From an uncultured Acidobacteriaceae bacterium (GTDB lineage Bacteria; Acidobacteriota; Terriglobia; Terriglobales; Acidobacteriaceae), in NCBI GenBank assembly GCA_963729675.1, contig CAVSOV010000014.1, forward strand, positions 162,181-226,180: 64,000 nucleotides of DNA, in the 5' to 3' direction. Of the stretch, positions 1 through 64,000 are shown one piece after another. The position numbers and the translations under genes were made by a program. The notes under the pieces are model-generated. The model was given only the letters and a program-made list of their open reading frames with translations. It did not search any database and was not told the DNA's origin. Within the stretch, counting starts at the first letter, position 1. Every line of letters starts with the position of its first letter.

Positions 1-143
1 TTCGCGACTGGTGCATTCCGCCTCTCGAGAATCTCCACTTCCCCGAGTACGCTGCGCGATTTGACGCTGCAACTCCGGGCACCACGATGAACATTCCGCT
101 CAACCCACCCCCAGAATGGTTTATGGAAATCACAAAGAAGTAG
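1..143 (+). CDS. 3' end of a truncated upstream membrane/glycan-modification-type protein
   Basis: Open frame from position 3 reading RDWCIPPLENLHFPEYAARFDAATPGTTMNIPLNPPPEWFMEITKK* with TAG at 141-143; product inferred only from context. Confidence 0.5.
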   Translation, partial: RDWCIPPLENLHFPEYAARFDAATPGTTMNIPLNPPPEWFMEITKK

Positions 144-165
144 CGATTCTGCTGAGGACCAAACA

Positions 166-1962
166 TTGCCGGCACCTAGTCCCGTAAAAGATCCCGTTAC
201 CGAAGCCGACAGGGTAAGGCTGTTCTCGCGCGATGGCTTGCTGTGTGCGGCGCTGCTCGGACTGTCCATCCTCGCTACATGGCCGGTCGCGGAGATCGGC
301 ATCAATGACGACTGGTCATCCATCCGAACCGCCCAGGTCTTCGCTCAGACTCACCACTTCGTCTACAACGGCTGGCTGGCCACGATGCTCGGGTGGCAGG
401 TCATCTGGGGAGCTTTCTTCGCATGGATCTTCGGGCCAGGCTATACCGGCATTCGACTCTCGACGGTGCCCATCGCCCTGGCGACCGCCCTCCTGTATCA
501 CGCGATCCTGCGCGGCTTCGGCCTCAATCGCGCGCATGCCGTCTTCGGCACGCTCGTGCTTACGCTCAGCCCTCTTTTCCTGGCCATCACGGACACCTTC
601 ATGACCGATGTCTCCGGCCTCTTCAGCATTCTGCTCTGTCTTTATCTTTGTCAGCGGGCGATCGCGGCCGAAGAGGACTCGCACGCTGCGATGTGGCTTG
701 TCTTCGCCGGGCTCACGAACATCCTCTCCGGAACAGCACGGCAGGTCTCATGGCTCGGCGTTCTCGTCATGGTGCCCTGCTGCGGCTGGCTGCTTCGCCG
801 CCGGCGCTTCATCATCCCAGCCACAGTCATCACGTGGCTGGCCGGAGTGTTCTCGATCCACGGGCTCATGGCCTGGTTCGCGCGTCAGCCCTACTCCATT
901 TCGGTGAAGATGTTTCCCGACGGAATGAGTATCCACGTCCTGGACCGAATCGTCGTAGAGACCGCGCGCTCATCCATGTCGACACTGCTCTTCCTGTTGC
1001 CCGTCTTGGTTGCCTTCGCGGCGGCCGTATGGCCCCCGCGCAAATCGCAGCTTGTTCGAGCGTTCGCTCTTTTCGCGGCTCTTGCCATTCTCTATCTGCT
1101 GCTCAATGCTCGGAGCCGCGGCGACATGATCGTCTTCCCCTGGCTCGCCGGCTCGGGCAACATCATCACCCCTCACGGAGTCATGCAGGATCAGCCCCTG
1201 TTTGGCTCCACGCGGCAGGCATCGACCCGGTGGCAGCTTCTCGTTCTCGCGGTCTTCGCGTTCGGCTTTCTAGGCTGGGTGGAAGCGATGCGTGCGCTCC
1301 CCCGCCGCACTCTCCAGCCGGTCGATCATCAGGAGCGGCGAGTCACGTCCATCCTGTTGCTGCCGACTCTTCTTGCGTATTGCGTTCTGCTGCTTCCCTT
1401 TGCCGCGCTCGTCGTGGTCTTCGATCGCTACCTTCTCCTCATCGTGGCGTTCGTGCTCATCTACCTGCTGCGAGCCCATCAGGAGCGCGTGGGCCCACAC
1501 ATTCCCGCGGCGGCCACAGCTGTGCTTGTGATCTTCGCTCTTCTCGGCATCGCGGGCACACACGATCTCTTCTCTCTCAACAGGGCAGAGGTTCGTCTTC
1601 TGCGCGAGCTTCAGCAGGCCGGTGTTCCACGAACCCAGATACGCGGGGGCTTTGATTTCGACTCGATCACCCAGGTTGAAACGGCGGGCTACCTCAACGA
1701 CTCACATATCGTTAATCCGCCGAACGCCTATCGTCCTCAGCCCACGCCCGCACCGAATTTTCGCGACGGAGCAGACTGCGGATATCCCTTCCATCGATAC
1801 GTTCCAGCTCTTCAAATCCGCTACGCCATCTCGGCAGACCCCACACCCTGTCTCGCGCCCACAGCATTCGCGCCTCAAACCTACTTCACGCTGCTTCCAC
1901 CGGCGAGACGCGAACTCTTCATAGGCAGCGTTCTCCCTGGTGACGGTCGAGGGTCACACTAA
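166..1962 (+). CDS. GT-C fold (ArnT/PMT, family 39-like) integral membrane glycosyltransferase
   Basis: 598 aa, many TM helices, N-terminal acidic loop 'INDDWS', 'TFMTDV' motif, C-terminal periplasmic domain. Confidence 0.7.
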   Translation: MPAPSPVKDPVTEADRVRLFSRDGLLCAALLGLSILATWPVAEIGINDDWSSIRTAQVFAQTHHFVYNGWLATMLGWQVIWGAFFAWIFGPGYTGIRLSTVPIALATALLYHAILRGFGLNRAHAVFGTLVLTLSPLFLAITDTFMTDVSGLFSILLCLYLCQRAIAAEEDSHAAMWLVFAGLTNILSGTARQVSWLGVLVMVPCCGWLLRRRRFIIPATVITWLAGVFSIHGLMAWFARQPYSISVKMFPDGMSIHVLDRIVVETARSSMSTLLFLLPVLVAFAAAVWPPRKSQLVRAFALFAALAILYLLLNARSRGDMIVFPWLAGSGNIITPHGVMQDQPLFGSTRQASTRWQLLVLAVFAFGFLGWVEAMRALPRRTLQPVDHQERRVTSILLLPTLLAYCVLLLPFAALVVVFDRYLLLIVAFVLIYLLRAHQERVGPHIPAAATAVLVIFALLGIAGTHDLFSLNRAEVRLLRELQQAGVPRTQIRGGFDFDSITQVETAGYLNDSHIVNPPNAYRPQPTPAPNFRDGADCGYPFHRYVPALQIRYAISADPTPCLAPTAFAPQTYFTLLPPARRELFIGSVLPGDGRGSH

Positions 1963-2049
1963 CGCCCACTACATCGTTGCAAAAAACAAAGAACGGTCGT
2001 GATCTTGCGCCAACCGCCCAGGTCAACCAGGAGGTATGTTCTATGCAGC

Positions 2050-3765
2050 TCACTCCTGACGTCGCAGAATGGTCAACTCACCATACTGCTGGACAGCCTT
2101 ATAGTGGGCAGAAATGTAATCGTCCAGCAGGTGAACACCTGTACTCACTGCGCTACCATTTGGCTCCCGCAGGTTGTCGAACTCGCTGTCGAGCACAACG
2201 TAGGGAGGCTTGCGCTGCTCGAGCTCGCCGATCATCTCATGTTGAATGTCCTCGCGATTCTGCAGGAACGGATCAAAGTGTGACCACTTGGTCGCGGGAA
2301 GCCGCTGTGCGGCGAAGTAGGTGATGTTGTCGTTAATGAAGATTCGGTCATGATGGGGCAAGCCCACGTAGAGATAATCTTCCGGATGCGTATGCGCATC
2401 CAGATAGGTAATGGTCTGGATGTGATCCTCGTCCAGCAGAAAGCAGAAGCCTCTCGTAATGGGAGTGCCCTGATGGCACCAGCTTCGAAACTCGGGACCG
2501 GGAGGCTGCCTGCCAGGAGTTACGATCCAGTTGATCGCCAGCGGTTGTAGATGCGTGTGGCTGAACAATTGGATCCAGGTGGAAGATAAAGCAGCAAGGG
2601 CAAATAGAGCGATCGTCCCTGTCAACAGGCCGCGCAGCCAGATATTGAGCGAGGCCCGATGCTGAACCAGGACGGCCCCAACAAGTACGGAAGCCATAAC
2701 CCCTCCATACATTCCCTCCACACTGGCGCGGACCAGACCTTTCATGGAGATCATCGCGGTCGTCACGCCAAGCGCCACCAGCAGATTCACCCACTCAGGT
2801 GTCGGAGCCTCCGATTCATCCGCAGTTGCTCTCCTCCGCGCGATCGCCCAGTGGGCAACCATCCAAAAACTTATCGCAAGGATGACTGGCAATAAATAAA
2901 CAGCGATCTCGCCAAATGCCGGCCCCGGGCGCGGTACCGGGAAGGGCAGTTCGCGCCCAACGCGATAATACTTCGCTGTGTAGATCACGATGTCGTAGAG
3001 AAGATCGCGAAGTGGAGCGACAGAGAGATACGCAATCGCAGCCGGAGCAACTGTGATTGCAAAGGCGACAAGGTACGGTCCGATCACCGAGGTGATAAGG
3101 CCACCCGTTGACCTTCTCGTCGCGGGCTTTTCCAGCCACCTGATGATCACTACCGCCACGAGATTCGCGGCAATGATTTCGATGCCCACGTCGTAGCGAA
3201 AGAAAAACATGATGGCCGTCAGAACTCCCGCGCCCACGGCACGCCGGCGCTGCGATAGCACATCACGGACCGGAAGAATCAGCCACGAAGCCCAAAGTAT
3301 CAACGTGCATAGAGCCGGAATCATGAGGCTCTCGGTCATAAACAAGCCGATTGCCCATAGCAGGCCGACCATTGCGGCACCAGCGGCAAGGTGACGGCCG
3401 CAGAACTTACGCGTCAGCGCGTACAAGGTGACCACCAACCCCGCCGCGAAAGATATGTCCGCGAGGCGTTCTGCAAGAACCGAAGGACCGACCAGCTTGA
3501 ACAAGCCGGCAAGCAGGTACAACTGCGCGGGTCCATAGTTGTAATAAAAGTCGCGATGCAACACCTGACCGGCCATTGTCCGCATGGTTCCGGTAAGCAG
3601 GATGCCCTCGTCGTAGAGATTCACAATCCTGCTGCTCAAGAGAAAGAGAAGGGCCGCTACCCCAACAAACAGAAGCAGGCTCTCAAAGAGGATGCGGCGA
3701 TCAAAAGGACTGGTCTGGCTTTCCTCATACTTAGACATCGAGACCGCATCTGTCTCTTGATTCAT
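2050..3765 (-). CDS. GT-C fold membrane glycosyltransferase-like protein
   Basis: 'NLYDEGILL...DFYYNYGP' first-loop motif and multiple TM helices. Start trimmed to MNQET (3765), alternative start 3738. Confidence 0.65.
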   Translation of the reverse strand: MNQETDAVSMSKYEESQTSPFDRRILFESLLLFVGVAALLFLLSSRIVNLYDEGILLTGTMRTMAGQVLHRDFYYNYGPAQLYLLAGLFKLVGPSVLAERLADISFAAGLVVTLYALTRKFCGRHLAAGAAMVGLLWAIGLFMTESLMIPALCTLILWASWLILPVRDVLSQRRRAVGAGVLTAIMFFFRYDVGIEIIAANLVAVVIIRWLEKPATRRSTGGLITSVIGPYLVAFAITVAPAAIAYLSVAPLRDLLYDIVIYTAKYYRVGRELPFPVPRPGPAFGEIAVYLLPVILAISFWMVAHWAIARRRATADESEAPTPEWVNLLVALGVTTAMISMKGLVRASVEGMYGGVMASVLVGAVLVQHRASLNIWLRGLLTGTIALFALAALSSTWIQLFSHTHLQPLAINWIVTPGRQPPGPEFRSWCHQGTPITRGFCFLLDEDHIQTITYLDAHTHPEDYLYVGLPHHDRIFINDNITYFAAQRLPATKWSHFDPFLQNREDIQHEMIGELEQRKPPYVVLDSEFDNLREPNGSAVSTGVHLLDDYISAHYKAVQQYGELTILRRQE

Positions 3766-4001
3766 TTGTCCCAACCCACCCCGCGTGCCTGCCGAATCTG
3801 TCGAGCTGCCCTTTTGAAACAAGCTTCCTCCGAAACACTTTGTCATCGTTCGATGACCGCCGCCCGAACTGCATCCAATTATTATCCGCTTACAAGTCCC
3901 ACACCCCGGCCTCGCGCAGCAGGGGAACAATGATGTGGTCTGCACGCCCGCAGGCCGCGATTCGATTACGTCGTTCGATGGCACGCGTGTAGCATCGATG
4001 G

Positions 4002-5244
4002 TTGATGGCTTCTAGTATCACGTCCCCATCGGTCCAGCGCGCCGGCCACGGAACGAGCTCCCGGATCTTCGAACTTGATGGTCTGAGAGCCATCGCCATT
4101 CTGCTGGTAGTTGGCTGTCACTATCCAGGTTTCGCAGGCCGTCTCTGGCGCCTTCCCGAATTCGGCTGGATTGGCGTGGACATCTTCTTCGCGCTCTCGG
4201 GTTATCTCATCACCACCATCCTCCTCGGTCTCCGTGGACGTCGCACTCCCTATCGCACTTTCTACTCGCGCCGCTTCATTCGTATCCTGCCGCCCTACCT
4301 CGCAACAACACTGTTTCTTCTGGTCATCGCCTTTCGCGAGCACTGGCACATCGGCAACTTTCTCGCCTCACAGCTTCTGTTCCTGCAGGGGATTCCCGAG
4401 AGCACGCGGGACTTCTTCATGCAGTTCATCCGCCATCCGTGGTATCACCTGACACACTTTCCATCTCTCCTCGCTAACGCTCACGCGCTTCCGCTCGGTA
4501 GCAGTGGCACCCGCATGGACTACGCCTATGTTCCGCCGACCTACTGGTCGCTAAGCATCGAGGAGTACTTCTATCTCCTTTGGGCACCCATCGTGCTTCG
4601 TTGTTCTCTCAGAACTATTCTGCGGATCGCCGCCGCGATGTGCATTCTGGAGATGGTTATCCGCTGGATCGTCGGAACCGACATGGCCTACTTCAGCCTG
4701 CCTTGTCGCTTCGACGCTCTGCTCTACGGAGCCCTTCTGGCCATCCTGTTCGATGAATGGCGGCGGAGCGGTATCCCCCGATGGGCCGCCTCGTCGTTCA
4801 CTTCCTTGTTCTTGGTCTCCTGTGCCGGCATAGGGTTGATTCTGTATGCCGTGCGCCCCATCATCGGGCGAGAGATCCGAGCGTCCGTGCTCTTTTATGG
4901 TCTTCGGCATCTCGCTCATCTCCATCGCCTTTTGTGCCTTGATGGGGCTGCTTCTCCTGCATGCGGGTGGCCCGTGGTGGCTCGCGCGCATCCTTCGAAT
5001 CAAGGTGCTCCTGTTTATCGGCACCATCAGTTACACCATGTATCTCGTCCACATAATTGCCGGGACTATCGTGTCGAAGGTGGCCGACGCCACCCATGCG
5101 CATCTGCCCGAGGCGGTCCTTGCCTTCCTGCTGACCATCCTGATGGCTTACCTGTCCTGGCACTGGCTGGAAAAGCCGCTGCTCCGCTGGAAAGATCGCC
5201 GCTTCCCCAATGCCCCGCATCCCGCCGAACCCACACTGAGTTAG
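4002..5244 (+). CDS. Acyltransferase 3 (OafA/YrhL-like), frameshifted near 4895
   Basis: 'LDGLRAIAILLVV', 'GVDIFFALSGYLIT', 'RRFIRILP', 'YWSLSIEEYFY'; continues in frame 4846..5244 with 'IGTISYTMYLVH...SWHWLEKP'. Shift lies at a T run. Confidence 0.85.
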
Positions 5245-5306
5245 TCAGGGCGATACCTTCCCCCAAAATTCAGCGTATTGACACACAACTTCGCTATTTT
5301 GGTGGC

Positions 5307-6083
5307 ATGCTGCTTAGCTTCGTGGTCCCTGCGTACAACGAAGAGGCCTATCTTGGCGCCTGCCTCGAATCCATCCTCCATCAGACACGCGGCCTCGAGC
5401 ACCTCACCGAGATCATCGTCGTCAACAACGCCAGCACCGATTCCACACGGGAGATAGCTCTCAGTTATCCCGGCGTGCGTCTCGTCGACGAGTCGCGCAA
5501 AGGGCTTCCCTTCGCGCGACAGGCCGGCTTCCTCGCCTCCACAGGCTCGCTCATCGCCAACGTCGACGCCGACTCCCGCCTCACTCCTGGCTGGATCGAA
5601 AAGGTCCTTACCACCTTCCGCGAGCACGAGGGCGGAGAGCGTCCGCTCGTCTCTATCTCCGGCCCGCTCGTCTACTACGACCTCACGCCGCGTCAGAGCC
5701 GCCTCGTCAATGTCTTCTATGGCATCGCCTGGCTCACCTATGCGACCAACAAATACATCCTGCGCGTCGGCTCCATGGTGCAGGGCGGCAACTTCGTTCT
5801 CTCTCGCGCAGCGCTCGAGGCCATCGGTGGATACGACACCTCCATCACCTTCTACGGCGAGGACACCGACATCGCGCGCCGCCTGCACGCCGTCGGCAAG
5901 GTGCTCTTCACTTTTGATCTGAAGATGCTCTCCTCGGCGCGCCGCCTGAAGCATGAAGGCATGATCACCATCGCCTTCCGTTACGCCGTCAACTATTTCT
6001 GGACTACCTTCTTCAAGCGCCCCTTCACTCGCGAGCATATCGACATCCGCGAGCCCGAGCTCAGTCAGCAGTTCGAAGCCTGA
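5307..6083 (+). CDS. Glycosyltransferase family 2
   Basis: 'SFVVPAYNEE', 'VVNNASTDST', 'NVDAD' DxD motif, 'YGEDTDI'. Separate gene starting at ATG 5307; the ORF track fuses it to the acyltransferase only because of the frameshift. Confidence 0.9.
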   Translation: MLLSFVVPAYNEEAYLGACLESILHQTRGLEHLTEIIVVNNASTDSTREIALSYPGVRLVDESRKGLPFARQAGFLASTGSLIANVDADSRLTPGWIEKVLTTFREHEGGERPLVSISGPLVYYDLTPRQSRLVNVFYGIAWLTYATNKYILRVGSMVQGGNFVLSRAALEAIGGYDTSITFYGEDTDIARRLHAVGKVLFTFDLKMLSSARRLKHEGMITIAFRYAVNYFWTTFFKRPFTREHIDIREPELSQQFEA

Positions 6084-6216
6084 CGCCCCCGCCGCGTCAG
6101 CACCCGTGATGTCGCTCGAGTAAACGTCGCGCTCATCGCGTCCCACGCCGACACGACATCCACTCCCAACCACGCCACCGCTGCTGCTGCAATCCAACCC
6201 ACGGCACCCCTCCCGG

Positions 6217-7422
6217 TTATTGCAGCTCCATCTCCAGCGGCATCGAGTCGCTCACGCGAAGCGCCGCGCTCAGGCCATTGCGGAGGAACTCACTCCGTCC
6301 CAGCTTCACTACTTCAATAGCCATACGCAGCGGCCACGGCGCTCGTTCCTTCGCCCACAGCTCTTTCAGTGGCCTCATGTTGCCCTGCGTGTCCGGATGA
6401 AACGCCCGCTCGTCCCACTGTTGCCACCCCTCGATGAACCCCGGAAAGTCCGTTACGGCATTCAGCGTTGACTGCAGAATGCGTCCCTCCCACGGCTTTG
6501 CATACTGGTCCATGAACAGCACATGGCTTTGCCGCTCAATGCGGACCTCATCTACAAACTCGCGGAAGCTCCGCGCGTTCGTCAGGTTCACATTCGCATT
6601 CGGCTCCAGCCCATGCCGGTCGCCGCCGGAGATCAGCAGGTGGTCCGTCTCGCGCGCCAACCGCACCACCTCGCGGTTCTCCTTCGCGTGCCGCAGCCCG
6701 TTCAATTCCAGAGCGTGGATCGCCTCGCCCATCGCCGCGATAAATCGCACCACCTCGCGCCGGTGCACCGCGTCGCCCACCTTGTGCAGGTCCCACACCG
6801 GATGGTTGAAGACCACCAGCACGCCCGGCGTCGCATCCAGCTCTCGCACCATCGCGAGCAGCCTGGAATCCGTCGCCTCCACGCACGCACCGTAATACTC
6901 CTCTTCGCAGTCGCGCGCCGCCTCTGCCTCTCTGGTGTATTCCGCAAAGCGCCGCATCCACTCCGGCCCGTCCGCGCTGGGCAGGTTGTGGATCCCAAGA
7001 TGAAACTCCGTGTCTCCAAACGGCGCGCTCCACTCCACCGACACCGGAATGTGCCGCGCGCTCGGCACCGTGCGCAGCAGCATCGGCGCCTCAATCGTGT
7101 CGTGGTCCGTAATTGAGACCAGCGGATCGAGGCCCATCCTGCGAATCTGCTCCGCCTCCAGTTCGAACGCCATCTTCGGCAGCATCGGCGGCCGCCAGAA
7201 CGCGCGCTCGAAGTCCAGCGTCAGCCCGTACTTTTCCCGGCAGGCCTTCTCATACCGCCGCAGCACGATCCCCGCCGCCGGCAGCATCTCCACAAACATA
7301 TGCACAAACTTCAGCGACTCTTCCGAACAGCTGGTGTGGCTGTGCAGCGACACGCCCGTCTGGTATCGCTCCACCGCCGCGGCATCCTTCCACCTGCTTG
7401 TGATCTGGGTCTTCGGCTGCAT
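6217..7422 (-). CDS. PHP-domain-like metal-dependent hydrolase
   Basis: 'SLHSHT..S', 'SITDHDT', 'FHLG', 'FNHP', 'GGDRHG' are PHP-superfamily metal-ligand motifs. Confidence 0.7.
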   Translation of the reverse strand: MQPKTQITSRWKDAAAVERYQTGVSLHSHTSCSEESLKFVHMFVEMLPAAGIVLRRYEKACREKYGLTLDFERAFWRPPMLPKMAFELEAEQIRRMGLDPLVSITDHDTIEAPMLLRTVPSARHIPVSVEWSAPFGDTEFHLGIHNLPSADGPEWMRRFAEYTREAEAARDCEEEYYGACVEATDSRLLAMVRELDATPGVLVVFNHPVWDLHKVGDAVHRREVVRFIAAMGEAIHALELNGLRHAKENREVVRLARETDHLLISGGDRHGLEPNANVNLTNARSFREFVDEVRIERQSHVLFMDQYAKPWEGRILQSTLNAVTDFPGFIEGWQQWDERAFHPDTQGNMRPLKELWAKERAPWPLRMAIEVVKLGRSEFLRNGLSAALRVSDSMPLEMELQ

Positions 7423-7821
7423 CGCATAGCCTCCAGGGATCCGGTGCATCTGCACCAATCCTGAGGCATTTAGAGGAACACCCGATAAATGCTGTGCGAA
7501 CGCACATTGAATTCACCGCCGTACTCAAATTCGTCACGAACCACCCTGCATAACCGAGAGTGCCGGCAAGCCGAAGAGCTTCGCATCGCGACTCAACTGC
7601 TTCGGTTCAGGCGACTTATCCCTAAGAATCATCAGTTGGTCATCGCTTGAGCCCCTACGATCCCAAGAAGATACAAACCGGAATTCTCCGGAAATTCATA
7701 CCCACATGCCCACCGACTGTTCGATTTTCGGCCAAATGTTGAAACTTTCCTTTGGCCATTTACGTGCACGTAGCCCGATACAAGCACCCATCCTAATTGC
7801 AGAACTTCACTGGAGAGACCC

Positions 7822-10800
7822 ATGCATCTTTCGAGATTGCGGTCTGTCGTTTCGTCCCTTCTTCTTCTGCTGTCTGTACTCGCCCTCACCTCCTCAGCCC
7901 TCGCCGTCGAAGTCAACGGCCGTCTTAAAGGTTCTGTCACGGATCCTTCCGGTGCCGTCGTGCCCGGGGTCGACGTGACTGCAACGAACATCGACACCGG
8001 CGTCAAGTTCAATACCAAGACGCAGGCCGACGGCAACTACCTCTTCCCTCAGCTTCCCGTCGGCAAGTACAGCATCTCGGTCAGCGCGACCGGCTTCAAG
8101 GCATTCGTGGTCACGGGCATCATCATCAACATCGACCAGGAATATCTGCAGATAGTGAAGCTTGAGGTCGGCAGCAAGACGGAGACTCTTGAAGTCGCCG
8201 CTGACGCCGTTCAGGTCAACACCTCGGACATGCAGCTCAACAACATCGTCGACTCCAAGCAGATGGTCGAGCTGCCCCTGATTAACCGCACCTTCACTGG
8301 TCTCGAGCTCATCGAGCCCGGCGTGCAGGCCGCCAGCGATCGCTTCACCGGCAACTACTCGGCCAGCGGCTCGCAGTCGCAGCAGTCCGAGTTCCTCATC
8401 AACGGTGCCGACACCAATGACATCTCGCTGAACACACTGACCTACAGCCCCAACCTCGACGCCATCAATCAGTTCAACCTCGTCGAAGGCCCGCTCAACG
8501 CCGAGTACGACCGCAACTCCGGCGGCATCGTCAGCGCCACCCTCAAGGGAGGCACCAACCACTTCCACGGCGACCTCTTCGAGTTCTACCGCGACACCTT
8601 CCTCAACACGAACAACTACCTGCAGAAGTCCTTCAACTCCGCCGGTCAGCGCACCGACACCGTCGCCAAGTACCACCAGAACATCTTCGGCGCCACCATC
8701 GGCGGCCCAATCATCAAGGACAAGCTCTTCCTCTTTTACGGCTATCAGGGCACGCGTCAGATTGTTCCCGAATCCGGCGGCTCCGTCTCGGTCTACACGC
8801 AGGCAAACCTCAACGGAAACTTCTCCGAAGATCTGACGGCGCAGTCCAATCACTTCAACTACGTCTTCAGCCCACAGAAGATTCCCGGCACGATCACCTC
8901 GCTCGCCTCGCTCAGTCCGAGCTGCGTTCCGAACGGCACGAACACATGGTCCGCCTGCTTCAAGAGCTTACCTACGCCAGGCGTCATCCCCACCAGCGCC
9001 TTCAATACAGTCGCGTACAACCTGGTCAAGAAGTATGTCCCGCTGCCGAACAACAGCGGCGTCAGCCCGTATAGCTATATCTTCCATCCTCTGGTCACGA
9101 CCAAGGCCAATCAGGATCTCGCTCGCCTCGACTACGCGATCAGCGCGAAGAACCAGCTCACCCTCATCGGTGTCTACAACCGCTCGAGCGCTCCGGAGAC
9201 GCTGCCCTTCACCGGCGCAACACTGCCCGGCTTCGGCGACGTCAGCACCTCCTACACCCAGCAGTACACGCTCGATGACGTGCAGCAGTTCAGCCCCACG
9301 CTCGTCAACGAGTTCGCCGCTCACTGGACACGCTTCAACTATCAGGCGGTTATTCCGCAGGTTCCCACACAGCCCTCCAGCGCCGGCTTCTCGATCAGTC
9401 CGCAGAACACCGCCGGGGCCGGTCTGCCCACCATGGCGGTCGGCAACTTCTTCACCCTCGGCTTCTCCACCAACGGTCCTCAGCCGCGTATCGATCAGGT
9501 CTATCAACTCGGTGACAACGTCTCGAAGGTGGTCGGTCAGCATGCGTTGAAGTTCGGCTACGACGGCCGTCGCTTCAACGTCTCCAATCCCTTCAGTGCC
9601 CGCAACAATGGCAGCTATGCCTTCTCGAACAGCAACGCTACCAGCCCCTACACCACGGGTGACAGCTCGCTCGACTTCCTGCTCGGCATCCCGGGCACCT
9701 ATAGTCAGGGCTCCGGCGCCACCATCCAGGCGCAGGCCTACCTTAACTACCTCTATGGGCAGGACGCGTGGAAGGCCACCAAAACCCTCACCCTCAACTA
9801 CGGCCTCGGCTATTCGCTCGATACACCCCTCGTGCAGAAGCAGTACCAGGGCCTGGCCGTGCTCTGCCTCATCGGTGGTCAGCAGTCGACTGTCTTCCCG
9901 GGTGCACCCAAGGGCCTCAACTATCCCGGCGACAAAAACTGCAACAGCGCCGGCGGCGCCACTCTCTATCTTGGCGAGCTCGCTCCGCGCGTCGGCTTCG
10001 CCTGGTCACCTGACTTTGGATGGCTTTCGGGCGGCCCCGGCAAGTTCTCCATCCGCGGCGGCTTCGGCTTCTACTACGACCGCACCGAGGAAGAGAGCTC
10101 GCTCCAGACCCTCACCACACCACCGTTCGGCTCCTCGTCGGCCGGTGTCAACGACTACGCTCCTACCGGCACGGTTCTCACGCCCGGCTTCGCCAATCCA
10201 TTCCAGGACATCAACAGCGGCACGGCTTACGCCAACAAATTCCCCTATGCCTTCCCGAGTCCCCGGCGCCGCGATCAACTGGGCCAAGCTGGAGCCAATC
10301 GCCAAGAGCACTTACGCTCCGGGCTTCCGTGCTCCCTACGCTGAGAACTTCCAGTTGACCGTGGAACGCGAGTTCGCCTCGCGCATCGTGGCCCGCCTCA
10401 GCTACGTCGGCTCACTCGCTCATCGGAATCAGATCACCGCCGAAGGCAACTACGAGACCGCAGCTGGTCACGCGGCCTGCCTTGCTGCAACCACCACCTG
10501 CTCGGCCTTCACCTCCAGCGCGACGCAGGCGCCGATCGCATCCACCAACGCCAACAACCAGATGAAGAACTACCCGACGAACACCGCATGGGGCTCCATC
10601 GATCCCAACACCGGCCTCACCGGGTTCACCAGCATCGGCGAGGACAGCTCCGAGGGCTCCTCCAGCTACAACGCACTTCAGGCCAGCGTCGAGAAGGCCT
10701 ACACCCACGGCCTTTCCTTCCAGCTCAGCTACACCTTCTCGCACGCGCTCGATAACGGCTCCAGCTTCGAGGGCTCCGGCTTCGGTGGAACCAACGGCCG

Positions 10801-11458
10801 CGGCTACAACCAGTACCAGCAGAGCCTGAACTACGGAAACTCTTCCTTCGATGCGCGTCAGCGCCTCGTCTTCGCTCCCATCTACACCAGCCCGATCCTC
10901 CACGGCTCCAGCTGGTACAGCCCGATGAACCTGGCGCTCTCCGGCTGGCAGGTCTCCGGCATCACCACCGTCGCCACCGGCTTCCCGTAGGACTTCACCG
11001 TCGGCGGCTCCAACTCGCTCTGGTGCTCCAGCAGCAACAGCTTCTACGCCTGCCCCGACGTTCCGTTGCAGGTCGGTCCTCTCCAGACAGTGAATCCGCG
11101 CACCGCACCTCGCCTCAACGGACTCCCGATCTGGTACCAGAACGCCGGCGCCTCCTTCCGCGAGGAGCCCATCGGTCAGTTCGGCAACACGGCGCGCAAC
11201 GCCTACCATGGGCCAGGGATCAACAACACCAACATCATCCTGGCCAAGAACTTCAACCTGTCGGGTGACGGCGTCCGCAAACTCCAGCTCCGCATGGAGT
11301 CTGACAACGTCTTCAACCACACCCAGTTCAACCTCCCGACCGGCGCGCTCTCCCAGACCTTCAACCCGACCACCAACCTCTTCACGGGCAGCCCCGGCAC
11401 CATCGGGTCCGCTCAGTCGGCTCGCCAGACCCAGCTCGCCGCGAAATTTTACTTCTAA
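7822..11458 (+). CDS. TonB-dependent receptor (Oar-like, N-terminal carboxypeptidase-regulatory-like domain), interrupted by a frameshift (~10260) and an in-frame TAG (10988-10990)
   Basis: Signal peptide, 'GSVTDPSGAVVPG', 'LPLINR', 'GGTNHFHG..FEFYRD', C-terminal 'ARQTQLAAKFYF' with terminal Phe. Pieces are 7822..10344, 9596..10990 and 11066..11458. Confidence 0.9.
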
Positions 11459-11478
11459 TTTCACCGCATCACGACCCT

Positions 11479-11502
11479 ACGGGACGCCTTCGGGCGTCCC
11501 GT
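11479..11502 (+). terminator. GC-rich hairpin after TonB receptor 1
   Basis: ACGGGACGCC-TTCG-GGCGTCCCGT; weak U tract. Confidence 0.6.
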
Positions 11503-11739
11503 CGTCGTCCCTCTTCAGGACCGTCGGTCACCGTCAAACAGCCATTCATCCCGCCTGGCGGTCCTTCCGTCCCATGAATAAATCAGGGCCGATTTATCCA
11601 GAAATTCATAACGACGTCGCGCCATAGCGCAAGATTCCATCGCTTTACGGGCCAAATTCCCTTTTTCGCCTTTGGCACGAAACTTGCGTAAGTCTCTCTC
11701 AAGCACTTCATTTAAACCACTGGGGACGTGGAGAGACTT

Positions 11740-14700
11740 ATGCAACTGTTCAGATTGCGGAGCGTCTTGTCGTCGCTCCTATTCGTGTTTGTCCTTGGCT
11801 TTACCGTGGGATCCGCCTACGCGGTCGACGTCAATGCCCGCATCAAGGGAACCGTGACCGATCCGTCGGGAGCCGTTGTTCCCGGTGCCTCCGTGATCGC
11901 CACCAACACGGCGACCGGCGTCAAGTATCCCAGCAAGTCGAACGCCTCAGGTGATTACCTCTTTCCTCAGCTCCCCGTCGGCACCTACAGCATCACGGTT
12001 AGCGCCCCCGGCTTCAAGGGCTTCACCGCCACCGGCATCACCCTGACCATCGACCAGGAGTACGTCGAGCCCGTCAAGCTTGAGGTCGGCAACACCACCG
12101 AGACCCTCGAGGTCGCCGCTGACGCCGTCCAGGTCAACACGACCGACATGCAGTTGAGCAACATCGTCAACTCCCAGCAGATGGTTGAGTTGCCCCTCAT
12201 CGGCCGCAACTTCACAGGCCTCGAGCTGATCGAGCCCGGCGTGCAAGCCTCCAGCGACCGCTTCGGTTCCTTCTCCGTAAGCGGAGCTGAGACTCAGCAG
12301 TCGTCGTTCCTCATCAATGGCGCCGACACCAACGATTTGGCCCTCAATACACAGGTTCTGAGCCCGAACCTGGACGCGATCGACCAGTTCGCCCTGATCG
12401 ATGGTCCCCTGAATGCCGAGTACGACCGCAACTCGGGCGGCATCGTTTCCGCCACCATCAAGCAGGGCACCAACCACATTCATGGTGACGCCTTCGAGTT
12501 CTATCGCGACACCTTCCTGAACACCGCCAACTTCTTCCAGACGACCACCACCAACGGCCGGTTCATCGACAAGACCGTGACGACCTACCACCAGAACATC
12601 TTTGGCGGCACGCATCGGTGCACCGATTTGGCGGGACAAGATCTTCGCCTTTGGCGCCTACCAGGGCACTCGTCAAGTCGTTCCTGGTTCAAACGGTGGC
12701 GGCAATGCCACGGTCTTCACCCCTGCCCAGCGAGGTGGCGACTTCTCCGCTGACGTGACCGGGACCAATCCTGCCAGACTACACCTTTGCTACGGCCGCC
12801 ACAATTCCGGCCTCCTTCCACTCTCTGCAAGCTGCCCGGGTGCCCGGTCACCTGGGGAGACTGTCATCACCGCACAACGGAGGCAAATTCAACTCCGCGC
12901 GACTTCAACCCGATTGCAGTCAAGCTCCTCAGCACATATGTTCCTCTGCCAAACAGCGGCAGCGAACGGGTATGTCTTCAACTCGACCAGCAAGACCACG
13001 GCGGACCAGTACATCGGACGTCTTGACTTCAATTTCGGTCCGAAGAATCAGGTCACGTTCGTTGGTATCTACCATAAGCAGTCTGTCATCTCGAACATCC
13101 CATTTACCGGTGCATCCTTGCCGGGATTCGACGAGGATGACGCTGAGCACATCCAGCAGTACACGGTTGACTATGTACGCCAGTTCAGCACCACGCTGGT
13201 CAACGACTTCGGCGTCCACTACACCCGCTTCAACTATGCGGCCGTCAACCCGCTGAACCCCATCGCCCCGTCGACATTCGGGTTCGCCATCAACCCGCAG
13301 ATCACCTCCGGCCAGAGCCTGCCGCTTATCCAGACCGGTTACTTCAATCTGGGCTTCTAGCAACAACGGTCCTCAGCCCCGCATCGATCAGGTGTATCAG
13401 CTCGACGACAACATCTCCAAGACGCATGGCCACCACCAGTTCAAGTTCGGATATGACGGCCGGAAGTTCGGGGTCTCAAATCCCTTCGGCGCGAACAACA
13501 ACGGGACCTATAGTCCTATGGCGGTGCCTACAGCTCTGGCGATCCTGGCCTGGACTTCCTCCTCGGAAATCCGGGGAGCTACACCCAGGGCTCCGGCGCT
13601 CAGATCATCGCCAGCGCGTATCTCAACTACATGTACGCCCAGGACAACTGGAAAGCCACTAAACACGTTGACGATTAGCTACGGTCTTGGCTATCAGATC
13701 GACACCACTCTTCAACAACAAGCAGTACGGTGGCGAGGCCATTGTCTGTCTCATTCCCGGCCAGCAGTCGAAGATCTTCCCGTCAGCGCCTCCGAGCATC
13801 ATCTACCCGGGCGATCCTGGTTGCACAAACTCCGGCCAGGCCTACACGCGTTTCGGAGACCTCGGTCCGCGCTTCGGCTTCGCTTGGTCTCCTGACCTCG
13901 GCTGGCTCTCCGGCGCTCCTGGCAAGTTCTCGGTCCGCGGCGGTTTCGGCATCTACTACAACCGCAGTGAAGAAGAGACCTCGCTCAACAATCTTGCAAC
14001 ACCGCCGTTTGGCCTGAGCTCGGCTGGCGCAAAACAATACAACTGTGAACGGTGCTCCGGGATTCGCCAAACCCATATCGTGGACACCACGAATAACAAC
14101 CCCGGGAACTCCCGGCTCGGCTACAACTCCTTACAAGAACCAGTTCCCGTTCGCCTTCCCGACTCCAGGGTCTTCGCCGGACTTCACTCAGTTTGAGCCA
14201 GGGCCCTCAGCACCTACGGTCCCAACCTTCCGGTCGCCGTACTCTGAGAACTTCCAGTTGTCGGTGGAGCGCGAGTTCCCGGCGCGCATCGTGGCCCGGC
14301 TCAGCTACGTGGGATCGCTTGGTCGTCATAACCAGATCGTTACCGAAGGGAACTATGTCACGCCGGCAGGCCACGCGGCCTGCCTTGCCGAACAAGATCT
14401 GCTCAAGCCTCCGGACAGCGAGTACCGCGACGCTCAGAACTACTACTTCCCTGCACACACCGTGGCTGGGAACCAGATGCTCCAGGACGGCGCGCCGGCA
14501 TTCCCAGCCATCGATCTGGTTGGGGCTGAAGGATCGTCGAACTACAACGCCCTTCAGGTCAGCTGCAGAAGGCTCCGACTCACGGCCTCAGCTTCCAGCT
14601 CAGCTACACCTACTCGCACGCGCTGGACAACGCTTCGAGCTATGAGAACGCCGGTTATGGCGGTCGAGCGCGGCTACAACCAGTTCCAGCCTGCGCTCAA

Positions 14701-15357
14701 CTACGGTGACTCTCAATATGACGCGCGTCAGCGTTTCGTCTTTGCGCCTATCTACATCACCCCGCAGCTCCACGGTGGTTCTCCTGGTACTCGCCCATGA
14801 ACCTGGCCCTCTCTGGCTGGCAGATCAGCGGGATCACGACCTTGGCGACGGGCTTCCCCTTCGATACCGCCTATAACGGCGGCTCATCCAACGCTGAATG
14901 GTACCCCGCCGGATTCTCCTACTATGCCGGCCCGGATGAGCCCAACAGCACCGCGCCAGCTCACCCGTGGAAACCCCAGAACCTTCGCCACCGGTCACGG
15001 CAACAGGACAACCTGGTACACGGGTATCGCCAACACGTTCTCTGTGGCTCCTCTCGGCCGTTTGGAAACGCAGCCCGCAACACCTTCCACGGACCTGGAA
15101 TCAACAACACCAACATGATCCTCGCCAAGAACTTCAATCTAACTGCGGACGGCGCTCGCAGACTGCAGATCCGTATGGAAAGCGATAACGTCTTCAACCA
15201 CACTCAGTTCTCGAATCCGACCAGCGCTTTCGGAACCCAGCAGCTGAGCACGAGCGGCACTTACTCCACGGGGCTGACGTCAGGCAATTCGGGTCTGATC
15301 TCCGCGTCAGCCGCAGCCGCCCGCCAGACACAGCTTGCTGCGAAGTTCTACTTCTAA
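11740..15357 (+). CDS. TonB-dependent receptor, tandem paralog 2, multiply frameshifted
   Basis: Same N- and C-terminal motifs as receptor 1 (AYAVDVNARIKGTVTDPSG...; ARQTQLAAKFYF), spread over ORFs 11728..12753, 12602..13360, 13392..13895, 13687..14196, 14045..14800 and 14797..15357. Confidence 0.85.
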
Positions 15358-15383
15358 CTTCTCACCAACACCCACAACACTTC

Positions 15384-15410
15384 AGGGGCGCCTTCGGGCG
15401 CCCCTTTTCT
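15384..15410 (+). terminator. Intrinsic terminator
   Basis: AGGGGCGCC-TTCG-GGCGCCCCT followed by TTTCT. Confidence 0.8.
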
Positions 15411-15493
15411 CTGCCTGTAACTTATTCATTCTGCGTCGCGTACACGCCATGGCACCTGCTCACGAAGACCGCGCAAAACGCCTATAATAGCTA

Positions 15494-18440
15494 GTGACGA
15501 TGCCTGACGATCAGAACCAGCTCCCCCTCGGCTCCAACCCTAACGATCCCCCCTCGGCGCAGGACGCCAACTCCAACAACCCGCCCCCCGGCGGCTCTGG
15601 CGGAGACGGCCCCGGTGCGCCCACCGGCCCCGGAGCCCTGCAGCTTCTGCCCATCAACATCGAGGAGGAGATGCGCCGCTCCTACCTCGACTACTCCATG
15701 TCGGTCATCATCGGCCGCGCCCTGCCTGACGCCCGCGACGGCCTCAAGCCCGTGCATCGCCGCGTCCTCTACGGCATGCAGGAGATGGGCCTCCAGTTCA
15801 ACAAGAAGTACACCAAGTCCGCGAAGGTCGTCGGCCACGTGATGGGCAACTACCACCCGCACGGCGACTCCGCCATCTACGACACGATGGTCCGCCTCGC
15901 GCAGCCCTTCTCGCTCCGCTATCCGCTCATCGATGGCCAGGGCAACTTCGGCTCCGTCGACGGCGACCCACCCGCCGCCATGCGCTACACCGAGTCGCGC
16001 ATGATGCGCCTGGCTGGAGAGATGTTGGCGGACATCGACTCCGACACCGTCGACTTCGTTCCCAACTACGACGAGTCCACCACCGAGCCCTCGGTCCTGC
16101 CTGCGCGCTTCCCCAATCTCATCGTCAACGGCAGCACCGGCATCGCCGTCGGCATGGCGACGAACATCCCGCCGCACAACTTCACCGAAGTCCTCAACGC
16201 CACCATCGCCCTCATCCAGAAAGAGAAGGGCGAAACCAAGTCCGACCTCGAGATGGTCCTCGAGTACGTCAAGGGTCCCGACTTCCCCACCGGCGGCTAC
16301 CTCTACGGCCGCGGCAATCTCGCGCAGACCTACAAGACCGGCCGTGGCCGCTTCATCGTGCGCGCCAAGTGCGGCCTCGAGCAGATCACCGGCGGCCGCC
16401 AGGCCATCATCACCACCGAGATTCCGTACCAGGTCAACAAATCAAACCTCATCAAGCGCATCGCCGAGCTCGTCAACGACAAGGTCATCGACGACATCTC
16501 CGACGTGCGCGACGAGTCCGACCGCGACGGCATGCGCATCGTCATCGAGCTCAAGCGCGGCGCACAGCATGAGATCGTCCTCAACCAGCTCTACAAGCAC
16601 ACCCAGATGCAAGAGAGCTTCTCGATGATCTTCCTGGCCGTGCACAACAATCAGCCCAAGGAGCTCTCGCTCCCCGCGGCCATCCACGCCTTCATCGACC
16701 ACCGCATCGACGTCGTCCGCCGCCGCACCGCCTTCCTCCTCAACAAGGCCCGCGAGCGCGAGCACATTCTGCTCGGCTACCAGATCGCGCTCGACCACCT
16801 CGACAACGTCATCAAGATCATCCGCCAGTCGTCCTCCCGCGCCGACGCTCGCGAGAACCTCTTCCAGTTCTTCTCCAACCGCACCATCAACCTTCGCGGC
16901 ACCGAGCTCAAGGGCGTCAAGCTCAACCCCAGCAAGTACGACATCGACCTCGCCGGCGGCAGCGTCTCCGCGCAGCTCGCCAGGCAACACCGCCGGCACG
17001 CTGATCCTCAGCTACCGCCAGATCGACGCCATCCTCGAACTGCAGCTCTACCGCCTCACCCAGCTCTCCATCGACGAGCTCCTCAACGAGCTCCGCGCCG
17101 TCCGCGACAACATCGCCGAGTACGAAGTCCATCCTCGCCAGCGAGAAAGCAACTCCGCAAAGTCATCATCAAGGAGCTCGAAGACATCCGCGACAAGTAC
17201 GGCGACGCACGCCGCACCGCCATCATCGACGAGTCCGCCGAGCTCACCCTCGAGGACCTCATCGCCGACGAGCAGGTCGCCGTCACCGTCTCCAACACCG
17301 GCTACCTCAAGCGCACGCCCATCTCCACCTACCGCCAGCAGCGCCGCGGCGGCACCGGCCGCATGGGCATGAAGACCCGCGAGGAAGACTTCGTCTCGCA
17401 GCTCATCATCGACTCCACGCACGCCTATCTGCTCTGCTTCACCAACACCGGCCGCGTCTACTGGCTCAAGGTCTACGAGATCCCCGACGTCGGCGCCGCC
17501 GGCAAGGGCAAGGCCATGGCCTCGCTCGTCGACCTCCAGCCCGGCGAGAAGGTCGTCACCATCCTCCCCGTCCGCGACCTCGAAGAGGCCTCCAAGTACG
17601 TCCTCTTCGCCACCCGCAACGGCACCGTCAAGAAGACCGCACTCAAGGACTTCTCCAACGTCATGGCCCGCGGCATCATCGCCATCGGCATCGACAAGGA
17701 CGACGAGCTCGTCACCGCCCGCATGACCGACGGCGAGCAGGTCATCTTCCTCGCCACGCACGACGGCATGGCCATCCGCTTCGACGAGCGCGACCTCCGC
17801 GCCATGGGCCGCCCGGCCTTCGGCAACCGCGGCATCTCGCTCAAGAAGGGCGACTACGTCATCGGCGCCGCCGTCACGCCCTCCAACGACGCCCGCAACA
17901 AGGCCCGCCTCGCCCGCGCCGCCGCCGCCGGCCTCGCCGCCCAGGTCCAGAGGGCCATCGACGAAGCCGCCGACTCCGCCGCCGCTGCGCCGCTCTCGCT
18001 CGCCGAGGCCGACGACACCACCGCCGCGCCCGAGCTCTCCCCCGAAGCCGCCGCCAAGCTCGCAGAAGCTCGACGAGAAGCTCGGCCTCACCCCCTGCCT
18101 CATCCTCACCGTCTCCGAGAACGGCTACGGCAAGCGCACCGACGTCGACGCCTACCGCCTGCAGTCGCGCGGCGGCAAGGGCGTCATCAACATGAAGGCC
18201 AACTCCAAGGTCGGCAAAGTCGTCAGCATCCAGCTCGTCGACGACACCACCGAGATGATGGTCATCAGCCAGTTCGGCAAGATCATCCGCATCGACACCA
18301 AGAGCGTCCGCGCCGCCGGCCGCTCCACCTCCGGCGTCCGCCTCTTGAATCTCGAGTCCGACGACAAGGTCGCCAGCGCCACCGTCATCCCACCCGAAGA
18401 CCCAAAAACCAACGGCGAAAACGGCACGCTCGTGCAGTAG
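15494..18440 (+). CDS. gyrA: DNA gyrase subunit A (apparent frameshifts at ~16980, ~17130, ~18070)
   Basis: '[28 protein letters not shown]', '[11 protein letters not shown]', catalytic 'AAMRYTE', GyrA-box 'QRRGGTG', beta-pinwheel repeats; C-terminus in ORF 18192..18440. Confidence 0.97.
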
Positions 18441-18453
18441 TCGGTTTCGCTAA

Positions 18454-18550
18454 GGGCACGCTTCAGCCGCTTTGAAGGGGCGGGGCTTTAGCCCCGCCGT
18501 CCAGACCCCTCCTATAAACACCAAAGGCTCGGGCTTCAGCCCGAGCCTTT
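18454..18550. repeat. Cluster of REP-like palindromes, last one probably a bidirectional terminator between gyrA and darG
   Basis: GGCGGGGC-TTTA-GCCCCGCC and AAAGGCTCGGGC-TTCA-GCCCGAGCCTTT, plus a degenerate GGGCACGCTTCAGCC copy. Confidence 0.65.
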
Positions 18551-18582
18551 TCGCGTAGTCAAGGGCGAACCTTACAGCCCGT

Positions 18583-19632
18583 CTAGAGCCAGCCTTCCTC
18601 GGCCAGCCGGTCCCATGCTTTAGCGATGTGCTGCGGTTTAAATCTTTCTTTCTTTCTTAGATTCCAAGCCTGTATCTGCACGGCTGCTTGCTCAGCTGAC
18701 CGGGCTCTCGATCCGAACGTATCCAGCCCCCGAGTTCCTACCCAGTGCGCAGTCGCGAGCAACTCCATTCCGTAGGGCGTCTCGAATCCCTCTATTAGAG
18801 CTCCCACTCGATTCAGCCGTTCCGAGGATCCGCCTTCATCAGAAGATAGGAACTTCTCAGCTTCGCCCGTTGCTCCGTCCATAAGCACAAGTTCAGCGTC
18901 AGGCCTTTGACTATCGCCAAGACCTCTAATGAAGTGTCCTTCCATAACTTGTAGAACCTTATTCAAATTCTTAGCGAAAGGTCCGTAGTGTCCCTGCTCA
19001 TAGGAAAGCCTAAGCGGCTGGCCAGCCTCCTGAAGAAAGTACGCAAGCTTCTGCACCTCTAACAGAGAGCGGCTGTAGCCCAGAGCCGAATACATATCCA
19101 TCAACCTGATAACCAGCGCACGTGCAGCAGTCATCTTTGGGCGTGTCGTATGGACCGGCATGCTCTTAGCCGGCGGCGCACCCTTCGGCGCATAAAGATC
19201 TACAGTCACATCCGGAACTGCGGCGAACGCACGTTCGATGCGCGGTCTGACCGTACCCCAATCGAGTCCGCCCAAACCGCAACCCAAGGGGGGAACCGAA
19301 ATGCTCGTGATTCCCAACTCCCGCACCGTGTCGATAAGAGCAATCAAGCCGGTATCTATATCCTCTAAGCGAGAATTGCCTTTCCAATGACGCTTGGTAG
19401 GGAAGTTGATAATGAAATGCGGCTTCCTTATGGCTCCATTGTCGAAAACGGTCATCTTTCCTGGGACAACGTCACCTCGCCTGCATTGCGCTTCGTAAAA
19501 TGTGAAGTTAGCGGGGAATGCTTGCTTGAACTGCAATGCAATTCCTTTGCCCATAAAACCGACACAGTTCACCGTGTTCACAACCGCGTCGGTTTCCGCA
19601 TGCAGTAGGTTGCCTTCAACTAAACGGATCAT
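18583..19632 (-). CDS. darG: DarG antitoxin, macrodomain DNA ADP-ribosyl glycohydrolase
   Basis: 'MIRLVEGNLL..DAVVNTVNCVGFMGKGIALQFK', 'IINFPTKRHW', 'PPLGCGLGGL', DarG C-terminal 'LEVQKLAYFLQ..YGP..GFETPYGMELLAT'; directly downstream of darT. Confidence 0.92.
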   Translation of the reverse strand: MIRLVEGNLLHAETDAVVNTVNCVGFMGKGIALQFKQAFPANFTFYEAQCRRGDVVPGKMTVFDNGAIRKPHFIINFPTKRHWKGNSRLEDIDTGLIALIDTVRELGITSISVPPLGCGLGGLDWGTVRPRIERAFAAVPDVTVDLYAPKGAPPAKSMPVHTTRPKMTAARALVIRLMDMYSALGYSRSLLEVQKLAYFLQEAGQPLRLSYEQGHYGPFAKNLNKVLQVMEGHFIRGLGDSQRPDAELVLMDGATGEAEKFLSSDEGGSSERLNRVGALIEGFETPYGMELLATAHWVGTRGLDTFGSRARSAEQAAVQIQAWNLRKKERFKPQHIAKAWDRLAEEGWL

Positions 19633-19642
19633 CGCTTCGCTC

Positions 19643-20290
19643 TCATGAGTAATACCAAGTAGGGTCAACGTGAACTGTTGGCTGATGCACATGGGGATAC
19701 GCTTCCAACATCCTTAACACCTTGGCCTTGACGTTTTGGTTTAGTACTACGATTTCCTCGACCAGTTCCCAAGGTACGAAATTCTTGATCAAGAATTCGG
19801 CTTGCTTACGACGCTTGCGATCGCCGTCAGCTGCGTTGTCGGCCCAATAGGTCTGATTCACCATTCCCCAATCGACTTGGTCGAGATCCTTTAGGTCGTC
19901 GAACCAACTAGTGTAATACGCCAATCCGTGCCCATCTGTGAACACGAAATCGTGACGATTCGCCTCGACGGATTGCGCGGTTAGCTTCAAGTAGATGATG
20001 GGCGCTTGCCCCTCTGTATACCCGTCTACCCGATCGGTCTTCAACTGCAAAAGCATCACAGACTTTCGTCCGAAATAGAACGGCACGTAATCGTGGCAGG
20101 TACCCCCGGTGCCACACGGGACTACATGGTTATGACGGGACGCCTGCACAGAAGTACTGTGTATGGTCCTTACGACTAGACCATCCTTCGGCTCCGCATT
20201 CGGCGAATATAGACCTCCGCGTCGCAGGAACACTTCCAGATTGGCTATATGCACGATCCGATAGATCGGCGTCGGAAACGGTGTTGGCAT
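19643..20290 (-). CDS. darT: DarT toxin (DUF4433), ssDNA ADP-ribosyltransferase
   Basis: 'IYRIVHIANL', 'HDYVPFYF...SVML', 'FVFTDGHG', catalytic 'KQAEFL'. Confidence 0.92.
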   Translation of the reverse strand: MPTPFPTPIYRIVHIANLEVFLRRGGLYSPNAEPKDGLVVRTIHSTSVQASRHNHVVPCGTGGTCHDYVPFYFGRKSVMLLQLKTDRVDGYTEGQAPIIYLKLTAQSVEANRHDFVFTDGHGLAYYTSWFDDLKDLDQVDWGMVNQTYWADNAADGDRKRRKQAEFLIKNFVPWELVEEIVVLNQNVKAKVLRMLEAYPHVHQPTVHVDPTWYYS

Positions 20291-20490
20291 CGAAGTTTGC
20301 CCATCAGATTACCCTTATCCAAGGGCCTACGGATTATTATCTCAAAATACGAACAAAGAGCGAAACTAAGACGATCATCGGGATACCAGGCCTGCCGAAG
20401 GCTGGAGTGGAGCGAAGTGCAGCCCCTAAGCGCAGCCGAATGGGCTGAATTGCCTTCCTTTCAGTGAGGCAATAAACCCGTCCTCCCGCT

Positions 20491-21314
20491 TTACTTCTTC
20501 TCCAGCTGCTTCTTCAGATGTTTCGCGCAGTTACTGGCCCAGCCTTGATAGATGTAACCCTCAGCCAGTCCCTGATCCACTCGCTTGAACGTACAGTCGA
20601 ACACCGGCTTGCCCGTACGAGCGTCGATGATCGAAATGTTTCCTCCGCCGTGAGTGTCCAGGACCATCCCGGTTATCCACCCCGGTCTCTTCACACGCGC
20701 ACCGCCAGACACCAGGAAATCGGCCTTCGCGGGCTCATCCACGACCACAACGGGCACCTTCTTCTTGAGGAACGCGTCAGACACAAACTGCTCAAATCCA
20801 TTCATCGGCGAGATGAAGAGCTTTGCCCCGGGCGCAAATACAGCCGCCGATGGAGCGGCGAGAACAGCACCCACACTCTCGGTGGTCGTATCAGTGGAAG
20901 GTGTGGACGCGGTCGGGGATGCGTCGACGGTGTCGACGCTTCACTTTCAGCTTCCGGCTTCGCAGCGTCCGGCTTGGCGGACTCACCTCCGGCCGCCGCC
21001 TGCGGAGTTGGAACTGCCTGCTGAGCCGGGGCCGTCTCCTGAGCCGGAGCCGTCACTTGAACCGGAGCTGTCTGCTGAGTCGGAGCCGTCTCCTGAACCG
21101 GAGCTGTCTGCTGAACCGGAGCCGTCTGCTGAGCTGGGGCCGTCTCTTGAACCGGAGCCGTCTGCTGAACCGGAGCCGTCTGCTGAGCCGGAGCTGTCTG
21201 CGGAGAAGTAGCCGTCTGCTGAACGGGGGCCGTCGGCTCAGTCGGAGCCGTCTGCGCGAGCGATGTGGAACTCAACATAAGGAGCACCGCAAGAAGGCTT
21301 GAAGCAGCTTTCAT
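20491..21314 (-). CDS. Secreted protein with low-complexity QQTAPV-type repeats, frameshifted ~20880-20930
   Basis: Signal peptide MKAASSLLAVLLMLSSTSLAQ, repeat region, globular C-terminal domain in ORF 20491..20874. Confidence 0.65.
21017..21255 (-). repeat. Coding tandem repeat, 18-bp unit (QQTAPV/QETAPA)
   Basis: About a dozen imperfect copies of CAGCAGACGGCTCCGGTT on the minus strand. Confidence 0.85.
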
Positions 21315-21457
21315 GTGCACCTCGCATGCGAAATCAGCGGAAGGTTATGCCAGTTCGTCCGCCGATACAACACAACTTCTGGGGAGCCCCTGAATGGGCA
21401 AACGACTGAATTGCATTTGCAGGTTGGGATCACACGTCTAACTCGGCGGAGCCCAAC

Positions 21458-21910
21458 ATGATCCGCACGACCCTCCTGATCGCCGCTGCAGTCACCCTCA
21501 TCCCCGTCGGCGCGAGCGCGCAGTCTCCCTGCAGCCTCCTCACCCCGGACCAGATCAAGGCTGTCCTCAACTCGCCCGTCGACCCCGGCCAGCCCGGCGT
21601 CGCCAAGGACTCCAACGACTGCACCTGGAGCGACCCCCGAGGCGAGGACCGCGTCTATATTGCCCTCCAGCCGCGCACCGCTTTCCAAACCACCCGCTCC
21701 CAGATCGAGAAGGCCGGCGGCCACCCCACCTCTGTCACCGGCGTCGGTGAGGACGCCTTCTTTGTCTCGTCCGGCGACTCCTCCTGCGCTCTCTACGTCC
21801 TCGCCAAAAACCACCTCATGCTTCTCACCGTAAACGGCCCCAACGCCAGCCAGGAGCAGAACCAAGCCTTCGAAAAGACCCTCGCCACCCAAATCCTCCC
21901 CCAGCTCTGA
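21458..21910 (+). CDS. Secreted DUF3558-like protein, paralog 1
   Basis: Signal peptide; 'PCSLLTPDQIKAVL', 'DCTW', 'VTGVGEDAFF'. Confidence 0.65.
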   Translation: MIRTTLLIAAAVTLIPVGASAQSPCSLLTPDQIKAVLNSPVDPGQPGVAKDSNDCTWSDPRGEDRVYIALQPRTAFQTTRSQIEKAGGHPTSVTGVGEDAFFVSSGDSSCALYVLAKNHLMLLTVNGPNASQEQNQAFEKTLATQILPQL

Positions 21911-21947
21911 CCCAGAAATCGTGCGGCAATGCATCTAACCTCTCAAT

Positions 21948-22391
21948 ATGATCCGCACGACTCTCTTGATCGCCGCAGCCACCCTCTTCACCGCCGCCGC
22001 GCACGCGCAAGACCCCTGCAGCCTCCTCACCCCCGACCAGATCAAGGCCGTCCTCAGCGTGCCCGTGAACCCCGGCCAGCCCGGCGGCACCAAAGACTCC
22101 CCCGACTGCACCTGGAAGGACGCCAAGGGTGAGGACCGGGTCTATGTCAGCCTGAAATCGCGCGACACCTTCAACGTCACCCGCGCCCAGATGGCCGGCC
22201 GCATCTCGTCCGTCACCGGCGTCGGCGAGGATGCCTTCTTCGTCACCTCGCCCGCCGGCTCCACGGCCTACCTCTACGCCCTCGGCACGCACCACCTCCT
22301 GCTCCTTCAGGCCAACATCCCCAACGCCACCCGCCAGGACAACGAAGCCGCCGAAAAGGCCCTCGCCACCGAAATCCTCCCCAAACTCTGA
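21948..22391 (+). CDS. Secreted DUF3558-like protein, paralog 2
   Basis: Clear tandem paralog with the same motifs. Confidence 0.65.
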   Translation: MIRTTLLIAAATLFTAAAHAQDPCSLLTPDQIKAVLSVPVNPGQPGGTKDSPDCTWKDAKGEDRVYVSLKSRDTFNVTRAQMAGRISSVTGVGEDAFFVTSPAGSTAYLYALGTHHLLLLQANIPNATRQDNEAAEKALATEILPKL

Positions 22392-22652
22392 GCGCGGAAA
22401 CGGAGTAGAGTCTCGACGGGGAAAAGTGACCCCCTACCCGTTAACTCCCCTGAATGGAAGACTTTGCCGATAAGTATCTGATTCCAGAGACTTTGCCGAG
22501 CCGCGACAATGAAGTCCACCCCTAACTCGAATCGGCTGAAGACTTTGCGCACATTTCGGTGGGGGAGGGGTGCCAGCACCGCAACTCGTCACAGCCACGC
22601 ACCCGTTCACCACTTTTCTGATTCCGCGTTCTTCTCACCGCTACAATTCGGC

Positions 22653-23213
22653 ATGCGCAAACCCCTCTTTGTCGCAGCCCTCCTTCTCCTCACTCCGCTC
22701 GCCTTCGCCCAGCAGCAGAAGCCTCAGCCCATGAACCTGCGCGAGGTCCTGCTCAAGCAGCTCCATTCCACCCACGACAAGGCCGAGTGGTTTGTTCCCC
22801 TCGACACCGCCGTCGCCAACCTCACCCCCGACCAGGTCCGCTGGGTCCCCAAGTCCAACGCCCAGATGCACTCCGTCGCCCAGCTCGTCGCCCACCTCGT
22901 CTACTGGAACGAGAACGCCCTCGCCACCCTCCACGGCCAGAAGCCGGCCCCCTACTCCGGCAACAACGAAGACACCTTCGTCGGCTACGACGTAAACAAA
23001 ATCACTCCGGCTGAGTGGACCGCGCTGGTCGCGCGCCTCGACCGCTGTCTCACCGGCCTGGAGCAGTGGGTGCAGTCTGCCTCCGACGCCGACCTCGCCA
23101 AAGGCGCGAACACCATCGCCCACGTCGGCACCCACAACGCCTACCACACCGGCGAGATCGTCTACGTCCGCAAGCTTCAGGGCTCGTGGGACCCAAGCAA
23201 AGGCGTCAAGTAG
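22653..23213 (+). CDS. DinB/YfiT-family protein with signal peptide
   Basis: 'HSVAQLVAHLVYWN' and 'HNAYHTGEIVYVRKLQG' His motifs. Confidence 0.8.
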   Translation: MRKPLFVAALLLLTPLAFAQQQKPQPMNLREVLLKQLHSTHDKAEWFVPLDTAVANLTPDQVRWVPKSNAQMHSVAQLVAHLVYWNENALATLHGQKPAPYSGNNEDTFVGYDVNKITPAEWTALVARLDRCLTGLEQWVQSASDADLAKGANTIAHVGTHNAYHTGEIVYVRKLQGSWDPSKGVK

Positions 23214-23219
23214 CGTCGT

Positions 23220-23435
23220 CTAACGGTGCAGCTTCGAGAGCAGATAGAGGACTGCTGACAGCAGCACGCTGAGCACGATGCAGGTGCCGAGCGGAATCCA
23301 CACCTGCACGTTGCGTCCGCGATAAGCGAAGTCGCCGGGCAGTCTTCCCAGTCCGAGTCCTGCGCGCTCCAACCCGAGCACCACAATTCCGGCGATTACC
23401 AGTGCGATGCCCAACACTATCAGCAGCCGGCCCAT
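23220..23435 (-). CDS. DUF2905 family small membrane protein
   Basis: 'GRLPGDF...WIPLGTCIVLSVLLS'. Confidence 0.85.
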   Translation of the reverse strand: MGRLLIVLGIALVIAGIVVLGLERAGLGLGRLPGDFAYRGRNVQVWIPLGTCIVLSVLLSAVLYLLSKLHR

Positions 23436-23668
23436 AACAATCTCCCGTTCTCATTAGACTCCCGCGGGCACCTGCAGCCACAAACAGTATTGCCGTTAGG
23501 TGGCCATCGGGTCTACGATAAGGCTCCCTCCTCGAATTCGGGCCCGAAGCAAGGTCCCCACTGTTGCAAGAGCCGGCCAGCGAGAGAGGTCCGCTCAGAA
23601 TCGGGGTTCATCATGGGCCCGCATCTTCCGTCATCTCATTTGCACCCAGGCCCCGAGGATGTGCCTCG

Positions 23669-25640
23669 CGTGGCAAGTGTTGTGTTCAAATTCGTGATCT
23701 CGTTGCTGGTGCTTTCAAGCACCATTTGTGCTGCGGGTCAGGATATTCCAATCGGCGTGACTTACGTTTGCAGCGGCGAGCATCTCTTCGTCGAGAACTG
23801 CAACATTCGCGACACGTCCGACACCTCGAAGTGCATGGTCGGCCATCCCGACACGGTCCTGCCGAACGGTTTGATGAAGTACACGTATGAGACCCGCGGC
23901 GATCTGAAGAAGCTGCTGCCCACGTGCAAGCAGCCAAGCGCGCAGCAGATGGCCGCAGCGAAGGCGTTTCAGGATAAGCAGCAGGCGGCTTACAACGCGA
24001 ATGTAGCGAAGGCGAATCAGCAGATGGCGGCAATCGAGCAGCAGCAGACTGCGGCCTACAGTGGACAGCCGCAGAAGCCGAAATCTGCCGATGAGCGCGC
24101 GATGAACCGCTGCATCACCTCCGGTCGATTGCCTGCCTCCTGCACCGGCAACGCACTGCTGGGCGGCTTCACCTCCATGTTGGGACAGGCCACACAGATG
24201 CTCGGCGTCGCGCCCGCGGAGAGCAAACCGCAGTCCGGTCCCACCATGGCCGGTGTCTTCGTCGGGGCAGGCAACTGGCGACTGGACTTCATCGACGGCG
24301 GTGTGCTGGTCAACTGTTCCTTCCTCTCTCCAAATCAGGAGAGCTACAAGTTGGAGTTCAGCAATAATCACGCATCATTGATCGTTGAGACCAAGCCGAA
24401 GCCTCTCGTCCTTACGCTGCACGCTGACGGAACCGTTACCGGCCCTGGTCCTGTAACGATCGACGGAGTGGTGGCCACGGGGATGGCCGGCGGTGGATCG
24501 ACGCCAGGCCACACCGAAACCCAAACGACCACGAACACGCAGCGTATCAATGCGAACCAGGCCCCCGCGTATTCCGGCGACCAACTTACTAACACCGGCG
24601 GCGGAACCTATGACGCCACGCATACGACGACCACGAGCACGTACGTTCCCGGCACATCCACTCCGTCTTATGCCACCTTCTCACCGCGCCGCGCGACCTG
24701 CCCCGCGTTGAACCTATCCACTAAAGGCGCAAGCGTCGGCATCCAGACGATGCAGACGGACATGTTGAAGACGATGTTTGGCGGCGACAAGGGACCACCG
24801 ACGCCGCCGGGAATCCGCATGCAGGGTATCTTTGCCGCGTCAACCGGCTTCAGTGTGCAGTTCTTTCCGGAGTCGGCGGTGCTGGGGTGTGGTCCGGACG
24901 CTGCGCGCGCGTATCCGTATACGGTGACAGCGGGGGCAAATGGTGCGGTTATTAAGATCGATGCGCCGGATCATCCTCTGACTCTTTCGTTACGGCACGA
25001 TGGCATGCTCGATCCCGGTGCGACGGGACCGTACCAGGTTCACGGCCGCGTCATCACGGGCCAGAACAACAATGATGACTTCACGTTTGCGCCGATGGAG
25101 CAGAGTTGCGAGCTCGCGGCGCTGACGCCGAGTGCGACGATACCGTCGAGCGGAGGGACCGCGGGTGCAACAGTGCGCACCGCTGCAGCAGATCCGGCGA
25201 CTCTTTCCACTCCGAAGAACGTGCTGGGCAATGCGACGCTGTCGATTGCGTCGGGATTCCCGACGCAGCCTGGCGCGCCGAATCCGCTGGCATCGCACCC
25301 GTATACGCTGCTGCGCGACAGCATTCCGAATCTTGTGGCGAAAGCCGGTGTAGCGATTCCTGCGGGATCGAGTGCGTACAAGGTGTTTGGAGTCGCGTGT
25401 GGAACACACAGTCCTGATTGTCAGAAGATCCTCGATGCGATCAGGGCGAGTGCTGCGTCCGCGGTTCGCGCTGATGCAAACGGCACAGGCACGTTTCCTG
25501 CTGTTCCTCCGGGAACGTATTACCTGATGATCTCGACGCGCTACAACAACCAGGCACTGATGTGGGATCATCCGGTGCAGTTGAAGGCGGGGCAGAACTC
25601 GCTGACGCTGAGTCCGCAGAACGCGACGCCGATGAATTGA
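23669..25640 (+). CDS. Secreted hypothetical protein with a duplicated internal domain
   Basis: Signal peptide, Cys pairs, two related segments ('..GVFVGAGNWRLDF..' and '..GIFAASTGFSVQF..'); start uncertain. Confidence 0.6.
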
Positions 25641-25642
25641 GG

Positions 25643-26546
25643 CTACTGTTCCGTCGGACTCGGGTGGGGCCCGGTGAAGTCGGAACAGCAGGGCTTCATG
25701 ACGGGTTTGAACTCCATGTACTCGACACGGGTCTGGTCGGGGTCGAAGAGGTTGAGCTGAATCTTGCCGTCCTTTCCGGCCTGGATGGCGATGCACTGTT
25801 TCTCTTCGCAGCCGTTGGCTTGCAGGTCGTGCAGGACGATTTGCATGCGCTCGACGCCGAGTGAGAAGTGATCGCTCATGCCGAAGTCGTGCTTATCCGG
25901 TTTCTGGTTCGGCATCATCATGTACTCGATCCAGTCGGTGCCGTCGGGGACCTGCATGCTGATCCAGTCGACGTTGGGCGGATGCATGGTGCCGTACCAG
26001 TAGGGACGGAAGCCGAGGATGTCTTTCCAGAAGGCGTCTTCCTTCGCGCGGTCGTGCGCGATGAAGCCGACGTGGATGATGTGGTGGCTGGGCGCGCGTG
26101 GGGAGAGTGGGGTGTCGCGGGCGAGAACGGCCTCTTTGAGGGGTGAGTCCTTCTGGACGAAGATGACGAGGTTGCCTTCAGGATCGTGGACTTCGACGAG
26201 GCCTTCGTCGGGGGATTCGACGTCTTTGAGGCCTTTGGCGATGAGGTAGCGCTTCATTGCGTCGACGTCGCTGACGGTGAAGCCGACGGATGCCATGTAG
26301 GATTGGCCGTCGCGGAGCTTCGAGGGCACGACCTCGATCCATTGATGTTGATTAATCGGGAAGACCATCTCCTCGCCGTTATGCTTCTCGTCGTAGCCCA
26401 TGGTTGGGCCGTAGAAGTGCTCGGCGGCGGGGACATCGTCGGTGTAGACGCGCATGAAGGCGATGCCGGTGATGGCGGGGCGCTGTTGGGCGAAGAGAGT
26501 GGTGGTCGAGAGAGCTGACGGCTGCGAGAAGAGCGGCGAATCTCAT
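25643..26546 (-). CDS. VOC/glyoxalase family protein with signal peptide, frameshift near N-terminus
   Basis: Two VOC repeats ('HDPEGNLVIF', 'IHVGF', 'LFDPDQTRVEYME'); signal 'MRFAALLAAV' in another frame at 26546. Confidence 0.75.
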
Positions 26547-26578
26547 GCGCGAAACTGTAGCGGGTTGAATTCGCAGGG

Positions 26579-27372
26579 TCAAAGGATGGAATTCGGAGAC
26601 GGCAGAAGCCGCATTGAAGATGAGGCTGACAGCCTGTGTCTCCAGGATCGCCTTCGATGCTGACAATGCGTGCCGCAGTGCGCTGATCGAAGATCAGGAT
26701 TGTCCAACGCGTAATCAACTCTAGTTGCGGGCATCAATGGCTCGCCTGATGATGTCGGATTCCGATAAGAAGGTCCGCATTTGTCATCGCCTTGAGCGAT
26801 AGCTTCACTGGAGGACTTGCCGGATTCTTCATCGAGAGTCTGCTGTACTATGCTCTGCTCAAACCTCTCTCCGACGCATCGCAGATACGAAGAAGCGGTC
26901 ATTTCCTTCATGGCGAACCAGAGATGGCTTTCGGCTGCCAGTTTGTAGCCTCTAGTAAGATGACGAATCCCATCCCCATCGACTCTGGCAATGCCTGTCA
27001 AAGTTTTGACAGGCGCGACAGACGCTTCGTAATCCCGCAGCAGTATTGGAGCGCTATCTAGTTCGGATATGCGGAAGCATGCGTCAGAATCGATTCTTTG
27101 ATTCCACTCCACCAAACTGCGGATTCAAGGTGAAGTATGGGAACTTCTCCGAGATCTGTGCGTAATCGACTCGTCAAGTTTGATCCAGGCAACTGCGCGA
27201 TGCATCGTCCTCTGAAGTCCTTGCGGTACTTCTTCGACATAGTACGCTCGAAGCTCTCAAAACACACGAGATTCATCAGCGAATCTGATCTCATCCGCAA
27301 TTGCTGCTTCAGATCGGATCGATCGGAGACTTCGGAGCGGACGAACGAGCGAAAGGTTTTCGTCGTTGTCAT
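26579..27372 (-). other. Lower-GC orphan ORF(s), possible remnant
   Basis: ORFs 27058..27390 and 26579..27115 can be joined by one shift; no recognisable motif; atypical codon usage. Confidence 0.25.
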
Positions 27373-27579
27373 GCGATTGCCGTTTCCCAAGCCAATTCCG
27401 CCGAGACCACCTCATGATGAAGCTGTCGAAGGTTTCATAGCGCTGAATCGAGCAGCGCTAGGTTGATGTAGCCGAAACCAGTCCCGATCATGCGGATGCA
27501 ATTTGAGCCCCGCAGAGTGCGGATCAAATTCGGACCAGAAGACTTCAGCAGTTCAGTTTGGCATTGCACCTAAGATAAC

Positions 27580-27609
27580 ACAAAGGCCGCCCGGGTGGGC
27601 GGCCTTTGT
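27580..27609. terminator. Hairpin terminator downstream of the radical SAM gene
   Basis: ACAAAGGCCGCCC-GGGT-GGGCGGCCTTTGT perfect 13-bp stem. Confidence 0.8.
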
Positions 27610-27648
27610 TGTTGTGGCTTTGCGCCGAAGGCGCGTCTACCTGGACGG

Positions 27649-29745
<2,097 letters not shown>

Positions 29746-30024
29746 TTTCCTTTGTCTCTCCTAAGAAGAGTTCACTGCGAGCCGCGCCCGCCTCACTCGT
29801 ATCGGTCCAGCCTACAGGGGTAAGTTCTGGCCCGAGAAGTACATCCGAGGGCTCACAAAGAGCCCCCCACGTGGTTGAGGCTATCGCCTCGGGGACTGAA
29901 AGTCGCTGATTTCGCAGCGAACGGGGAATCTGTGCAGCGAACGGTAACGTGACGAGTTTTGACAGCGTGGGGATTTTTAGCCAGCAATAGATACTGAAAA
30001 CGCATTCGCAATGTAGGAGAGGCT

Positions 30025-32530
30025 TTATTGGCGCAGTTCGACGATGGTCGCGCCCTGGCCGCCTTCGTTGTAGGGCGGCTCGGTGACGGAGACGACGTGC
30101 GGGTGCTTGCGCAGGAAGTCTCGGAGGGTGCGGCGGAGCACGCCCATGCCGACGCCGTGTACGACGCGGATGCGCGGGAGGCCGGCGAGGAAGGCGCGCT
30201 CGACGAAGCGCTCGACTTCGGCCTCGGCTTCGTCGGCGGTGCGGCCGATGACGTTGATCTCAGAGCTGAGGGTGTCGTCGTCGCCGTAACTGGTGGAGAG
30301 GGTGATGCCGCCGCGACGGCGGATGCTCTCGGCAGGGGGTTCGCGCACGGGTGTGATTTCGGCGATGTCGGAGCGAGGAACGCGGGTCTTTATGGTGCCG
30401 AAGCTGACCTCGAGTGAGTTGGCGTCGATGAGGCGGACGATGCGGCCCTCGCGATTGAGGGAGCGAAGACGGACCAGGTCGCCGACGTGGGGTTCGTTAG
30501 TGCGAGCGGACTTGGCTGTTTGTTGCTTTGAGTCAGCGGCTTCGGCGGTGTGCTCGGCGACGGTGGTCTGGAACTGCTCGGAGAACTCGCGGCGCAGGCG
30601 GGCGACGCGGAGTGCGGAGTCGCGCGCGATCTTCTGTGCGATCTTTTTGTCGTCGATGTCTTTGACCGTGTCGCGAAGCTGCGACTCGAAGTCGCGGAGG
30701 AGTGATTCGAGTTTGCGTTCGAGCTCACGAGTGCGTGCCTGCTGTTCGGCGCGGCCTTCCTGCTGAAGGCGCTGGCGCTCGGCGTTCAGTTTGCGCTCGG
30801 TGGCTGCAAGCTCTGCGCGCTCGGTCGTGGCGGCGGTGAGCTGCGCGTGGAGTTCGTCGAGGAAGCGGCTGATGTCGGCCTGTTGCGTTGTGAGCTGCGA
30901 GCGCGCGTTGGTTACGATGGCGGGGTCGAGGCCGAGGCGCGAGGCGATGTTGATGCCGGCGGAAGCACCTGGGACGCCAAGGCGGAGTTCGTAGGTGGGA
31001 GTGAGGGTTGTCTCGTCGAAGCCGACAGCGGCGTTGAGCACGCCTGGTAGGCGCGCGGCGTAGACCTTGAGCGCGGTGAGATGCGTGGTGATGATGCTCA
31101 GGACTCGGGCGTCGAGGAAGTGCTGTGCGACCGCGACCGCGAGCGCCGCGCCTTCGTCGGGGTCGGTCGCGGAGCCGAGCTCGTCGATGAGGACAAGGGA
31201 GCGTTCATTGGCACGCTCGACGATGCGGTCGAGGTTGCGGATGTGCGCGGAGAAGGTGGAGAGGTTCTGCTCGATGGACTGCGCGTCGCCGATGTCGGTG
31301 AAGATGCCGGTGAAGATGGGCAGGCGAGCGGACTCGGCCGGGATGGGAACGCCGGCCTGGGCCATGACGGACAACAGGCCGACAGTCTTGAGCGCGACGG
31401 ATTTGCCGCCGGTGTTGGGGCCGCTGATGATCATCTGGCGCTGGCCCGTCGGGGAGCGCGACGGTCATGGGGACGATGCGCCCGGCCTCTGCACGCATAC
31501 GCAGTTCGAGTAATGGATGGCGGGCGGCGACGACCTCGAATTCGGTGTTCGTTGTGTAAGTCTCTTCAATGTCCTGTGCGTTTGCGTCGGACGCGTTAAT
31601 GAAGACCGGACGGACGCATTCGAGCTCCTGCGCGAAGATGGCGATGGACTGGTGTGCGTCGAGCTCGGAGAGGATTTCGGCGCCAAGCGCGAGCGGGGTT
31701 GCATGAACGGCCACAGTGCGCGTCATCGCAACGAGGATGCGGTGGATTTCGGCCTGTTCGTCGTCGAGCAGGCGCGCGAGTTCGTTGTTCTGCTCGACCG
31801 TCTCCATGGGCTCGAGGTAGACGGTCTGGCCGCTGGAGCTGGAGCCGTGAAGGATGCCGCGGACCTTGCGCTTGAACTCGGCCTTGACGGGGATGACGAA
31901 GCGCTCGCCGCGCACGGTGATGAGGTCGCCTTGCGTTTCCCCGCCTTCGCTGAGCTGTGCGAGCGTCTTGCGGAGGCTTTCCTCGATGATGCGGTGCTGG
32001 CGCGCGAGGGCGCGGCGGATGCGTGCGAGCTCGGGGCTGGCGTCGTCGGCGAGGGAACCGTCGGGCTCGATCTTGCCGCGGAGAGCGCGCAGCAGGTTGC
32101 CGAGGTCGTGCTCGATCAGCGGAGCAGAGAGTGTCTCGACTGCCGGCCAGTTGTTTTTTAGCTCGTCGGGCGGCTTGGCGATGAGCTGACGCCAGGCATC
32201 GACGCGCTCGGCGTGGGCGAGCAGCGAGAGGAGTTCCGCCGGTTCGAGTGCGGAGCCTTCGATTCGTGCCTGATCGAGCAGATCGGCTGGGTCGAGCAGG
32301 CCGCGGAAGTCGAAGGCTGCGCCGATCGAGACAAGCCGGCGCATCTCGGCGGTGCGCTGTTGCTGCTGGCCGATCCATTCCGCGTCGGCGCTGGGTTCGA
32401 GTGCCAGCACCCGGTCCCGGCCGAGCTGGGAGCGTGCGCCGGCGGCCAGGCGCTCGCGCAGGCGTTCCCACTCAAGCGCAGCACCTCCGCGCTCGGTTAG
32501 CAAGCCGGGAATGTTCGGGTTGTCGGCCAC
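30025..32530 (-). CDS. mutS2: Endonuclease MutS2, frameshift ~31450
   Basis: 'GSSSSGQTVYLEP', 'ARHPLL', Walker A 'SGPNTGGKS', 'LSTFSAH', 'DELGSATDP', C-terminal Smr 'VVHGVGMG..GGQGATIVEL'. Confidence 0.93.
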
Positions 32531-32665
32531 AGAGCTATTAAAGCCGATTGTGGCGTACCGCGTAGAGCCGATTGTGCCGCGTCCCGCCGCGAGGGGCTGA
32601 AATACCCCGTTTGGAGGAACCGAGGACGCTCCCCGGCAGTGGTCTGGCGGCGTCTCATTGATAAG

Positions 32666-33742
32666 ATGTGGACTGTGACGATCCCCGCCCGGCTCGTCCC
32701 GCTGGGTCGCGCTATGACGATCACGGGACTCGGCCTTCTCCTTATACCTTTCGGCCGTCTGCATGCGCAGGCGGCAGCACCCGCGCTTCCTCCGGCGACC
32801 ACGAATCAGCCCTCGCAGAGTTCTTCTCCGGCACAGACGCCAGCTCAGACGGGATCGCAGAATCAGCCCGGTCTGCTGCCACGCGACGAACCGCCCTCAA
32901 CGACCGAAACGCTAAAGATCTTCTCACGCGAAGTCGACCTCATCTTCACGGTTACGGATCACCGCGGACATTTCGTTACGGGCCTTGCGCAGCAGGATTT
33001 TGGCCTTCTGGATGACGGCCGTCCGCCGTCACACGTCGTCAGCTTCAAACAGCAGACGAACCTGCCGCTGCGTGTGGGCATTATGCTCGACACGTCGACG
33101 TCGATCCGCCAGCGGTTTCAGTTTGAGCAGCAGGCGGCCACGGACTTCCTGTTGCAGGTGCTTCGTCCGGAGGACCGCGCCTTTGTTGAGGGCTTCGACG
33201 TCCAGACGGAACTTACGCAGGACTTTACGAATCGCGTGGACCTGCTGGACACCGGCATTCGCAAGCTGCGGCCGGGCGGCGGCACGGCTCTGTTCGACTC
33301 GCTGTACAAGACGTGCCGCGATCAGATGCTGACGCTGCAGCAGACCAACTCCGTGCGCAAGGCGATTGTGCTGGTCTCTGACGGCGACGATGACTACAGC
33401 CGCGCGTATGAGTCGGACGCGATCAAGATGTGCCAGCGTGCGGAGACGATTGTTTACACCATCAGCACGAACTACGGGCCCAGCAAGGATAAGGGCGACG
33501 ACGTGCTGAAGGCGATCGCCGATGCGACCGGCGGCCAGGCGTTCTACCCCAATTCGGTGGAGCAGGTGGCGGTGGGATTCCACAGCATTGAGGAGGCGCT
33601 GCGCAGCCAGTACTCGTTGGTGTACGTGCCGGCGGACTTCAAGCAGGATGGCAGCTTCCGGACCATCTATCTGCAGGCAGTGACAGGGGCTTATAACGTG
33701 CGGGCGAAGAAAGGCTACTTTGCGCCCAGCGCTCCGCAGTAA
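32666..33742 (+). CDS. VWA-domain protein, acidobacterial type
   Basis: MIDAS 'LDTSTS', 'GGTALFD', 'LVSDGDD', 'ATGG', 'LRSQYSLVY'. Confidence 0.85.
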   Translation: MWTVTIPARLVPLGRAMTITGLGLLLIPFGRLHAQAAAPALPPATTNQPSQSSSPAQTPAQTGSQNQPGLLPRDEPPSTTETLKIFSREVDLIFTVTDHRGHFVTGLAQQDFGLLDDGRPPSHVVSFKQQTNLPLRVGIMLDTSTSIRQRFQFEQQAATDFLLQVLRPEDRAFVEGFDVQTELTQDFTNRVDLLDTGIRKLRPGGGTALFDSLYKTCRDQMLTLQQTNSVRKAIVLVSDGDDDYSRAYESDAIKMCQRAETIVYTISTNYGPSKDKGDDVLKAIADATGGQAFYPNSVEQVAVGFHSIEEALRSQYSLVYVPADFKQDGSFRTIYLQAVTGAYNVRAKKGYFAPSAPQ

Positions 33743-33804
33743 TCGTTATTTGGCGCCAGAACTTTCCGTGGCAAATCGCGTCTGAAGAGGAAGCGAGGAT
33801 CACG

Positions 33805-34365
33805 ATGAAAGTGCGTCGTTTTGCGCTGGCCATTGTTTGCGGTGCTCTGCTTGCCGGAGCGGGTTCGATCAAGGCACAGGGGTATTACGATCCGCCGGGC
33901 GTCGCCGATGCTCTTGGCGGCCTGTCGTCGCAGCGCGCGGCAGCTACAACGATCACGTTTGACCGCGAGATGCTCGACGCGATGCTGGGTGGCGACCGTG
34001 CAGCAGATTTCAATGGTGTGAGTTTCGAGCACTATCAGTACCCAGAGCCAGTCTTCTACATTCCCGAGGAGATGCACGCTCTGGAGCAGGCGTACCACGC
34101 GGCCGGATGGTCGCACCTGATTGATTCGAAGGTTGGCCCGCGGGAGTCTGCCTCGCCGACGAAGCCGATTGCGGACATCTGGTTTCACTGGCAGGGTGGA
34201 GAGATCGACCATGTAACGGTTCTGATTCGCGGACGAAAGGAGATGAACGTCGTTCATGTCTCCGGCATGCTGCGCCCAATGGATCTCGTGCACATCAGTG
34301 GGCACTTCGGGATTCCGAAGGTCGATCCTGGGGCTGTGATGGTTCCTGCGCCTCCGGGACGATAG
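33805..34365 (+). CDS. Secreted hypothetical protein (DUF4252-like)
   Basis: Signal peptide; C-terminal 'LVHISGHFGIP'. Confidence 0.55.
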   Translation: MKVRRFALAIVCGALLAGAGSIKAQGYYDPPGVADALGGLSSQRAAATTITFDREMLDAMLGGDRAADFNGVSFEHYQYPEPVFYIPEEMHALEQAYHAAGWSHLIDSKVGPRESASPTKPIADIWFHWQGGEIDHVTVLIRGRKEMNVVHVSGMLRPMDLVHISGHFGIPKVDPGAVMVPAPPGR

Positions 34366-34407
34366 GCGTAAAGCAACGCCCGGCGAGCGCGAACGTACAA
34401 TTGCCGG

Positions 34408-35557
34408 GTGCAGATACAGAGATTGATGGAGAAGGTACGCGATGCTGAACCGCGATTGCGGGCGCGGCTGCGCGAACTGGTGGAGATTGAGTCTCCGAGT
34501 GAGGATCGCGAAGCGGTGAACCGCGCGGCGGATCTGGCTGTCGATTGGGCGCGGGAGCTCGACGCCGAGGTTCGGCGGCATCCGGGCGGAGCGTTCGGCG
34601 ATGTCGTCGAGTTGAGATTCGGAGCGAGTGCGGAACCACAAGCCGGTGCTGGTGCTCGGACATCTGGACACGGTGTATCCGATGGGAACCCTCGCGACGA
34701 TGCCGTGGCGCGAAGTGGAGTCCGAGGACGGCATACGGCTGATGGGGCCGGGCGTTGTGGACATGAAGGCCGGTGTGGTGATGGCGCTGGAGGCAATCGC
34801 CGCGCTGCGAGAGTTGAATGCGCTGAACAGGTCGGTGACACTGCTGCTGAATCCGGATGAGGAAGTTGGCAGCGAAGTTTCTCGTCCGCACACGGAGCGG
34901 CTGGCACGCGAGTCGGAGGCGGTGTTTGTGCTGGAGCCAGCGCAGGGGCTCGCCTACAAGACGGCGCGCAAGGGTGTTGGGCACTTTGAGCTGATGGTCG
35001 ATGGTGTTGCGGCGCATGCGGGTGTGGATTTCGCGAGTGGGCATTCTGCGGTGCTGGAGATGGCGAGACTGGCGGAGGAGGTCTCGGGCTGGACGGACCT
35101 AAGCAAGGGACGCACAGTGAATGTCGGCGTGATTGCAGGCGGGACGCGATCGAATGTGATCGCGGCGCGGTGCAGGGCTGAGGTGGATGTGCGTGTGGTG
35201 ACGATGGACGACGCAGCGCGAGTGGAAGAGATGTTTCACAGCCTGCGGACGCGTGATGCGGTGTGCACCCTGCGCGTAGAGGGCGGAATCAATCGGCCAC
35301 CGATGGAGCGCGCTGCGGGGACGGTGAAGCTGTTTCAGCAGGCGCAGCGGCTCGCTGCGGAAATAGGGCTGGACTTGCAGGAGGCCGCGACCGGCGGAGG
35401 ATCAGACGGCAACTTTACGGCTGCGATTGGCGTGCCAACGCTCGATGGCATGGGTGCGGTGGGCGGTGGCGCGCATTCGCCGGGCGAGTATGTTGTCGCG
35501 GGGTATCTAGTCGAGCGGACTGCGCTGCTCGCGGGAATGCTTCAGTCGGGGCTGTAG
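34408..35557 (+). CDS. M20 family metallopeptidase (carboxypeptidase G2-like), frameshift ~34620
   Basis: 'LVEIESPS', 'LGHLDTV', 'GPGVVDMKAG', 'DEEVGS', 'GGGSDGN', 'GAHSPGE'. Confidence 0.88.
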
Positions 35558-36108
35558 CCGAGCTCTTTCAAAAGGCGCACCGTAGCAGCGAGCGGAAGGC
35601 CCATGACGTTGAAGTAGTCGCCATCGATGCGCGGAATCCACCGCGCAGCGTAGCCCTGGATGCCGTAAGCGCCGGCCTTGTCGTAGGGCTCGCCGCCGTC
35701 GAGATAATGCTGCAACTCGGCTTCGTCGATTGCGCTGAATGTAACGGAAGTTGTCTCGAGATGCGTGCGATGGCCGTGAGGGGAGAGCAGGGCGAGTCCT
35801 GTGTGCACATGATGTGTGCGGCCGGAAAGTGCACGCAGCATGCGTTCGGCATCGGCGCGATCTGCGGGCTTTTCGAGGGCATGGCCGTCGATCTCGACGG
35901 TCGTGTCGGCGCCGAGAACGAAAGCTCCGGGATGCAGCGCGTGAATTGTCTGCGCCTTTTCGAGCGCCAGCCGTTGCACGTAGGCAGTGGGCTCTTCCGA
36001 TGCGCGGCGCGTCTCGTCGATGTGTGCCGGGAGGACCTCGAAGGTGAGAGCGATCTGCGCGAGGAGTTCTCGGCGCCGGGGTGAGGAAGAGGCGAGAATC
36101 AGCCGCAT
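35542..36108 (-). CDS. maf: Maf-family nucleotide pyrophosphatase
   Basis: 'LILASSSPRRRELL', 'GADTTV', 'EKP', 'DKAGAYGIQG', 'NVMGLP'. Confidence 0.93.
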   Translation of the reverse strand: MRLILASSSPRRRELLAQIALTFEVLPAHIDETRRASEEPTAYVQRLALEKAQTIHALHPGAFVLGADTTVEIDGHALEKPADRADAERMLRALSGRTHHVHTGLALLSPHGHRTHLETTSVTFSAIDEAELQHYLDGGEPYDKAGAYGIQGYAARWIPRIDGDYFNVMGLPLAATVRLLKELGYSPD

Positions 36109-37022
36109 CAGCGCAGCGCCTCGACGGAGAAAGATGTTTCGAGCACATGCGCCTCCCGTGGCTGGAGGGTGATGGCGTTCTCGGCGGCGTTGGCGGATTC
36201 GATACACAGCATGTGGCGCCACCCGTCCTCGGGCATGTCGGCGAGACCTGCATTCGCCCACGGGTTCCATACAACCGTTGTGTTGGAGTTCCCCTTCGTG
36301 ACAGTGATGCGGCGATGCAGTATGGGGTCGTCGACGACGATGGGCGACGTGGTGTTGAGGTAGGGGCGATCGGTCGGCCCTGTGAGTGTGAGGACGGGCT
36401 CGGTCTGCGTCTTGCGCGCGAAGTGGTCGTTCTTGTCGAGGTATTCGGCTTCGAAGAGACCGTGGACGCTCGCCCGTTCTACGTCGCCGACGTGCAGATA
36501 GGTGTGCAGCGCCTCCTCGAAGTGCAACGGCTGGTTTCCATTATTGGCGACGGAAAGACGCAGGCGTAGCTCGCGGCCGAACGTGATCTGATAGGCGACG
36601 AGGAAGTTGTCGAAGCCGAGCGAACGGCTGAGTTCAGTGGGCTCGAGCGAGAGCGAAAGGTGCAATTCGTCCGCGGCGTAGGCACCGAAGTCGAGCTTCC
36701 ATGTTTGCGTGCGCGCGAAGCCGTGCGTGGGACCATCTGCGCGAGGGCTTTCGGGCGTTGCCGTGCGTGAGCCGAACCACGGGAAGATGATGGGGATGCC
36801 GCCGCGAATGGCTGTGCCGGGAACGAACGCGGACTTCTCCGAAAGAAAGAGCACCGGCTGCTGATCTGCCGGTTGCCAGGCAGTGACGTGTGCGCCCTGC
36901 AGGTAGAGCTCACCGGCGCAGGTCGGCGTGGTGACGCGTGCGCGGACGAGGTCGCCGTGTTCTTCGAAGAAGAGGATGCCCGGGATGGCGAAGGAGGCGT
37001 TGAGCTGATCGATGGTCTGCAT
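36108..37022 (-). CDS. D-hexose-6-phosphate mutarotase (aldose epimerase family)
   Basis: 'GAHVTAW', 'AIRGGIPIIFPWF', 'HGFAR', 'ALHTYL', 'VVWNPW', 'LCIE'. Confidence 0.9.
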   Translation of the reverse strand: MQTIDQLNASFAIPGILFFEEHGDLVRARVTTPTCAGELYLQGAHVTAWQPADQQPVLFLSEKSAFVPGTAIRGGIPIIFPWFGSRTATPESPRADGPTHGFARTQTWKLDFGAYAADELHLSLSLEPTELSRSLGFDNFLVAYQITFGRELRLRLSVANNGNQPLHFEEALHTYLHVGDVERASVHGLFEAEYLDKNDHFARKTQTEPVLTLTGPTDRPYLNTTSPIVVDDPILHRRITVTKGNSNTTVVWNPWANAGLADMPEDGWRHMLCIESANAAENAITLQPREAHVLETSFSVEALR

Positions 37023-37084
37023 GAGGAATGCGCGCGGAGAGCTCCTCATTGCATCTTAGGTCATCAGGCGACTGTGGAGATGCG

Positions 37085-37766
37085 ATGGTCAAGGCAGTAC
37101 TTTGCGATATCGACGGCACGCTGGTGGATAGCAACTGGCTGCACGCGGAGGCGTGGCAGCGTTCGTTCGCCGAGATGGGCATCATGCTCGACTGCGAAGA
37201 GGTACGGCGGCAGATCGGCAAGGGCGGCGACGAGCTGATACCGGTGTTCGTGCCGTGGTGGAAGCGCGCTGTTGAAGAGCCGCTGAAGCGTTATCGCGAG
37301 TGGATCTTTCGCGAGGATTATCTTCCAAGGGTGAAGGCTCTGCCCAAGGCGCGAGAGTTCGCTGAGGAACTAAAAGCGGCGCGGGATAAAGTTTGCACTC
37401 GCAAGCTCTTCGAAAAAGGCCGATATCGAGGACTACAAACGGATCATGCAGGTCGAGGATCTTGTCGATGAAGCGACATCCGCCGATGATGTGGACCGCG
37501 CGAAGCCACATCCCGATGTGTTTTCAGCAGCGTTGCAACGGCTGGGGTTGAAGGCGCAGGACTGCATCGCGCTCGGCGACACGCCGTACGACGCAGAGGC
37601 CGCCGGCAAGGCCGGTCTGCGCACGATTGGAGTCGAGACGGGCGGGTGGACGCACGATGAATTGATGGATGCCGGCTGCGTCGAGGTGTACGCGAGCGTG
37701 GCGGAACTGCTCGAGCGCATCGACGAGAGCGCGATTATGCGTGAGGGTTTGCGGAGCAGTTATTGA
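37085..37766 (+). CDS. HAD-superfamily hydrolase, frameshift ~37380
   Basis: 'DIDGTLVDS', 'KPHPD', 'GDTPYD'. Confidence 0.88.
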
Positions 37767-38179
37767 TTCCTGCGAGCGGCCACAGCAGCGGCGGCAAGGC
37801 ACAGAAAGATTGTCGCGGAGAAGATCACAGGCGCCATGAAGAAGTAACGCAGGCTGATTAGCAGAGAGCCGGCGTAACAGAGCGCGAGCCCCCAGGTGAG
37901 CCAGGGGAGTTGCGCGAGCGTCGCCGACGGCAACCGTCCCAGCTCCCACGTAACTATCACTGTGAAGAGCAGGAAGACCGTGACGAAGTAGCCGGAGCCA
38001 ACGTAGAAGCCGTAGTAGGTTCGGTCGAAGCCTTGGATGTGGAACATCGTCCGCTTCAGGATGGAGAGCGCCTGATCCACGCCCCATGATGGATCGGTCT
38101 TACGAAAGCCGAGCGTATGGCCAATGGCAAACAGCAGGATCAGAACCGACGAGATGCGGTAAAGAATCGATGCGCGCAT
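37760..38179 (-). CDS. Hypothetical membrane protein
   Basis: 139 aa with about four TM helices. Confidence 0.6.
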   Translation of the reverse strand: MRASILYRISSVLILLFAIGHTLGFRKTDPSWGVDQALSILKRTMFHIQGFDRTYYGFYVGSGYFVTVFLLFTVIVTWELGRLPSATLAQLPWLTWGLALCYAGSLLISLRYFFMAPVIFSATIFLCLAAAAVAARRNQ

Positions 38180-38230
38180 AGTGAGTTAGGTTTGGCACCG
38201 ATGAGCATAACAGAGGCTCACGCGAAAAAA

Positions 38231-39016
38231 TCAACTTTCTGGAGTGAGGTGCAGTTCGCTCATGTTGCGCTGGCCGGTGGGGCAGATGGAGAGAAGAGGG
38301 CAGCCGTCGCAGCGCGGGTTGTCGAAGGTGCAGAGGGTCTGAGCGTGCAGCTTCACCAAGGCGTGATGCTCGTCGAGCATGGCGGCGTCCCAAGTCTCCG
38401 GGACAAGTCGCATGAGGCGTTCCTCGGTCGTAGCGGCGTCGGCCCGCGGAACAACGCAGAGGCGTTGAATCACGCGGAGATGGTTGGCGTCGATCGAGAG
38501 GGCACGACGGCGCAGTGTGGAGAAGTTGACGATCGCGGCGGAGACCTGCGGGCCGACGCCTTCGAACTGCTCGAGCCATGCGCGGATCTTGTCCGTGCGA
38601 TAGCGGTGCAGGAAGTCCAGCGAGAGCGCGCCGGTGCGCGCTGTGATCTGTTCGAGCGCGGTCTTGAGGCGGATAGCCTTCTGCTCGGGGAAGGTGACGA
38701 TGGCAATGGCGCGCTCGATGTCCGGCACGGAGGCATCGCGAACGGGTTCCCAGTTACCTGGCCCGGCGCCGGGGAACGCACGTTCGAGGTCGCGCATCAC
38801 CTGCAAGGATTGCGCGGTCCTGGTGCGGGAGCTGAGTAGCGAGTAGATGAATTGTGTGAGCGGATCCCAGGGAGTGCGCGCAGGCGGCTGGCCGTAGTGC
38901 TTCAGCAGCAGGCGATGGATATGCGGCAGCTTGTCGGCCTGCTCCGGTGTAAGCGGACGGCGCAAGGGCTCGGTCTCAGCTGGTTTGTCGGTGTCGGTGA
39001 AGAGCTCGGGAGTCAT
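38231..39016 (-). CDS. HhH-GPD DNA glycosylase (endonuclease III-like) with 4Fe-4S motif
   Basis: 'LLSSRT', HhH 'FEGVGPQVSA', 'IDANHLRV', 'CTFDNPRCDGCPLLSIC'. Confidence 0.85.
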   Translation of the reverse strand: MTPELFTDTDKPAETEPLRRPLTPEQADKLPHIHRLLLKHYGQPPARTPWDPLTQFIYSLLSSRTRTAQSLQVMRDLERAFPGAGPGNWEPVRDASVPDIERAIAIVTFPEQKAIRLKTALEQITARTGALSLDFLHRYRTDKIRAWLEQFEGVGPQVSAAIVNFSTLRRRALSIDANHLRVIQRLCVVPRADAATTEERLMRLVPETWDAAMLDEHHALVKLHAQTLCTFDNPRCDGCPLLSICPTGQRNMSELHLTPES

Positions 39017-39040
39017 CAACTGGCTGTGCAGACGCTACAG

Positions 39041-39211
39041 CTATTGTGCTCCACGCAGCTCTCCGACGAGTGCGCCGACGGGGTTGATGACGGTCTTCCG
39101 GGCAATGGTCAGCAGCGGCGTGCCGCGCTTGTACATGAGATATGCCGCGACAACGCCAGAGAGAACGCTGCCCCAGACAATGAGCTTCCGAACGGTTACT
39201 TCTTTCGACAT
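39041..39211 (-). CDS. Small single-TM hypothetical protein
   Basis: 56 aa with GGAGG RBS upstream. Confidence 0.6.
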   Translation of the reverse strand: MSKEVTVRKLIVWGSVLSGVVAAYLMYKRGTPLLTIARKTVINPVGALVGELRGAQ

Positions 39212-39240
39212 AAAGCCTCCGTAACGATGAGATGCAGTTG

Positions 39241-40299
39241 TCAGGGGTTTCGCGTGATACCGAGCTCCTGACCGGCGGCCGTTGCGATGCCCCAGGCCAT
39301 GCGCGGCGTATTGTGGGCGAGGCCGAGCGAGCCATCGGGCCCGAGAAGGATGATGCCGCCGTGGCCGCCGAGCCGGTTGAAGAGGTAGTCGATGGCGTCG
39401 GTGGCGGCTTGCTGAGGCGAGGAGCCTGCAGCCACGCGGTCGACGGCCCATTTGCCGAGGACGAGCTTCATGATGGGCTCGCCCCAGCCGGTGAGCGAGA
39501 CGGCGGCGGATTCGTTGTCAGCGTAGCAGCCGCAGCCGATGAGCGAGCTGTCGCCGACGCGGCCGGGGGCCTTGGAAAGTGTGCCGCCGGTCGAGGTGCC
39601 AGCGGCGAGCCGGCCTTCGGCATCCAGCGCGACCGCGCCGACGGTGTCGTGCGAATGCAATGTCGGGTCGTCGACGCGAACCTCATCCGGTAGAGCCTCT
39701 TCGACCTCGGCGTCGAGCGCGGTTTGGCTCAGTGCGGGGTCAATTGAGGCTGCAGTCGGCGTCGAGGTGAACTCCGCATTGCCGCTGAAGGTCGTGTCCG
39801 GGTGTCCGGCGAGCTCGGCCTGCTGGAAGCGCATGAGGCGGTCGCGCTCGCGGGGGACGATGAGCTCCGTATTGTCGACGAGGCGCATGCCATGCTGCGT
39901 AGCGAAGCGCTCGGCACCCGTGCCGACGAAGTAGACGTGCGGTGACTTGTCGAGCACAAGCCGCGCGGCCTGGATGGGGTTGCGCAGACGCTCGACGCAG
40001 GCGACGCCCCCGGCGCGCAGCGTGCTGCCGTCCATCATCAGGGCATCGAGCTGCACGCGGCCATCCCGGGTGAGGAAGGAACCGCGGCCGGCGTCGAAGG
40101 TGTCGTCGTCTTCCATGACGGTGATGGCCGCCTCGATAGCATCAAGTGCGGAGCCGTTCTTCGAGAGCACAGCCCATCCGGCGGCGAGCGCGTTCGCAAT
40201 GCCGCGCTCGTGCGGCGCGACAGCGTCATCCGGCATGGCCCAGGCGCCACCGTGGATGAGAAGGACGGGTTGGCGGAGGCTGCGGGCCGGGGAACTCAT
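39241..40299 (-). CDS. Isoaspartyl peptidase/L-asparaginase (Ntn hydrolase)
   Basis: 'IHGGAW', 'DTVGAVALD', 'TSTGG', 'GRVGDS', 'TGWGE'. Confidence 0.92.
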   Translation of the reverse strand: MSSPARSLRQPVLLIHGGAWAMPDDAVAPHERGIANALAAGWAVLSKNGSALDAIEAAITVMEDDDTFDAGRGSFLTRDGRVQLDALMMDGSTLRAGGVACVERLRNPIQAARLVLDKSPHVYFVGTGAERFATQHGMRLVDNTELIVPRERDRLMRFQQAELAGHPDTTFSGNAEFTSTPTAASIDPALSQTALDAEVEEALPDEVRVDDPTLHSHDTVGAVALDAEGRLAAGTSTGGTLSKAPGRVGDSSLIGCGCYADNESAAVSLTGWGEPIMKLVLGKWAVDRVAAGSSPQQAATDAIDYLFNRLGGHGGIILLGPDGSLGLAHNTPRMAWGIATAAGQELGITRNP

Positions 40300-40332
40300 G
40301 GCATCTGAGAGTGTACGGGAGGCTGCTGAGGA

Positions 40333-40665
40333 ATGCCTTCGAGCGTAATTGTCGCAATGCAATACGAGCCTCGACAGCGGGAGTTACTTATCGTCTTTCG
40401 CAGCGGTCGTGGCGCCTATCGCTACTTTGAAGTGCCGATCGAGGAGTGGCGGGCCTTCCTCGAAGCGGAGTCAAAGGGGGCGTACCTGAACGAGGTCTTC
40501 AAACGCAAAGAGCACCGGTATGAGAGGCTTTCGGGTCCGGTGCCAGTGATCGCGCTGCAGAATGAAGAGAAAGCTGAGCCGCTGGAATGGGGCGAGACCT
40601 GGAGTCCGCACAAGGGCGTGAAGAGTGTCGAAACGTCGCAGCGCGAAAAGCAGGTCAGGGCGTAG
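40333..40665 (+). CDS. KTSC-domain protein
   Basis: 'SSVI..YE...L.I.FRSG..YRYFEVP......AESKGAYLN'. Confidence 0.85.
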   Translation: MPSSVIVAMQYEPRQRELLIVFRSGRGAYRYFEVPIEEWRAFLEAESKGAYLNEVFKRKEHRYERLSGPVPVIALQNEEKAEPLEWGETWSPHKGVKSVETSQREKQVRA

Positions 40666-41293
40666 CGACCCCGGCGAGCTTGCGTCGCTCGGTTTCGAGA
40701 TAGGTGTAGCGCATGCGGTGGATGACTGTGATCGTCGACAGGATCGCAAGCACCCAAAGCGCGGCGGGCATCGCGTCCCAGCGCTCAAAGAGCGCGCCCA
40801 GGATGATGAGGACGACGCGTTCCGGTCGCTCCATGAAGCCGACCTTGCAGGAGCCGATCAGGGCTTCGGCGCGGGCGCGAGTGTAGCTGACCATCAGCGA
40901 CGCGGTCATCACGAAGGCGACAAGGACGACGTAGAAGAAGCGGTTGCCGCGCGCGTAAAAGACCAGCAGACCGAAGAAGAGCGCCACGTCGGAGTAGCGG
41001 TCGAGGACGGAGTCGAAGAAGGCGCCGAAGACGGAGACCTGGTTGGTCTGGCGTGCGACGCGTCCGTCGACCATGTCGAAAAGCCCGGCGCCGATGATCA
41101 CCAGGCCGGCATAAAAGAACATGCGGACATAGTTGTCCGCGCGCCCGTAGCCGAAGAAGAAGGCCGCGACGACGTTGATGAGGAGGCCGATGAAGGTGAG
41201 AGTATTCGGCGAGATCTTCGAGAGCGCAAGCCCGTTGACGATTTTTTGCAGCAGCCAGCCGCTGCCTTTTCCGAAGGTGCTAGTCCAGGTCAT
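40655..41293 (-). CDS. CDP-alcohol phosphatidyltransferase
   Basis: 'DMVDGRVARQTNQVSVFGAFFDSVLDR' family signature. Confidence 0.92.
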   Translation of the reverse strand: MTWTSTFGKGSGWLLQKIVNGLALSKISPNTLTFIGLLINVVAAFFFGYGRADNYVRMFFYAGLVIIGAGLFDMVDGRVARQTNQVSVFGAFFDSVLDRYSDVALFFGLLVFYARGNRFFYVVLVAFVMTASLMVSYTRARAEALIGSCKVGFMERPERVVLIILGALFERWDAMPAALWVLAILSTITVIHRMRYTYLETERRKLAGVATP

Positions 41294-41396
41294 TCAATCG
41301 CTCTGCTTCCAGTTTAGTGGACTGAAGAAAAATGGGCACGTCGTGGGCGCCGCAGTCGTATATTGTTGCCATTCCTGGCTTATCGAGAGGCGGCAA

Positions 41397-43511
41397 ATGT
41401 TGAAGTTTCGCAGTGTGGCGCAATGGAGTGCGGTTTGGGCGATGGGTATGGCCCTGGTAGTCAGGGCGCAGATGCAGCTCCCAGAAGACAAGTATCTATG
41501 GTTGGAGGACACATCCAACCCCCGGACGATGGAGTGGGTGAAGGCTGAAAATGCGCGAACGGCGGCAGATTTTGAGAAAGATCCGGAATTCGCCACAGAT
41601 TATGCCGATGCGCTGAACATCCTGAACGATCCTGAGAAGCTGGCTACGCCCGGCCTCCATGGCGATTGGGTCTACAACCAATGGAGGGACGCGGAACACC
41701 TGCGCGGTCTGCTGCGCCGCACAACACTCGCGGACTATCTGACAGCTTCTCCCAAGTGGCAGCCCGTACTGGATATCGACGAGCTGAACCGTGCGGAGAA
41801 TGCGAAATGGGTTCCTCGTGGCGTGAACTGCCTTTACCCCGGCGATGAGTATTGCGTTGCCGTGCTTTCAAACGGCGGCGAAGACGCGACCACGGCGCGC
41901 GAATTCAACCTCAGGCAGGCAAAGTTCGTCTCCGGCGGGTTCGTCCTCGACCATAGCAAGCAGAACATCGGCTGGGAGGACAAAGACACGCTGCTGGTGG
42001 CACGAGATTGGGGTGCGGGCACGCTCACCGGCTCCGGCTATCCGTTCGTCGTAAAGCGTTGGAAGCGTGGCACCCCGCTCGATTCGGCAAGCGAGGTCTT
42101 CCGTGGCAAGTCAACGGACGAACTCGGTTCCTCAGCGAATGTGATCCACGATGCCTCCGGTCATAAGCTCGTGACCTTCGATCGCGGCGTCACGTTCTTC
42201 ACGTCGGAGACGTTTGTCGAAACCCCGAAGGGGATTCTGCAGCTTGCGATTCCTTCCAAGGCAAGTCTTGCGGGCATGATCGACGGCCGCTTGCTCATTC
42301 ACACACGCGAGGAGTGGAAACCCGCATCCGGGAGACCGATTCCCGCGGGTTCGCTGGTCGAGGTAAAGCTGGCCGACGTGCTGCGTGATCCCGGACATTT
42401 GAACCCCCAGGTCGTCTTTGCGCCGACTGAGCGTGAGTTTCTCCAGACCACGCGGGTCACGCCGCATCATCTGCTGCTGACGACGTTGGACAATGTGCAG
42501 GGCCGCGCCTATCTTTACTCGCCGGGGGCGAAGGGCTGGACGTCGAAGCGGCTCGATTTGCCCGAGAACTCGGCGATCGCGATTGTTTCGACAGACCTGA
42601 ACAGCAGCCGCTACGTACTGAGCGCGACCGGATTCCTGACGCCGACCACGCTTTATCTTGGCGATGCTGCGACGGGTTCGCTGAAGGCAATCAAGACAGC
42701 GCCCGCGCGCTTCGATGCAAGCAAAGACGTGGTCGAGCAATACTTCGCAACGTCGAAGGACGGCACGAAGATCCCGTACTTCGTCGTGCATCCGAAGGAC
42801 ATGAAGCTCGACGGATCGAATCCCACACTGTTGACGGCGTATGGCGGTTTCGAGGTCGCAGAAACGCCTGCTTATAACGCCGTCACCGGCAAACTCTGGC
42901 TGGAGAAGGGCGGCGTTTATGTGCTGGCGAACATTCGTGGTGGTGGCGAGTTCGGTCCGGCATGGCATGAAGCAGGGCTCAAGACGAAGCGCCAGGTCAT
43001 CTATGACGACTTCGCCGCGGTGGGTGAGGATCTCATTCGCCGGAAGATTACTTCGACGCCGCACCTCGGCATCATGGGTGGGTCGAACGGCGGCCTGCTT
43101 ATGGGAGTCGAGATGACACAGCATCCCGATCTGTGGGGGGCTGTCGTCATCGAAGTACCGCTGCTGGACATGCTTCGCATTGAGAAGATTGCAGCCGGCG
43201 CAAGCTGGGTGGGCGAGTATGGCTCGGTGAGCGACCCTGAGGTCCGCGAGTTCTGGCTGGCGCGCTCCCCTTATAACCAGTTGAAGCCGGACGTAAAGTA
43301 CCCCGACCCACTCATCTGGACGACGACCAAGGACGACCGGGTTGGCCCACAGCACGCCCGCAAGTTCGCCGCCAAGATGGCGGAGTTCCAGGAGCCGTAC
43401 TACTTTTACGAAGTCATCGAAGGCGGCCACGGCTCTGGCGCCGACGCGAAACAGACCGCGCATACCGATGCCTTGAACTTCGTCTATCTGCAGCAGAAGT
43501 TGATGAAGTAG
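41397..43511 (+). CDS. Prolyl oligopeptidase (S9A)
   Basis: 'DKYLWLED', 'YGGF', 'NIRGGGEFG', 'GGSNGG', 'DDRV', 'GGHG'. Confidence 0.93.
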   Translation: MLKFRSVAQWSAVWAMGMALVVRAQMQLPEDKYLWLEDTSNPRTMEWVKAENARTAADFEKDPEFATDYADALNILNDPEKLATPGLHGDWVYNQWRDAEHLRGLLRRTTLADYLTASPKWQPVLDIDELNRAENAKWVPRGVNCLYPGDEYCVAVLSNGGEDATTAREFNLRQAKFVSGGFVLDHSKQNIGWEDKDTLLVARDWGAGTLTGSGYPFVVKRWKRGTPLDSASEVFRGKSTDELGSSANVIHDASGHKLVTFDRGVTFFTSETFVETPKGILQLAIPSKASLAGMIDGRLLIHTREEWKPASGRPIPAGSLVEVKLADVLRDPGHLNPQVVFAPTEREFLQTTRVTPHHLLLTTLDNVQGRAYLYSPGAKGWTSKRLDLPENSAIAIVSTDLNSSRYVLSATGFLTPTTLYLGDAATGSLKAIKTAPARFDASKDVVEQYFATSKDGTKIPYFVVHPKDMKLDGSNPTLLTAYGGFEVAETPAYNAVTGKLWLEKGGVYVLANIRGGGEFGPAWHEAGLKTKRQVIYDDFAAVGEDLIRRKITSTPHLGIMGGSNGGLLMGVEMTQHPDLWGAVVIEVPLLDMLRIEKIAAGASWVGEYGSVSDPEVREFWLARSPYNQLKPDVKYPDPLIWTTTKDDRVGPQHARKFAAKMAEFQEPYYFYEVIEGGHGSGADAKQTAHTDALNFVYLQQKLMK

Positions 43512-43534
43512 CTGTGTGCAACCGCAAATAGCAC

Positions 43535-43556
43535 GGGCATGGCGGCTGCCATGCCC
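43535..43556. terminator. Hairpin between convergent prolyl oligopeptidase and greA
   Basis: GGGCATGGC-GGCT-GCCATGCCC. Confidence 0.6.
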
Positions 43557-43594
43557 TGCTTCTTGCAATCTTTGCGCGCTCTTCTCGAGTGGCT

Positions 43595-44065
43595 TTACTC
43601 GGCCGCGTCGTGGATGGTCGTCAGCTTCAGGACCTCGAGCTCGCGCTTGCCGGTCGGGGTCACGACAGTCGCCGTGTCGCCGACCTCCTTGCCGATGAGC
43701 GCGCGGCCGATGGGCGACGTCGTCGAGATCAGGCCCTTGGCGACATCGGACTCCTCGCTGGTGACGAGCTTATAGGTAAGCTCCTCGTCCTTGCTGTTGT
43801 CGAAGACCACCACCGTCGAGCCGAAGCCCGCCTTGTCGTGCGGGATATTAGCGAGGTTGACCAGCGAGAGCTCGGCCATGCGCTTTTTCAGTTGGCCCAG
43901 GCGCGCGTTCACGAATTCCTGGCGCTGCTTGGCCATGTGGTACTCGGCGTTTTCAGACAGGTCGCCCATGGCCACCGCCTTCTTGATCTCGGCGGGCAGC
44001 TCGGTGGTGAGCTCGTACTCAAGAACCTTAATCTGCTCTTGAAGCGACTTCATGATGTCTTGCAT
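43595..44065 (-). CDS. greA: Transcription elongation factor GreA
   Basis: 'GDLSENAEY', 'ISTTSPIGRALIGK'. Confidence 0.92.
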   Translation of the reverse strand: MQDIMKSLQEQIKVLEYELTTELPAEIKKAVAMGDLSENAEYHMAKQRQEFVNARLGQLKKRMAELSLVNLANIPHDKAGFGSTVVVFDNSKDEELTYKLVTSEESDVAKGLISTTSPIGRALIGKEVGDTATVVTPTGKRELEVLKLTTIHDAAE

Positions 44066-44172
44066 GTGCGGGTCTGCTTCTCACGGCCTCGAGGAAGTAA
44101 CTGAGGCACAGGGGGATCAAAAACTTCATTATACGAGACGGCCAAAGGTCGCCTTTGGCCGCAACTGGGCGT

Positions 44173-44676
44173 TCAGGAGGCAGAGTCGCCGGGGTCGGGC
44201 AGCAGGGACGGCCCGGAGTTCTGCGAGAGAAATGACTCCAGCAGCAGCGTAGCAGCCACCTGGTCGATTATTTCCGTTCGGCTCACGCGCATCTCTTTGC
44301 GGCCGCGGAGCGATGCGGGCCCGGTTGAGCGCGGAGATCGCCCTGCAAGATCCAGCAGCTCGTGAGCTTCGCGGGTGGTCAGGCGTTCGTCGAGCAGATG
44401 ATGCGTCAGCCCGGGGTGCTCCGCTTCCAGAGCCTTCGCGAATGCCTGCGCCTTCGCGGCCTGAGCGCCCGGCGTGCCGTCTGCATGCAGCGGGTTGCCG
44501 ACGACCACGGTGGTCACTTTGTGCTGGCGGATGAAGCGCGCAATCGCCTTGAGATCGGCCCGAAGCGTCGTGCGATGCAGCGTGAACAGCGGCTGCGCGG
44601 TCACGCCGAGCGGGTCCGTGATGGCCAGCCCGATGCGACGGTCGCCGATGTCCAGTGCGAGAATCCGTTCCGCCAT
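44173..44676 (-). CDS. ruvX: RuvX/YqgF pre-16S rRNA nuclease
   Basis: 'LALDIGDRRIGLAITD', 'VVGNP', 'DERLTT', 'IDQVAATLLLE'. Confidence 0.92.
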   Translation of the reverse strand: MAERILALDIGDRRIGLAITDPLGVTAQPLFTLHRTTLRADLKAIARFIRQHKVTTVVVGNPLHADGTPGAQAAKAQAFAKALEAEHPGLTHHLLDERLTTREAHELLDLAGRSPRSTGPASLRGRKEMRVSRTEIIDQVAATLLLESFLSQNSGPSLLPDPGDSAS

Positions 44677-44685
44677 GCTGAAAAT

Positions 44686-44949
44686 CTACCGCGCCCGGCG
44701 GTTCTTGCGCAGGATCGCCGCAAGGATCAGCAGATAGGTGCAGAGCTGCCCAAGATAAAGCCACGTGCGGACGCCGTTGGGCTGGCTCAGGAAGACGGAG
44801 GCTGCGCTGGTCACGGCCTGGAAGAAAAACGCAATGGAGAAGGCGAGAAAGAGGAAGTCGTGTGTGCGACGCCAGAACCGCAGGAAAAACATGGCCGCCA
44901 CCAGAGAGGCGGTTGCAACGAAGCCGAGCATGAAGCCGTCGAAGAGCAT
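44686..44949 (-). CDS. Small 3-TM protein (DUF5985-like)
   Basis: 'FFLRFWRRTHDFLFLAF...ILRKN'. Confidence 0.65.
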   Translation of the reverse strand: MLFDGFMLGFVATASLVAAMFFLRFWRRTHDFLFLAFSIAFFFQAVTSAASVFLSQPNGVRTWLYLGQLCTYLLILAAILRKNRRAR

Positions 44950-44951
44950 CG

Positions 44952-45209
44952 TTACTCCGAGTCCCAGATGAGGCCGTAGATGAGTACGATCATCGACACG
45001 GCCACTACGCCGCGCCGCAGCAGGTGAAGATCCGTAGACGGCAGAAGCACCAGGTCGACGAAGATGAGAGCGCTATTGAGCGCCAGACCGAGGAAGCAGA
45101 TGGAACTCCAAAGAAGCAGCCGCTTCCGCGACTGGCGATATCCCCGTGCCAGCAGAATGCCGCAGAGAAGCGTAACGAGCATGCCGAGGATGTATGAAGC
45201 AGCAGCCAT
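44952..45209 (-). CDS. Small 3-TM protein (DUF5985-like)
   Basis: 'LLARGYRQSRKRLLLWSSICF..L..N...LIYGLIWD'. Confidence 0.65.
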   Translation of the reverse strand: MAAASYILGMLVTLLCGILLARGYRQSRKRLLLWSSICFLGLALNSALIFVDLVLLPSTDLHLLRRGVVAVSMIVLIYGLIWDSE

Positions 45210-45210
45210 A

Positions 45211-45624
45211 TCAGCTCTTATCCTTCCTGAGACGGAAAGCGTCAGCGAATGCACGTACGCCGGGAGAGGGTTTGGAGTGAATTATGCCCGAGATGCGGAT
45301 GAGTTCGCGCCGATATGTAGCGTCGACGGCTTCGATCAGCCGGTTGCGTTCCTCTGAATGCATGTCATAGAAGAACCCGGCGGCGCTGCTTTGGTCGCGC
45401 GCAATCAGTCCGCGACGCTGCAGGTCTTCCGCAATCGCTGCTCCCTGGCCGTGCGTAATGTAGAGCTGTTCGGCAATCTGCGCGGCCGAGAAGGGCTGGG
45501 GCGCGCCGCGCCACAGCAACAGCAGCGCTTCAAGGTGCGGCACACTGTCGATCTCATCAATGATGAATTGATCGACCCTGGCGGAATCGCCACGATCTAC
45601 GTTGGGCGTCTCGTCGTGCATCAT
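45211..45624 (-). CDS. Winged-helix-like hypothetical protein
   Basis: 'IDSVPHLEALLLL', HTH-like 'SAAQIAEQLYI', 'AFADAFRL'. Confidence 0.6.
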   Translation of the reverse strand: MMHDETPNVDRGDSARVDQFIIDEIDSVPHLEALLLLWRGAPQPFSAAQIAEQLYITHGQGAAIAEDLQRRGLIARDQSSAAGFFYDMHSEERNRLIEAVDATYRRELIRISGIIHSKPSPGVRAFADAFRLRKDKS

Positions 45625-45792
45625 TTCGTCTCAAAGGGCCCATATACTGTTCTTCCCATCGTATATCGGTTCACGATAAAACAATTGCGTCATTTGGGGA
45701 GTCGTATCTGAACGAAGGTGTATGGTGCCGCCGCGAAAGATGGCGCTCGAATCAAAGAAAACAGCCACTTAGACTGTTTGCGAGGTATCCCG

Positions 45793-46764
45793 GTGCGTGT
45801 ATTCAAATTTCTGCTGTTGCTGATCGTGGTAGCGGCCGCGGCGCTCACATTTCTGTTCCTCGTGCCCTATGGGCCCAGATCGGAGCAGTTCGTCGACGTG
45901 GCGCCGGGAACGGGCACGCTGGCCATCGGCAAGCAGCTCAAGCAGGCGGGCGTTCTGCGCACCGGCTATGAGTTGGAGGCGCTGCGCCTCACCCGCGGCG
46001 GAACTCTCAAGGCGGGCGAGTACAGGTTCGATCATCCGGCAACGCCGCTGGAGATATACGACCGTATGCGCCGCGGCGATGTCTTCACGATCGCGCTCGT
46101 CATCCCAGAGGGCTACAACATCTTCGATATCGCCGGCGCGGTGCAGGCCGCAGGGCTTGACTCGAGCGCGAACTTCCTCGCGGCAGAGCGGCAGCACACG
46201 GAACTGATCTCCGCATGGAGCCCGCAGGCGGCGTCGCTCGAGGGATTTCTCTTCCCGGACACGTACAAGTTCAATCACCATTCCACGGAAGAGCAGATGC
46301 TGGGCGCAATGGTGAAGCGCTTCGCGGAGGTCGCCACGCAGCTGGGAATCTCACCTGCGGACGCGAAGCGAGTAGTCACGATGGCGTCGCTCGTGGAGCG
46401 CGAGGTGCGTGTCACCTCGGAGCGGCCGCTGGTCGCGGGCGTCTTCGAGAATCGGTTGCGCGCTGGAATGCCGCTGCAGACCGATCCGTCGGTCGTCTAT
46501 GCGTCCTTGCTCAATGGCACATGGACCGGCGTGATTCATCAGAGCGAGCTGCACTCGGACTCGGCGTACAACACCTACACCCATGTGGGTCTGCCGCCGG
46601 GGCCCATCTGCAACCCTGGCCTCGCGGCACTCGAGGCGGCCCTGCGTCCCGCGCAGACGGACTACATGTACTTTGTCGCAAATCCGGACGGGTCGACGAA
46701 GTTCGCGCGCCAGCTCGATGAACATAATGCGAACGTCGCGGTTTACCGGCACGAAACAAAGTAA
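45793..46764 (+). CDS. mltG: Endolytic transglycosylase MltG
   Basis: 'LKAGEY', 'IPEG', 'LEGFLFPDTY', 'ASLVERE', 'NRL..GMPLQTDP', 'YNTY..GLPPGPICNPG', 'YFVA'. Confidence 0.93.
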   Translation: MRVFKFLLLLIVVAAAALTFLFLVPYGPRSEQFVDVAPGTGTLAIGKQLKQAGVLRTGYELEALRLTRGGTLKAGEYRFDHPATPLEIYDRMRRGDVFTIALVIPEGYNIFDIAGAVQAAGLDSSANFLAAERQHTELISAWSPQAASLEGFLFPDTYKFNHHSTEEQMLGAMVKRFAEVATQLGISPADAKRVVTMASLVEREVRVTSERPLVAGVFENRLRAGMPLQTDPSVVYASLLNGTWTGVIHQSELHSDSAYNTYTHVGLPPGPICNPGLAALEAALRPAQTDYMYFVANPDGSTKFARQLDEHNANVAVYRHETK

Positions 46765-47018
46765 AGCTTCTTCGCCGCCTGAATACCGATAAACGGCGGC
46801 GGCGATTTCCACGAGGGTTACCGAAGAGGTACTTGGGGTATCACACTATGCACCCCAAGGCGTTGTGTCTTCAAGTGGGCCAAAAAGTCTCACCGAGAGG
46901 GATGTCTTGGCGCAAGCGAAGATTCGGCGAAATGTGAACGTATAACTCCCGCAATATATGCCCAACCCATTCTCTTGAAAAACCTTAGGTTTGTCGGTCT
47001 GCTGTGGGAAATTTCGCG

Positions 47019-47049
47019 TTGACAGGGGGGTGGGGGCGGGTTCTATAAC
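47019..47049 (+). promoter_or_regulatory. Putative sigma70 promoter for the Zn-finger/activator module
   Basis: TTGACA (47019-24) and TATAAC (47044-49); 19-nt spacer contains G runs whose length may be miscalled. Confidence 0.55.
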
Positions 47050-47054
47050 CGCAG

Positions 47055-47318
47055 AACTCCCTCAGTGGACGGCGGGCTCGGAGATTCGAAAATCCGGCGG
47101 CCGAGATCCAGACTCTGGGAGCAAGAAATGTTGGGGCCGGTGTCTCCCATGGACCGGCCTTACCCAACCGACACAAACAGACCCCAGGCTGGGGGCGGCA
47201 CTGCGCCGAGCAAGAGAGTGCAAACGCCTGTCAGCCGGGAGGTCTCAGCAGCCTGTACGAGCCCATCCGACCGCTCATTCGAGAGGCTCGTCAGGGGACG
47301 TGTGTACCTGGAGAGAAA
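47055..47318 (+). ncRNA. Candidate structured leader RNA
   Basis: Several long stems visible by eye (47130-47168, 47179-47245) and mutually exclusive pairings of 47257-47264. Confidence 0.5.
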
Positions 47319-47522
47319 ATGAAGCACTTTTGCGTTGATTTGAAGGTATGTGAGGGGTGTGGGGGCCTTTGGCTCCGCGCCCAGGAACGGATCCAGAACC
47401 ATGGGGTGTATTGCCGGAGCTGTGCGCTGCTGCTGTCGGAGTTTCCCGCTCCGCGCCAGCGCAGCCGGGCAGGACGCAAACGGAAGCTGCGGTTGGCCGT
47501 TTGTGAAGGGGGTTCGAAGTGA
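47319..47522 (+). CDS. Small Zn-finger-like protein (CxxC...CxxC, basic tail)
   Basis: 'CEGCG...YCRSC'; GGAGAG RBS; stop overlaps the next start (GTGA). Confidence 0.65.
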   Translation: MKHFCVDLKVCEGCGGLWLRAQERIQNHGVYCRSCALLLSEFPAPRQRSRAGRKRKLRLAVCEGGSK

Positions 47523-48226
47523 CGGCAGGAACCCGGTCGAATCAGTCGGTTGGAATTCAGGCGAATGAAACGGTGAGACGAGAGAGGAACGAGATGGCGG
47601 GGTCGGAAATACGGAAGGCAGTAAGCGGATTGCACCTGGTGCACGTTTCGCGCAGAGTGCTGGCAACGGAACTTCGCGAGGCGACAACCGGGCGGCCAGT
47701 GGCAGTACCCAGGATCTGGGCTGTCGCGGAGAACGTTTCAGCCCAGCCCAGGCGTGACCCAGCCGAGGCGATGCAGGCGCTCATTGCCGAAGGCCAGCCA
47801 GTTCCGCCGAAGCTCGAACTCGCCTTCTACCGCAAGTACACCGAGGCGATGCTCCGCCGCTATCTGCGCATGTCGATGGAGGTCGGCCGTGTGCCGTCGC
47901 TCATGGGCCGCGAGATGTTTCGCGGGCACGTCTCGCACTACAAGGTGGAAGGCTTCGACGACGGAGTCATCTTCTGCGTCGACGTCGAACGGTGCCTGGG
48001 CAAACTCCGGAAAACCGATCAGCACCTCATCCAGCGGATCGCACTCCAGGGCTACACGCAGGAGGAGGCAGCCCCGCTGCTCGGGCTGAGCGTCCGCTCC
48101 TGCATTGTGAAGTACGGGGAGGCGTTGGATCGACTTACAGAAATCTTTCTCGCTGGCCGTCTTTTGGAGCCTCAAAAATGTTGTCAAGACCCAGAAATGG
48201 TGGAAAACTGGCTAAACAACCTTTAA
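47519..48226 (+). CDS. Sigma-70 region 4/HTH-like transcriptional regulator, candidate late-gene activator
   Basis: C-terminal 'DVERCLGKL...LIQRIALQGYTQEEAAPLLGLSVRS....GEALDRL' matches the sigma-4-type HTH pattern. Confidence 0.65.
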   Translation: MTAGTRSNQSVGIQANETVRRERNEMAGSEIRKAVSGLHLVHVSRRVLATELREATTGRPVAVPRIWAVAENVSAQPRRDPAEAMQALIAEGQPVPPKLELAFYRKYTEAMLRRYLRMSMEVGRVPSLMGREMFRGHVSHYKVEGFDDGVIFCVDVERCLGKLRKTDQHLIQRIALQGYTQEEAAPLLGLSVRSCIVKYGEALDRLTEIFLAGRLLEPQKCCQDPEMVENWLNNL

Positions 48227-48299
48227 TCAACAGCTTGGCCGTGGAAAAATCGTTGCAGGTTAATTTCACTCGGCTTGGTATTCTATAGAAGTAAGGATC

Positions 48300-48374
48300 A
48301 AGCGGGAGACCTCACCGGGGTCCCCAGCGAGCGTTGTTTGCTCGATGGGGTGGCCTCACTGGGGTCTCCCGCTT
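48300..48374. repeat. ~75-nt imperfect palindrome containing a REP-like core
   Basis: AAGCGGGAGACC...GGTCTCCCGCTT outer stem with inner CCCCA/TGGGG and CGAGC/GCTCG stems; core resembles 56153-56185 on the opposite strand. Confidence 0.7.
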
Positions 48375-48433
48375 TACGTTTGGGGGTTTAAAGGGTGCGG
48401 TGTAACGGGAAAAGACAGGGGCGGTGGTCGGGG

Positions 48434-48694
48434 ATGGGAACGGAGCTGGCGGCAGAGGCTGAGGAGCCGCAGGAGTCGGTGCAGAAGCCGCTGCGGCCGC
48501 GCCAGTGTCACAAATATCTGCAGAAGACGCTGGCATCGGAGTTCCCGAAGATTCTCAGCGGGTTCATCGACGAAGCGCGCAAAGGCGGCTGCGCGCACAT
48601 GAAGCTGGCAGTGGAGCTGCTGGAGCCGGCCAGAGACGAAGGACGGCATCGAAAGGGGTCGGCCCAACGACTTCTTGAAGAGTTGGGCGAATGA
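48434..48694 (+). CDS. Small helical protein, candidate terminase small subunit
   Basis: 86 aa; 'IDEARKGGCAHMKLAVELL' resembles the TerS oligomerisation helix-turn motif (A-x-x-G-x-x-x-x-x-K-L); functional call is an inference. Confidence 0.4.
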   Translation: MGTELAAEAEEPQESVQKPLRPRQCHKYLQKTLASEFPKILSGFIDEARKGGCAHMKLAVELLEPARDEGRHRKGSAQRLLEELGE

Positions 48695-48768
48695 TTCGGA
48701 ACCTATGCAGGCTCTGGAGCATCGGATTCAGAGATGTTCGCGGCCGATATACTTAAGAACTTGCAGGG

Positions 48769-49662
48769 ATGAAGATTCGCCTGGCTGTGTCGATGGTGGG
48801 ACTGGTGGCGGTGGTCGGCTTGACCGGCTGCTTTCGGACGACGCACATCGTCCAGCAGACCCAGCCTCCGGACATGTACAAGTCGACCTCGGTAGAAAAC
48901 CTGGAAAGAATCATTTCGGAGAGGGACGCGTCCATCAAGACGCTGAATGCGGCGGTCTTGCTGACGGCCAGCACGGGCGGTGGCAAAGAGGGCAAGGTCA
49001 TCACCTACACGTCCTTCAAGGGCTACATCTTCGTGCGCAAGCCGCGCGATCTGCGGGTGATTATGCTGCTTCCGGTTCTCGGTTCGAGGGCACTGGACAT
49101 GGTCTCGAACGGCGACACGTTCACGCTTGTGCACGCCACCGGGGGCCACGGCGACGTATGGATTCAGGGCAGCAATACGGTGACGACGCCTTCAAAGAAC
49201 GGGCTCGAGAACCTGCGGCCGCCTGTTTTCTTTGATTCGCTGATGGTTCCGGGCGTGAGTGACGACGAGCTGGTCAGTCTGACGGAATCGACCCGAGTGC
49301 TGCAGCCGCAGTCCAAGCACGGGCCCGCGATCGAGGAGCCCGACTACGAGCTTGAGGTGCTCAAGCGCGGGAGCGGGAATACGTTGCACACGACACGCCT
49401 GATTCACTTCAGTCGCGTCACTCTGCTGCCGTTTCAACAGGACATCTACAACGACAAGGACCAGGTCGAGACTTCCGCAACGTATGACAAGTACCAGGAC
49501 TTCAACGGGATTCAGTTCCCGATGCTGATCAACATCAAGCGCCCGCTCGATGAGTACACGCTGAAGCTGCAGATCACGAAGCTGACGCTGAATCAGCCGC
49601 TGGAGAACGATCAGTTCGAGCTGAAGGTCCCGGCGGGCGTCACCGTGGAACAATTGAAGTAA
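48769..49662 (+). CDS. Lipoprotein, LolA/LolB-like (DUF4292-like)
   Basis: Lipobox 'LTGC'; beta-rich domain; 'LNQPLENDQF'. Confidence 0.7.
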   Translation: MKIRLAVSMVGLVAVVGLTGCFRTTHIVQQTQPPDMYKSTSVENLERIISERDASIKTLNAAVLLTASTGGGKEGKVITYTSFKGYIFVRKPRDLRVIMLLPVLGSRALDMVSNGDTFTLVHATGGHGDVWIQGSNTVTTPSKNGLENLRPPVFFDSLMVPGVSDDELVSLTESTRVLQPQSKHGPAIEEPDYELEVLKRGSGNTLHTTRLIHFSRVTLLPFQQDIYNDKDQVETSATYDKYQDFNGIQFPMLINIKRPLDEYTLKLQITKLTLNQPLENDQFELKVPAGVTVEQLK

Positions 49663-49667
49663 TCGAC

Positions 49668-50717
49668 CTAGACAAGGCCAGCGCGGTGGGCGTGGCTGGC
49701 AATCTGTTCATTGATCTCAAGTGCAAGTGCAAGTGCAGCCCGGCCGGCTGCGCCGGTGACGCGCGGCTGCGTACGGTGGCGCACGGCGGAGAGAAAGTCT
49801 TCGAGTTCGAGCCGTAGCGGCTCGGCGCGCTGTGGGTCGAGCTTTTCGAGCGAGAGCCCGCGCGAGGGATGCGAGCCTTCGGCTGCGCCGAGCGCTGATG
49901 GAGCCGTACCTGCAATCAACTGCGCGAGCAGCGCAGGGTCGACCTTGATAGTGAGCAGCTCCTGGCGCGCGAAGTCGAGCGAGAGGTACTCGTGCGGCTG
50001 GAAGAGGCGCAGCTTGCGGACCTGCTCGGTGGAGACGCGGCTGGCGGTGAAGTTGGCGACGCAGCCTGATTCGAACTCGACGCGGACGTTGGCGATGTCC
50101 ACCTTGGGCGAGAGCACAGGCAAACCAACCGCCCGAACCTCTCTGATGGGTGATTTCGTCAGCGAGAGCACGACGTCGAGATCGTGAATCATCAGGTCGA
50201 GGACGACATCGACGTCTAGCGAGCGCGGTGTGAAGACCGAGAGCCGGTGGGCCTCGAAGAACATGGGGCGCGTGATGCGCTCCGCGGCCGCCGTGACGGC
50301 GGGGTTGAAGCGTTCGAGGTGGCCGATCTGCAGGATGCGATGGTTTCGTGCCGCAAGAGCGAGCACGCGGTCGGCCTCAGCAAGTGAGGCGGCGAAGGGC
50401 TTCTCGATGAGAACGTCGATGCCGGCGTTCAGGAGCCGCTCGGCGACGGCCGCGTGATGGATGGTGGGAACGCAGACGGATGCGGCGTCGAAGGGCGCTG
50501 CTCCGTTCTTCAGGGCTTCGTCGATTGAGGCGAAGCCATGGATGTTGTAGAGCACGGCGAGTTCGGAGCGGCGAGTCGCATCCGGCTCGATGAGCGCAGT
50601 GAGTTCGAGCTCGCCGGGGTACAGGGATTCAAGCTCGTGGTAGACGCGGAGATGGTTGCGGCCGAAGGCGCCGGCACCGACGACCGCGACGCGAGGTATG
50701 TGCTGGAGCGGGGACAA
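49668..50717 (-). CDS. Gfo/Idh/MocA oxidoreductase (GnnA-like UDP-GlcNAc 3-dehydrogenase)
   Basis: 'VAVVGAGAFGRNH', 'EKP', 'GHLERFNPA', 'DVDVVLDLMIHDLD', 'TASRVS'. Confidence 0.85.
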   Translation of the reverse strand: MSPLQHIPRVAVVGAGAFGRNHLRVYHELESLYPGELELTALIEPDATRRSELAVLYNIHGFASIDEALKNGAAPFDAASVCVPTIHHAAVAERLLNAGIDVLIEKPFAASLAEADRVLALAARNHRILQIGHLERFNPAVTAAAERITRPMFFEAHRLSVFTPRSLDVDVVLDLMIHDLDVVLSLTKSPIREVRAVGLPVLSPKVDIANVRVEFESGCVANFTASRVSTEQVRKLRLFQPHEYLSLDFARQELLTIKVDPALLAQLIAGTAPSALGAAEGSHPSRGLSLEKLDPQRAEPLRLELEDFLSAVRHRTQPRVTGAAGRAALALALEINEQIASHAHRAGLV

Positions 50718-50720
50718 GGG

Positions 50721-50942
50721 CTACTTCTTTGCGGAGGGGGTGGGCGATTCCACGGCCTCGCGGCAGCGGGTGTAGAGCTCGAGAAGCTGAGCGATCTGGT
50801 CTTCAGTCTTGGCGGCGCCCGGCGGCCCGAAGCCTGTAGATGCACTGCCGGAGCGGCCGACGTTCGCGTGCGGCGCGATGAACTTGAGCAGGTCGAGAGC
50901 GATGTCTTCAGAGCGGCGAGCCGAGTTGATGCTGGATTCCAT
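50721..50942 (-). CDS. Small hypothetical protein
   Basis: 73 aa 'MESSINSARRSEDIALDLLKFI...LLELYTRCREAVE'; ends 3 nt before the oxidoreductase start. Confidence 0.6.
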   Translation of the reverse strand: MESSINSARRSEDIALDLLKFIAPHANVGRSGSASTGFGPPGAAKTEDQIAQLLELYTRCREAVESPTPSAKK

Positions 50943-51065
50943 GGTTGCCTTTCGAGGATGTTCCTCAAGCGATGGTAGCGGCTGAGCGGAGAGGCGCGCA
51001 ACGGTGTGCAGCAAGGTCGCAATTTGAGTGGGTTTTGTGTGGGTAACAGAACGAAGTGAGGTGCG

Positions 51066-54000
51066 ATGCGAGGAATAAGACGGGGATTGACCCTGGTGAC
51101 GGCGATCATTGCGTTGCTGGGAGTGTGCTACGGAGCGGCGGCGCAGGTGGCGACGACGATGATCCAGGACACCGTGTACCGGGCAGACGGGACGCCGGCC
51201 AACGGAACAGTGGTCGTGGCGTGGCCGACGTTTACGACGGCTGCGGGCCAGGCAGTGGCGGCGGGTAATACGTCCGTGACGCTTGGGTCGAACGGAGCGT
51301 TGTCGCTGTCGTTGACGGCGAATGTGGGAGCGACACCAGCCGGAAGCTATTACACGGCGGTACTGCACCTGGATGATGGGACGACGAGCCAGCAGTACTG
51401 GGTGGTTCCGGTAAGCGGGACGCCGGTGACGCTGGCAACGATCGAGAGCCAGGTTCTGCCGACAAGTGTGGCGATGCAGACGGCGTCGAAGCAGTATGTC
51501 GATCAGGCGATTGCGCAGATCACCGGCGGAACGACGCAAACGACGACGTACGTGCCGACGACCGGCGGAACGATGACCGGGCCGCTGGTGTTGCCAGGCC
51601 GATCCTGTGACACCAACGCAGGCAGCGGACAAGCACTACGTGGATACGAACATCACAGCGGTGCTCGCAGGAGTGGGGCAGAAGGTAAGCTTGTTGCCCT
51701 TCGCGACGCAGACTATCTCTCAACCTGCGGGCACGCAGCTTCAAGTGAACGCGCTGAACGGCGAGCTGTACGCGAATCAGTTTCAAACGGGCGATGGCGA
51801 CAATGGCATCGCCAACGCGCTGGCGAGTCAGGACTGCGGAAGCGATTGCATGGTGATCGTGGATCCCAGCTACACAGAGGGCGAGCCGGTGATCACGACG
51901 CAGATTCCGAATCAGGGTCGCGTAGTGGATCTTCGCGGAGGAACGAGGTGGGAGACGTATGTGAATCCTCTGAGCCCATCCGGCGGCAGCACGGCGGAGT
52001 TTCTGGGCCAGATCTCAACGACCTCAGATGCAAACTCGCCCGCCGCAGGCAGCGGCGTGGGAAGCACGCGGCTGACCTTCAGTGTTTCGAATACGGCGAT
52101 GGCCGGCGGATCGAACCAACTGCCGGGCAACGTCGAGAATCCTCCGTACGGCAAGTCCAACTACGGCGTGTCGTCGCAGACCGGCAACTACTACACCGAA
52201 GGCCAACATGTGCAGGACGAGCATGTGATCAACTGCTATGCGGTTGGGGACTGCCTTGAAGGCAGCTGGTTTTTGAAGAGCTCGGGCGGCTACAGAGATG
52301 AGGCCGATGAGGGTGCGCATCCCTTCGACCTTCAGGTGAGCGAAGACAACAACACCTTTCAGGGAACGTGTTCGGGCGGCTGCACGACGGGATCAACGTC
52401 ACTGTTTGTGATTTCGACGGTAAACGGAGGAACCCAGGGTGAGGGCCGATTCCTGATCGACAAGAACCCAGCGAAGACAATCAGCAACGGGCAGCTTGTC
52501 TCGGGTGGTTGGACGGTGTTGGCGCTCGCGAACTTTACGGGAACGAACTTTCCTGTGAGTGTCTTTATGCAGACTGCGGTCGCGGCGACCTCGCAACCGA
52601 AGAACATCGCTCCGGGTACGGTCACGCTTTCGATGGTAACGAGCGGAGCTCCGGCGGGGTTTGCGGTGGACACAAGCCAGTTGCCCTCGCAGTCGGGCGT
52701 GGCCTGCATTGCAGATACAAACGATGGGCGCTTTCCCAACTTCGAGACCGCGAACTACACAGTCGTTGATGCGAGTCACATCACCTTCACGCTGAACAAG
52801 GTCCATGGGGCCGGGGCTGTGGTCGCCGTCGGTGGGTTGTGCGGGTATGGCATCGAGCAGACCGTAGATACGGTCGGTTCCGTGCGGCAGGTGTTTCCGG
52901 TGGTCGGATCGCCGAACGCGACGTCACTTTACTATGCGGGGGCGAGCACGGCGGTGCTTGGGCAACGACGCCCTGTCAGAGCACAAGCGGCTATCAGAAC
53001 ATTTCGCTGCAGGTCGCATCGATCGTCCGCCATGGCAATGTTGTCACGGCCACGCTGGCCGGCAACACGCCAGTGGATGTGAATGGCTTGACGATGACGG
53101 TTAGCGGAGTGGCCGATGCAAGTTACAACGGCAGCTTCCAGGTAACCTCCATCGGTGGAAACGTGCTGACCTATAGCAATACAGGTCCGGACAGCACAAG
53201 CACCGGCGGAACGTTTTCACTGCTGACCGGAGGATACGTGTTGTATCCCATGGCAGAGATCCTGAGCGTCTACAACACGAGCACGAAGCAGGTGGATGGA
53301 CAACTGACCCTCGCTGCAAACACCGTGGCCTGGGCAGCAGGCGATGCGGTCGAGGCGCCTCACTACTACCAGCAATTGACCGCTGCGGATACTGAATGGA
53401 TCACGCAGTATGTGCCGCGTCCGATCCAGTACAGCAGCGCCGGCAAGCTTTACATGGGGCAGGTTGGCCCTGGCATGCGGGGATGGCAGGTTCAGAATGG
53501 CGTGCCGCCCAGCAACTACGTTGGTGCCGGAGGAACGCATGAACTGCCTGATGATGCCTATGTGGTGGCGGGCCCGTGGAGGAACGACTTTGAAGTGGAT
53601 GCGGGGACGGAGTCGGTGATTCGTGCGCACTGCAACCTTCATGGCTGCAATCGATGGGACTCCGGCTACAACTTCTATTCGAACTGGATTCGGCGACGGG
53701 CGAGGACAGCTCTGTACTATTCGCCGCAGTTGAGCACGAGCGATCTGGTCGCTCGGCGGAGGGCAATATTCACGTTATCACCGACAGCGCTCTCGGCGCC
53801 TGCGATCAGTGCGACGACCCTGAACGCGACAACTGTGAATGCGACGACGCTGAATGGACGACGACGATTGCAGGAGGCGCGATCTCCGGCACGACGGTTA
53901 CGGGCAGGCTCAGCTCCGGAGGCGGGGCCGCAGGCTTATTCGTGACCGACAATCACACGTCGGATGCCGTCCAGTGTGGAGTCGCAGGACGTGACCGGCT

Positions 54001-54519
54001 ACTCTTCGGTTGGGTTGATGGACAATACCGGAGCGCAGGCCGGATCGTTCGGTTACGCCAACCCTTCGGCTGTAAGCTCCTTTGCGGGCGCGGTCTTCTT
54101 CAACAGTGATAACCACACCATGAAGTTCAGCACGAACAACGGAGTGTCGCCGTCGATCACGATCGATACCGGCGGGGAATGTCATGCTGCCGGGGTCAGC
54201 CGAGGTCAGCAACAGCGGTGCGATCAGCGCAAATCAGGTGAGCGCGCCAGTCCTGCGGTCGGGAACGGCGGCGAACACGGATCTGGTGGGAACGCTGACG
54301 GTGAACGCCGGTGCGACGAGTTCGTCGAGCTATAGCTTTACCGGCAGCTACGGCTCCGCTCCGGTGTGCGTCGTGCAGCCGCAGAGTGCGGCGGCAGCAG
54401 ACGGTTGCTGCGGTTGGCGCGATTGCGCCGCAGGTCTCTACGGCGGCGTTTCGGTGAGTGTGCAGACGGCGCCCACGAGTGCGGTGACCTTCGGGTACGA
54501 GTGCGTGGGCAGAAACTAG
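51066..54519 (+). CDS. Large Thr/Ser/Gly-rich fibre/spike-like protein with Sec signal peptide, multiply frameshifted
   Basis: GAGG RBS; 'MRGIRRGLTLVTAIIALLGVCYGAAA-Q'; fibre-like motifs 'ASKQYVDQ' and 'GGTMTGPLVLP-GDPVTPTQAADKHYVD'; pieces 51066..52259, 51607..53082, 52839..53945, 53964..54335 and 54184..54519. Confidence 0.6.
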
Positions 54520-54590
54520 CAGACGGATGGACAGCGCTGGCTGCGTCCACGAGTTCCATGTGGACTGCCAGCGCTATCTGATGAGGAGAT

Positions 54591-56133
54591 GTGGCGAAGA
54601 GACAGTTGGACGATGTTGAGGCACTGAGGGAGATGGGCCGCCGGATGGACCGGCGGCCCGATTATTTGATCGAGGTTTGCAGAGAGGACGCTGTGCATCC
54701 GCACCCGCGAGGGTCAGTTGAAGCGGCTGATTGCGAATCCTGCGCAGCGCGAGTTCGAGCAGAGATGCGGCCGGCAGAATATTGTGCTGAAGGCGCGGCA
54801 GATGGGCATCACGACGTGGGTGTCGGCGCGGTTCTTTCTGCGCACCATTACGAGGCCAGGTACGTTGACGTTGCAGGTCGCGCATACGCGCGAGGCCGCG
54901 GAGTCGATCTTTGCGACGGTGCGGAGGATGTGGGAAGGACTGCCGGATGATCTGCGCGAGGGCCCGCTGCGGTTGTCGCGTGCGAATGCGGGGCAGATGG
55001 TGTTCGGTGAGATCGACAGCGAGTTTCGCATTTCGAGTGCTGCGGAATTGAATGCAGGCCGCGGCCTGAGTGTGCAGAACCTGCATTGCAGCGAGGTGAG
55101 CCGATGGCCGGGCGATGCTGCAATGACGCTCGCGGGTCTTCGGGCGGCGCTCGCCCCGCGGGGAGAGATGGTACTGGAGAGCACGCCGAACGGAGCCTAT
55201 GGCGCGTTCTACGACGAGTGGTGTGCGGCTACGGATGAGGCGAATGCAGAGGACGGTGTGGTGCGGCACTTCTTCCCATGGTGGATGGAGCCGGAGTATC
55301 GCGGGCCGCTAGTTGCTGCTGATGCGATGAGTGCGGAGGAGCGTGGGTTGGTTGTAAAGCATGGCCTGAGCGCGGAGCAGATTGGCTTCCGGCGCGGGCT
55401 GGAGCGGACGTACGGTCTGCTTCGTGCGCAGGAGTTTGCCGAGGATGCGGAGACCTGCTTCCGTACGACAGGGGCCTGTTGCTTTGATGTCGATACATTG
55501 GACCAGCGGATGCGAGAGGCGCCGGAGCCGATCGAGAAAAGACGCAACGGAGCGCTGCAGGTTTGGCTGAGGTCAATTCCCGGTCGCGAGTATGTGGTTG
55601 CGGTGGACTCGGCGGGCGGAGGCGAGGAGGGCGACTTTGCGGCGGTGCAGGTGGTGGAGATTGCGACTGGGTTGCAATGTGCGGAGCTTCGCGAGCGGCT
55701 GCGGCCGGAGGATCTGGCGCGCGTCTCGGTAGAACTGGCGAAGGAGTACGGTGGCGCGCAGATTGTTGTCGAACGTAATAATCACGGTGCAGCCGTGCTT
55801 GCGTATCTGGAGACACGGGAAAGTTACAGGCGCTTGTACAGGCAGCATGGTGAGGTCGGCTGGCTGACGTCGGCGGCATCGAAGCCGGAGATTGTCGCGC
55901 GCATGGGAGTACTGCTGAGCGAGACGCCGGAGCGATTCATGAGCCGGAGGCTATTGGCAGAGTGCAGAACCTTTGTCGCGGATGAGCGCGGTCGCGCGGC
56001 TGCGGCGGCCGGGTCGCATGATGACCTGGTGATGGCCATGGCCATTGCGCAGGCGGTGCGGGCAGAGACCACTGCATGGAGCGGACGCGCCTCCGGCGCC
56101 CGACCAGTACATGCAGTGCAAGCGCGGGCATAG
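54591..56133 (+). CDS. Terminase large subunit, frameshift ~54677
   Basis: Walker A-like 'LKARQMGITT', Walker B-like 'LHCSEV', motif C 'ESTPNG', nuclease 'AVDSAGG', 'VERNNHG', 'HDDLVMA'; GAGGAG RBS before GTG 54591. Confidence 0.9.
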
Positions 56134-56200
56134 CACTGCTAACCTGCTAGTGACTACCCCGGCGAACAAGTTCGCAGGGGATCCCGTAAGGAGTCGGGCC

Positions 56201-57067
56201 TTGGCGGTTGTGGCGGTGCAGGCGATTCGCAGGATGCGCGGTGGCGCGCAGAGCCAGCTGATGCTGGGCGCGGACGGGAATCTGTGGGTGGTGAAGTTTC
56301 AGAACAACCCACAGCACCGCCGCGTATTGGCGAATGAACTGATTGCGACGCGACTGGCGGAGGCGATTGGGCTGTCTGTTCCAAAGAGCGATGTCCTCGA
56401 AGTGAGCGACTGGCTGATTCGCAACAGCCCGGGCATGGTGCTGGAGTTCGGCAAAGGTGTGCGTGAGCTTTGCGCGGCCGGGTTGCAGTTCGGGAGCCAG
56501 TTTGTCGGCGGGTTGATGCCAGGACAGGTAGTGGATTATCTGCCGGAGCCGCAGATGGAAGAGGTGCGCAATCTTGCGGAGTTCGCGGGGATTCTTGCGC
56601 TGGATAAGTGGACCGGCAACTGCAACGGAAGACAGGCGGTGTTCGAGCGGAGGCCGCGCGAGCGAAAGTATCGCGCGGTCTTCATCGACCAGGGATATTG
56701 CTTCAACGCGGGCGAGTGGAGTTTTCCGGACTCACCGCTGCGGGGAGTGTTCCCGCGCAACCAGGTCTATGCCCGCGTGACGGGCTGGGCCGGCTTTGAG
56801 CCGTGGCTGTCGCGGATCGAAGAGTTTGAAGCGGGCCGGCTGTGGGCGATTGCAGAGGAGGTTCCGCCGGAGTGGTACGGTGGCGACCTCGGGACGATCG
56901 AGCGGCTGATGGAGCAATTGCTGGCGCGGCGCAGCAGAGTGAGAGAGTTGATTGAGTCGTTTCGTGATTCGGATCGCGAGCCGTTCCCAAATTGGGGCGC
57001 AGCGAAAAGTATTGTTGTGCCGAGGCGCTTTGCAGTTGCAGGCGCGGCTGGCAATCTGGTGATGTAA
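56201..57067 (+). CDS. HipA-like Ser/Thr kinase (HipA_2 type)
   Basis: 'MRGGAQSQL', 'WVVKF', 'LANE', 'LDKWTGNCNGRQ', 'FIDQGYCF'; AGGAG RBS before TTG 56201. Confidence 0.8.
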   Translation: MAVVAVQAIRRMRGGAQSQLMLGADGNLWVVKFQNNPQHRRVLANELIATRLAEAIGLSVPKSDVLEVSDWLIRNSPGMVLEFGKGVRELCAAGLQFGSQFVGGLMPGQVVDYLPEPQMEEVRNLAEFAGILALDKWTGNCNGRQAVFERRPRERKYRAVFIDQGYCFNAGEWSFPDSPLRGVFPRNQVYARVTGWAGFEPWLSRIEEFEAGRLWAIAEEVPPEWYGGDLGTIERLMEQLLARRSRVRELIESFRDSDREPFPNWGAAKSIVVPRRFAVAGAAGNLVM

Positions 57068-57086
57068 CCTCGGCGGGGAGTGTCTG

Positions 57087-57908
57087 TTGGCGGAGCGGGT
57101 ACAGTGCGAGTTCTCTCTCATCCGGTATGTGCCGGATGTGGTGAAGGGAGAGTTTGCGAACATTGGCGTGGTGCTGCGCGAGGCGGGAGGTGCGGCCGGC
57201 GCGACCGTGCGATTCACACGCGACTGGAGTCGCGTGCGGTGCCTGGACCCGAATGCCGATGTGGAGCTGTTGGAGTCTCTGGAATCGGAGATTGCGGAGC
57301 GTCTGCGCGCAGGAGTTGAGCCGCGCGTGAACGCGAAACCCATGCTCGAACTATTGGAAGACACGCTTTCGAACAGCGTGCAAGTGACAGAGATGCGTGG
57401 GACGCTGGCGGAGAGTGTGCCAGCGGAGCTGGAACAGTTGATGCGGATGTATGTGGAGCCGCTCAAGGTTCCGGCGGTCCGCCGGAAGACGAGCGGGCGC
57501 ACGGCGATCGCAGGCAGGATGCGCGATGAGTTTGAGCGCGCCGGCGTGTGGGGGCTAATGCGGAAGCGAATCTCGGCCGCGCAGTACACGCGGCCGGGTG
57601 ATCCGCTGAAGATCGACTGCGGCTACCGGAACGGGCGCGTGCGCATGTTCCAGGCGGTGTCGCTGGAGAATGACGCGGAGGCGGCGAAGGGGCTCGCATT
57701 CTCGGCGGAGGCGCTGCGAGCGGGCGTGAGCCGAGTGGAAGGCATCGAGCTGGAGCTGACCGCGGTGATTGAGCCGATCACGTCAGTGGGGGATACGGAG
57801 ATGTATGGATTTGGCGTGGGAGCGATGGAGAGCGCGGCGATCCGTGTGCTCACCACGGCCGATCTCGGACGAGTTGCCGAGACGGCGCGGCGGGAGTTGC
57901 GAGTGTAA
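57087..57908 (+). CDS. DUF3037-domain protein, HipA-like kinase partner
   Basis: 'FSLIRYVPDVVKGEFANIGVVL' is the DUF3037 N-terminal signature. Confidence 0.85.
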   Translation: MAERVQCEFSLIRYVPDVVKGEFANIGVVLREAGGAAGATVRFTRDWSRVRCLDPNADVELLESLESEIAERLRAGVEPRVNAKPMLELLEDTLSNSVQVTEMRGTLAESVPAELEQLMRMYVEPLKVPAVRRKTSGRTAIAGRMRDEFERAGVWGLMRKRISAAQYTRPGDPLKIDCGYRNGRVRMFQAVSLENDAEAAKGLAFSAEALRAGVSRVEGIELELTAVIEPITSVGDTEMYGFGVGAMESAAIRVLTTADLGRVAETARRELRV

Positions 57909-57933
57909 TCGGTAGCTGAGGGTTGGATTCCTG

Positions 57934-57967
57934 AACGGCGTGGCTTCGGCTGCGCCGTTTGCTTTTT
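57934..57967 (+). terminator. Intrinsic terminator between DUF3037 gene and portal
   Basis: AACGGCGTGGC-TTCG-GCTGCGCCGTT then TGCTTTTT. Confidence 0.7.
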
Positions 57968-57984
57968 GAGCGAGAGGAGAGCGG

Positions 57985-59229
57985 ATGGGTGTTGGTGCAG
58001 CGGTGAAGGAGATGTGGGACCGGGTGACAGGAGTTCAGGCAGAACAGGAATCGGAGGGTGCGCGCAAGACGGTCGCCGCGCCGCTAGCGGGATCGATCTT
58101 CGCTCCCGCACGCAGCGGAGTCGGAGTGAACACGCTGCCGAAACCAACAGCCGCGAATTTGCGGAGGTTTGCGGAGACGCCGGCGGCGAGACGCGCGATC
58201 AACTGTATCAAAGACAAGATTGCGTGCATGGAGTGGAGGCTGGAAGCGAAGCCGGATGCGGGCGATGAGAATGCAGAGACCCGTGCTGAGCGCGCGCGCG
58301 CCCTGCGGCGGGCGTTCGAAACGCCAAACGAAAGCGATAGCTTCCGTACGTTCATCGAGCAGGTGATCGAGGATGTGCTGGTTGGCGGTTTCGGCGCGGC
58401 GGAGATTGAAGTGACCTCGGACGTTGCAGCTCCGGTGCGGTTATATCCGGTGGACGGAGCGACGATCAAAATTAACTCGCATTGGAACGGTGATCCGAAT
58501 CAGCCGCGTTATGAGCAGGTGACGGGACGTCTCGGCAAAGATGCTGTGATGCCGTTGCTCGATGCGGAGTTGATGTATGTGCGGCTGAATCCACGCACGC
58601 ACACGGTGTTTGGGCTGGGCAAGATCGAGGTTGCCTTCGAGACGATCTCGCAGTTCCTGCAGGCGCACCGGTACGCGGGACGCCTGGCGGCGAACAGCGT
58701 TGTGCAGTATGCACTCTGGATGCAGGACCGCACACCAGAGCAGCACGAGCGACTGATCCAGTGGTGGCAGGACGAGGTGGAGGGCACCGGGCGCGTTCCG
58801 GTGATGAGCTCCGAGACTCCACCGCAGGTGCTGCGTTTTGGCGGTGGCACGGACGCTGATCTGAGACTCCAGTGGCAGCAGTTTCTGCTGACGATGATTG
58901 CCAATGCGTTCGATCTGCCGGCGATGTTACTGGGAGTTTCGGCGGATGTGAACCGCTCGACAGCATCGGAGTTCGCTCAGGAGGCGTTCGACAACGCGGT
59001 GGTTCCGCTGGCGAAACTGATTGCCGACCATCTGACGCGGGACGTCATCGTGAAGCGGCTTGGCTGGGATGATCTGCGGTTCGTATGGAACGAGTTGGAC
59101 AGCCGCGATGAATCGACAGAGGTTCAGATTCAGCTGGAGCTGCTGAAGGCCGGCGTACTGACAGTTGAGGAGGTGAGAACGATGCGTGGTCTTCCGGAAT
59201 TGCCGGCGACGACTACGCAGAAGCAGTAG
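57985..59229 (+). CDS. Phage portal protein (HK97-like)
   Basis: 414 aa; 'TPNESDSFRTFIEQVIEDVLVGG', 'LYPVDG', 'FGLGKIE', 'IANAFDLPAMLLG', 'GVLTVEEVR..RGLP'. Confidence 0.9.
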   Translation: MGVGAAVKEMWDRVTGVQAEQESEGARKTVAAPLAGSIFAPARSGVGVNTLPKPTAANLRRFAETPAARRAINCIKDKIACMEWRLEAKPDAGDENAETRAERARALRRAFETPNESDSFRTFIEQVIEDVLVGGFGAAEIEVTSDVAAPVRLYPVDGATIKINSHWNGDPNQPRYEQVTGRLGKDAVMPLLDAELMYVRLNPRTHTVFGLGKIEVAFETISQFLQAHRYAGRLAANSVVQYALWMQDRTPEQHERLIQWWQDEVEGTGRVPVMSSETPPQVLRFGGGTDADLRLQWQQFLLTMIANAFDLPAMLLGVSADVNRSTASEFAQEAFDNAVVPLAKLIADHLTRDVIVKRLGWDDLRFVWNELDSRDESTEVQIQLELLKAGVLTVEEVRTMRGLPELPATTTQKQ

Positions 59230-59264
59230 CGAAAGAGAGATGTAACAACAGCCAGGAGGAGTAA

Positions 59265-59837
59265 TTGAGAGAGATGGAGGCGCGGCTGTCGAGGTCGCGC
59301 GGTTTGGCTGTGGCAGCGATGGCGGTGGAGTTCCCCGAAGTGAGTGGGCATCCGAATCGCCTGCCGTTTGAGGGATGTCTGACGCTGGTGGATGTGCCGA
59401 GCGATCGGGCACCGAGTGGAGCGCGAGGGCATCGCGTGGTGTTGACGAAGGAAGCTGCAGAAAAGGCGTTGCCGAGTCTGCTGGGCATGGCCGTCGACTA
59501 CAAGGCCGGGTGGGACGGACATGATGCGCGGCAGAAGTGCGGCATCATCACGTCGGCGCATCTCGAGGGACAGCGGCTTATGGTCAGCGGATTTCTGTTC
59601 GCGCGTGACTTCCCCGAACTGGAGAGACGCATGTGCGGCGTGAACGCGAGTGCTGACGGTGAGATGGGCATGAGCTATGAGCTTGCCGATGCGCACGTGG
59701 CGGATATGCGCGCGCAGGTGTGGACGCTGACTCGGGCGACGTTCACGGGTGCGGCAATCCTGCTGCGCGAGAAGGCGGCGTATCGAAACACGTCGTTCAA
59801 ACTTCGCAGACGTTGTAACGGACGAACAGCGGCTTAA
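59265..59837 (+). CDS. Prohead protease-like protein
   Basis: Position after portal; 'GHDAR' His, 'GMSYE' Ser and 'GAAILL..KAAY' resemble HK97/assemblin-type maturation proteases. Confidence 0.6.
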   Translation: MREMEARLSRSRGLAVAAMAVEFPEVSGHPNRLPFEGCLTLVDVPSDRAPSGARGHRVVLTKEAAEKALPSLLGMAVDYKAGWDGHDARQKCGIITSAHLEGQRLMVSGFLFARDFPELERRMCGVNASADGEMGMSYELADAHVADMRAQVWTLTRATFTGAAILLREKAAYRNTSFKLRRRCNGRTAA

Positions 59838-59857
59838 GAGCGACTGGAGGAAAAGGA

Positions 59858-60286
59858 ATGGAAGAGATGACTGCAGGTGAGTTGCAGACAGCGGCCGACA
59901 GACTGATGGAAGCGGCGTCGGCGCTGGAACGTACGGTGCTGCGCATGGCCGAGCAACAAGTGGCGCTCGCGGCCGAGGCGGAGTCGCAGGTGAGCCGCAT
60001 CGTTGCGACGGTGGAGACGCAGCGCGAGGCGGAACTGGAGCGCAAGCTCGCTGAGGCCGAGGCGAAGATCGCCGAGCTGGTCGCGTCTGCAGGTGTGCAG
60101 CCCGCCGGCCGTAAGACGCTGCCGACCTCGATGGCAACGATGCTCGCGAAGCAGGGCGTGGTGATGGACTCGGTGGAGGCAGGTGCGATTGATGGGGCGC
60201 TCACGAGTCTCAGCATCGAGCAGCGGATTGCTGTGAAGTCGGAGTTGATTCGCGCTGGCGTGCTGAATCCGTCGGACCGCGGCTAA
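59858..60286 (+). CDS. Coiled-coil scaffold-like protein
   Basis: Ala/Glu-rich heptads ('ELERKLAEAEAKIAEL') between protease and capsid genes. Confidence 0.55.
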   Translation: MEEMTAGELQTAADRLMEAASALERTVLRMAEQQVALAAEAESQVSRIVATVETQREAELERKLAEAEAKIAELVASAGVQPAGRKTLPTSMATMLAKQGVVMDSVEAGAIDGALTSLSIEQRIAVKSELIRAGVLNPSDRG

Positions 60287-60308
60287 GCGCAACGAATTCG
60301 TACAACGC

Positions 60309-60345
60309 GAGAGGGTGCAGCGAAGGCTGCGCCCTCTTTCCTTTG
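60309..60345 (+). terminator. Hairpin between scaffold and capsid genes
   Basis: GAGAGGGTGCAGC-GAAG-GCTGCGCCCTCTT followed by TCCTTT. Confidence 0.55.
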
Positions 60346-60377
60346 CAAAAACAGGCAACAACAACTGAGGAGAATGA

Positions 60378-61349
60378 ATGAACGCGAAGTTTACTGAGAT
60401 CAGCGCAGCGGCGGACTACATCGGACCCGGCGCAATTGAGGTTCCCCTTTACCAGACCGAGATTCTCGACCTGGTTCGCCGCCGCGGTCCCTTTGGCCAG
60501 CGCATCAAGCAGGTGCCTGCGACCGGCCATCCGTCGCGCTACTTTGAGGAGCAGGCGATTCCCTCGCCCGCGGCATCCGCTGGCTTCATGGATCCGCGCA
60601 ATCTTGTGCCGCCCGTCGTGAGCCCGACGCGCGTGGAGCGCTCCGTTCCGCTGAAGGCGCTGGTCGCGCAGATCAACTACAACCTGTTCGATCTCGAGCT
60701 TGGCAAGCAGCAGGGCCAGTTCGCCTATCTGCAGGCGAAGGACCTCACCGACACCGTCGACGGCGTCCTGCGCACGCATGACGTCGCGCTGTGGAACGGC
60801 ACGGACACCAGCCTGAGCTCGCCGACGACGGCGCAGTACTTCGGCGCTGCCGGACAGATCGCCGGTGGTGGCAACACGGTAACCATCGGCGCTTCGGAGT
60901 CTATCGTCGATGGCCTCAAGTCCACGATCGCGCAGATGCTTTCGAACACCAGCTACGGCGTCCGTCCGACGGCGATCTACGCGAACCCGGTTCTGCTTGA
61001 CCTCATCGATCGCGAGATGAAGAGCGAGTTCAATGTCGTGTTGAACACAAAGGCCATCGAGGGCGGCTTCACTGTAAAGACGCTCTCTACGCAGGCCGGC
61101 GACATTCCGCTGATTCCAGAGTGGACACTGCCGTACACCGGCACGCCTGGGTCGGGTAGCGCTGTGCTTCCCGCGTACATCGTCACCGAGGACCTGATCG
61201 AGTATCACTGGCTCGGCGATCCCAACCCGCGCGTCTTCCAGCTGGGCATGCCCGGTTCGCTCGCGAGCCAGTATGTCGCGGTGAAGTTCGGCGCCGTTGT
61301 GGTGAAGGGCGCGAACTACGCGCACTACCAGGTGCTCGTCGACCGCTAA
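60378..61349 (+). CDS. Major capsid protein (HK97-fold inferred)
   Basis: 323 aa, strong GAGGAG RBS, host-like C-ending codon bias, canonical position; 'LWNGT', 'PTAIYANP'. Confidence 0.75.
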   Translation: MNAKFTEISAAADYIGPGAIEVPLYQTEILDLVRRRGPFGQRIKQVPATGHPSRYFEEQAIPSPAASAGFMDPRNLVPPVVSPTRVERSVPLKALVAQINYNLFDLELGKQQGQFAYLQAKDLTDTVDGVLRTHDVALWNGTDTSLSSPTTAQYFGAAGQIAGGGNTVTIGASESIVDGLKSTIAQMLSNTSYGVRPTAIYANPVLLDLIDREMKSEFNVVLNTKAIEGGFTVKTLSTQAGDIPLIPEWTLPYTGTPGSGSAVLPAYIVTEDLIEYHWLGDPNPRVFQLGMPGSLASQYVAVKFGAVVVKGANYAHYQVLVDR

Positions 61350-61419
61350 ACAGCGGTCGCCGAAATAGACCGCTAAACAGCAGCGTTGTCGCGGCTCAAT
61401 GACCCGAGCTGCAAGAAAT

Positions 61420-61461
61420 CCGCGGCGCGGCAAGGGAGAACCTGCTCTTGCCGCGCTGCGG
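61420..61461 (+). terminator. Long hairpin after capsid gene
   Basis: CCGCGGCGCGGCAAGGG...CTCTTGCCGCGCTGCGG. Confidence 0.6.
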
Positions 61462-61508
61462 ACAAAACTCTTCCTGCGCAAGCGGAAGGAATCTTTACGG
61501 AGGTGAGG

Positions 61509-62114
61509 ATGGGCTATCTATTGCCCTCGGACTATGTGGCGTACGGGCTGACGGCAGACACGCAGGACTCGTGGGTGACGGCGGCCTCGGCCATGATGGA
61601 GGCGTACTGCAAGCGGCCCACGCTGATGTCTGCGAGTTACACAGAGTATCTTCGGGTCTCGCGTCATACGCAGCGTGTGCGGCTGAGCTACGGTCCGCTG
61701 ATCAGCGTCGATGCAGTGCAGGCACGGTATGCGCGGCCTTCGCGAATGTTTCTCGAGGAGCAGCCCTTCGCGGTTGAGTTCGCCGAGGTCTTCGGCCTGC
61801 CGGGCACGTGGGCGACTGTTGATCCGGCGACGCTCGAGGTGAGTGTGCCTCTGGGTGAGTTTCGCTTCCCGTGGAATGTGATGGGACTGCGCTACGCGGA
61901 GGCAGAGGTGACCTACACTGCGGGGTTGACGACTGTGCCGGATGCGGTGAAGGTCGCGTGCGCGCAGATTGTGAAGAACGCGCAGGCTACCCCCGGCCTG
62001 AATGTGAAGTCGAGCAAACTGGATACGCTGCAGACGCAGTACTTCAGCGACTCGCTGCTGGACACCCAGGTGAAGGCAATGCTGCGGCCGTACGTTGCAG
62101 AGAGGATGGCTTAA
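61509..62114 (+). CDS. Head-tail connector (gp6/gp15-like)
   Basis: 'AASAMMEAYCKR', 'EVTYTAG..TVPDAVKVAC', 'VKAMLRPY' typical of siphovirus and GTA adaptors. Confidence 0.75.
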   Translation: MGYLLPSDYVAYGLTADTQDSWVTAASAMMEAYCKRPTLMSASYTEYLRVSRHTQRVRLSYGPLISVDAVQARYARPSRMFLEEQPFAVEFAEVFGLPGTWATVDPATLEVSVPLGEFRFPWNVMGLRYAEAEVTYTAGLTTVPDAVKVACAQIVKNAQATPGLNVKSSKLDTLQTQYFSDSLLDTQVKAMLRPYVAERMA

Positions 62115-62115
62115 C

Positions 62116-62511
62116 ATGGCTGACCTTCTATGCAGCGACGCGGCAGTGCGTAGCGCGGATGCATTGCTGAGAGCGAATGGCGGGCGGGCTGTGCTGCTTC
62201 GTCTTCCGGCGCCCGCCGTCGCGAACAACGACAGCGAGCAACTTGGACTTGCAACACCGCAGTTCCAGGATGTGGAACTCGCGCCGGCGACCTTTCGCGC
62301 GGCGGCCAAGACATCGACGCTGCTGATCTCCGGAAGCGCCGTGAAGGCAGTTGTGGGGAGCTTGAAATTCAATTCGGCAGAGGTGCTGTTTGAGACGGCA
62401 GCCGGAGTAGTTATCGATGGCGTGCTGTACACGATTCTGTCGAGCACAGCGACAACCGCGGATGGAGCGACTTATCTGTACAGCCTGGAGCTGGTTGCGC
62501 CTGATCGCTAG
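62116..62511 (+). CDS. Putative head-closure/head-tail joining protein
   Basis: 131 aa beta-rich protein ('VVIDGVLYTILS'); positional inference. Confidence 0.5.
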   Translation: MADLLCSDAAVRSADALLRANGGRAVLLRLPAPAVANNDSEQLGLATPQFQDVELAPATFRAAAKTSTLLISGSAVKAVVGSLKFNSAEVLFETAAGVVIDGVLYTILSSTATTADGATYLYSLELVAPDR

Positions 62512-62540
62512 AGGATGGTCGCGAAAGACATGGAGGAAGT

Positions 62541-63047
62541 TTGCAGAACGCGAAGGATACGTTTTACGAGCTGCTGCGTTCGCGCATTGCGGCTGCAAAT
62601 CCGGAGCGCACCATCGTGCTGCGCGGGGTGACGCGGCCGGGTGTGCTGGTTGAGGAAAACGAGCTTGTCTCGACGGTGACAATCTCCGACTGCTTTCGCC
62701 TGCGGTGGACCGACGCCACTGTGGATTCGGACAATGCGACGCCCATTGCAACGATGACCTGCGAGGTGTCGTACGAGACGGCGGGAACTGCAGGCAATGC
62801 CGGCATGGATCGCGGGCGGCTGCTGACGGCAATGGATGCCGAGCTTACTGAAGCGCTGAACAGCACGCCGCAAACCGCGATCAAGCAGAGCTATGCCGCG
62901 CTCGCAACGGGCGGAAGCGCGACGGCGATGAGCACGAACATCTGGTGGAGCGACGCAGAGCTTGGGCCTCTTGCGGTGAAGGCTGACCGCATTGGGCGAA
63001 CGGCCAAGGTGACGGTGATGAGCTGCGAGGAAGCAGGTGAGCTTTGA
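62541..63047 (+). CDS. Putative tail terminator
   Basis: 168 aa, GGAGGA RBS; positional inference. Confidence 0.45.
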   Translation: MQNAKDTFYELLRSRIAAANPERTIVLRGVTRPGVLVEENELVSTVTISDCFRLRWTDATVDSDNATPIATMTCEVSYETAGTAGNAGMDRGRLLTAMDAELTEALNSTPQTAIKQSYAALATGGSATAMSTNIWWSDAELGPLAVKADRIGRTAKVTVMSCEEAGEL

Positions 63048-63985
63048 ATTTGACGACAGAGACGATGCCTCCTGCGGTTCGCAGAGTGCGAGCCTATTTT
63101 GCGCCGGTGAATCGAGGAGCGAAGCAACCGACGATCTTCGACCCGGCGCAGCAGGGGATGTTCATGCCCGATGCGCCGCCTGCACCGTGGATTGACCTGG
63201 GGTGGATCAACGGGTTTGCGAGGAAGTCGGGGACGAAGATTGAGCCGGTGCTGGCCGGTGCACCTGCAACCCCGCAGATGCAGAGCCGCAATGCGGTCGA
63301 TGCGACGGTGGCCTTTCAGTTTGCGAGTTGGGGCAAGCTGCAGATGGCTCTCGCTGCGGGAACGCAGCAGATGAATCTGCTGAAGGCTCAGACTGGAGCA
63401 GCTGCCGCGGGATCTGGCGGAGTTGCGATTCCAGCGGTCGTTCTACAGAGCGGATCGACGGCGAGTGTGTTGCAGCTTGGTTCCGCAGCCGCAGACTTTG
63501 CGGTTGGCGAGACCGTTGTGGTCGACATCGACTACACGGGACAGCTGGGGTTCGTTGGGAGTGCCATCAGCGGAGCGTATGTGAAGAGCGCCCTGACGGA
63601 CGTCGACTATGTCCGCCGGGTGTCGCTGAACGTTGGGCGCATCTCAGCGATTGCGAACGGCGCGTTGACACTCGAGCAGCCGCTTCTGGCGGGGGCTCCG
63701 GCGAGCTCGATGAAGGTAAGCAGCGTCACTGGATTCTGCGATCGCGAGGGGTCTACGTTCTTTCAGGAATGGTCGGCGCTCTTTGTGGCGGAGGGTCAGC
63801 AGGGCGAACGCGTGCTGTGGCACTATCCGCGACTGCAGGCGATGGCGAGTGCTGCGGAGACCTCGGCTACCAGCGGTGGTGGGCTCGAGGTGCTGCGTCA
63901 GAGCGCGGCGTTTCGTGCGCTGCCAGTGAAGGATCCGGTGGATGGCGAGAGCGTTGTGTGCTTCCGCAGCTTCGTTTCGTGCTGA
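63044..63985 (+). CDS. Putative major tail (tube) protein
   Basis: 313 aa; 'PWIDLGWI' N-terminal motif and position after the terminator-like gene. Confidence 0.55.
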   Translation: MNLTTETMPPAVRRVRAYFAPVNRGAKQPTIFDPAQQGMFMPDAPPAPWIDLGWINGFARKSGTKIEPVLAGAPATPQMQSRNAVDATVAFQFASWGKLQMALAAGTQQMNLLKAQTGAAAAGSGGVAIPAVVLQSGSTASVLQLGSAAADFAVGETVVVDIDYTGQLGFVGSAISGAYVKSALTDVDYVRRVSLNVGRISAIANGALTLEQPLLAGAPASSMKVSSVTGFCDREGSTFFQEWSALFVAEGQQGERVLWHYPRLQAMASAAETSATSGGGLEVLRQSAAFRALPVKDPVDGESVVCFRSFVSC

Positions 63986-64000
63986 TGTTGACGGTGCCCC

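What the first reader, a model, noticed from the sequence alone, without database searches (positions are those of the whole stretch)
47019..64000. Candidate gene transfer agent (GTA)-like, domesticated phage system in an Acidobacterium
Seen: a compact co-oriented morphogenesis cluster (TerL 54591, portal 57985, protease, scaffold, MCP 60378, connectors, tail tube) with host-like composition. Between mltG and the window end there is no integrase, repressor/cro, replication, recombination or lysis gene and no att-like repeat. Putative regulatory and TerS genes (47319-48694) are separated from the structural genes by ordinary chromosomal genes (a lipoprotein and a GnnA-like oxidoreductase). Known: GTAs such as RcGTA, BaGTA, Dd1 and VSH-1 are chromosomal head-tail clusters that lack replication and integration functions and have regulators and fibres at separate loci. 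Inference: this is a vertically inherited GTA-like particle; I know of no characterised GTA from Acidobacteriota. The sequence right of 64000 is unseen.
Basis: partly seen in the sequence, partly recalled or inferred. Interest (0 to 1): 0.92.

Follow-up and report, generated by a model that had tools for sequence, protein, structure and literature searches.

The report
Domesticated phage particle locus, Acidobacteriaceae
A compact phage head-and-tail gene cluster with no integration or replication genes sits at the same chromosomal spot in most species of the soil family Acidobacteriaceae and has stayed intact under purifying selection, which makes it a strong candidate for a new, independently evolved gene transfer agent.

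Summary
A co-oriented cluster runs from window 51066 to about 67300, 3.3 kb past the window. It encodes a fibre-like protein, TerL, a HipA-like kinase, DUF3037, portal, two unknowns, an HK97-fold capsid protein, adaptor, two neck-sized proteins, a major-tail-like protein, a hub-like protein and three small proteins. Housekeeping genes follow. Contig C14 has no integrase, tRNA or att-like repeat near it.

- **Synteny:** the whole cluster lies in the same place, between the GFO/IDH/MocA oxidoreductase and the 2-oxoacid dehydrogenase E2 gene, in more than 20 species, including cultured Bryocella elongata.
- **Distribution:** the capsid gene matches, nearly always once, in 233 of 401 sampled family genomes (108 of 142 genera). 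It was found in only 1 of 243 genomes from other families of the class.
- **Selection:** every gene has dN/dS of 0.08-0.33, like the flanking genes.
- **Trees:** the element and flank trees share 7 of 8 splits.

Frameshifts in this assembly (fibre, TerL, hub, E2) are probably assembly indel errors.

It is not homologous to RcGTA families. Unusual features are a fixed HipA/DUF3037 defence-type pair, a Sec signal on the fibre-like protein and no tape-measure gene. Particle production and host-DNA packaging are inferred, not shown.

The parts
47319..47522 (+). 67-aa CxxC...CxxC small protein. It is the first gene of the regulator-like trio.
   Evidence: It has no family hit. Orthologues sit next to the structural genes in L018, L019, L144 and L145. 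It is absent where the element is lost (L056).
47519..48226 (+). 235-aa protein with a C-terminal sigma-70 region-4-like HTH. It is the candidate activator.
   Evidence: Weak hits only: PF08281 at E 3e-4, below the cut-off, and ECF-sigma NCBIfam models at E 1e-4 to 7e-3 on residues 154-209. It always lies upstream of the cluster in relatives.
48395..48694 (+). 99-aa helical protein with conserved Cys/His. It could be a small terminase without a DNA-binding domain, or a regulator.
   Evidence: It always follows the sigma-4-like gene and lies directly upstream of TerL in L018. It has no family hit. dN/dS is 0.20.
51066..54519 (+). Fibre-like protein with a Sec-type signal peptide. It is one ORF of 1123-1183 aa in relatives and is read in at least 4 frames in this assembly.
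   Evidence: Frames were traced by GC3 and translation. It is intact in L008, L012 and L020. The signal peptide is conserved in all orthologues. Short-read contigs lack the extra bases at 52962/52976 and 53975.
54591..56133 (+). Large terminase (TerL), with a 1-bp frame break near 54671 in this assembly.
   Evidence: It matches phrog_2 at E 6e-23. The N-terminus matches relatives only when read from 54591. Walker A, LHCSEV, STP and the nuclease Asp/HDD motifs are invariant in 15 species.
56045..57067 (+). HipA-like Ser/Thr kinase. The true start is probably near 56200.
   Evidence: It matches PF20613 HipA_2 at E 5e-9 and PADLOC PDC-M66A. It is conserved between TerL and portal in nearly all copies and is kept after loss of the structural genes in L056.
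57087..57908 (+). DUF3037 protein, partner of the kinase.
   Evidence: It matches PF11236 at E 1e-23 and PADLOC PDC-M66B at E 2e-12. A HipA-family kinase with a DUF3037 protein is the validated defence system DS-6/HipAD (PMC13092281).
57985..59229 (+). Portal protein.
   Evidence: It matches PF04860 at E 7e-50. It is the only portal in the genome.
59265..59837 (+). 190-aa conserved protein in the position of a prohead protease. Its function is unverified.
   Evidence: No hit in Pfam, PHROGs, NCBIfam or PDB profiles. dN/dS is 0.17.
59858..60286 (+). 142-aa helical protein in the position of a scaffold. Its function is unverified.
   Evidence: Position and composition only. dN/dS is 0.29.
60378..61349 (+). 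Major capsid protein with an HK97 fold.
   Evidence: The AlphaFold2 model has pLDDT 81.7. Foldseek matches many phage capsids at E down to 7e-13. Identity across the family is 72-98% and dN/dS is 0.077.
61386..62114 (+). Head-tail adaptor. The true start is probably about 40 codons later.
   Evidence: It matches phrog_442 at E 5e-17 on residues 47-241.
62095..62511 (+). 138-aa neck-sized protein of unknown family.
   Evidence: It is conserved in synteny. dN/dS is 0.33. It has no family hit.
62541..63047 (+). 168-aa neck or tail-completion-sized protein of unknown family.
   Evidence: It is conserved in synteny. dN/dS is 0.23. It has no family hit.
63044..63985 (+). 313-aa major-tail (tube)-like protein.
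   Evidence: Two of 11 orthologues match phrog_476 'major tail protein' (best E 4e-5). Atlas gives tube-family leads at scores of 0.82-0.85. The AlphaFold2 model was too poor to use.
63985..64000 (+). Start of the hub-like protein, which is 796-799 aa in relatives. It runs to L002:2415 with a frame break near window-equivalent 65068. Three small genes follow at L002:2452-2676, 2692-2961 and 3030-3293.
   Evidence: Reading frames are shown. The gene is intact in L008, L012 and L020. The Atlas's own model resembles phage hub and baseplate proteins. Short-read contigs lack one base at 65068. The small proteins are described.

Best explanation
This is a domesticated, vertically inherited phage-derived locus of the family Acidobacteriaceae.

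**Shown**
- It encodes a packaging ATPase-nuclease whose catalytic motifs are conserved.
- It also encodes a portal, an HK97-fold capsid protein, an adaptor, a major-tail-like protein and a hub-like protein.
- It has no integration, excision, replication or lysogeny genes.
- It has stayed at one chromosomal site through the divergence of many genera.
- Every one of its genes is under purifying selection.

**Inferred**
- Under some host signal, the upstream Zn-ribbon and sigma-4-like pair switches on the structural operons in a subset of cells.
- Capsids assemble on the portal.
- TerL, perhaps with the 99-aa protein acting as a small terminase that lacks a DNA-binding domain, fills them by headful packaging with host DNA rather than with a replicated element genome.
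- A short, unusual tail (tube and hub, with no tape measure) is added.
- The cell releases the particles, and the DNA is delivered to related cells. That is how a gene transfer agent works.
- The embedded HipA-like kinase and DUF3037 pair is a separable defence or toxin-antitoxin-type module. It may protect the locus or govern the fate of the producer cell.
For: **Same site and same gene order**
- More than 20 species-level genomes share the site and order, including isolates Bryocella elongata DSM 22489, Edaphobacter modestus DSM 18101 and strain KBS 146. The last two have an internal permutation but all genes intact.

**Distribution of the capsid gene**
- It is in 233 of 401 sampled family genomes and 108 of 142 genera, nearly always as one match without stops.
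- In the class sample it is in 41 of 57 genomes of the family and 1 of 243 from other families.
- In the phylum sample it is in 0 of 367 genomes outside the family.
- At least 559 species-representative genomes carry it.

**Selection and trees**
- dN/dS is 0.08-0.33 for all 16 element genes tested. The flanking genes give 0.07-0.24.
- The element and flank trees share 7 of 8 splits, and distances correlate at r = 0.94 with similar depth.

**No mobility signals**
- There is no integrase on the contig, no tRNA and no att-like repeat.
- Composition is host-like.

**Functional state**
- The TerL motifs are invariant.
- The capsid fold is confirmed.
- Regulators, fibre and structural genes are lost together in one genome of the same genus, so they form one functional unit.
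- The capsid protein has no tblastn match at E <= 1e-3 in 50,697 deposited phage records.
Against: - No particle, packaged DNA or transfer has been observed, and no RNA data were available.
- No tape-measure, chaperone or sheath gene is present, so tail assembly is unexplained.
- The fibre-like protein carries a Sec signal, which is odd for a part assembled in the cytoplasm.
- No endolysin was recognised.
- TerS is not identified.
- Protease and scaffold are unverified.
- About 30-40% of family genomes lack the capsid gene, so the element is dispensable.
- dS is near saturation (0.8-1.3), so the dN/dS values are rough.
- The flanking genes used as the host reference are linked to the element.
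- This assembly itself shows frame breaks. They are probably artefacts, but that is not proven for this strain.
Confidence: 0.6

Rival explanations
1. It is a domesticated particle kept for a purpose other than gene transfer. The purpose could be a killer particle against competitors, a defence device coupled to the HipA-like kinase (capsid and terminase proteins acting as bait or sensor, or interfering with incoming phages), release of DNA for biofilm matrix, or delivery of protein cargo.
For: - Conservation and selection show a host benefit but not which one.
- A defence-type pair is fixed inside the cluster and outlives it in L056.
- The fibre-like protein is exported.
- The tail is non-canonical.
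- A large phage contig carries a captured copy of the capsid gene, which hints at phage-element conflict.
Against: - TerL ATPase and nuclease motifs are invariant, and the portal is conserved. That argues for DNA packaging.
- All neck and tail genes are also under selection, which a pure sensor role would not need.
Confidence: 0.25
2. It is a mobile temperate phage or a capsid-forming satellite (PICI-like) that integrates site-specifically at one conserved chromosomal site. The shared location would then reflect repeated integration, not descent.
For: - IMG/VR and earlier papers list such regions as viral or proviral.
- Distribution within genera is patchy.
- One copy lies in another family of the class.
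Against: - There is no integrase, primase/replicase, repressor or att repeat.
- Host genes separate the regulators from the structural genes in one lineage.
- The element tree follows the flank tree with equal depth.
- There is one copy per genome.
- Internal permutation with all genes retained does not fit a genome that must package itself.
Confidence: 0.05
3. It is a cryptic prophage remnant with no present function, preserved by chance or only by the addictive HipA-like module.
For: - This assembly shows at least 8 frame breaks in about 20 kb.
- Many family genomes lack the element.
- The kinase pair persists alone in L056.
Against: - The frame breaks also hit the housekeeping E2 gene, and independent short-read contigs lack them.
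- In relatives every gene is intact, with dN/dS well below 1 across saturated synonymous divergence.
Confidence: 0.04

Closest known systems
RcGTA-type gene transfer agents of Alphaproteobacteria (Rhodobacter capsulatus, Caulobacter crescentus)
   Same: - It is a head-tail cluster of about 15-17 kb in the chromosome, with no integrase or replication genes.
- It has been inherited vertically through a large host clade, with repeated losses.
- Its genes are under purifying selection.
- It has dedicated sigma/HTH-type activator genes.
- It has an HK97-fold capsid. The RcGTA capsid (6tb9) is among the fold matches.
   Different: - There is no sequence-family relation: NCBIfam, Pfam and PHROG give only generic TerL, portal and adaptor hits.
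- It has no tape-measure gene.
- A HipA-like/DUF3037 pair lies between TerL and portal.
- Its fibre-like protein carries a Sec signal.
- The host phylum is Acidobacteriota.
- Function is untested.
Independently derived GTAs: BaGTA (Bartonella), VSH-1 (Brachyspira), Dd1 (Desulfovibrio), VTA (Methanococcus)
   Same: - They show that GTAs arose several times from unrelated phages.
- Their putative small terminases lack a DNA-binding domain (PMC11841831), as the 99-aa candidate here would.
   Different: Those were found by experiment. This one is known only from sequence. I ran no direct sequence comparison with them.
LypABC-controlled release of the Caulobacter GTA (PMC13236601)
   Same: A defence-type system is co-opted for GTA-linked lysis of the producer cell. 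This is a precedent for a role of the embedded HipA-like/DUF3037 pair.
   Different: LypABC is CARD-NLR-like and is encoded away from the GTA cluster. Here a kinase-type pair sits inside the cluster, and any link to release is speculation.
HipAD / DS-6 (PADLOC candidate PDC-M66) anti-phage system
   Same: It has an adjacent HipA-family kinase and a DUF3037 protein. Both PADLOC models match. The system has been validated as a defence in E. coli (PMC13092281).
   Different: - DS-6B also carries DUF1829, which was not detected here.
- The pair here is fixed inside a phage-derived structural operon.
'Group (ii)' Terriglobales proviruses of Demina et al. 2025 (PMC11924767), the acidobacterial prophage clusters of Eichorst et al. 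2018 (PMC5900883), and the shared Acidobacteriaceae-like contig in Sphagnum metagenomes (PMC12142844)
   Same: - These papers report widespread, similar 'proviral' regions in Terriglobales genomes.
- One record they name, OY843766, carries this capsid gene (L076).
- Strain KBS 146 was listed with a portal but no detected prophage, and it carries the element.
   Different: - Those papers treat the regions as (possibly active or degraded) prophages.
- None proposes domestication or a GTA.
- I could not check that their coordinates are this locus.

Membership tests
Gene transfer agent (functional class) | Chromosomal phage-derived head-tail structural gene cluster | tested here: met
   TerL, portal, HK97-fold capsid, adaptor, major-tail-like and hub-like genes are present.
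Gene transfer agent (functional class) | No integration, excision, replication or lysogeny-control genes; not autonomously mobile | tested here: met
   No such domain lies between mltG and the E2 gene. No PF00589 hit is on contig C14. There is no tRNA or att-like repeat.
Gene transfer agent (functional class) | Vertical inheritance in a host clade, single copy, under purifying selection | tested here: met
   Supported by synteny, family-wide single matches, dN/dS of 0.08-0.33 and tree congruence in 7 of 8 splits.
Gene transfer agent (functional class) | Particles package more or less random host DNA in pieces too small to hold the whole element | not testable with these tools
   This needs purified particles and sequencing. 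Capsid capacity cannot be read from the sequence.
Gene transfer agent (functional class) | Transfer of markers to recipient cells | not testable with these tools
   This needs culture experiments. Cultured carriers exist.
Gene transfer agent (functional class) | Small terminase without a sequence-specific DNA-binding domain | tested here: inconclusive
   The 99-aa candidate has no HTH and no family hit. Its position fits in L018. Its identity as TerS is not shown.
RcGTA-like GTAs (homology group) | Proteins match the RcGTA-type families used by NCBI and Pfam | tested here: not met
   NCBIfam gave only TIGR01537 portal_HK97, below its cut-off, and nothing for the other structural proteins. Pfam gave only Phage_portal.
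Caudoviricetes HK97-fold capsid proteins | HK97 fold of the major capsid protein | tested here: met
   The model has pLDDT 81.7. Foldseek probability is 1.0 to HK97, T5, SPO1, D3 and GTA capsids.
Temperate prophage | Integrase, att sites, repressor/cro, replication and lysis modules | tested here: not met
   None was found. The cluster is only about 16.5 kb plus a 1.4-kb regulator block.
PICI / capsid-forming PICI satellites | Integrase, AlpA-type regulator, primase-replicase, variable att-site insertion | tested here: not met
   There is no integrase or primase domain. The site is fixed and the element co-diverges with its flanks.
HipAD / DS-6 / PDC-M66 defence pair | Adjacent HipA-family kinase and DUF3037 protein | tested here: met
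   PF20613 and PF11236 match, as do PDC-M66A and PDC-M66B. Defence activity was not tested, and the DUF1829 of DS-6B was not detected.

The most novel reading that the evidence does not exclude
This would be a sixth, independently domesticated gene transfer agent, the first in Acidobacteriota, carried by most Acidobacteriaceae (one of the most abundant soil families). It would have three features unknown in other GTAs:
- a HipA-like kinase/DUF3037 immune-type module built into the structural operon and co-opted to control the producer cell;
- a Sec-exported fibre-like protein;
- a tail built without a tape measure.
Probability: 0.3. Interest if true: 0.9.

Novelty: new variant of a known kind. 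Interest (0 to 1): 0.8.

Why it matters
Only a handful of GTA lineages are known, and how common such agents are in nature is an open question. A family-wide candidate in Acidobacteriaceae would matter in several ways.

- **A testable system:** it would make GTA-mediated gene flow in soil and peat directly testable. Cultured carriers are at hand: Bryocella elongata DSM 22489, Edaphobacter modestus DSM 18101, strain KBS 146 and Granulicella sp. S190.
- **Soil viromics:** these loci are currently counted as viruses or proviruses in IMG/VR and in published surveys. Particles that carry host DNA would also explain part of the 'non-viral' DNA in soil viromes.
- **Mechanism:** the locus offers a natural case of an immune-type kinase module fixed inside a domesticated phage operon. 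It also offers a tube-and-hub tail without a tape measure.

Tried and rejected
- **Profile searches against PDB sequences.** Searches with the capsid, 190-aa and 313-aa proteins gave nothing useful.
- **AlphaFold2 of the 313-aa protein.** An 11-row alignment gave pLDDT 45, so the model was not used for fold search.
- **Complex prediction.** The 99-aa protein with the TerL N-domain gave no answer (score 0.01), which is evidence neither way.
- **The look-up of sequencing runs.** No RNA holder was listed, so nothing can be said on expression.
- **Rfam scan of 45000-64000.** It gave only two sub-threshold hits: a BjrC68-like hairpin at 60290-60345 and a chance miRNA match.
- **Promoter and terminator scan.** Sites were not enriched over shuffles. 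Hairpins lie after DUF3037 (57932-57961) and after the last small gene.
- **Motif upstream of the fibre gene.** GGCGCGCAACG at 50993 is conserved there but does not recur elsewhere in the element.
- **Tape-measure search.** PF10145 has no match in this 86%-complete genome.
- **TerL read as truncated.** I first read TerL as starting at 54718 and the 54591 ORF as a wrong frame. Comparison with relatives reversed that reading.
- **Fibre and hub as pseudogenes.** I considered this and rejected it as probable assembly error.
- **Tail type.** I considered a podovirus-like reading, with the hub as a nozzle. I could not decide.

Full report
**Where the window lies and what follows it.** The window is G000:C14:162181-226180, and contig C14 continues for 25.9 kb to its right. 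The phage-like genes end at window-equivalent position about 67300 (L002:3293). The next genes, on the other strand, are ordinary: the E2 component of a 2-oxoacid dehydrogenase, a short-chain dehydrogenase, a lipoate-protein ligase, a DUF1348 protein and dihydrolipoamide dehydrogenase.

**Gene content.** From left to right the region contains the following genes.
- mltG/YceG lies at 45718-46764.
- A 67-aa CxxC protein lies at 47319-47522.
- A 235-aa protein with a weak sigma-70 region-4 match lies at 47519-48226.
- A 99-aa helical protein lies at 48395-48694.
- A LolA-like lipoprotein lies at 48769-49662.
- A GFO/IDH/MocA oxidoreductase lies on the minus strand at 49668-50717.
- A fibre-like gene lies at 51066-54519.
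- TerL lies at 54591-56133 (phrog_2).
- A HipA_2-type kinase and a DUF3037 protein follow.
- The portal lies at 57985-59229 (PF04860).
- Proteins of 190 aa and 142 aa follow, without any family hit.
- A 323-aa protein lies at 60378-61349.
- A head-tail adaptor follows (phrog_442).
- Proteins of 138 aa and 168 aa follow.
- A 313-aa protein ends at 63985.
- An approximately 800-aa protein starts at 63985 and runs past the window end.
- Three small proteins of 74-89 aa end the cluster.

The evidence for the less obvious assignments is as follows.
- The 323-aa protein has no Pfam, PHROG, NCBIfam or PDB-sequence match. A 37-row alignment of distant homologues gave an AlphaFold2 model with pLDDT 81.7. 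Foldseek places that model firmly among HK97-fold capsid proteins.
- The 313-aa protein is probably the major tail protein. Two of 11 orthologues match phrog_476, and the Atlas gives tube-family leads.
- The approximately 800-aa protein resembles phage hub and baseplate proteins in the Atlas's own model.
- No tape-measure, chaperone pair, sheath or distal-tail gene fits anywhere. In relatives with clean assemblies the genes abut each other, leaving no room.

**Assembly quality.** In this window the fibre gene is spread over at least four frames. TerL breaks frame near 54671, the hub gene near 65068, and the housekeeping E2 gene is also split. In relatives the fibre gene (1123-1183 aa), TerL, the hub gene (796-799 aa) and E2 (561 aa) are single open frames. 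Contigs from four soil metagenome runs that hold near-identical sequence lack single bases at 52962/52976, 53975, 54671, 65068 and 67045. The breaks are therefore most likely indel errors of this assembly, not decay.

**Is it inherited or mobile?**
- *Synteny.* A portal search of one genome per species found 22 loci at 57-95% identity. Wherever enough flank was present, the entire cluster was there in the same order and between the same host genes: lipoprotein and oxidoreductase on one side, E2 on the other.
- *Distribution.* The capsid gene was found in 233 of 401 sampled genomes of the family and in 108 of 142 genera. It was nearly always one match, at 72-96% identity among the listed matches, none of them with an internal stop (the tallies include two unpublished genomes, G002 and G025, on which no specific claim rests). 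A class-wide sample gave 41 of 57 genomes in the family against 1 of 243 in twelve other families. A phylum-wide sample gave 0 of 367 outside the family. A scan with organism names returned at least 559 carrier species, among them cultured strains.
- *Cultured strains.* Bryocella elongata DSM 22489 has the canonical order. Edaphobacter modestus DSM 18101 and strain KBS 146 have all the genes but with the 190-aa-to-tube block moved ahead of the fibre gene, so that the portal abuts the hub gene.
- *Selection.* Pairwise Nei-Gojobori dN/dS medians are 0.08 (capsid) to 0.33 for every element gene tested, against 0.07-0.24 for the flanking host genes. dS is 0.8-1.3, so the values are rough.
- *Trees.* Concatenated element proteins and concatenated flank proteins give trees that share 7 of 8 splits. 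Label permutation gave a mean of 0.27 and a maximum of 3. Pairwise distances correlate at r = 0.94, with similar depth (0.216 against 0.192).
- *Mobility signals.* No tyrosine integrase lies on the 252-kb contig. There is no tRNA and no border repeat of 12 bp or more. This is the only portal in the genome, and composition is within host range.

Together these results exclude a recent prophage, a site-specific satellite and a decaying remnant as the main explanation.

**The unit of selection.** In Granulicella-like, Edaphobacter-like and IMG/VR copies, the Zn-ribbon and sigma-4-like genes (and, where it was detected, the 99-aa gene) lie directly beside the structural genes. In the window's lineage the lipoprotein and oxidoreductase genes have come to lie between them. 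One complete genome of the window's own genus (G286) has lost the regulators, the fibre gene and all structural genes together. Glycoside-hydrolase genes lie in their place, yet the HipA-like and DUF3037 genes remain at the same spot. The regulators, the fibre gene and the particle genes therefore behave as one unit, and the kinase pair is separable. That pair matches both genes of PADLOC candidate PDC-M66. It corresponds in domain content to the validated defence system DS-6/HipAD (PMC13092281). A few IMG/VR copies lack it.

**How it probably works.** TerL keeps its Walker A, its LHCSEV catalytic glutamate, its STP coupling motif and its RNase-H-like nuclease acidic residues unchanged in 15 species. 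The portal and capsid proteins are conserved. DNA-filled heads are therefore the most likely product. With no replication or integration genes, the DNA available for packaging is the host chromosome. That is the working principle of a gene transfer agent. The known examples arose independently in Alphaproteobacteria, Bartonella, Brachyspira, Desulfovibrio and Methanococcus, and their small terminases lack DNA-binding domains (PMC11841831). The 99-aa protein could be such a small terminase, but this is not shown. Activation by the sigma-4-like protein, release through the small membrane-like proteins, and any role of the kinase pair in producer-cell fate are all inference. The Caulobacter GTA offers a precedent for the last: there a defence-like system controls lysis (PMC13236601).

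Three features do not fit a textbook particle.
- There is no tape measure.
- The fibre-like protein carries a Sec signal peptide that is conserved in all orthologues.
- No endolysin was recognised.

**Relation to known things.** The element is not a member of the RcGTA homology group, since no such families match. Its capsid family has about 320 clusters at 50% identity and no match among 50,697 deposited phage genomes. The nearest outgroup examined (54% identity) sits in a 127-kb phage-like contig with a much larger portal. IMG/VR holds 23 contigs with the capsid gene, and nearly all are the same element. Published surveys appear to have met these regions and called them prophages or proviruses (PMC5900883; PMC11924767; PMC12142844). 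I found no paper that proposes a GTA in Acidobacteriota.

**Verdict.** This is a domesticated, vertically inherited phage-derived particle locus that is specific to Acidobacteriaceae and widespread within it. It is best read as a candidate GTA of independent origin with unusual features. Function awaits experiment.

Noticed in passing
L053:10001-10969 (IMG/VR contig of 123.6 kb): A large phage-like contig carries a lone homologue of the element's capsid gene (71% identity). Its neighbours include DNA ligase, thymidylate synthase, polynucleotide kinase, tRNA nucleotidyltransferase and RNA ligase genes. In the capsid tree the copy nests inside the element clade, as if a phage had captured the host element's capsid gene.
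   Followed up: partly
L056:6500-8244 (G286, same genus as the window): A complete genome has lost the regulators, the fibre gene and all structural genes. It keeps the HipA-like kinase and DUF3037 genes at the same site. Glutaminase-A-like and GH127 glycoside hydrolase genes fill the gap.
   Followed up: partly
L144/L147 and L145/L148 (Edaphobacter modestus DSM 18101; strain KBS 146): These carry a permuted version of the cluster. The block from the 190-aa gene to the tube gene lies ahead of the fibre gene, and the portal abuts the hub gene. All genes are intact.
   Followed up: yes
window 51066-54700; L002:1068, 3045, about 4000: This assembly carries many single-base indels, including one in the housekeeping E2 gene. 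Other genes of this genome may be falsely split in the same way.
   Followed up: partly
L006, L011, L023, L082, L087, L096, L111: MAGs labelled Verrucomicrobia, Candidatus Aquilonibacter, Clostridia or Acetobacteraceae carry the element. Where flanks were read (L006, L011) they are Acidobacteriaceae-type. These are probably taxonomic mislabels or misbinned contigs.
   Followed up: no
L060 (G929, another family of the class): This is a divergent but complete-looking copy of the element (capsid 61%, portal 52% identity). It is the only hit among 243 sampled genomes from other families of the class. Either the element is older and was often lost, or it was transferred once.
   Followed up: partly
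window 50721-51060, minus strand: A short conserved minus-strand ORF (73-122 aa in relatives) lies next to the oxidoreductase gene. A conserved motif, GGCGCGCAACG at 50993-51003, lies upstream of the fibre gene and does not recur elsewhere in the element.
   Followed up: partly
window 60290-60345: There is a sub-threshold Rfam match to sRNA BjrC68 (27 bits against a gathering score of 39) in the gap before the capsid gene. It is probably just a hairpin.
   Followed up: no

Follow-up and report, generated by a model that had tools for sequence, protein, structure and literature searches.

Described gene transfer agents (GTAs) use long leaders and post-initiation control (PMC11150451; bioRxiv 10.1101/2024.11.20.624540). 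In Bartonella, the bgtA-K leader attenuates the expression of GTA genes and produces heterogeneity (bioRxiv 10.1101/2024.11.20.624540), and the GTA promoters of Caulobacter require IHF (PMC11150451). Two structured RNAs confined to Acidobacteria, Acido-1 and Acido-Lenti-1, are listed as not cis-regulatory (PMC2864571). In Rhodobacterales, LexA has been linked to GTA control. The Acidobacteriaceae, which are among the commonest bacteria in soil, carry a vertically inherited phage-like cluster.

We analyzed a stretch of 64,000 nucleotides from an uncultured Acidobacteriaceae bacterium (the window), in which a preliminary description had proposed a leader RNA upstream of a Zn-finger/activator operon. 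The locus resembles the Bartonella BaGTA bgtA-K leader/BrrG system in that a long non-coding leader lies behind a constitutive-looking promoter (bioRxiv 10.1101/2024.11.20.624540). Judged by sequence comparison, the leader is a real, previously undescribed, lineage-restricted structured 5' leader RNA with a traceable origin. Together with a predicted SOS box upstream, it gives a handle on the trigger of the phage-like cluster; the two predict DNA damage as an input and identify which bases could be changed to activate the cluster in cultivable strains of Granulicella or Edaphobacter.

The locus and its operon

The leader and the two genes that follow it are arranged as follows:

47055-47318, forward strand: leader segment, between mltG (45718-46764) and a 67-codon Zn-finger gene
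47319-47522, forward strand: Zn-finger gene, 67 aa, CxxC..CxxC with an Arg/Lys-rich tail; first gene controlled and candidate binder of the leader
47519-48226, forward strand: gene of a sigma-70 region-4 HTH protein (weak PF08281 match, Atlas neighbours); candidate activator of the phage-like cluster

The stop and start codons of the Zn-finger and sigma-4 genes overlap, and the two are coupled by SD+ATGA in many orthologues. The phage-like cluster lies 7 kb downstream of the operon, beyond two host-type genes, and contains tail-fibre-like, terminase and portal genes. Terminase was found in 68 of the 101 genus genomes, often on the same strand, with terL 1.4-12 kb downstream of the operon. HipA-like kinase and DUF3037 genes lie between terminase and portal (window 56045-57908). 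In several genus genomes (G020, G417, G418 and G023, for example), the terminase match is broken in two near residue ~175 inside one long open frame, which suggests that something has been inserted in frame, for example an intein or an HNH domain.

Of the 301 family genomes, 209 carry the Zn-finger gene, as do 74 of the 101 genus genomes, and outside the family the gene is almost absent. The family tallies include two unpublished genomes (G085 and G062) that contributed no sequence to the analysis; the latter was also part of the covariance-model search described below. The relatives carrying the same element have record titles of Granulicella, Bryocella or uncultured Acidobacteriaceae. Six further records are titled as other phyla yet bear the Acidobacteriaceae locus, likely from mislabelled or mixed bins.

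The four Cys of the Zn-finger protein are invariant across homologues, and structure prediction and fold searches of this protein gave no clear match. All 120 Zn fingers in leader lineages carried the basic tail, compared with 35 of 73 in the terminator lineages described below, a distribution that fits a link between the Zn finger and the leader. The tail is often RGRP, as in the DNA-binding AT-hook; therefore, it need not bind RNA. At six orthologous loci, the first nine Zn-finger codons are present as 1-2 tandem repeats at the N-terminus.

Promoter and upstream operator

Three elements were located upstream of the leader:

47019-47049, forward strand: sigma-70-type promoter TTGACA / 19 nt / TATAAC, with the -35 at 47019-24 and the -10 at 47044-49
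46916-46931, forward strand: SOS box of the LexA type with the direct repeat GCGAA-N6-GCGAA, 103 nt before the -35
47003-47011, forward strand: weak word resembling a DnaA box, immediately before the -35, with one mismatch to consensus in the window

The predicted start site falls at about 47055-56. The promoter is kept in 67 genus orthologues, and both the sister genus and the terminator-type relatives have one like it; its spacer is 19 nt in the window and 17 nt in 38 of the 67 orthologues. The DnaA-box-like pattern was satisfied in 26 of the 67, and 27 of the 67 contained an IHF-like word between the LexA box and the -35 (window 46960-47011).

The GCGAA-N6-GCGAA repeat is very likely a LexA box; thus, DNA damage is predicted as an input. 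Orthologous LexA-type boxes lie at about -103 at 64 loci. The same box occurs in this genome before lexA, an IMS/UmuC/DinB-type polymerase gene, rmuC and a radical SAM gene, so that at the sequence level one operator is common to lexA and repair genes, as in a LexA (SOS) regulon. The copies elsewhere in the genome (contig positions C1:201612, C9:200551, C18:159893, C12:11291 and C13:175753) give a genus-level LexA consensus and regulon members. The C13 copy sits between the -35 and -10 ahead of a small gene of no known function, and recA has only a degenerate copy. At three orthologous loci, the box has moved from -103 to the classical repressor position, lying on the -10 in two (L094 and L097) and on the promoter in the third (L364).

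Fold of the leader

We compared 70 distinct leaders of the genus (Granulicella-type Acidobacteriaceae) with approximately 10 from the sister genus. Four hairpin domains, P1-P4, were common to both:

47057-47121, forward strand: P1, long irregular 5' hairpin beginning at the predicted 5' end; fold kept, sequence variable
47130-47168, forward strand: P2 hairpin with a pyrimidine-rich loop (47142-52) complementary to the ribosome-binding region
47179-47245, forward strand: P3, long hairpin whose tip consists of a stem, a C47207-G47216 pair, a bulged A47217 and a variable loop
47252-47295, forward strand: P4, covarying hairpin with a bulged A47284 and a near-invariant unpaired segment (47268-73)
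47307-47314, forward strand: Shine-Dalgarno (SD) and conserved CCU flank, the flank kept in the sister genus though the SD itself has shifted

The sequences quoted in the preliminary description, including the TTGACA...TATAAC promoter, were all found in their places. The 265-nt leader as a whole is not unusually stable relative to shuffles (MFE -107.9, z -1.24; orthologue mean z -1.1), but single domains are when taken in their own windows (z of -1.2, -1.8, -2.9 and -2.0 for P1-P4, respectively). P1 showed base pairs at 0.91-0.93 and a mean z of -1.9 over 42 orthologues. The hairpin proposed at 47130-41/47153-68 corresponds to P2 and was recovered with a pair probability of ~1.0 in its upper stem; P2 was 86% paired in 17 orthologues. 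The proposed long stem 47179-202/47217-45 was likewise recovered in its lower part (P3 lower stems, 0.85-1.0), whereas its top register, GCACT/AGTGC, was 75% paired in orthologues as against 98% for the register 47202-07/47216-22, in which three of six pairs showed two-sided change. The P3 tip motif was present at this position in 37 of 42 and 10 of 10 orthologues, compared with 18.3 and 4.6 in shuffles.

The strongest comparative evidence came from P4, whose stem 47257-63/47285-91 has a pair probability of 0.95-0.98. The preliminary description had offered the pairing of 47258-64 with 47285-91 near the ribosome-binding site as one of two alternatives; it corresponds to this covarying stem. 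Across 57 sequences, P4 was 88.7% paired with two-sided changes in 10 of 12 pairs, a level matched by 0 of 500 shuffles. Seven independent events on the same branch were counted, where 2.0 would be expected (p 0.002); p rose to 0.07 with the most generous null, in which every co-change counts as compensatory. The unpaired loop CGACC is 97-100% conserved, and a search across orthologues found no conserved pairing partner for it. A pairing of this loop with sequence past the Zn-finger stop codon forms in the window and is not conserved.

The other local elements that had been proposed fared less well. The small GATT-CGAA-AATC hairpin has a probability of 0.01-0.02 and falls in the variable tip of P1, and the pairing 47077-81/47101-05 is minor (0.09). 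The repeated motif GAGCAAGA does occur twice in the window, but 3.2 copies are expected by chance and both lie in segments that vary between orthologues. What stood of the proposed cis-regulatory RNA was thus a conserved, covarying, single-copy leader tied to the Zn-finger/sigma-4 operon, not the switch helices and the motif named for it.

The leader region contains no tRNA or tmRNA. No intrinsic terminator (GC hairpin and U-run) was found on the forward strand between the leader and the start codon; therefore, the leader is most simply a 5' leader, and an independent small RNA, which had also been suggested, is less likely. A leader-peptide attenuator was considered and rejected, as orthologues do not keep the 85-codon frame that ends at the start codon: its length ranges over 1-91 codons and the peptides are unrelated.

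Two groups of leaders depart from the common form. In a subgroup of 14, P1 is different, the pyrimidine P2 loop is missing and the P4 loop is degenerate; several of their Zn-finger genes are without SD+ATGA coupling to the next gene. Two natural short leaders of 162 and 171 nt (L009 and L010) keep the 5' hairpin and P4 and have lost most of P2-P3.

Distribution and identity of the leader

Rfam 15 gave no match at or above the gathering threshold in the window and none in 10 orthologous loci, and a local Rfam search returned only chance matches (E 2.5-6.9). No description of this leader was found in the papers searched. A search of 185,579 genomes with the P4 pattern gave 36 matches, 34 of which directly precede a Zn-finger gene; the same pattern had no matches on viral contigs. 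The element is single-copy in the genome, which together with the Rfam result sets it apart from a genome-wide repeat, a mobile element or a known housekeeping RNA.

With a covariance model, the leader was present in nine of nine sister-genus loci tested and absent from the other genera tested, bar one. A search of 150 family genomes with this model found two others. Its filters missed sister-genus copies that were found with the filters off; thus, the range of the leader is a lower bound. The leader shows what is expected of a structured cis-regulatory leader, namely a conserved fold with compensatory changes and a fixed position and orientation downstream of a promoter. Its range is narrow and the cis-regulatory role putative.

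The P2 loop and the ribosome-binding site

The P2 loop may pair with the ribosome-binding site, a possibility to which we assign somewhat less than an even chance. The bases concerned are 47147-52 in the loop and 47307-11 at the site. In the window, the free duplex of the loop with this region reaches -10.1 kcal/mol. Over 56 leaders, matched loop/site pairs gave -7.96 kcal/mol, compared with -7.43 kcal/mol for permuted pairs (p 0.006), a result that rests on about four clades and is driven by CCAGG/CCUGG in one clade versus CAAGG/CCUUG in the sister genus. One clade-level compensatory change gives the pairing weak support. Within the genus alone, we found no covariation between loop and site (p 0.40), and the best duplex of the SD with upstream segments was no better than shuffles in any group (mean z 0.11). 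Because of these two results, and because one subgroup is without the loop, we treat the pairing as only a lead. Two further pairings, one joining the P2 loop to the G-run that follows P4 and one joining the 5' end to the SD, showed no covariation and were set aside.

Terminator-type relatives and the origin of P4

Deeper-branching relatives (Sulfotelmatobacter-type Terriglobales) have a similar promoter, behind which lies a gene of 67 codons that weakly matches DUF2292 (E 0.025). After this small gene come a fixed sequence, a 4-bp purine-loop hairpin, an intrinsic terminator and then the Zn-finger gene. Among 80 terminator-type loci, a U-run was present in 74 and the small open reading frame in 69, and the Zn-finger gene was next in 72 of the 76 with room for it. 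The small hairpin of the relatives covaries (100% paired, U-A to C-G in 6 of 25), and it cannot form in the sequence of the window. An antiterminator pairing GGUCA/UGACC in these relatives was considered and dropped, since by eye it is broken in many sequences.

The terminator of the relatives opens with CGAGCCC, as does P4, and GACCG is often at the same place. In 36 of the 70 genus leaders, a profile of the terminator 5' flank reached its highest score where P4 lies; the similarity is short and modest (7.7 in the window, compared with 4.2 for the best shuffle). The U-run after P4 is absent in the window and most orthologues and is still present in a few genus members (L083 and L092). In the tree of the sigma-4 protein, the 54 rows without the terminator-type layout form one 100/98 branch under a midpoint root only. 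Outside this branch, 18 of 18 genomes yielded the small DUF2292-like gene, compared with 0 of 35 inside it and 0 of 101 in the genus. We infer that P4 is probably the old terminator minus its U-run, with P1-P3 occupying the space of the lost gene; the direction of this swap, from gene and terminator to leader, depends on the midpoint root. Cases in which the replacement of an attenuator made of a protein and a terminator by an all-RNA leader can be placed on a tree are rare, and this locus would be one. Neither this terminator ancestry nor the LexA box is part of the preliminary account.

The DUF2292-like protein (67-69 aa) is conserved, with 4802 clusters, and belongs to the relatives (L212:175-378; L227-L306) rather than to the window. 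Its gene is always followed by a fixed AT-rich word, CAGG, the 4-bp purine-loop hairpin and the terminator. Structure prediction and fold searches of the protein gave no clear match; it is possibly a small antiterminator or autorepressor. The predicted hairpin and terminator behind this gene are a second undescribed RNA motif. The window's leader adds one undescribed structured RNA motif, and this second motif may explain the role of DUF2292 proteins.

Possible explanations of the leader

The explanation that we prefer, and to which we give an even chance, is that the leader would be a cis-acting 5' UTR of the Zn-finger/sigma-4 operon that acts after initiation, senses a protein and keeps the operon nearly off. 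Release of LexA after DNA damage would permit transcription of the operon, and the leader would then hold output down. Translation is the most likely level for this, through pairing of the P2 loop with the ribosome-binding site. A protein recognising the P4 loop and/or the P3 tip would change the state of the leader. The first candidate for this protein is the operon's own basic-tailed Zn-finger protein, a tentative choice that is less probable than the loop pairing. Its binding would feed back positively on the operon, so that a few cells would switch in an all-or-none manner, after which the sigma-4 protein would turn on the gene-transfer-agent-like cluster that lies 7 kb downstream. The putative self-activation by the Zn finger is the most attractive detail of this model. 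Against the model as a whole stand the host genes that separate the operon from the structural genes, the putative nature of the sigma-4 activator role and the 14-leader subgroup, in which the P2 loop motif is missing and P4 is degenerate. A bolder version, quite unlikely in our estimation, would make the leader an RNA-level bistable switch of a gene transfer agent that is itself new. The leader would have taken the place of a small protein and a terminator in a single evolutionary step; it would mask the ribosome-binding site by loop pairing and be opened by the operon's own Zn finger, with SOS committing a few cells to particle production.

The leader could instead act on transcription elongation, P4 and its 5' flank being a pause or a nut-like factor-loading site at which a protein lets polymerase pass factor-dependent termination. 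The probable ancestor of P4, an intrinsic terminator behind a 4-bp hairpin that covaries around a fixed purine loop, points this way, as do the U-run retained after P4 in L083 and L092 and the antitermination of the Caulobacter and Bartonella GTAs, the latter with a terminator in a long leader. However, the window and most orthologues have no U-run after P4, the small hairpin cannot form in the window, the operon is short and a typical Rho loading site would be less structured than this leader, so we consider this explanation unlikely. Somewhat less probable still is that the structure merely stabilizes or processes the mRNA, or yields a stable leader fragment, and senses nothing, all control being at the promoter. 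The freely varying sequence of P1-P3, their extensive deletion in L009 and L010, the modest whole-leader z (mean -1.1) and the SOS box already at the promoter would agree with it, but stability alone leaves the 97-100% conserved unpaired loop and the recurring bulged-A motif unexplained.

A riboswitch-like reading had also been put forward, and a new riboswitch class that binds a metabolite or an ion would account for a long structured 5' leader with conserved unpaired bases and a possible pseudoknot onto the ribosome-binding site. We regard this as very unlikely: the few conserved bases are spread over separate hairpins, there is no conserved multi-way core, the range is narrow (two genera) without an Rfam match, the downstream genes regulate phage-like genes rather than metabolism, and P4 resembles a terminator. 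Conserved unpaired bases and bulged-A motifs that are distributed over different hairpins seem closer to protein sites than to a ligand pocket. The switch originally proposed, in which 47258-64 alternates between 47074-80 and 47285-91, is the least probable of all and close to being discounted. It offers seven perfect pairs in this one genome, and the constrained fold is only 3.4 kcal/mol worse; yet the 47074-80 pairing makes up 2% of the ensemble (probability 0.018), is 54.6% paired with zero two-sided changes in the 17 closest orthologues, no better than shuffles, and would neither cover nor uncover the ribosome-binding site directly.

Comparison with known systems

The terminator-type relatives resemble the lambdoid pR-cro-nutR-tR1-cII region in that a promoter, a small gene, a fixed sequence with a small purine-loop hairpin, a terminator and regulators follow one another, and the Arg-rich tail on the Zn finger recalls the partner of boxB, N; tR1 is Rho-dependent. 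Unlike the lambdoid layout, the lineage of the window has lost the small gene and the U-run, and the likeness drawn here is one of layout. As for a nut-type site, the small purine-loop hairpin covaries in the relatives and does not form in the window, and the Zn-finger tail may be an AT-hook. The system also resembles Com and the mom leader of phage Mu, as a small Zn-finger protein on the same transcript could open a structure that masks a ribosome-binding site. Com acts on the ribosome-binding site of a downstream gene, whereas here a 265-nt leader is concerned, and the Zn-finger protein had no match to the Com family.

Acido-1 (RF01686) and Acido-Lenti-1 (RF01687) are, like this leader, structured RNAs confined to Acidobacteria (PMC2864571), and neither matched the leader even at E up to 10. 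The Bartonella leader precedes the capsid operon and its terminator is bypassed by a Q-like protein, whereas here the leader precedes a putative activator, the lineage of the window is without the U-run and no Q-like protein was identified. In Caulobacter, gafYZ is repressed by RogA, not LexA, the elements described are DNA sites and that study reports no structured RNA leader motif (PMC11150451). The leader therefore belongs to neither system, given the missing U-run and Q-like protein and its position before a regulator. Shared with the gafYZ control of CcGTA (PMC11150451) are an operon of two regulator genes kept off by a repressor, an operator lying far upstream and control exerted after initiation; the likeness to GafY/GafZ drawn here concerns the layout and control of the operon.
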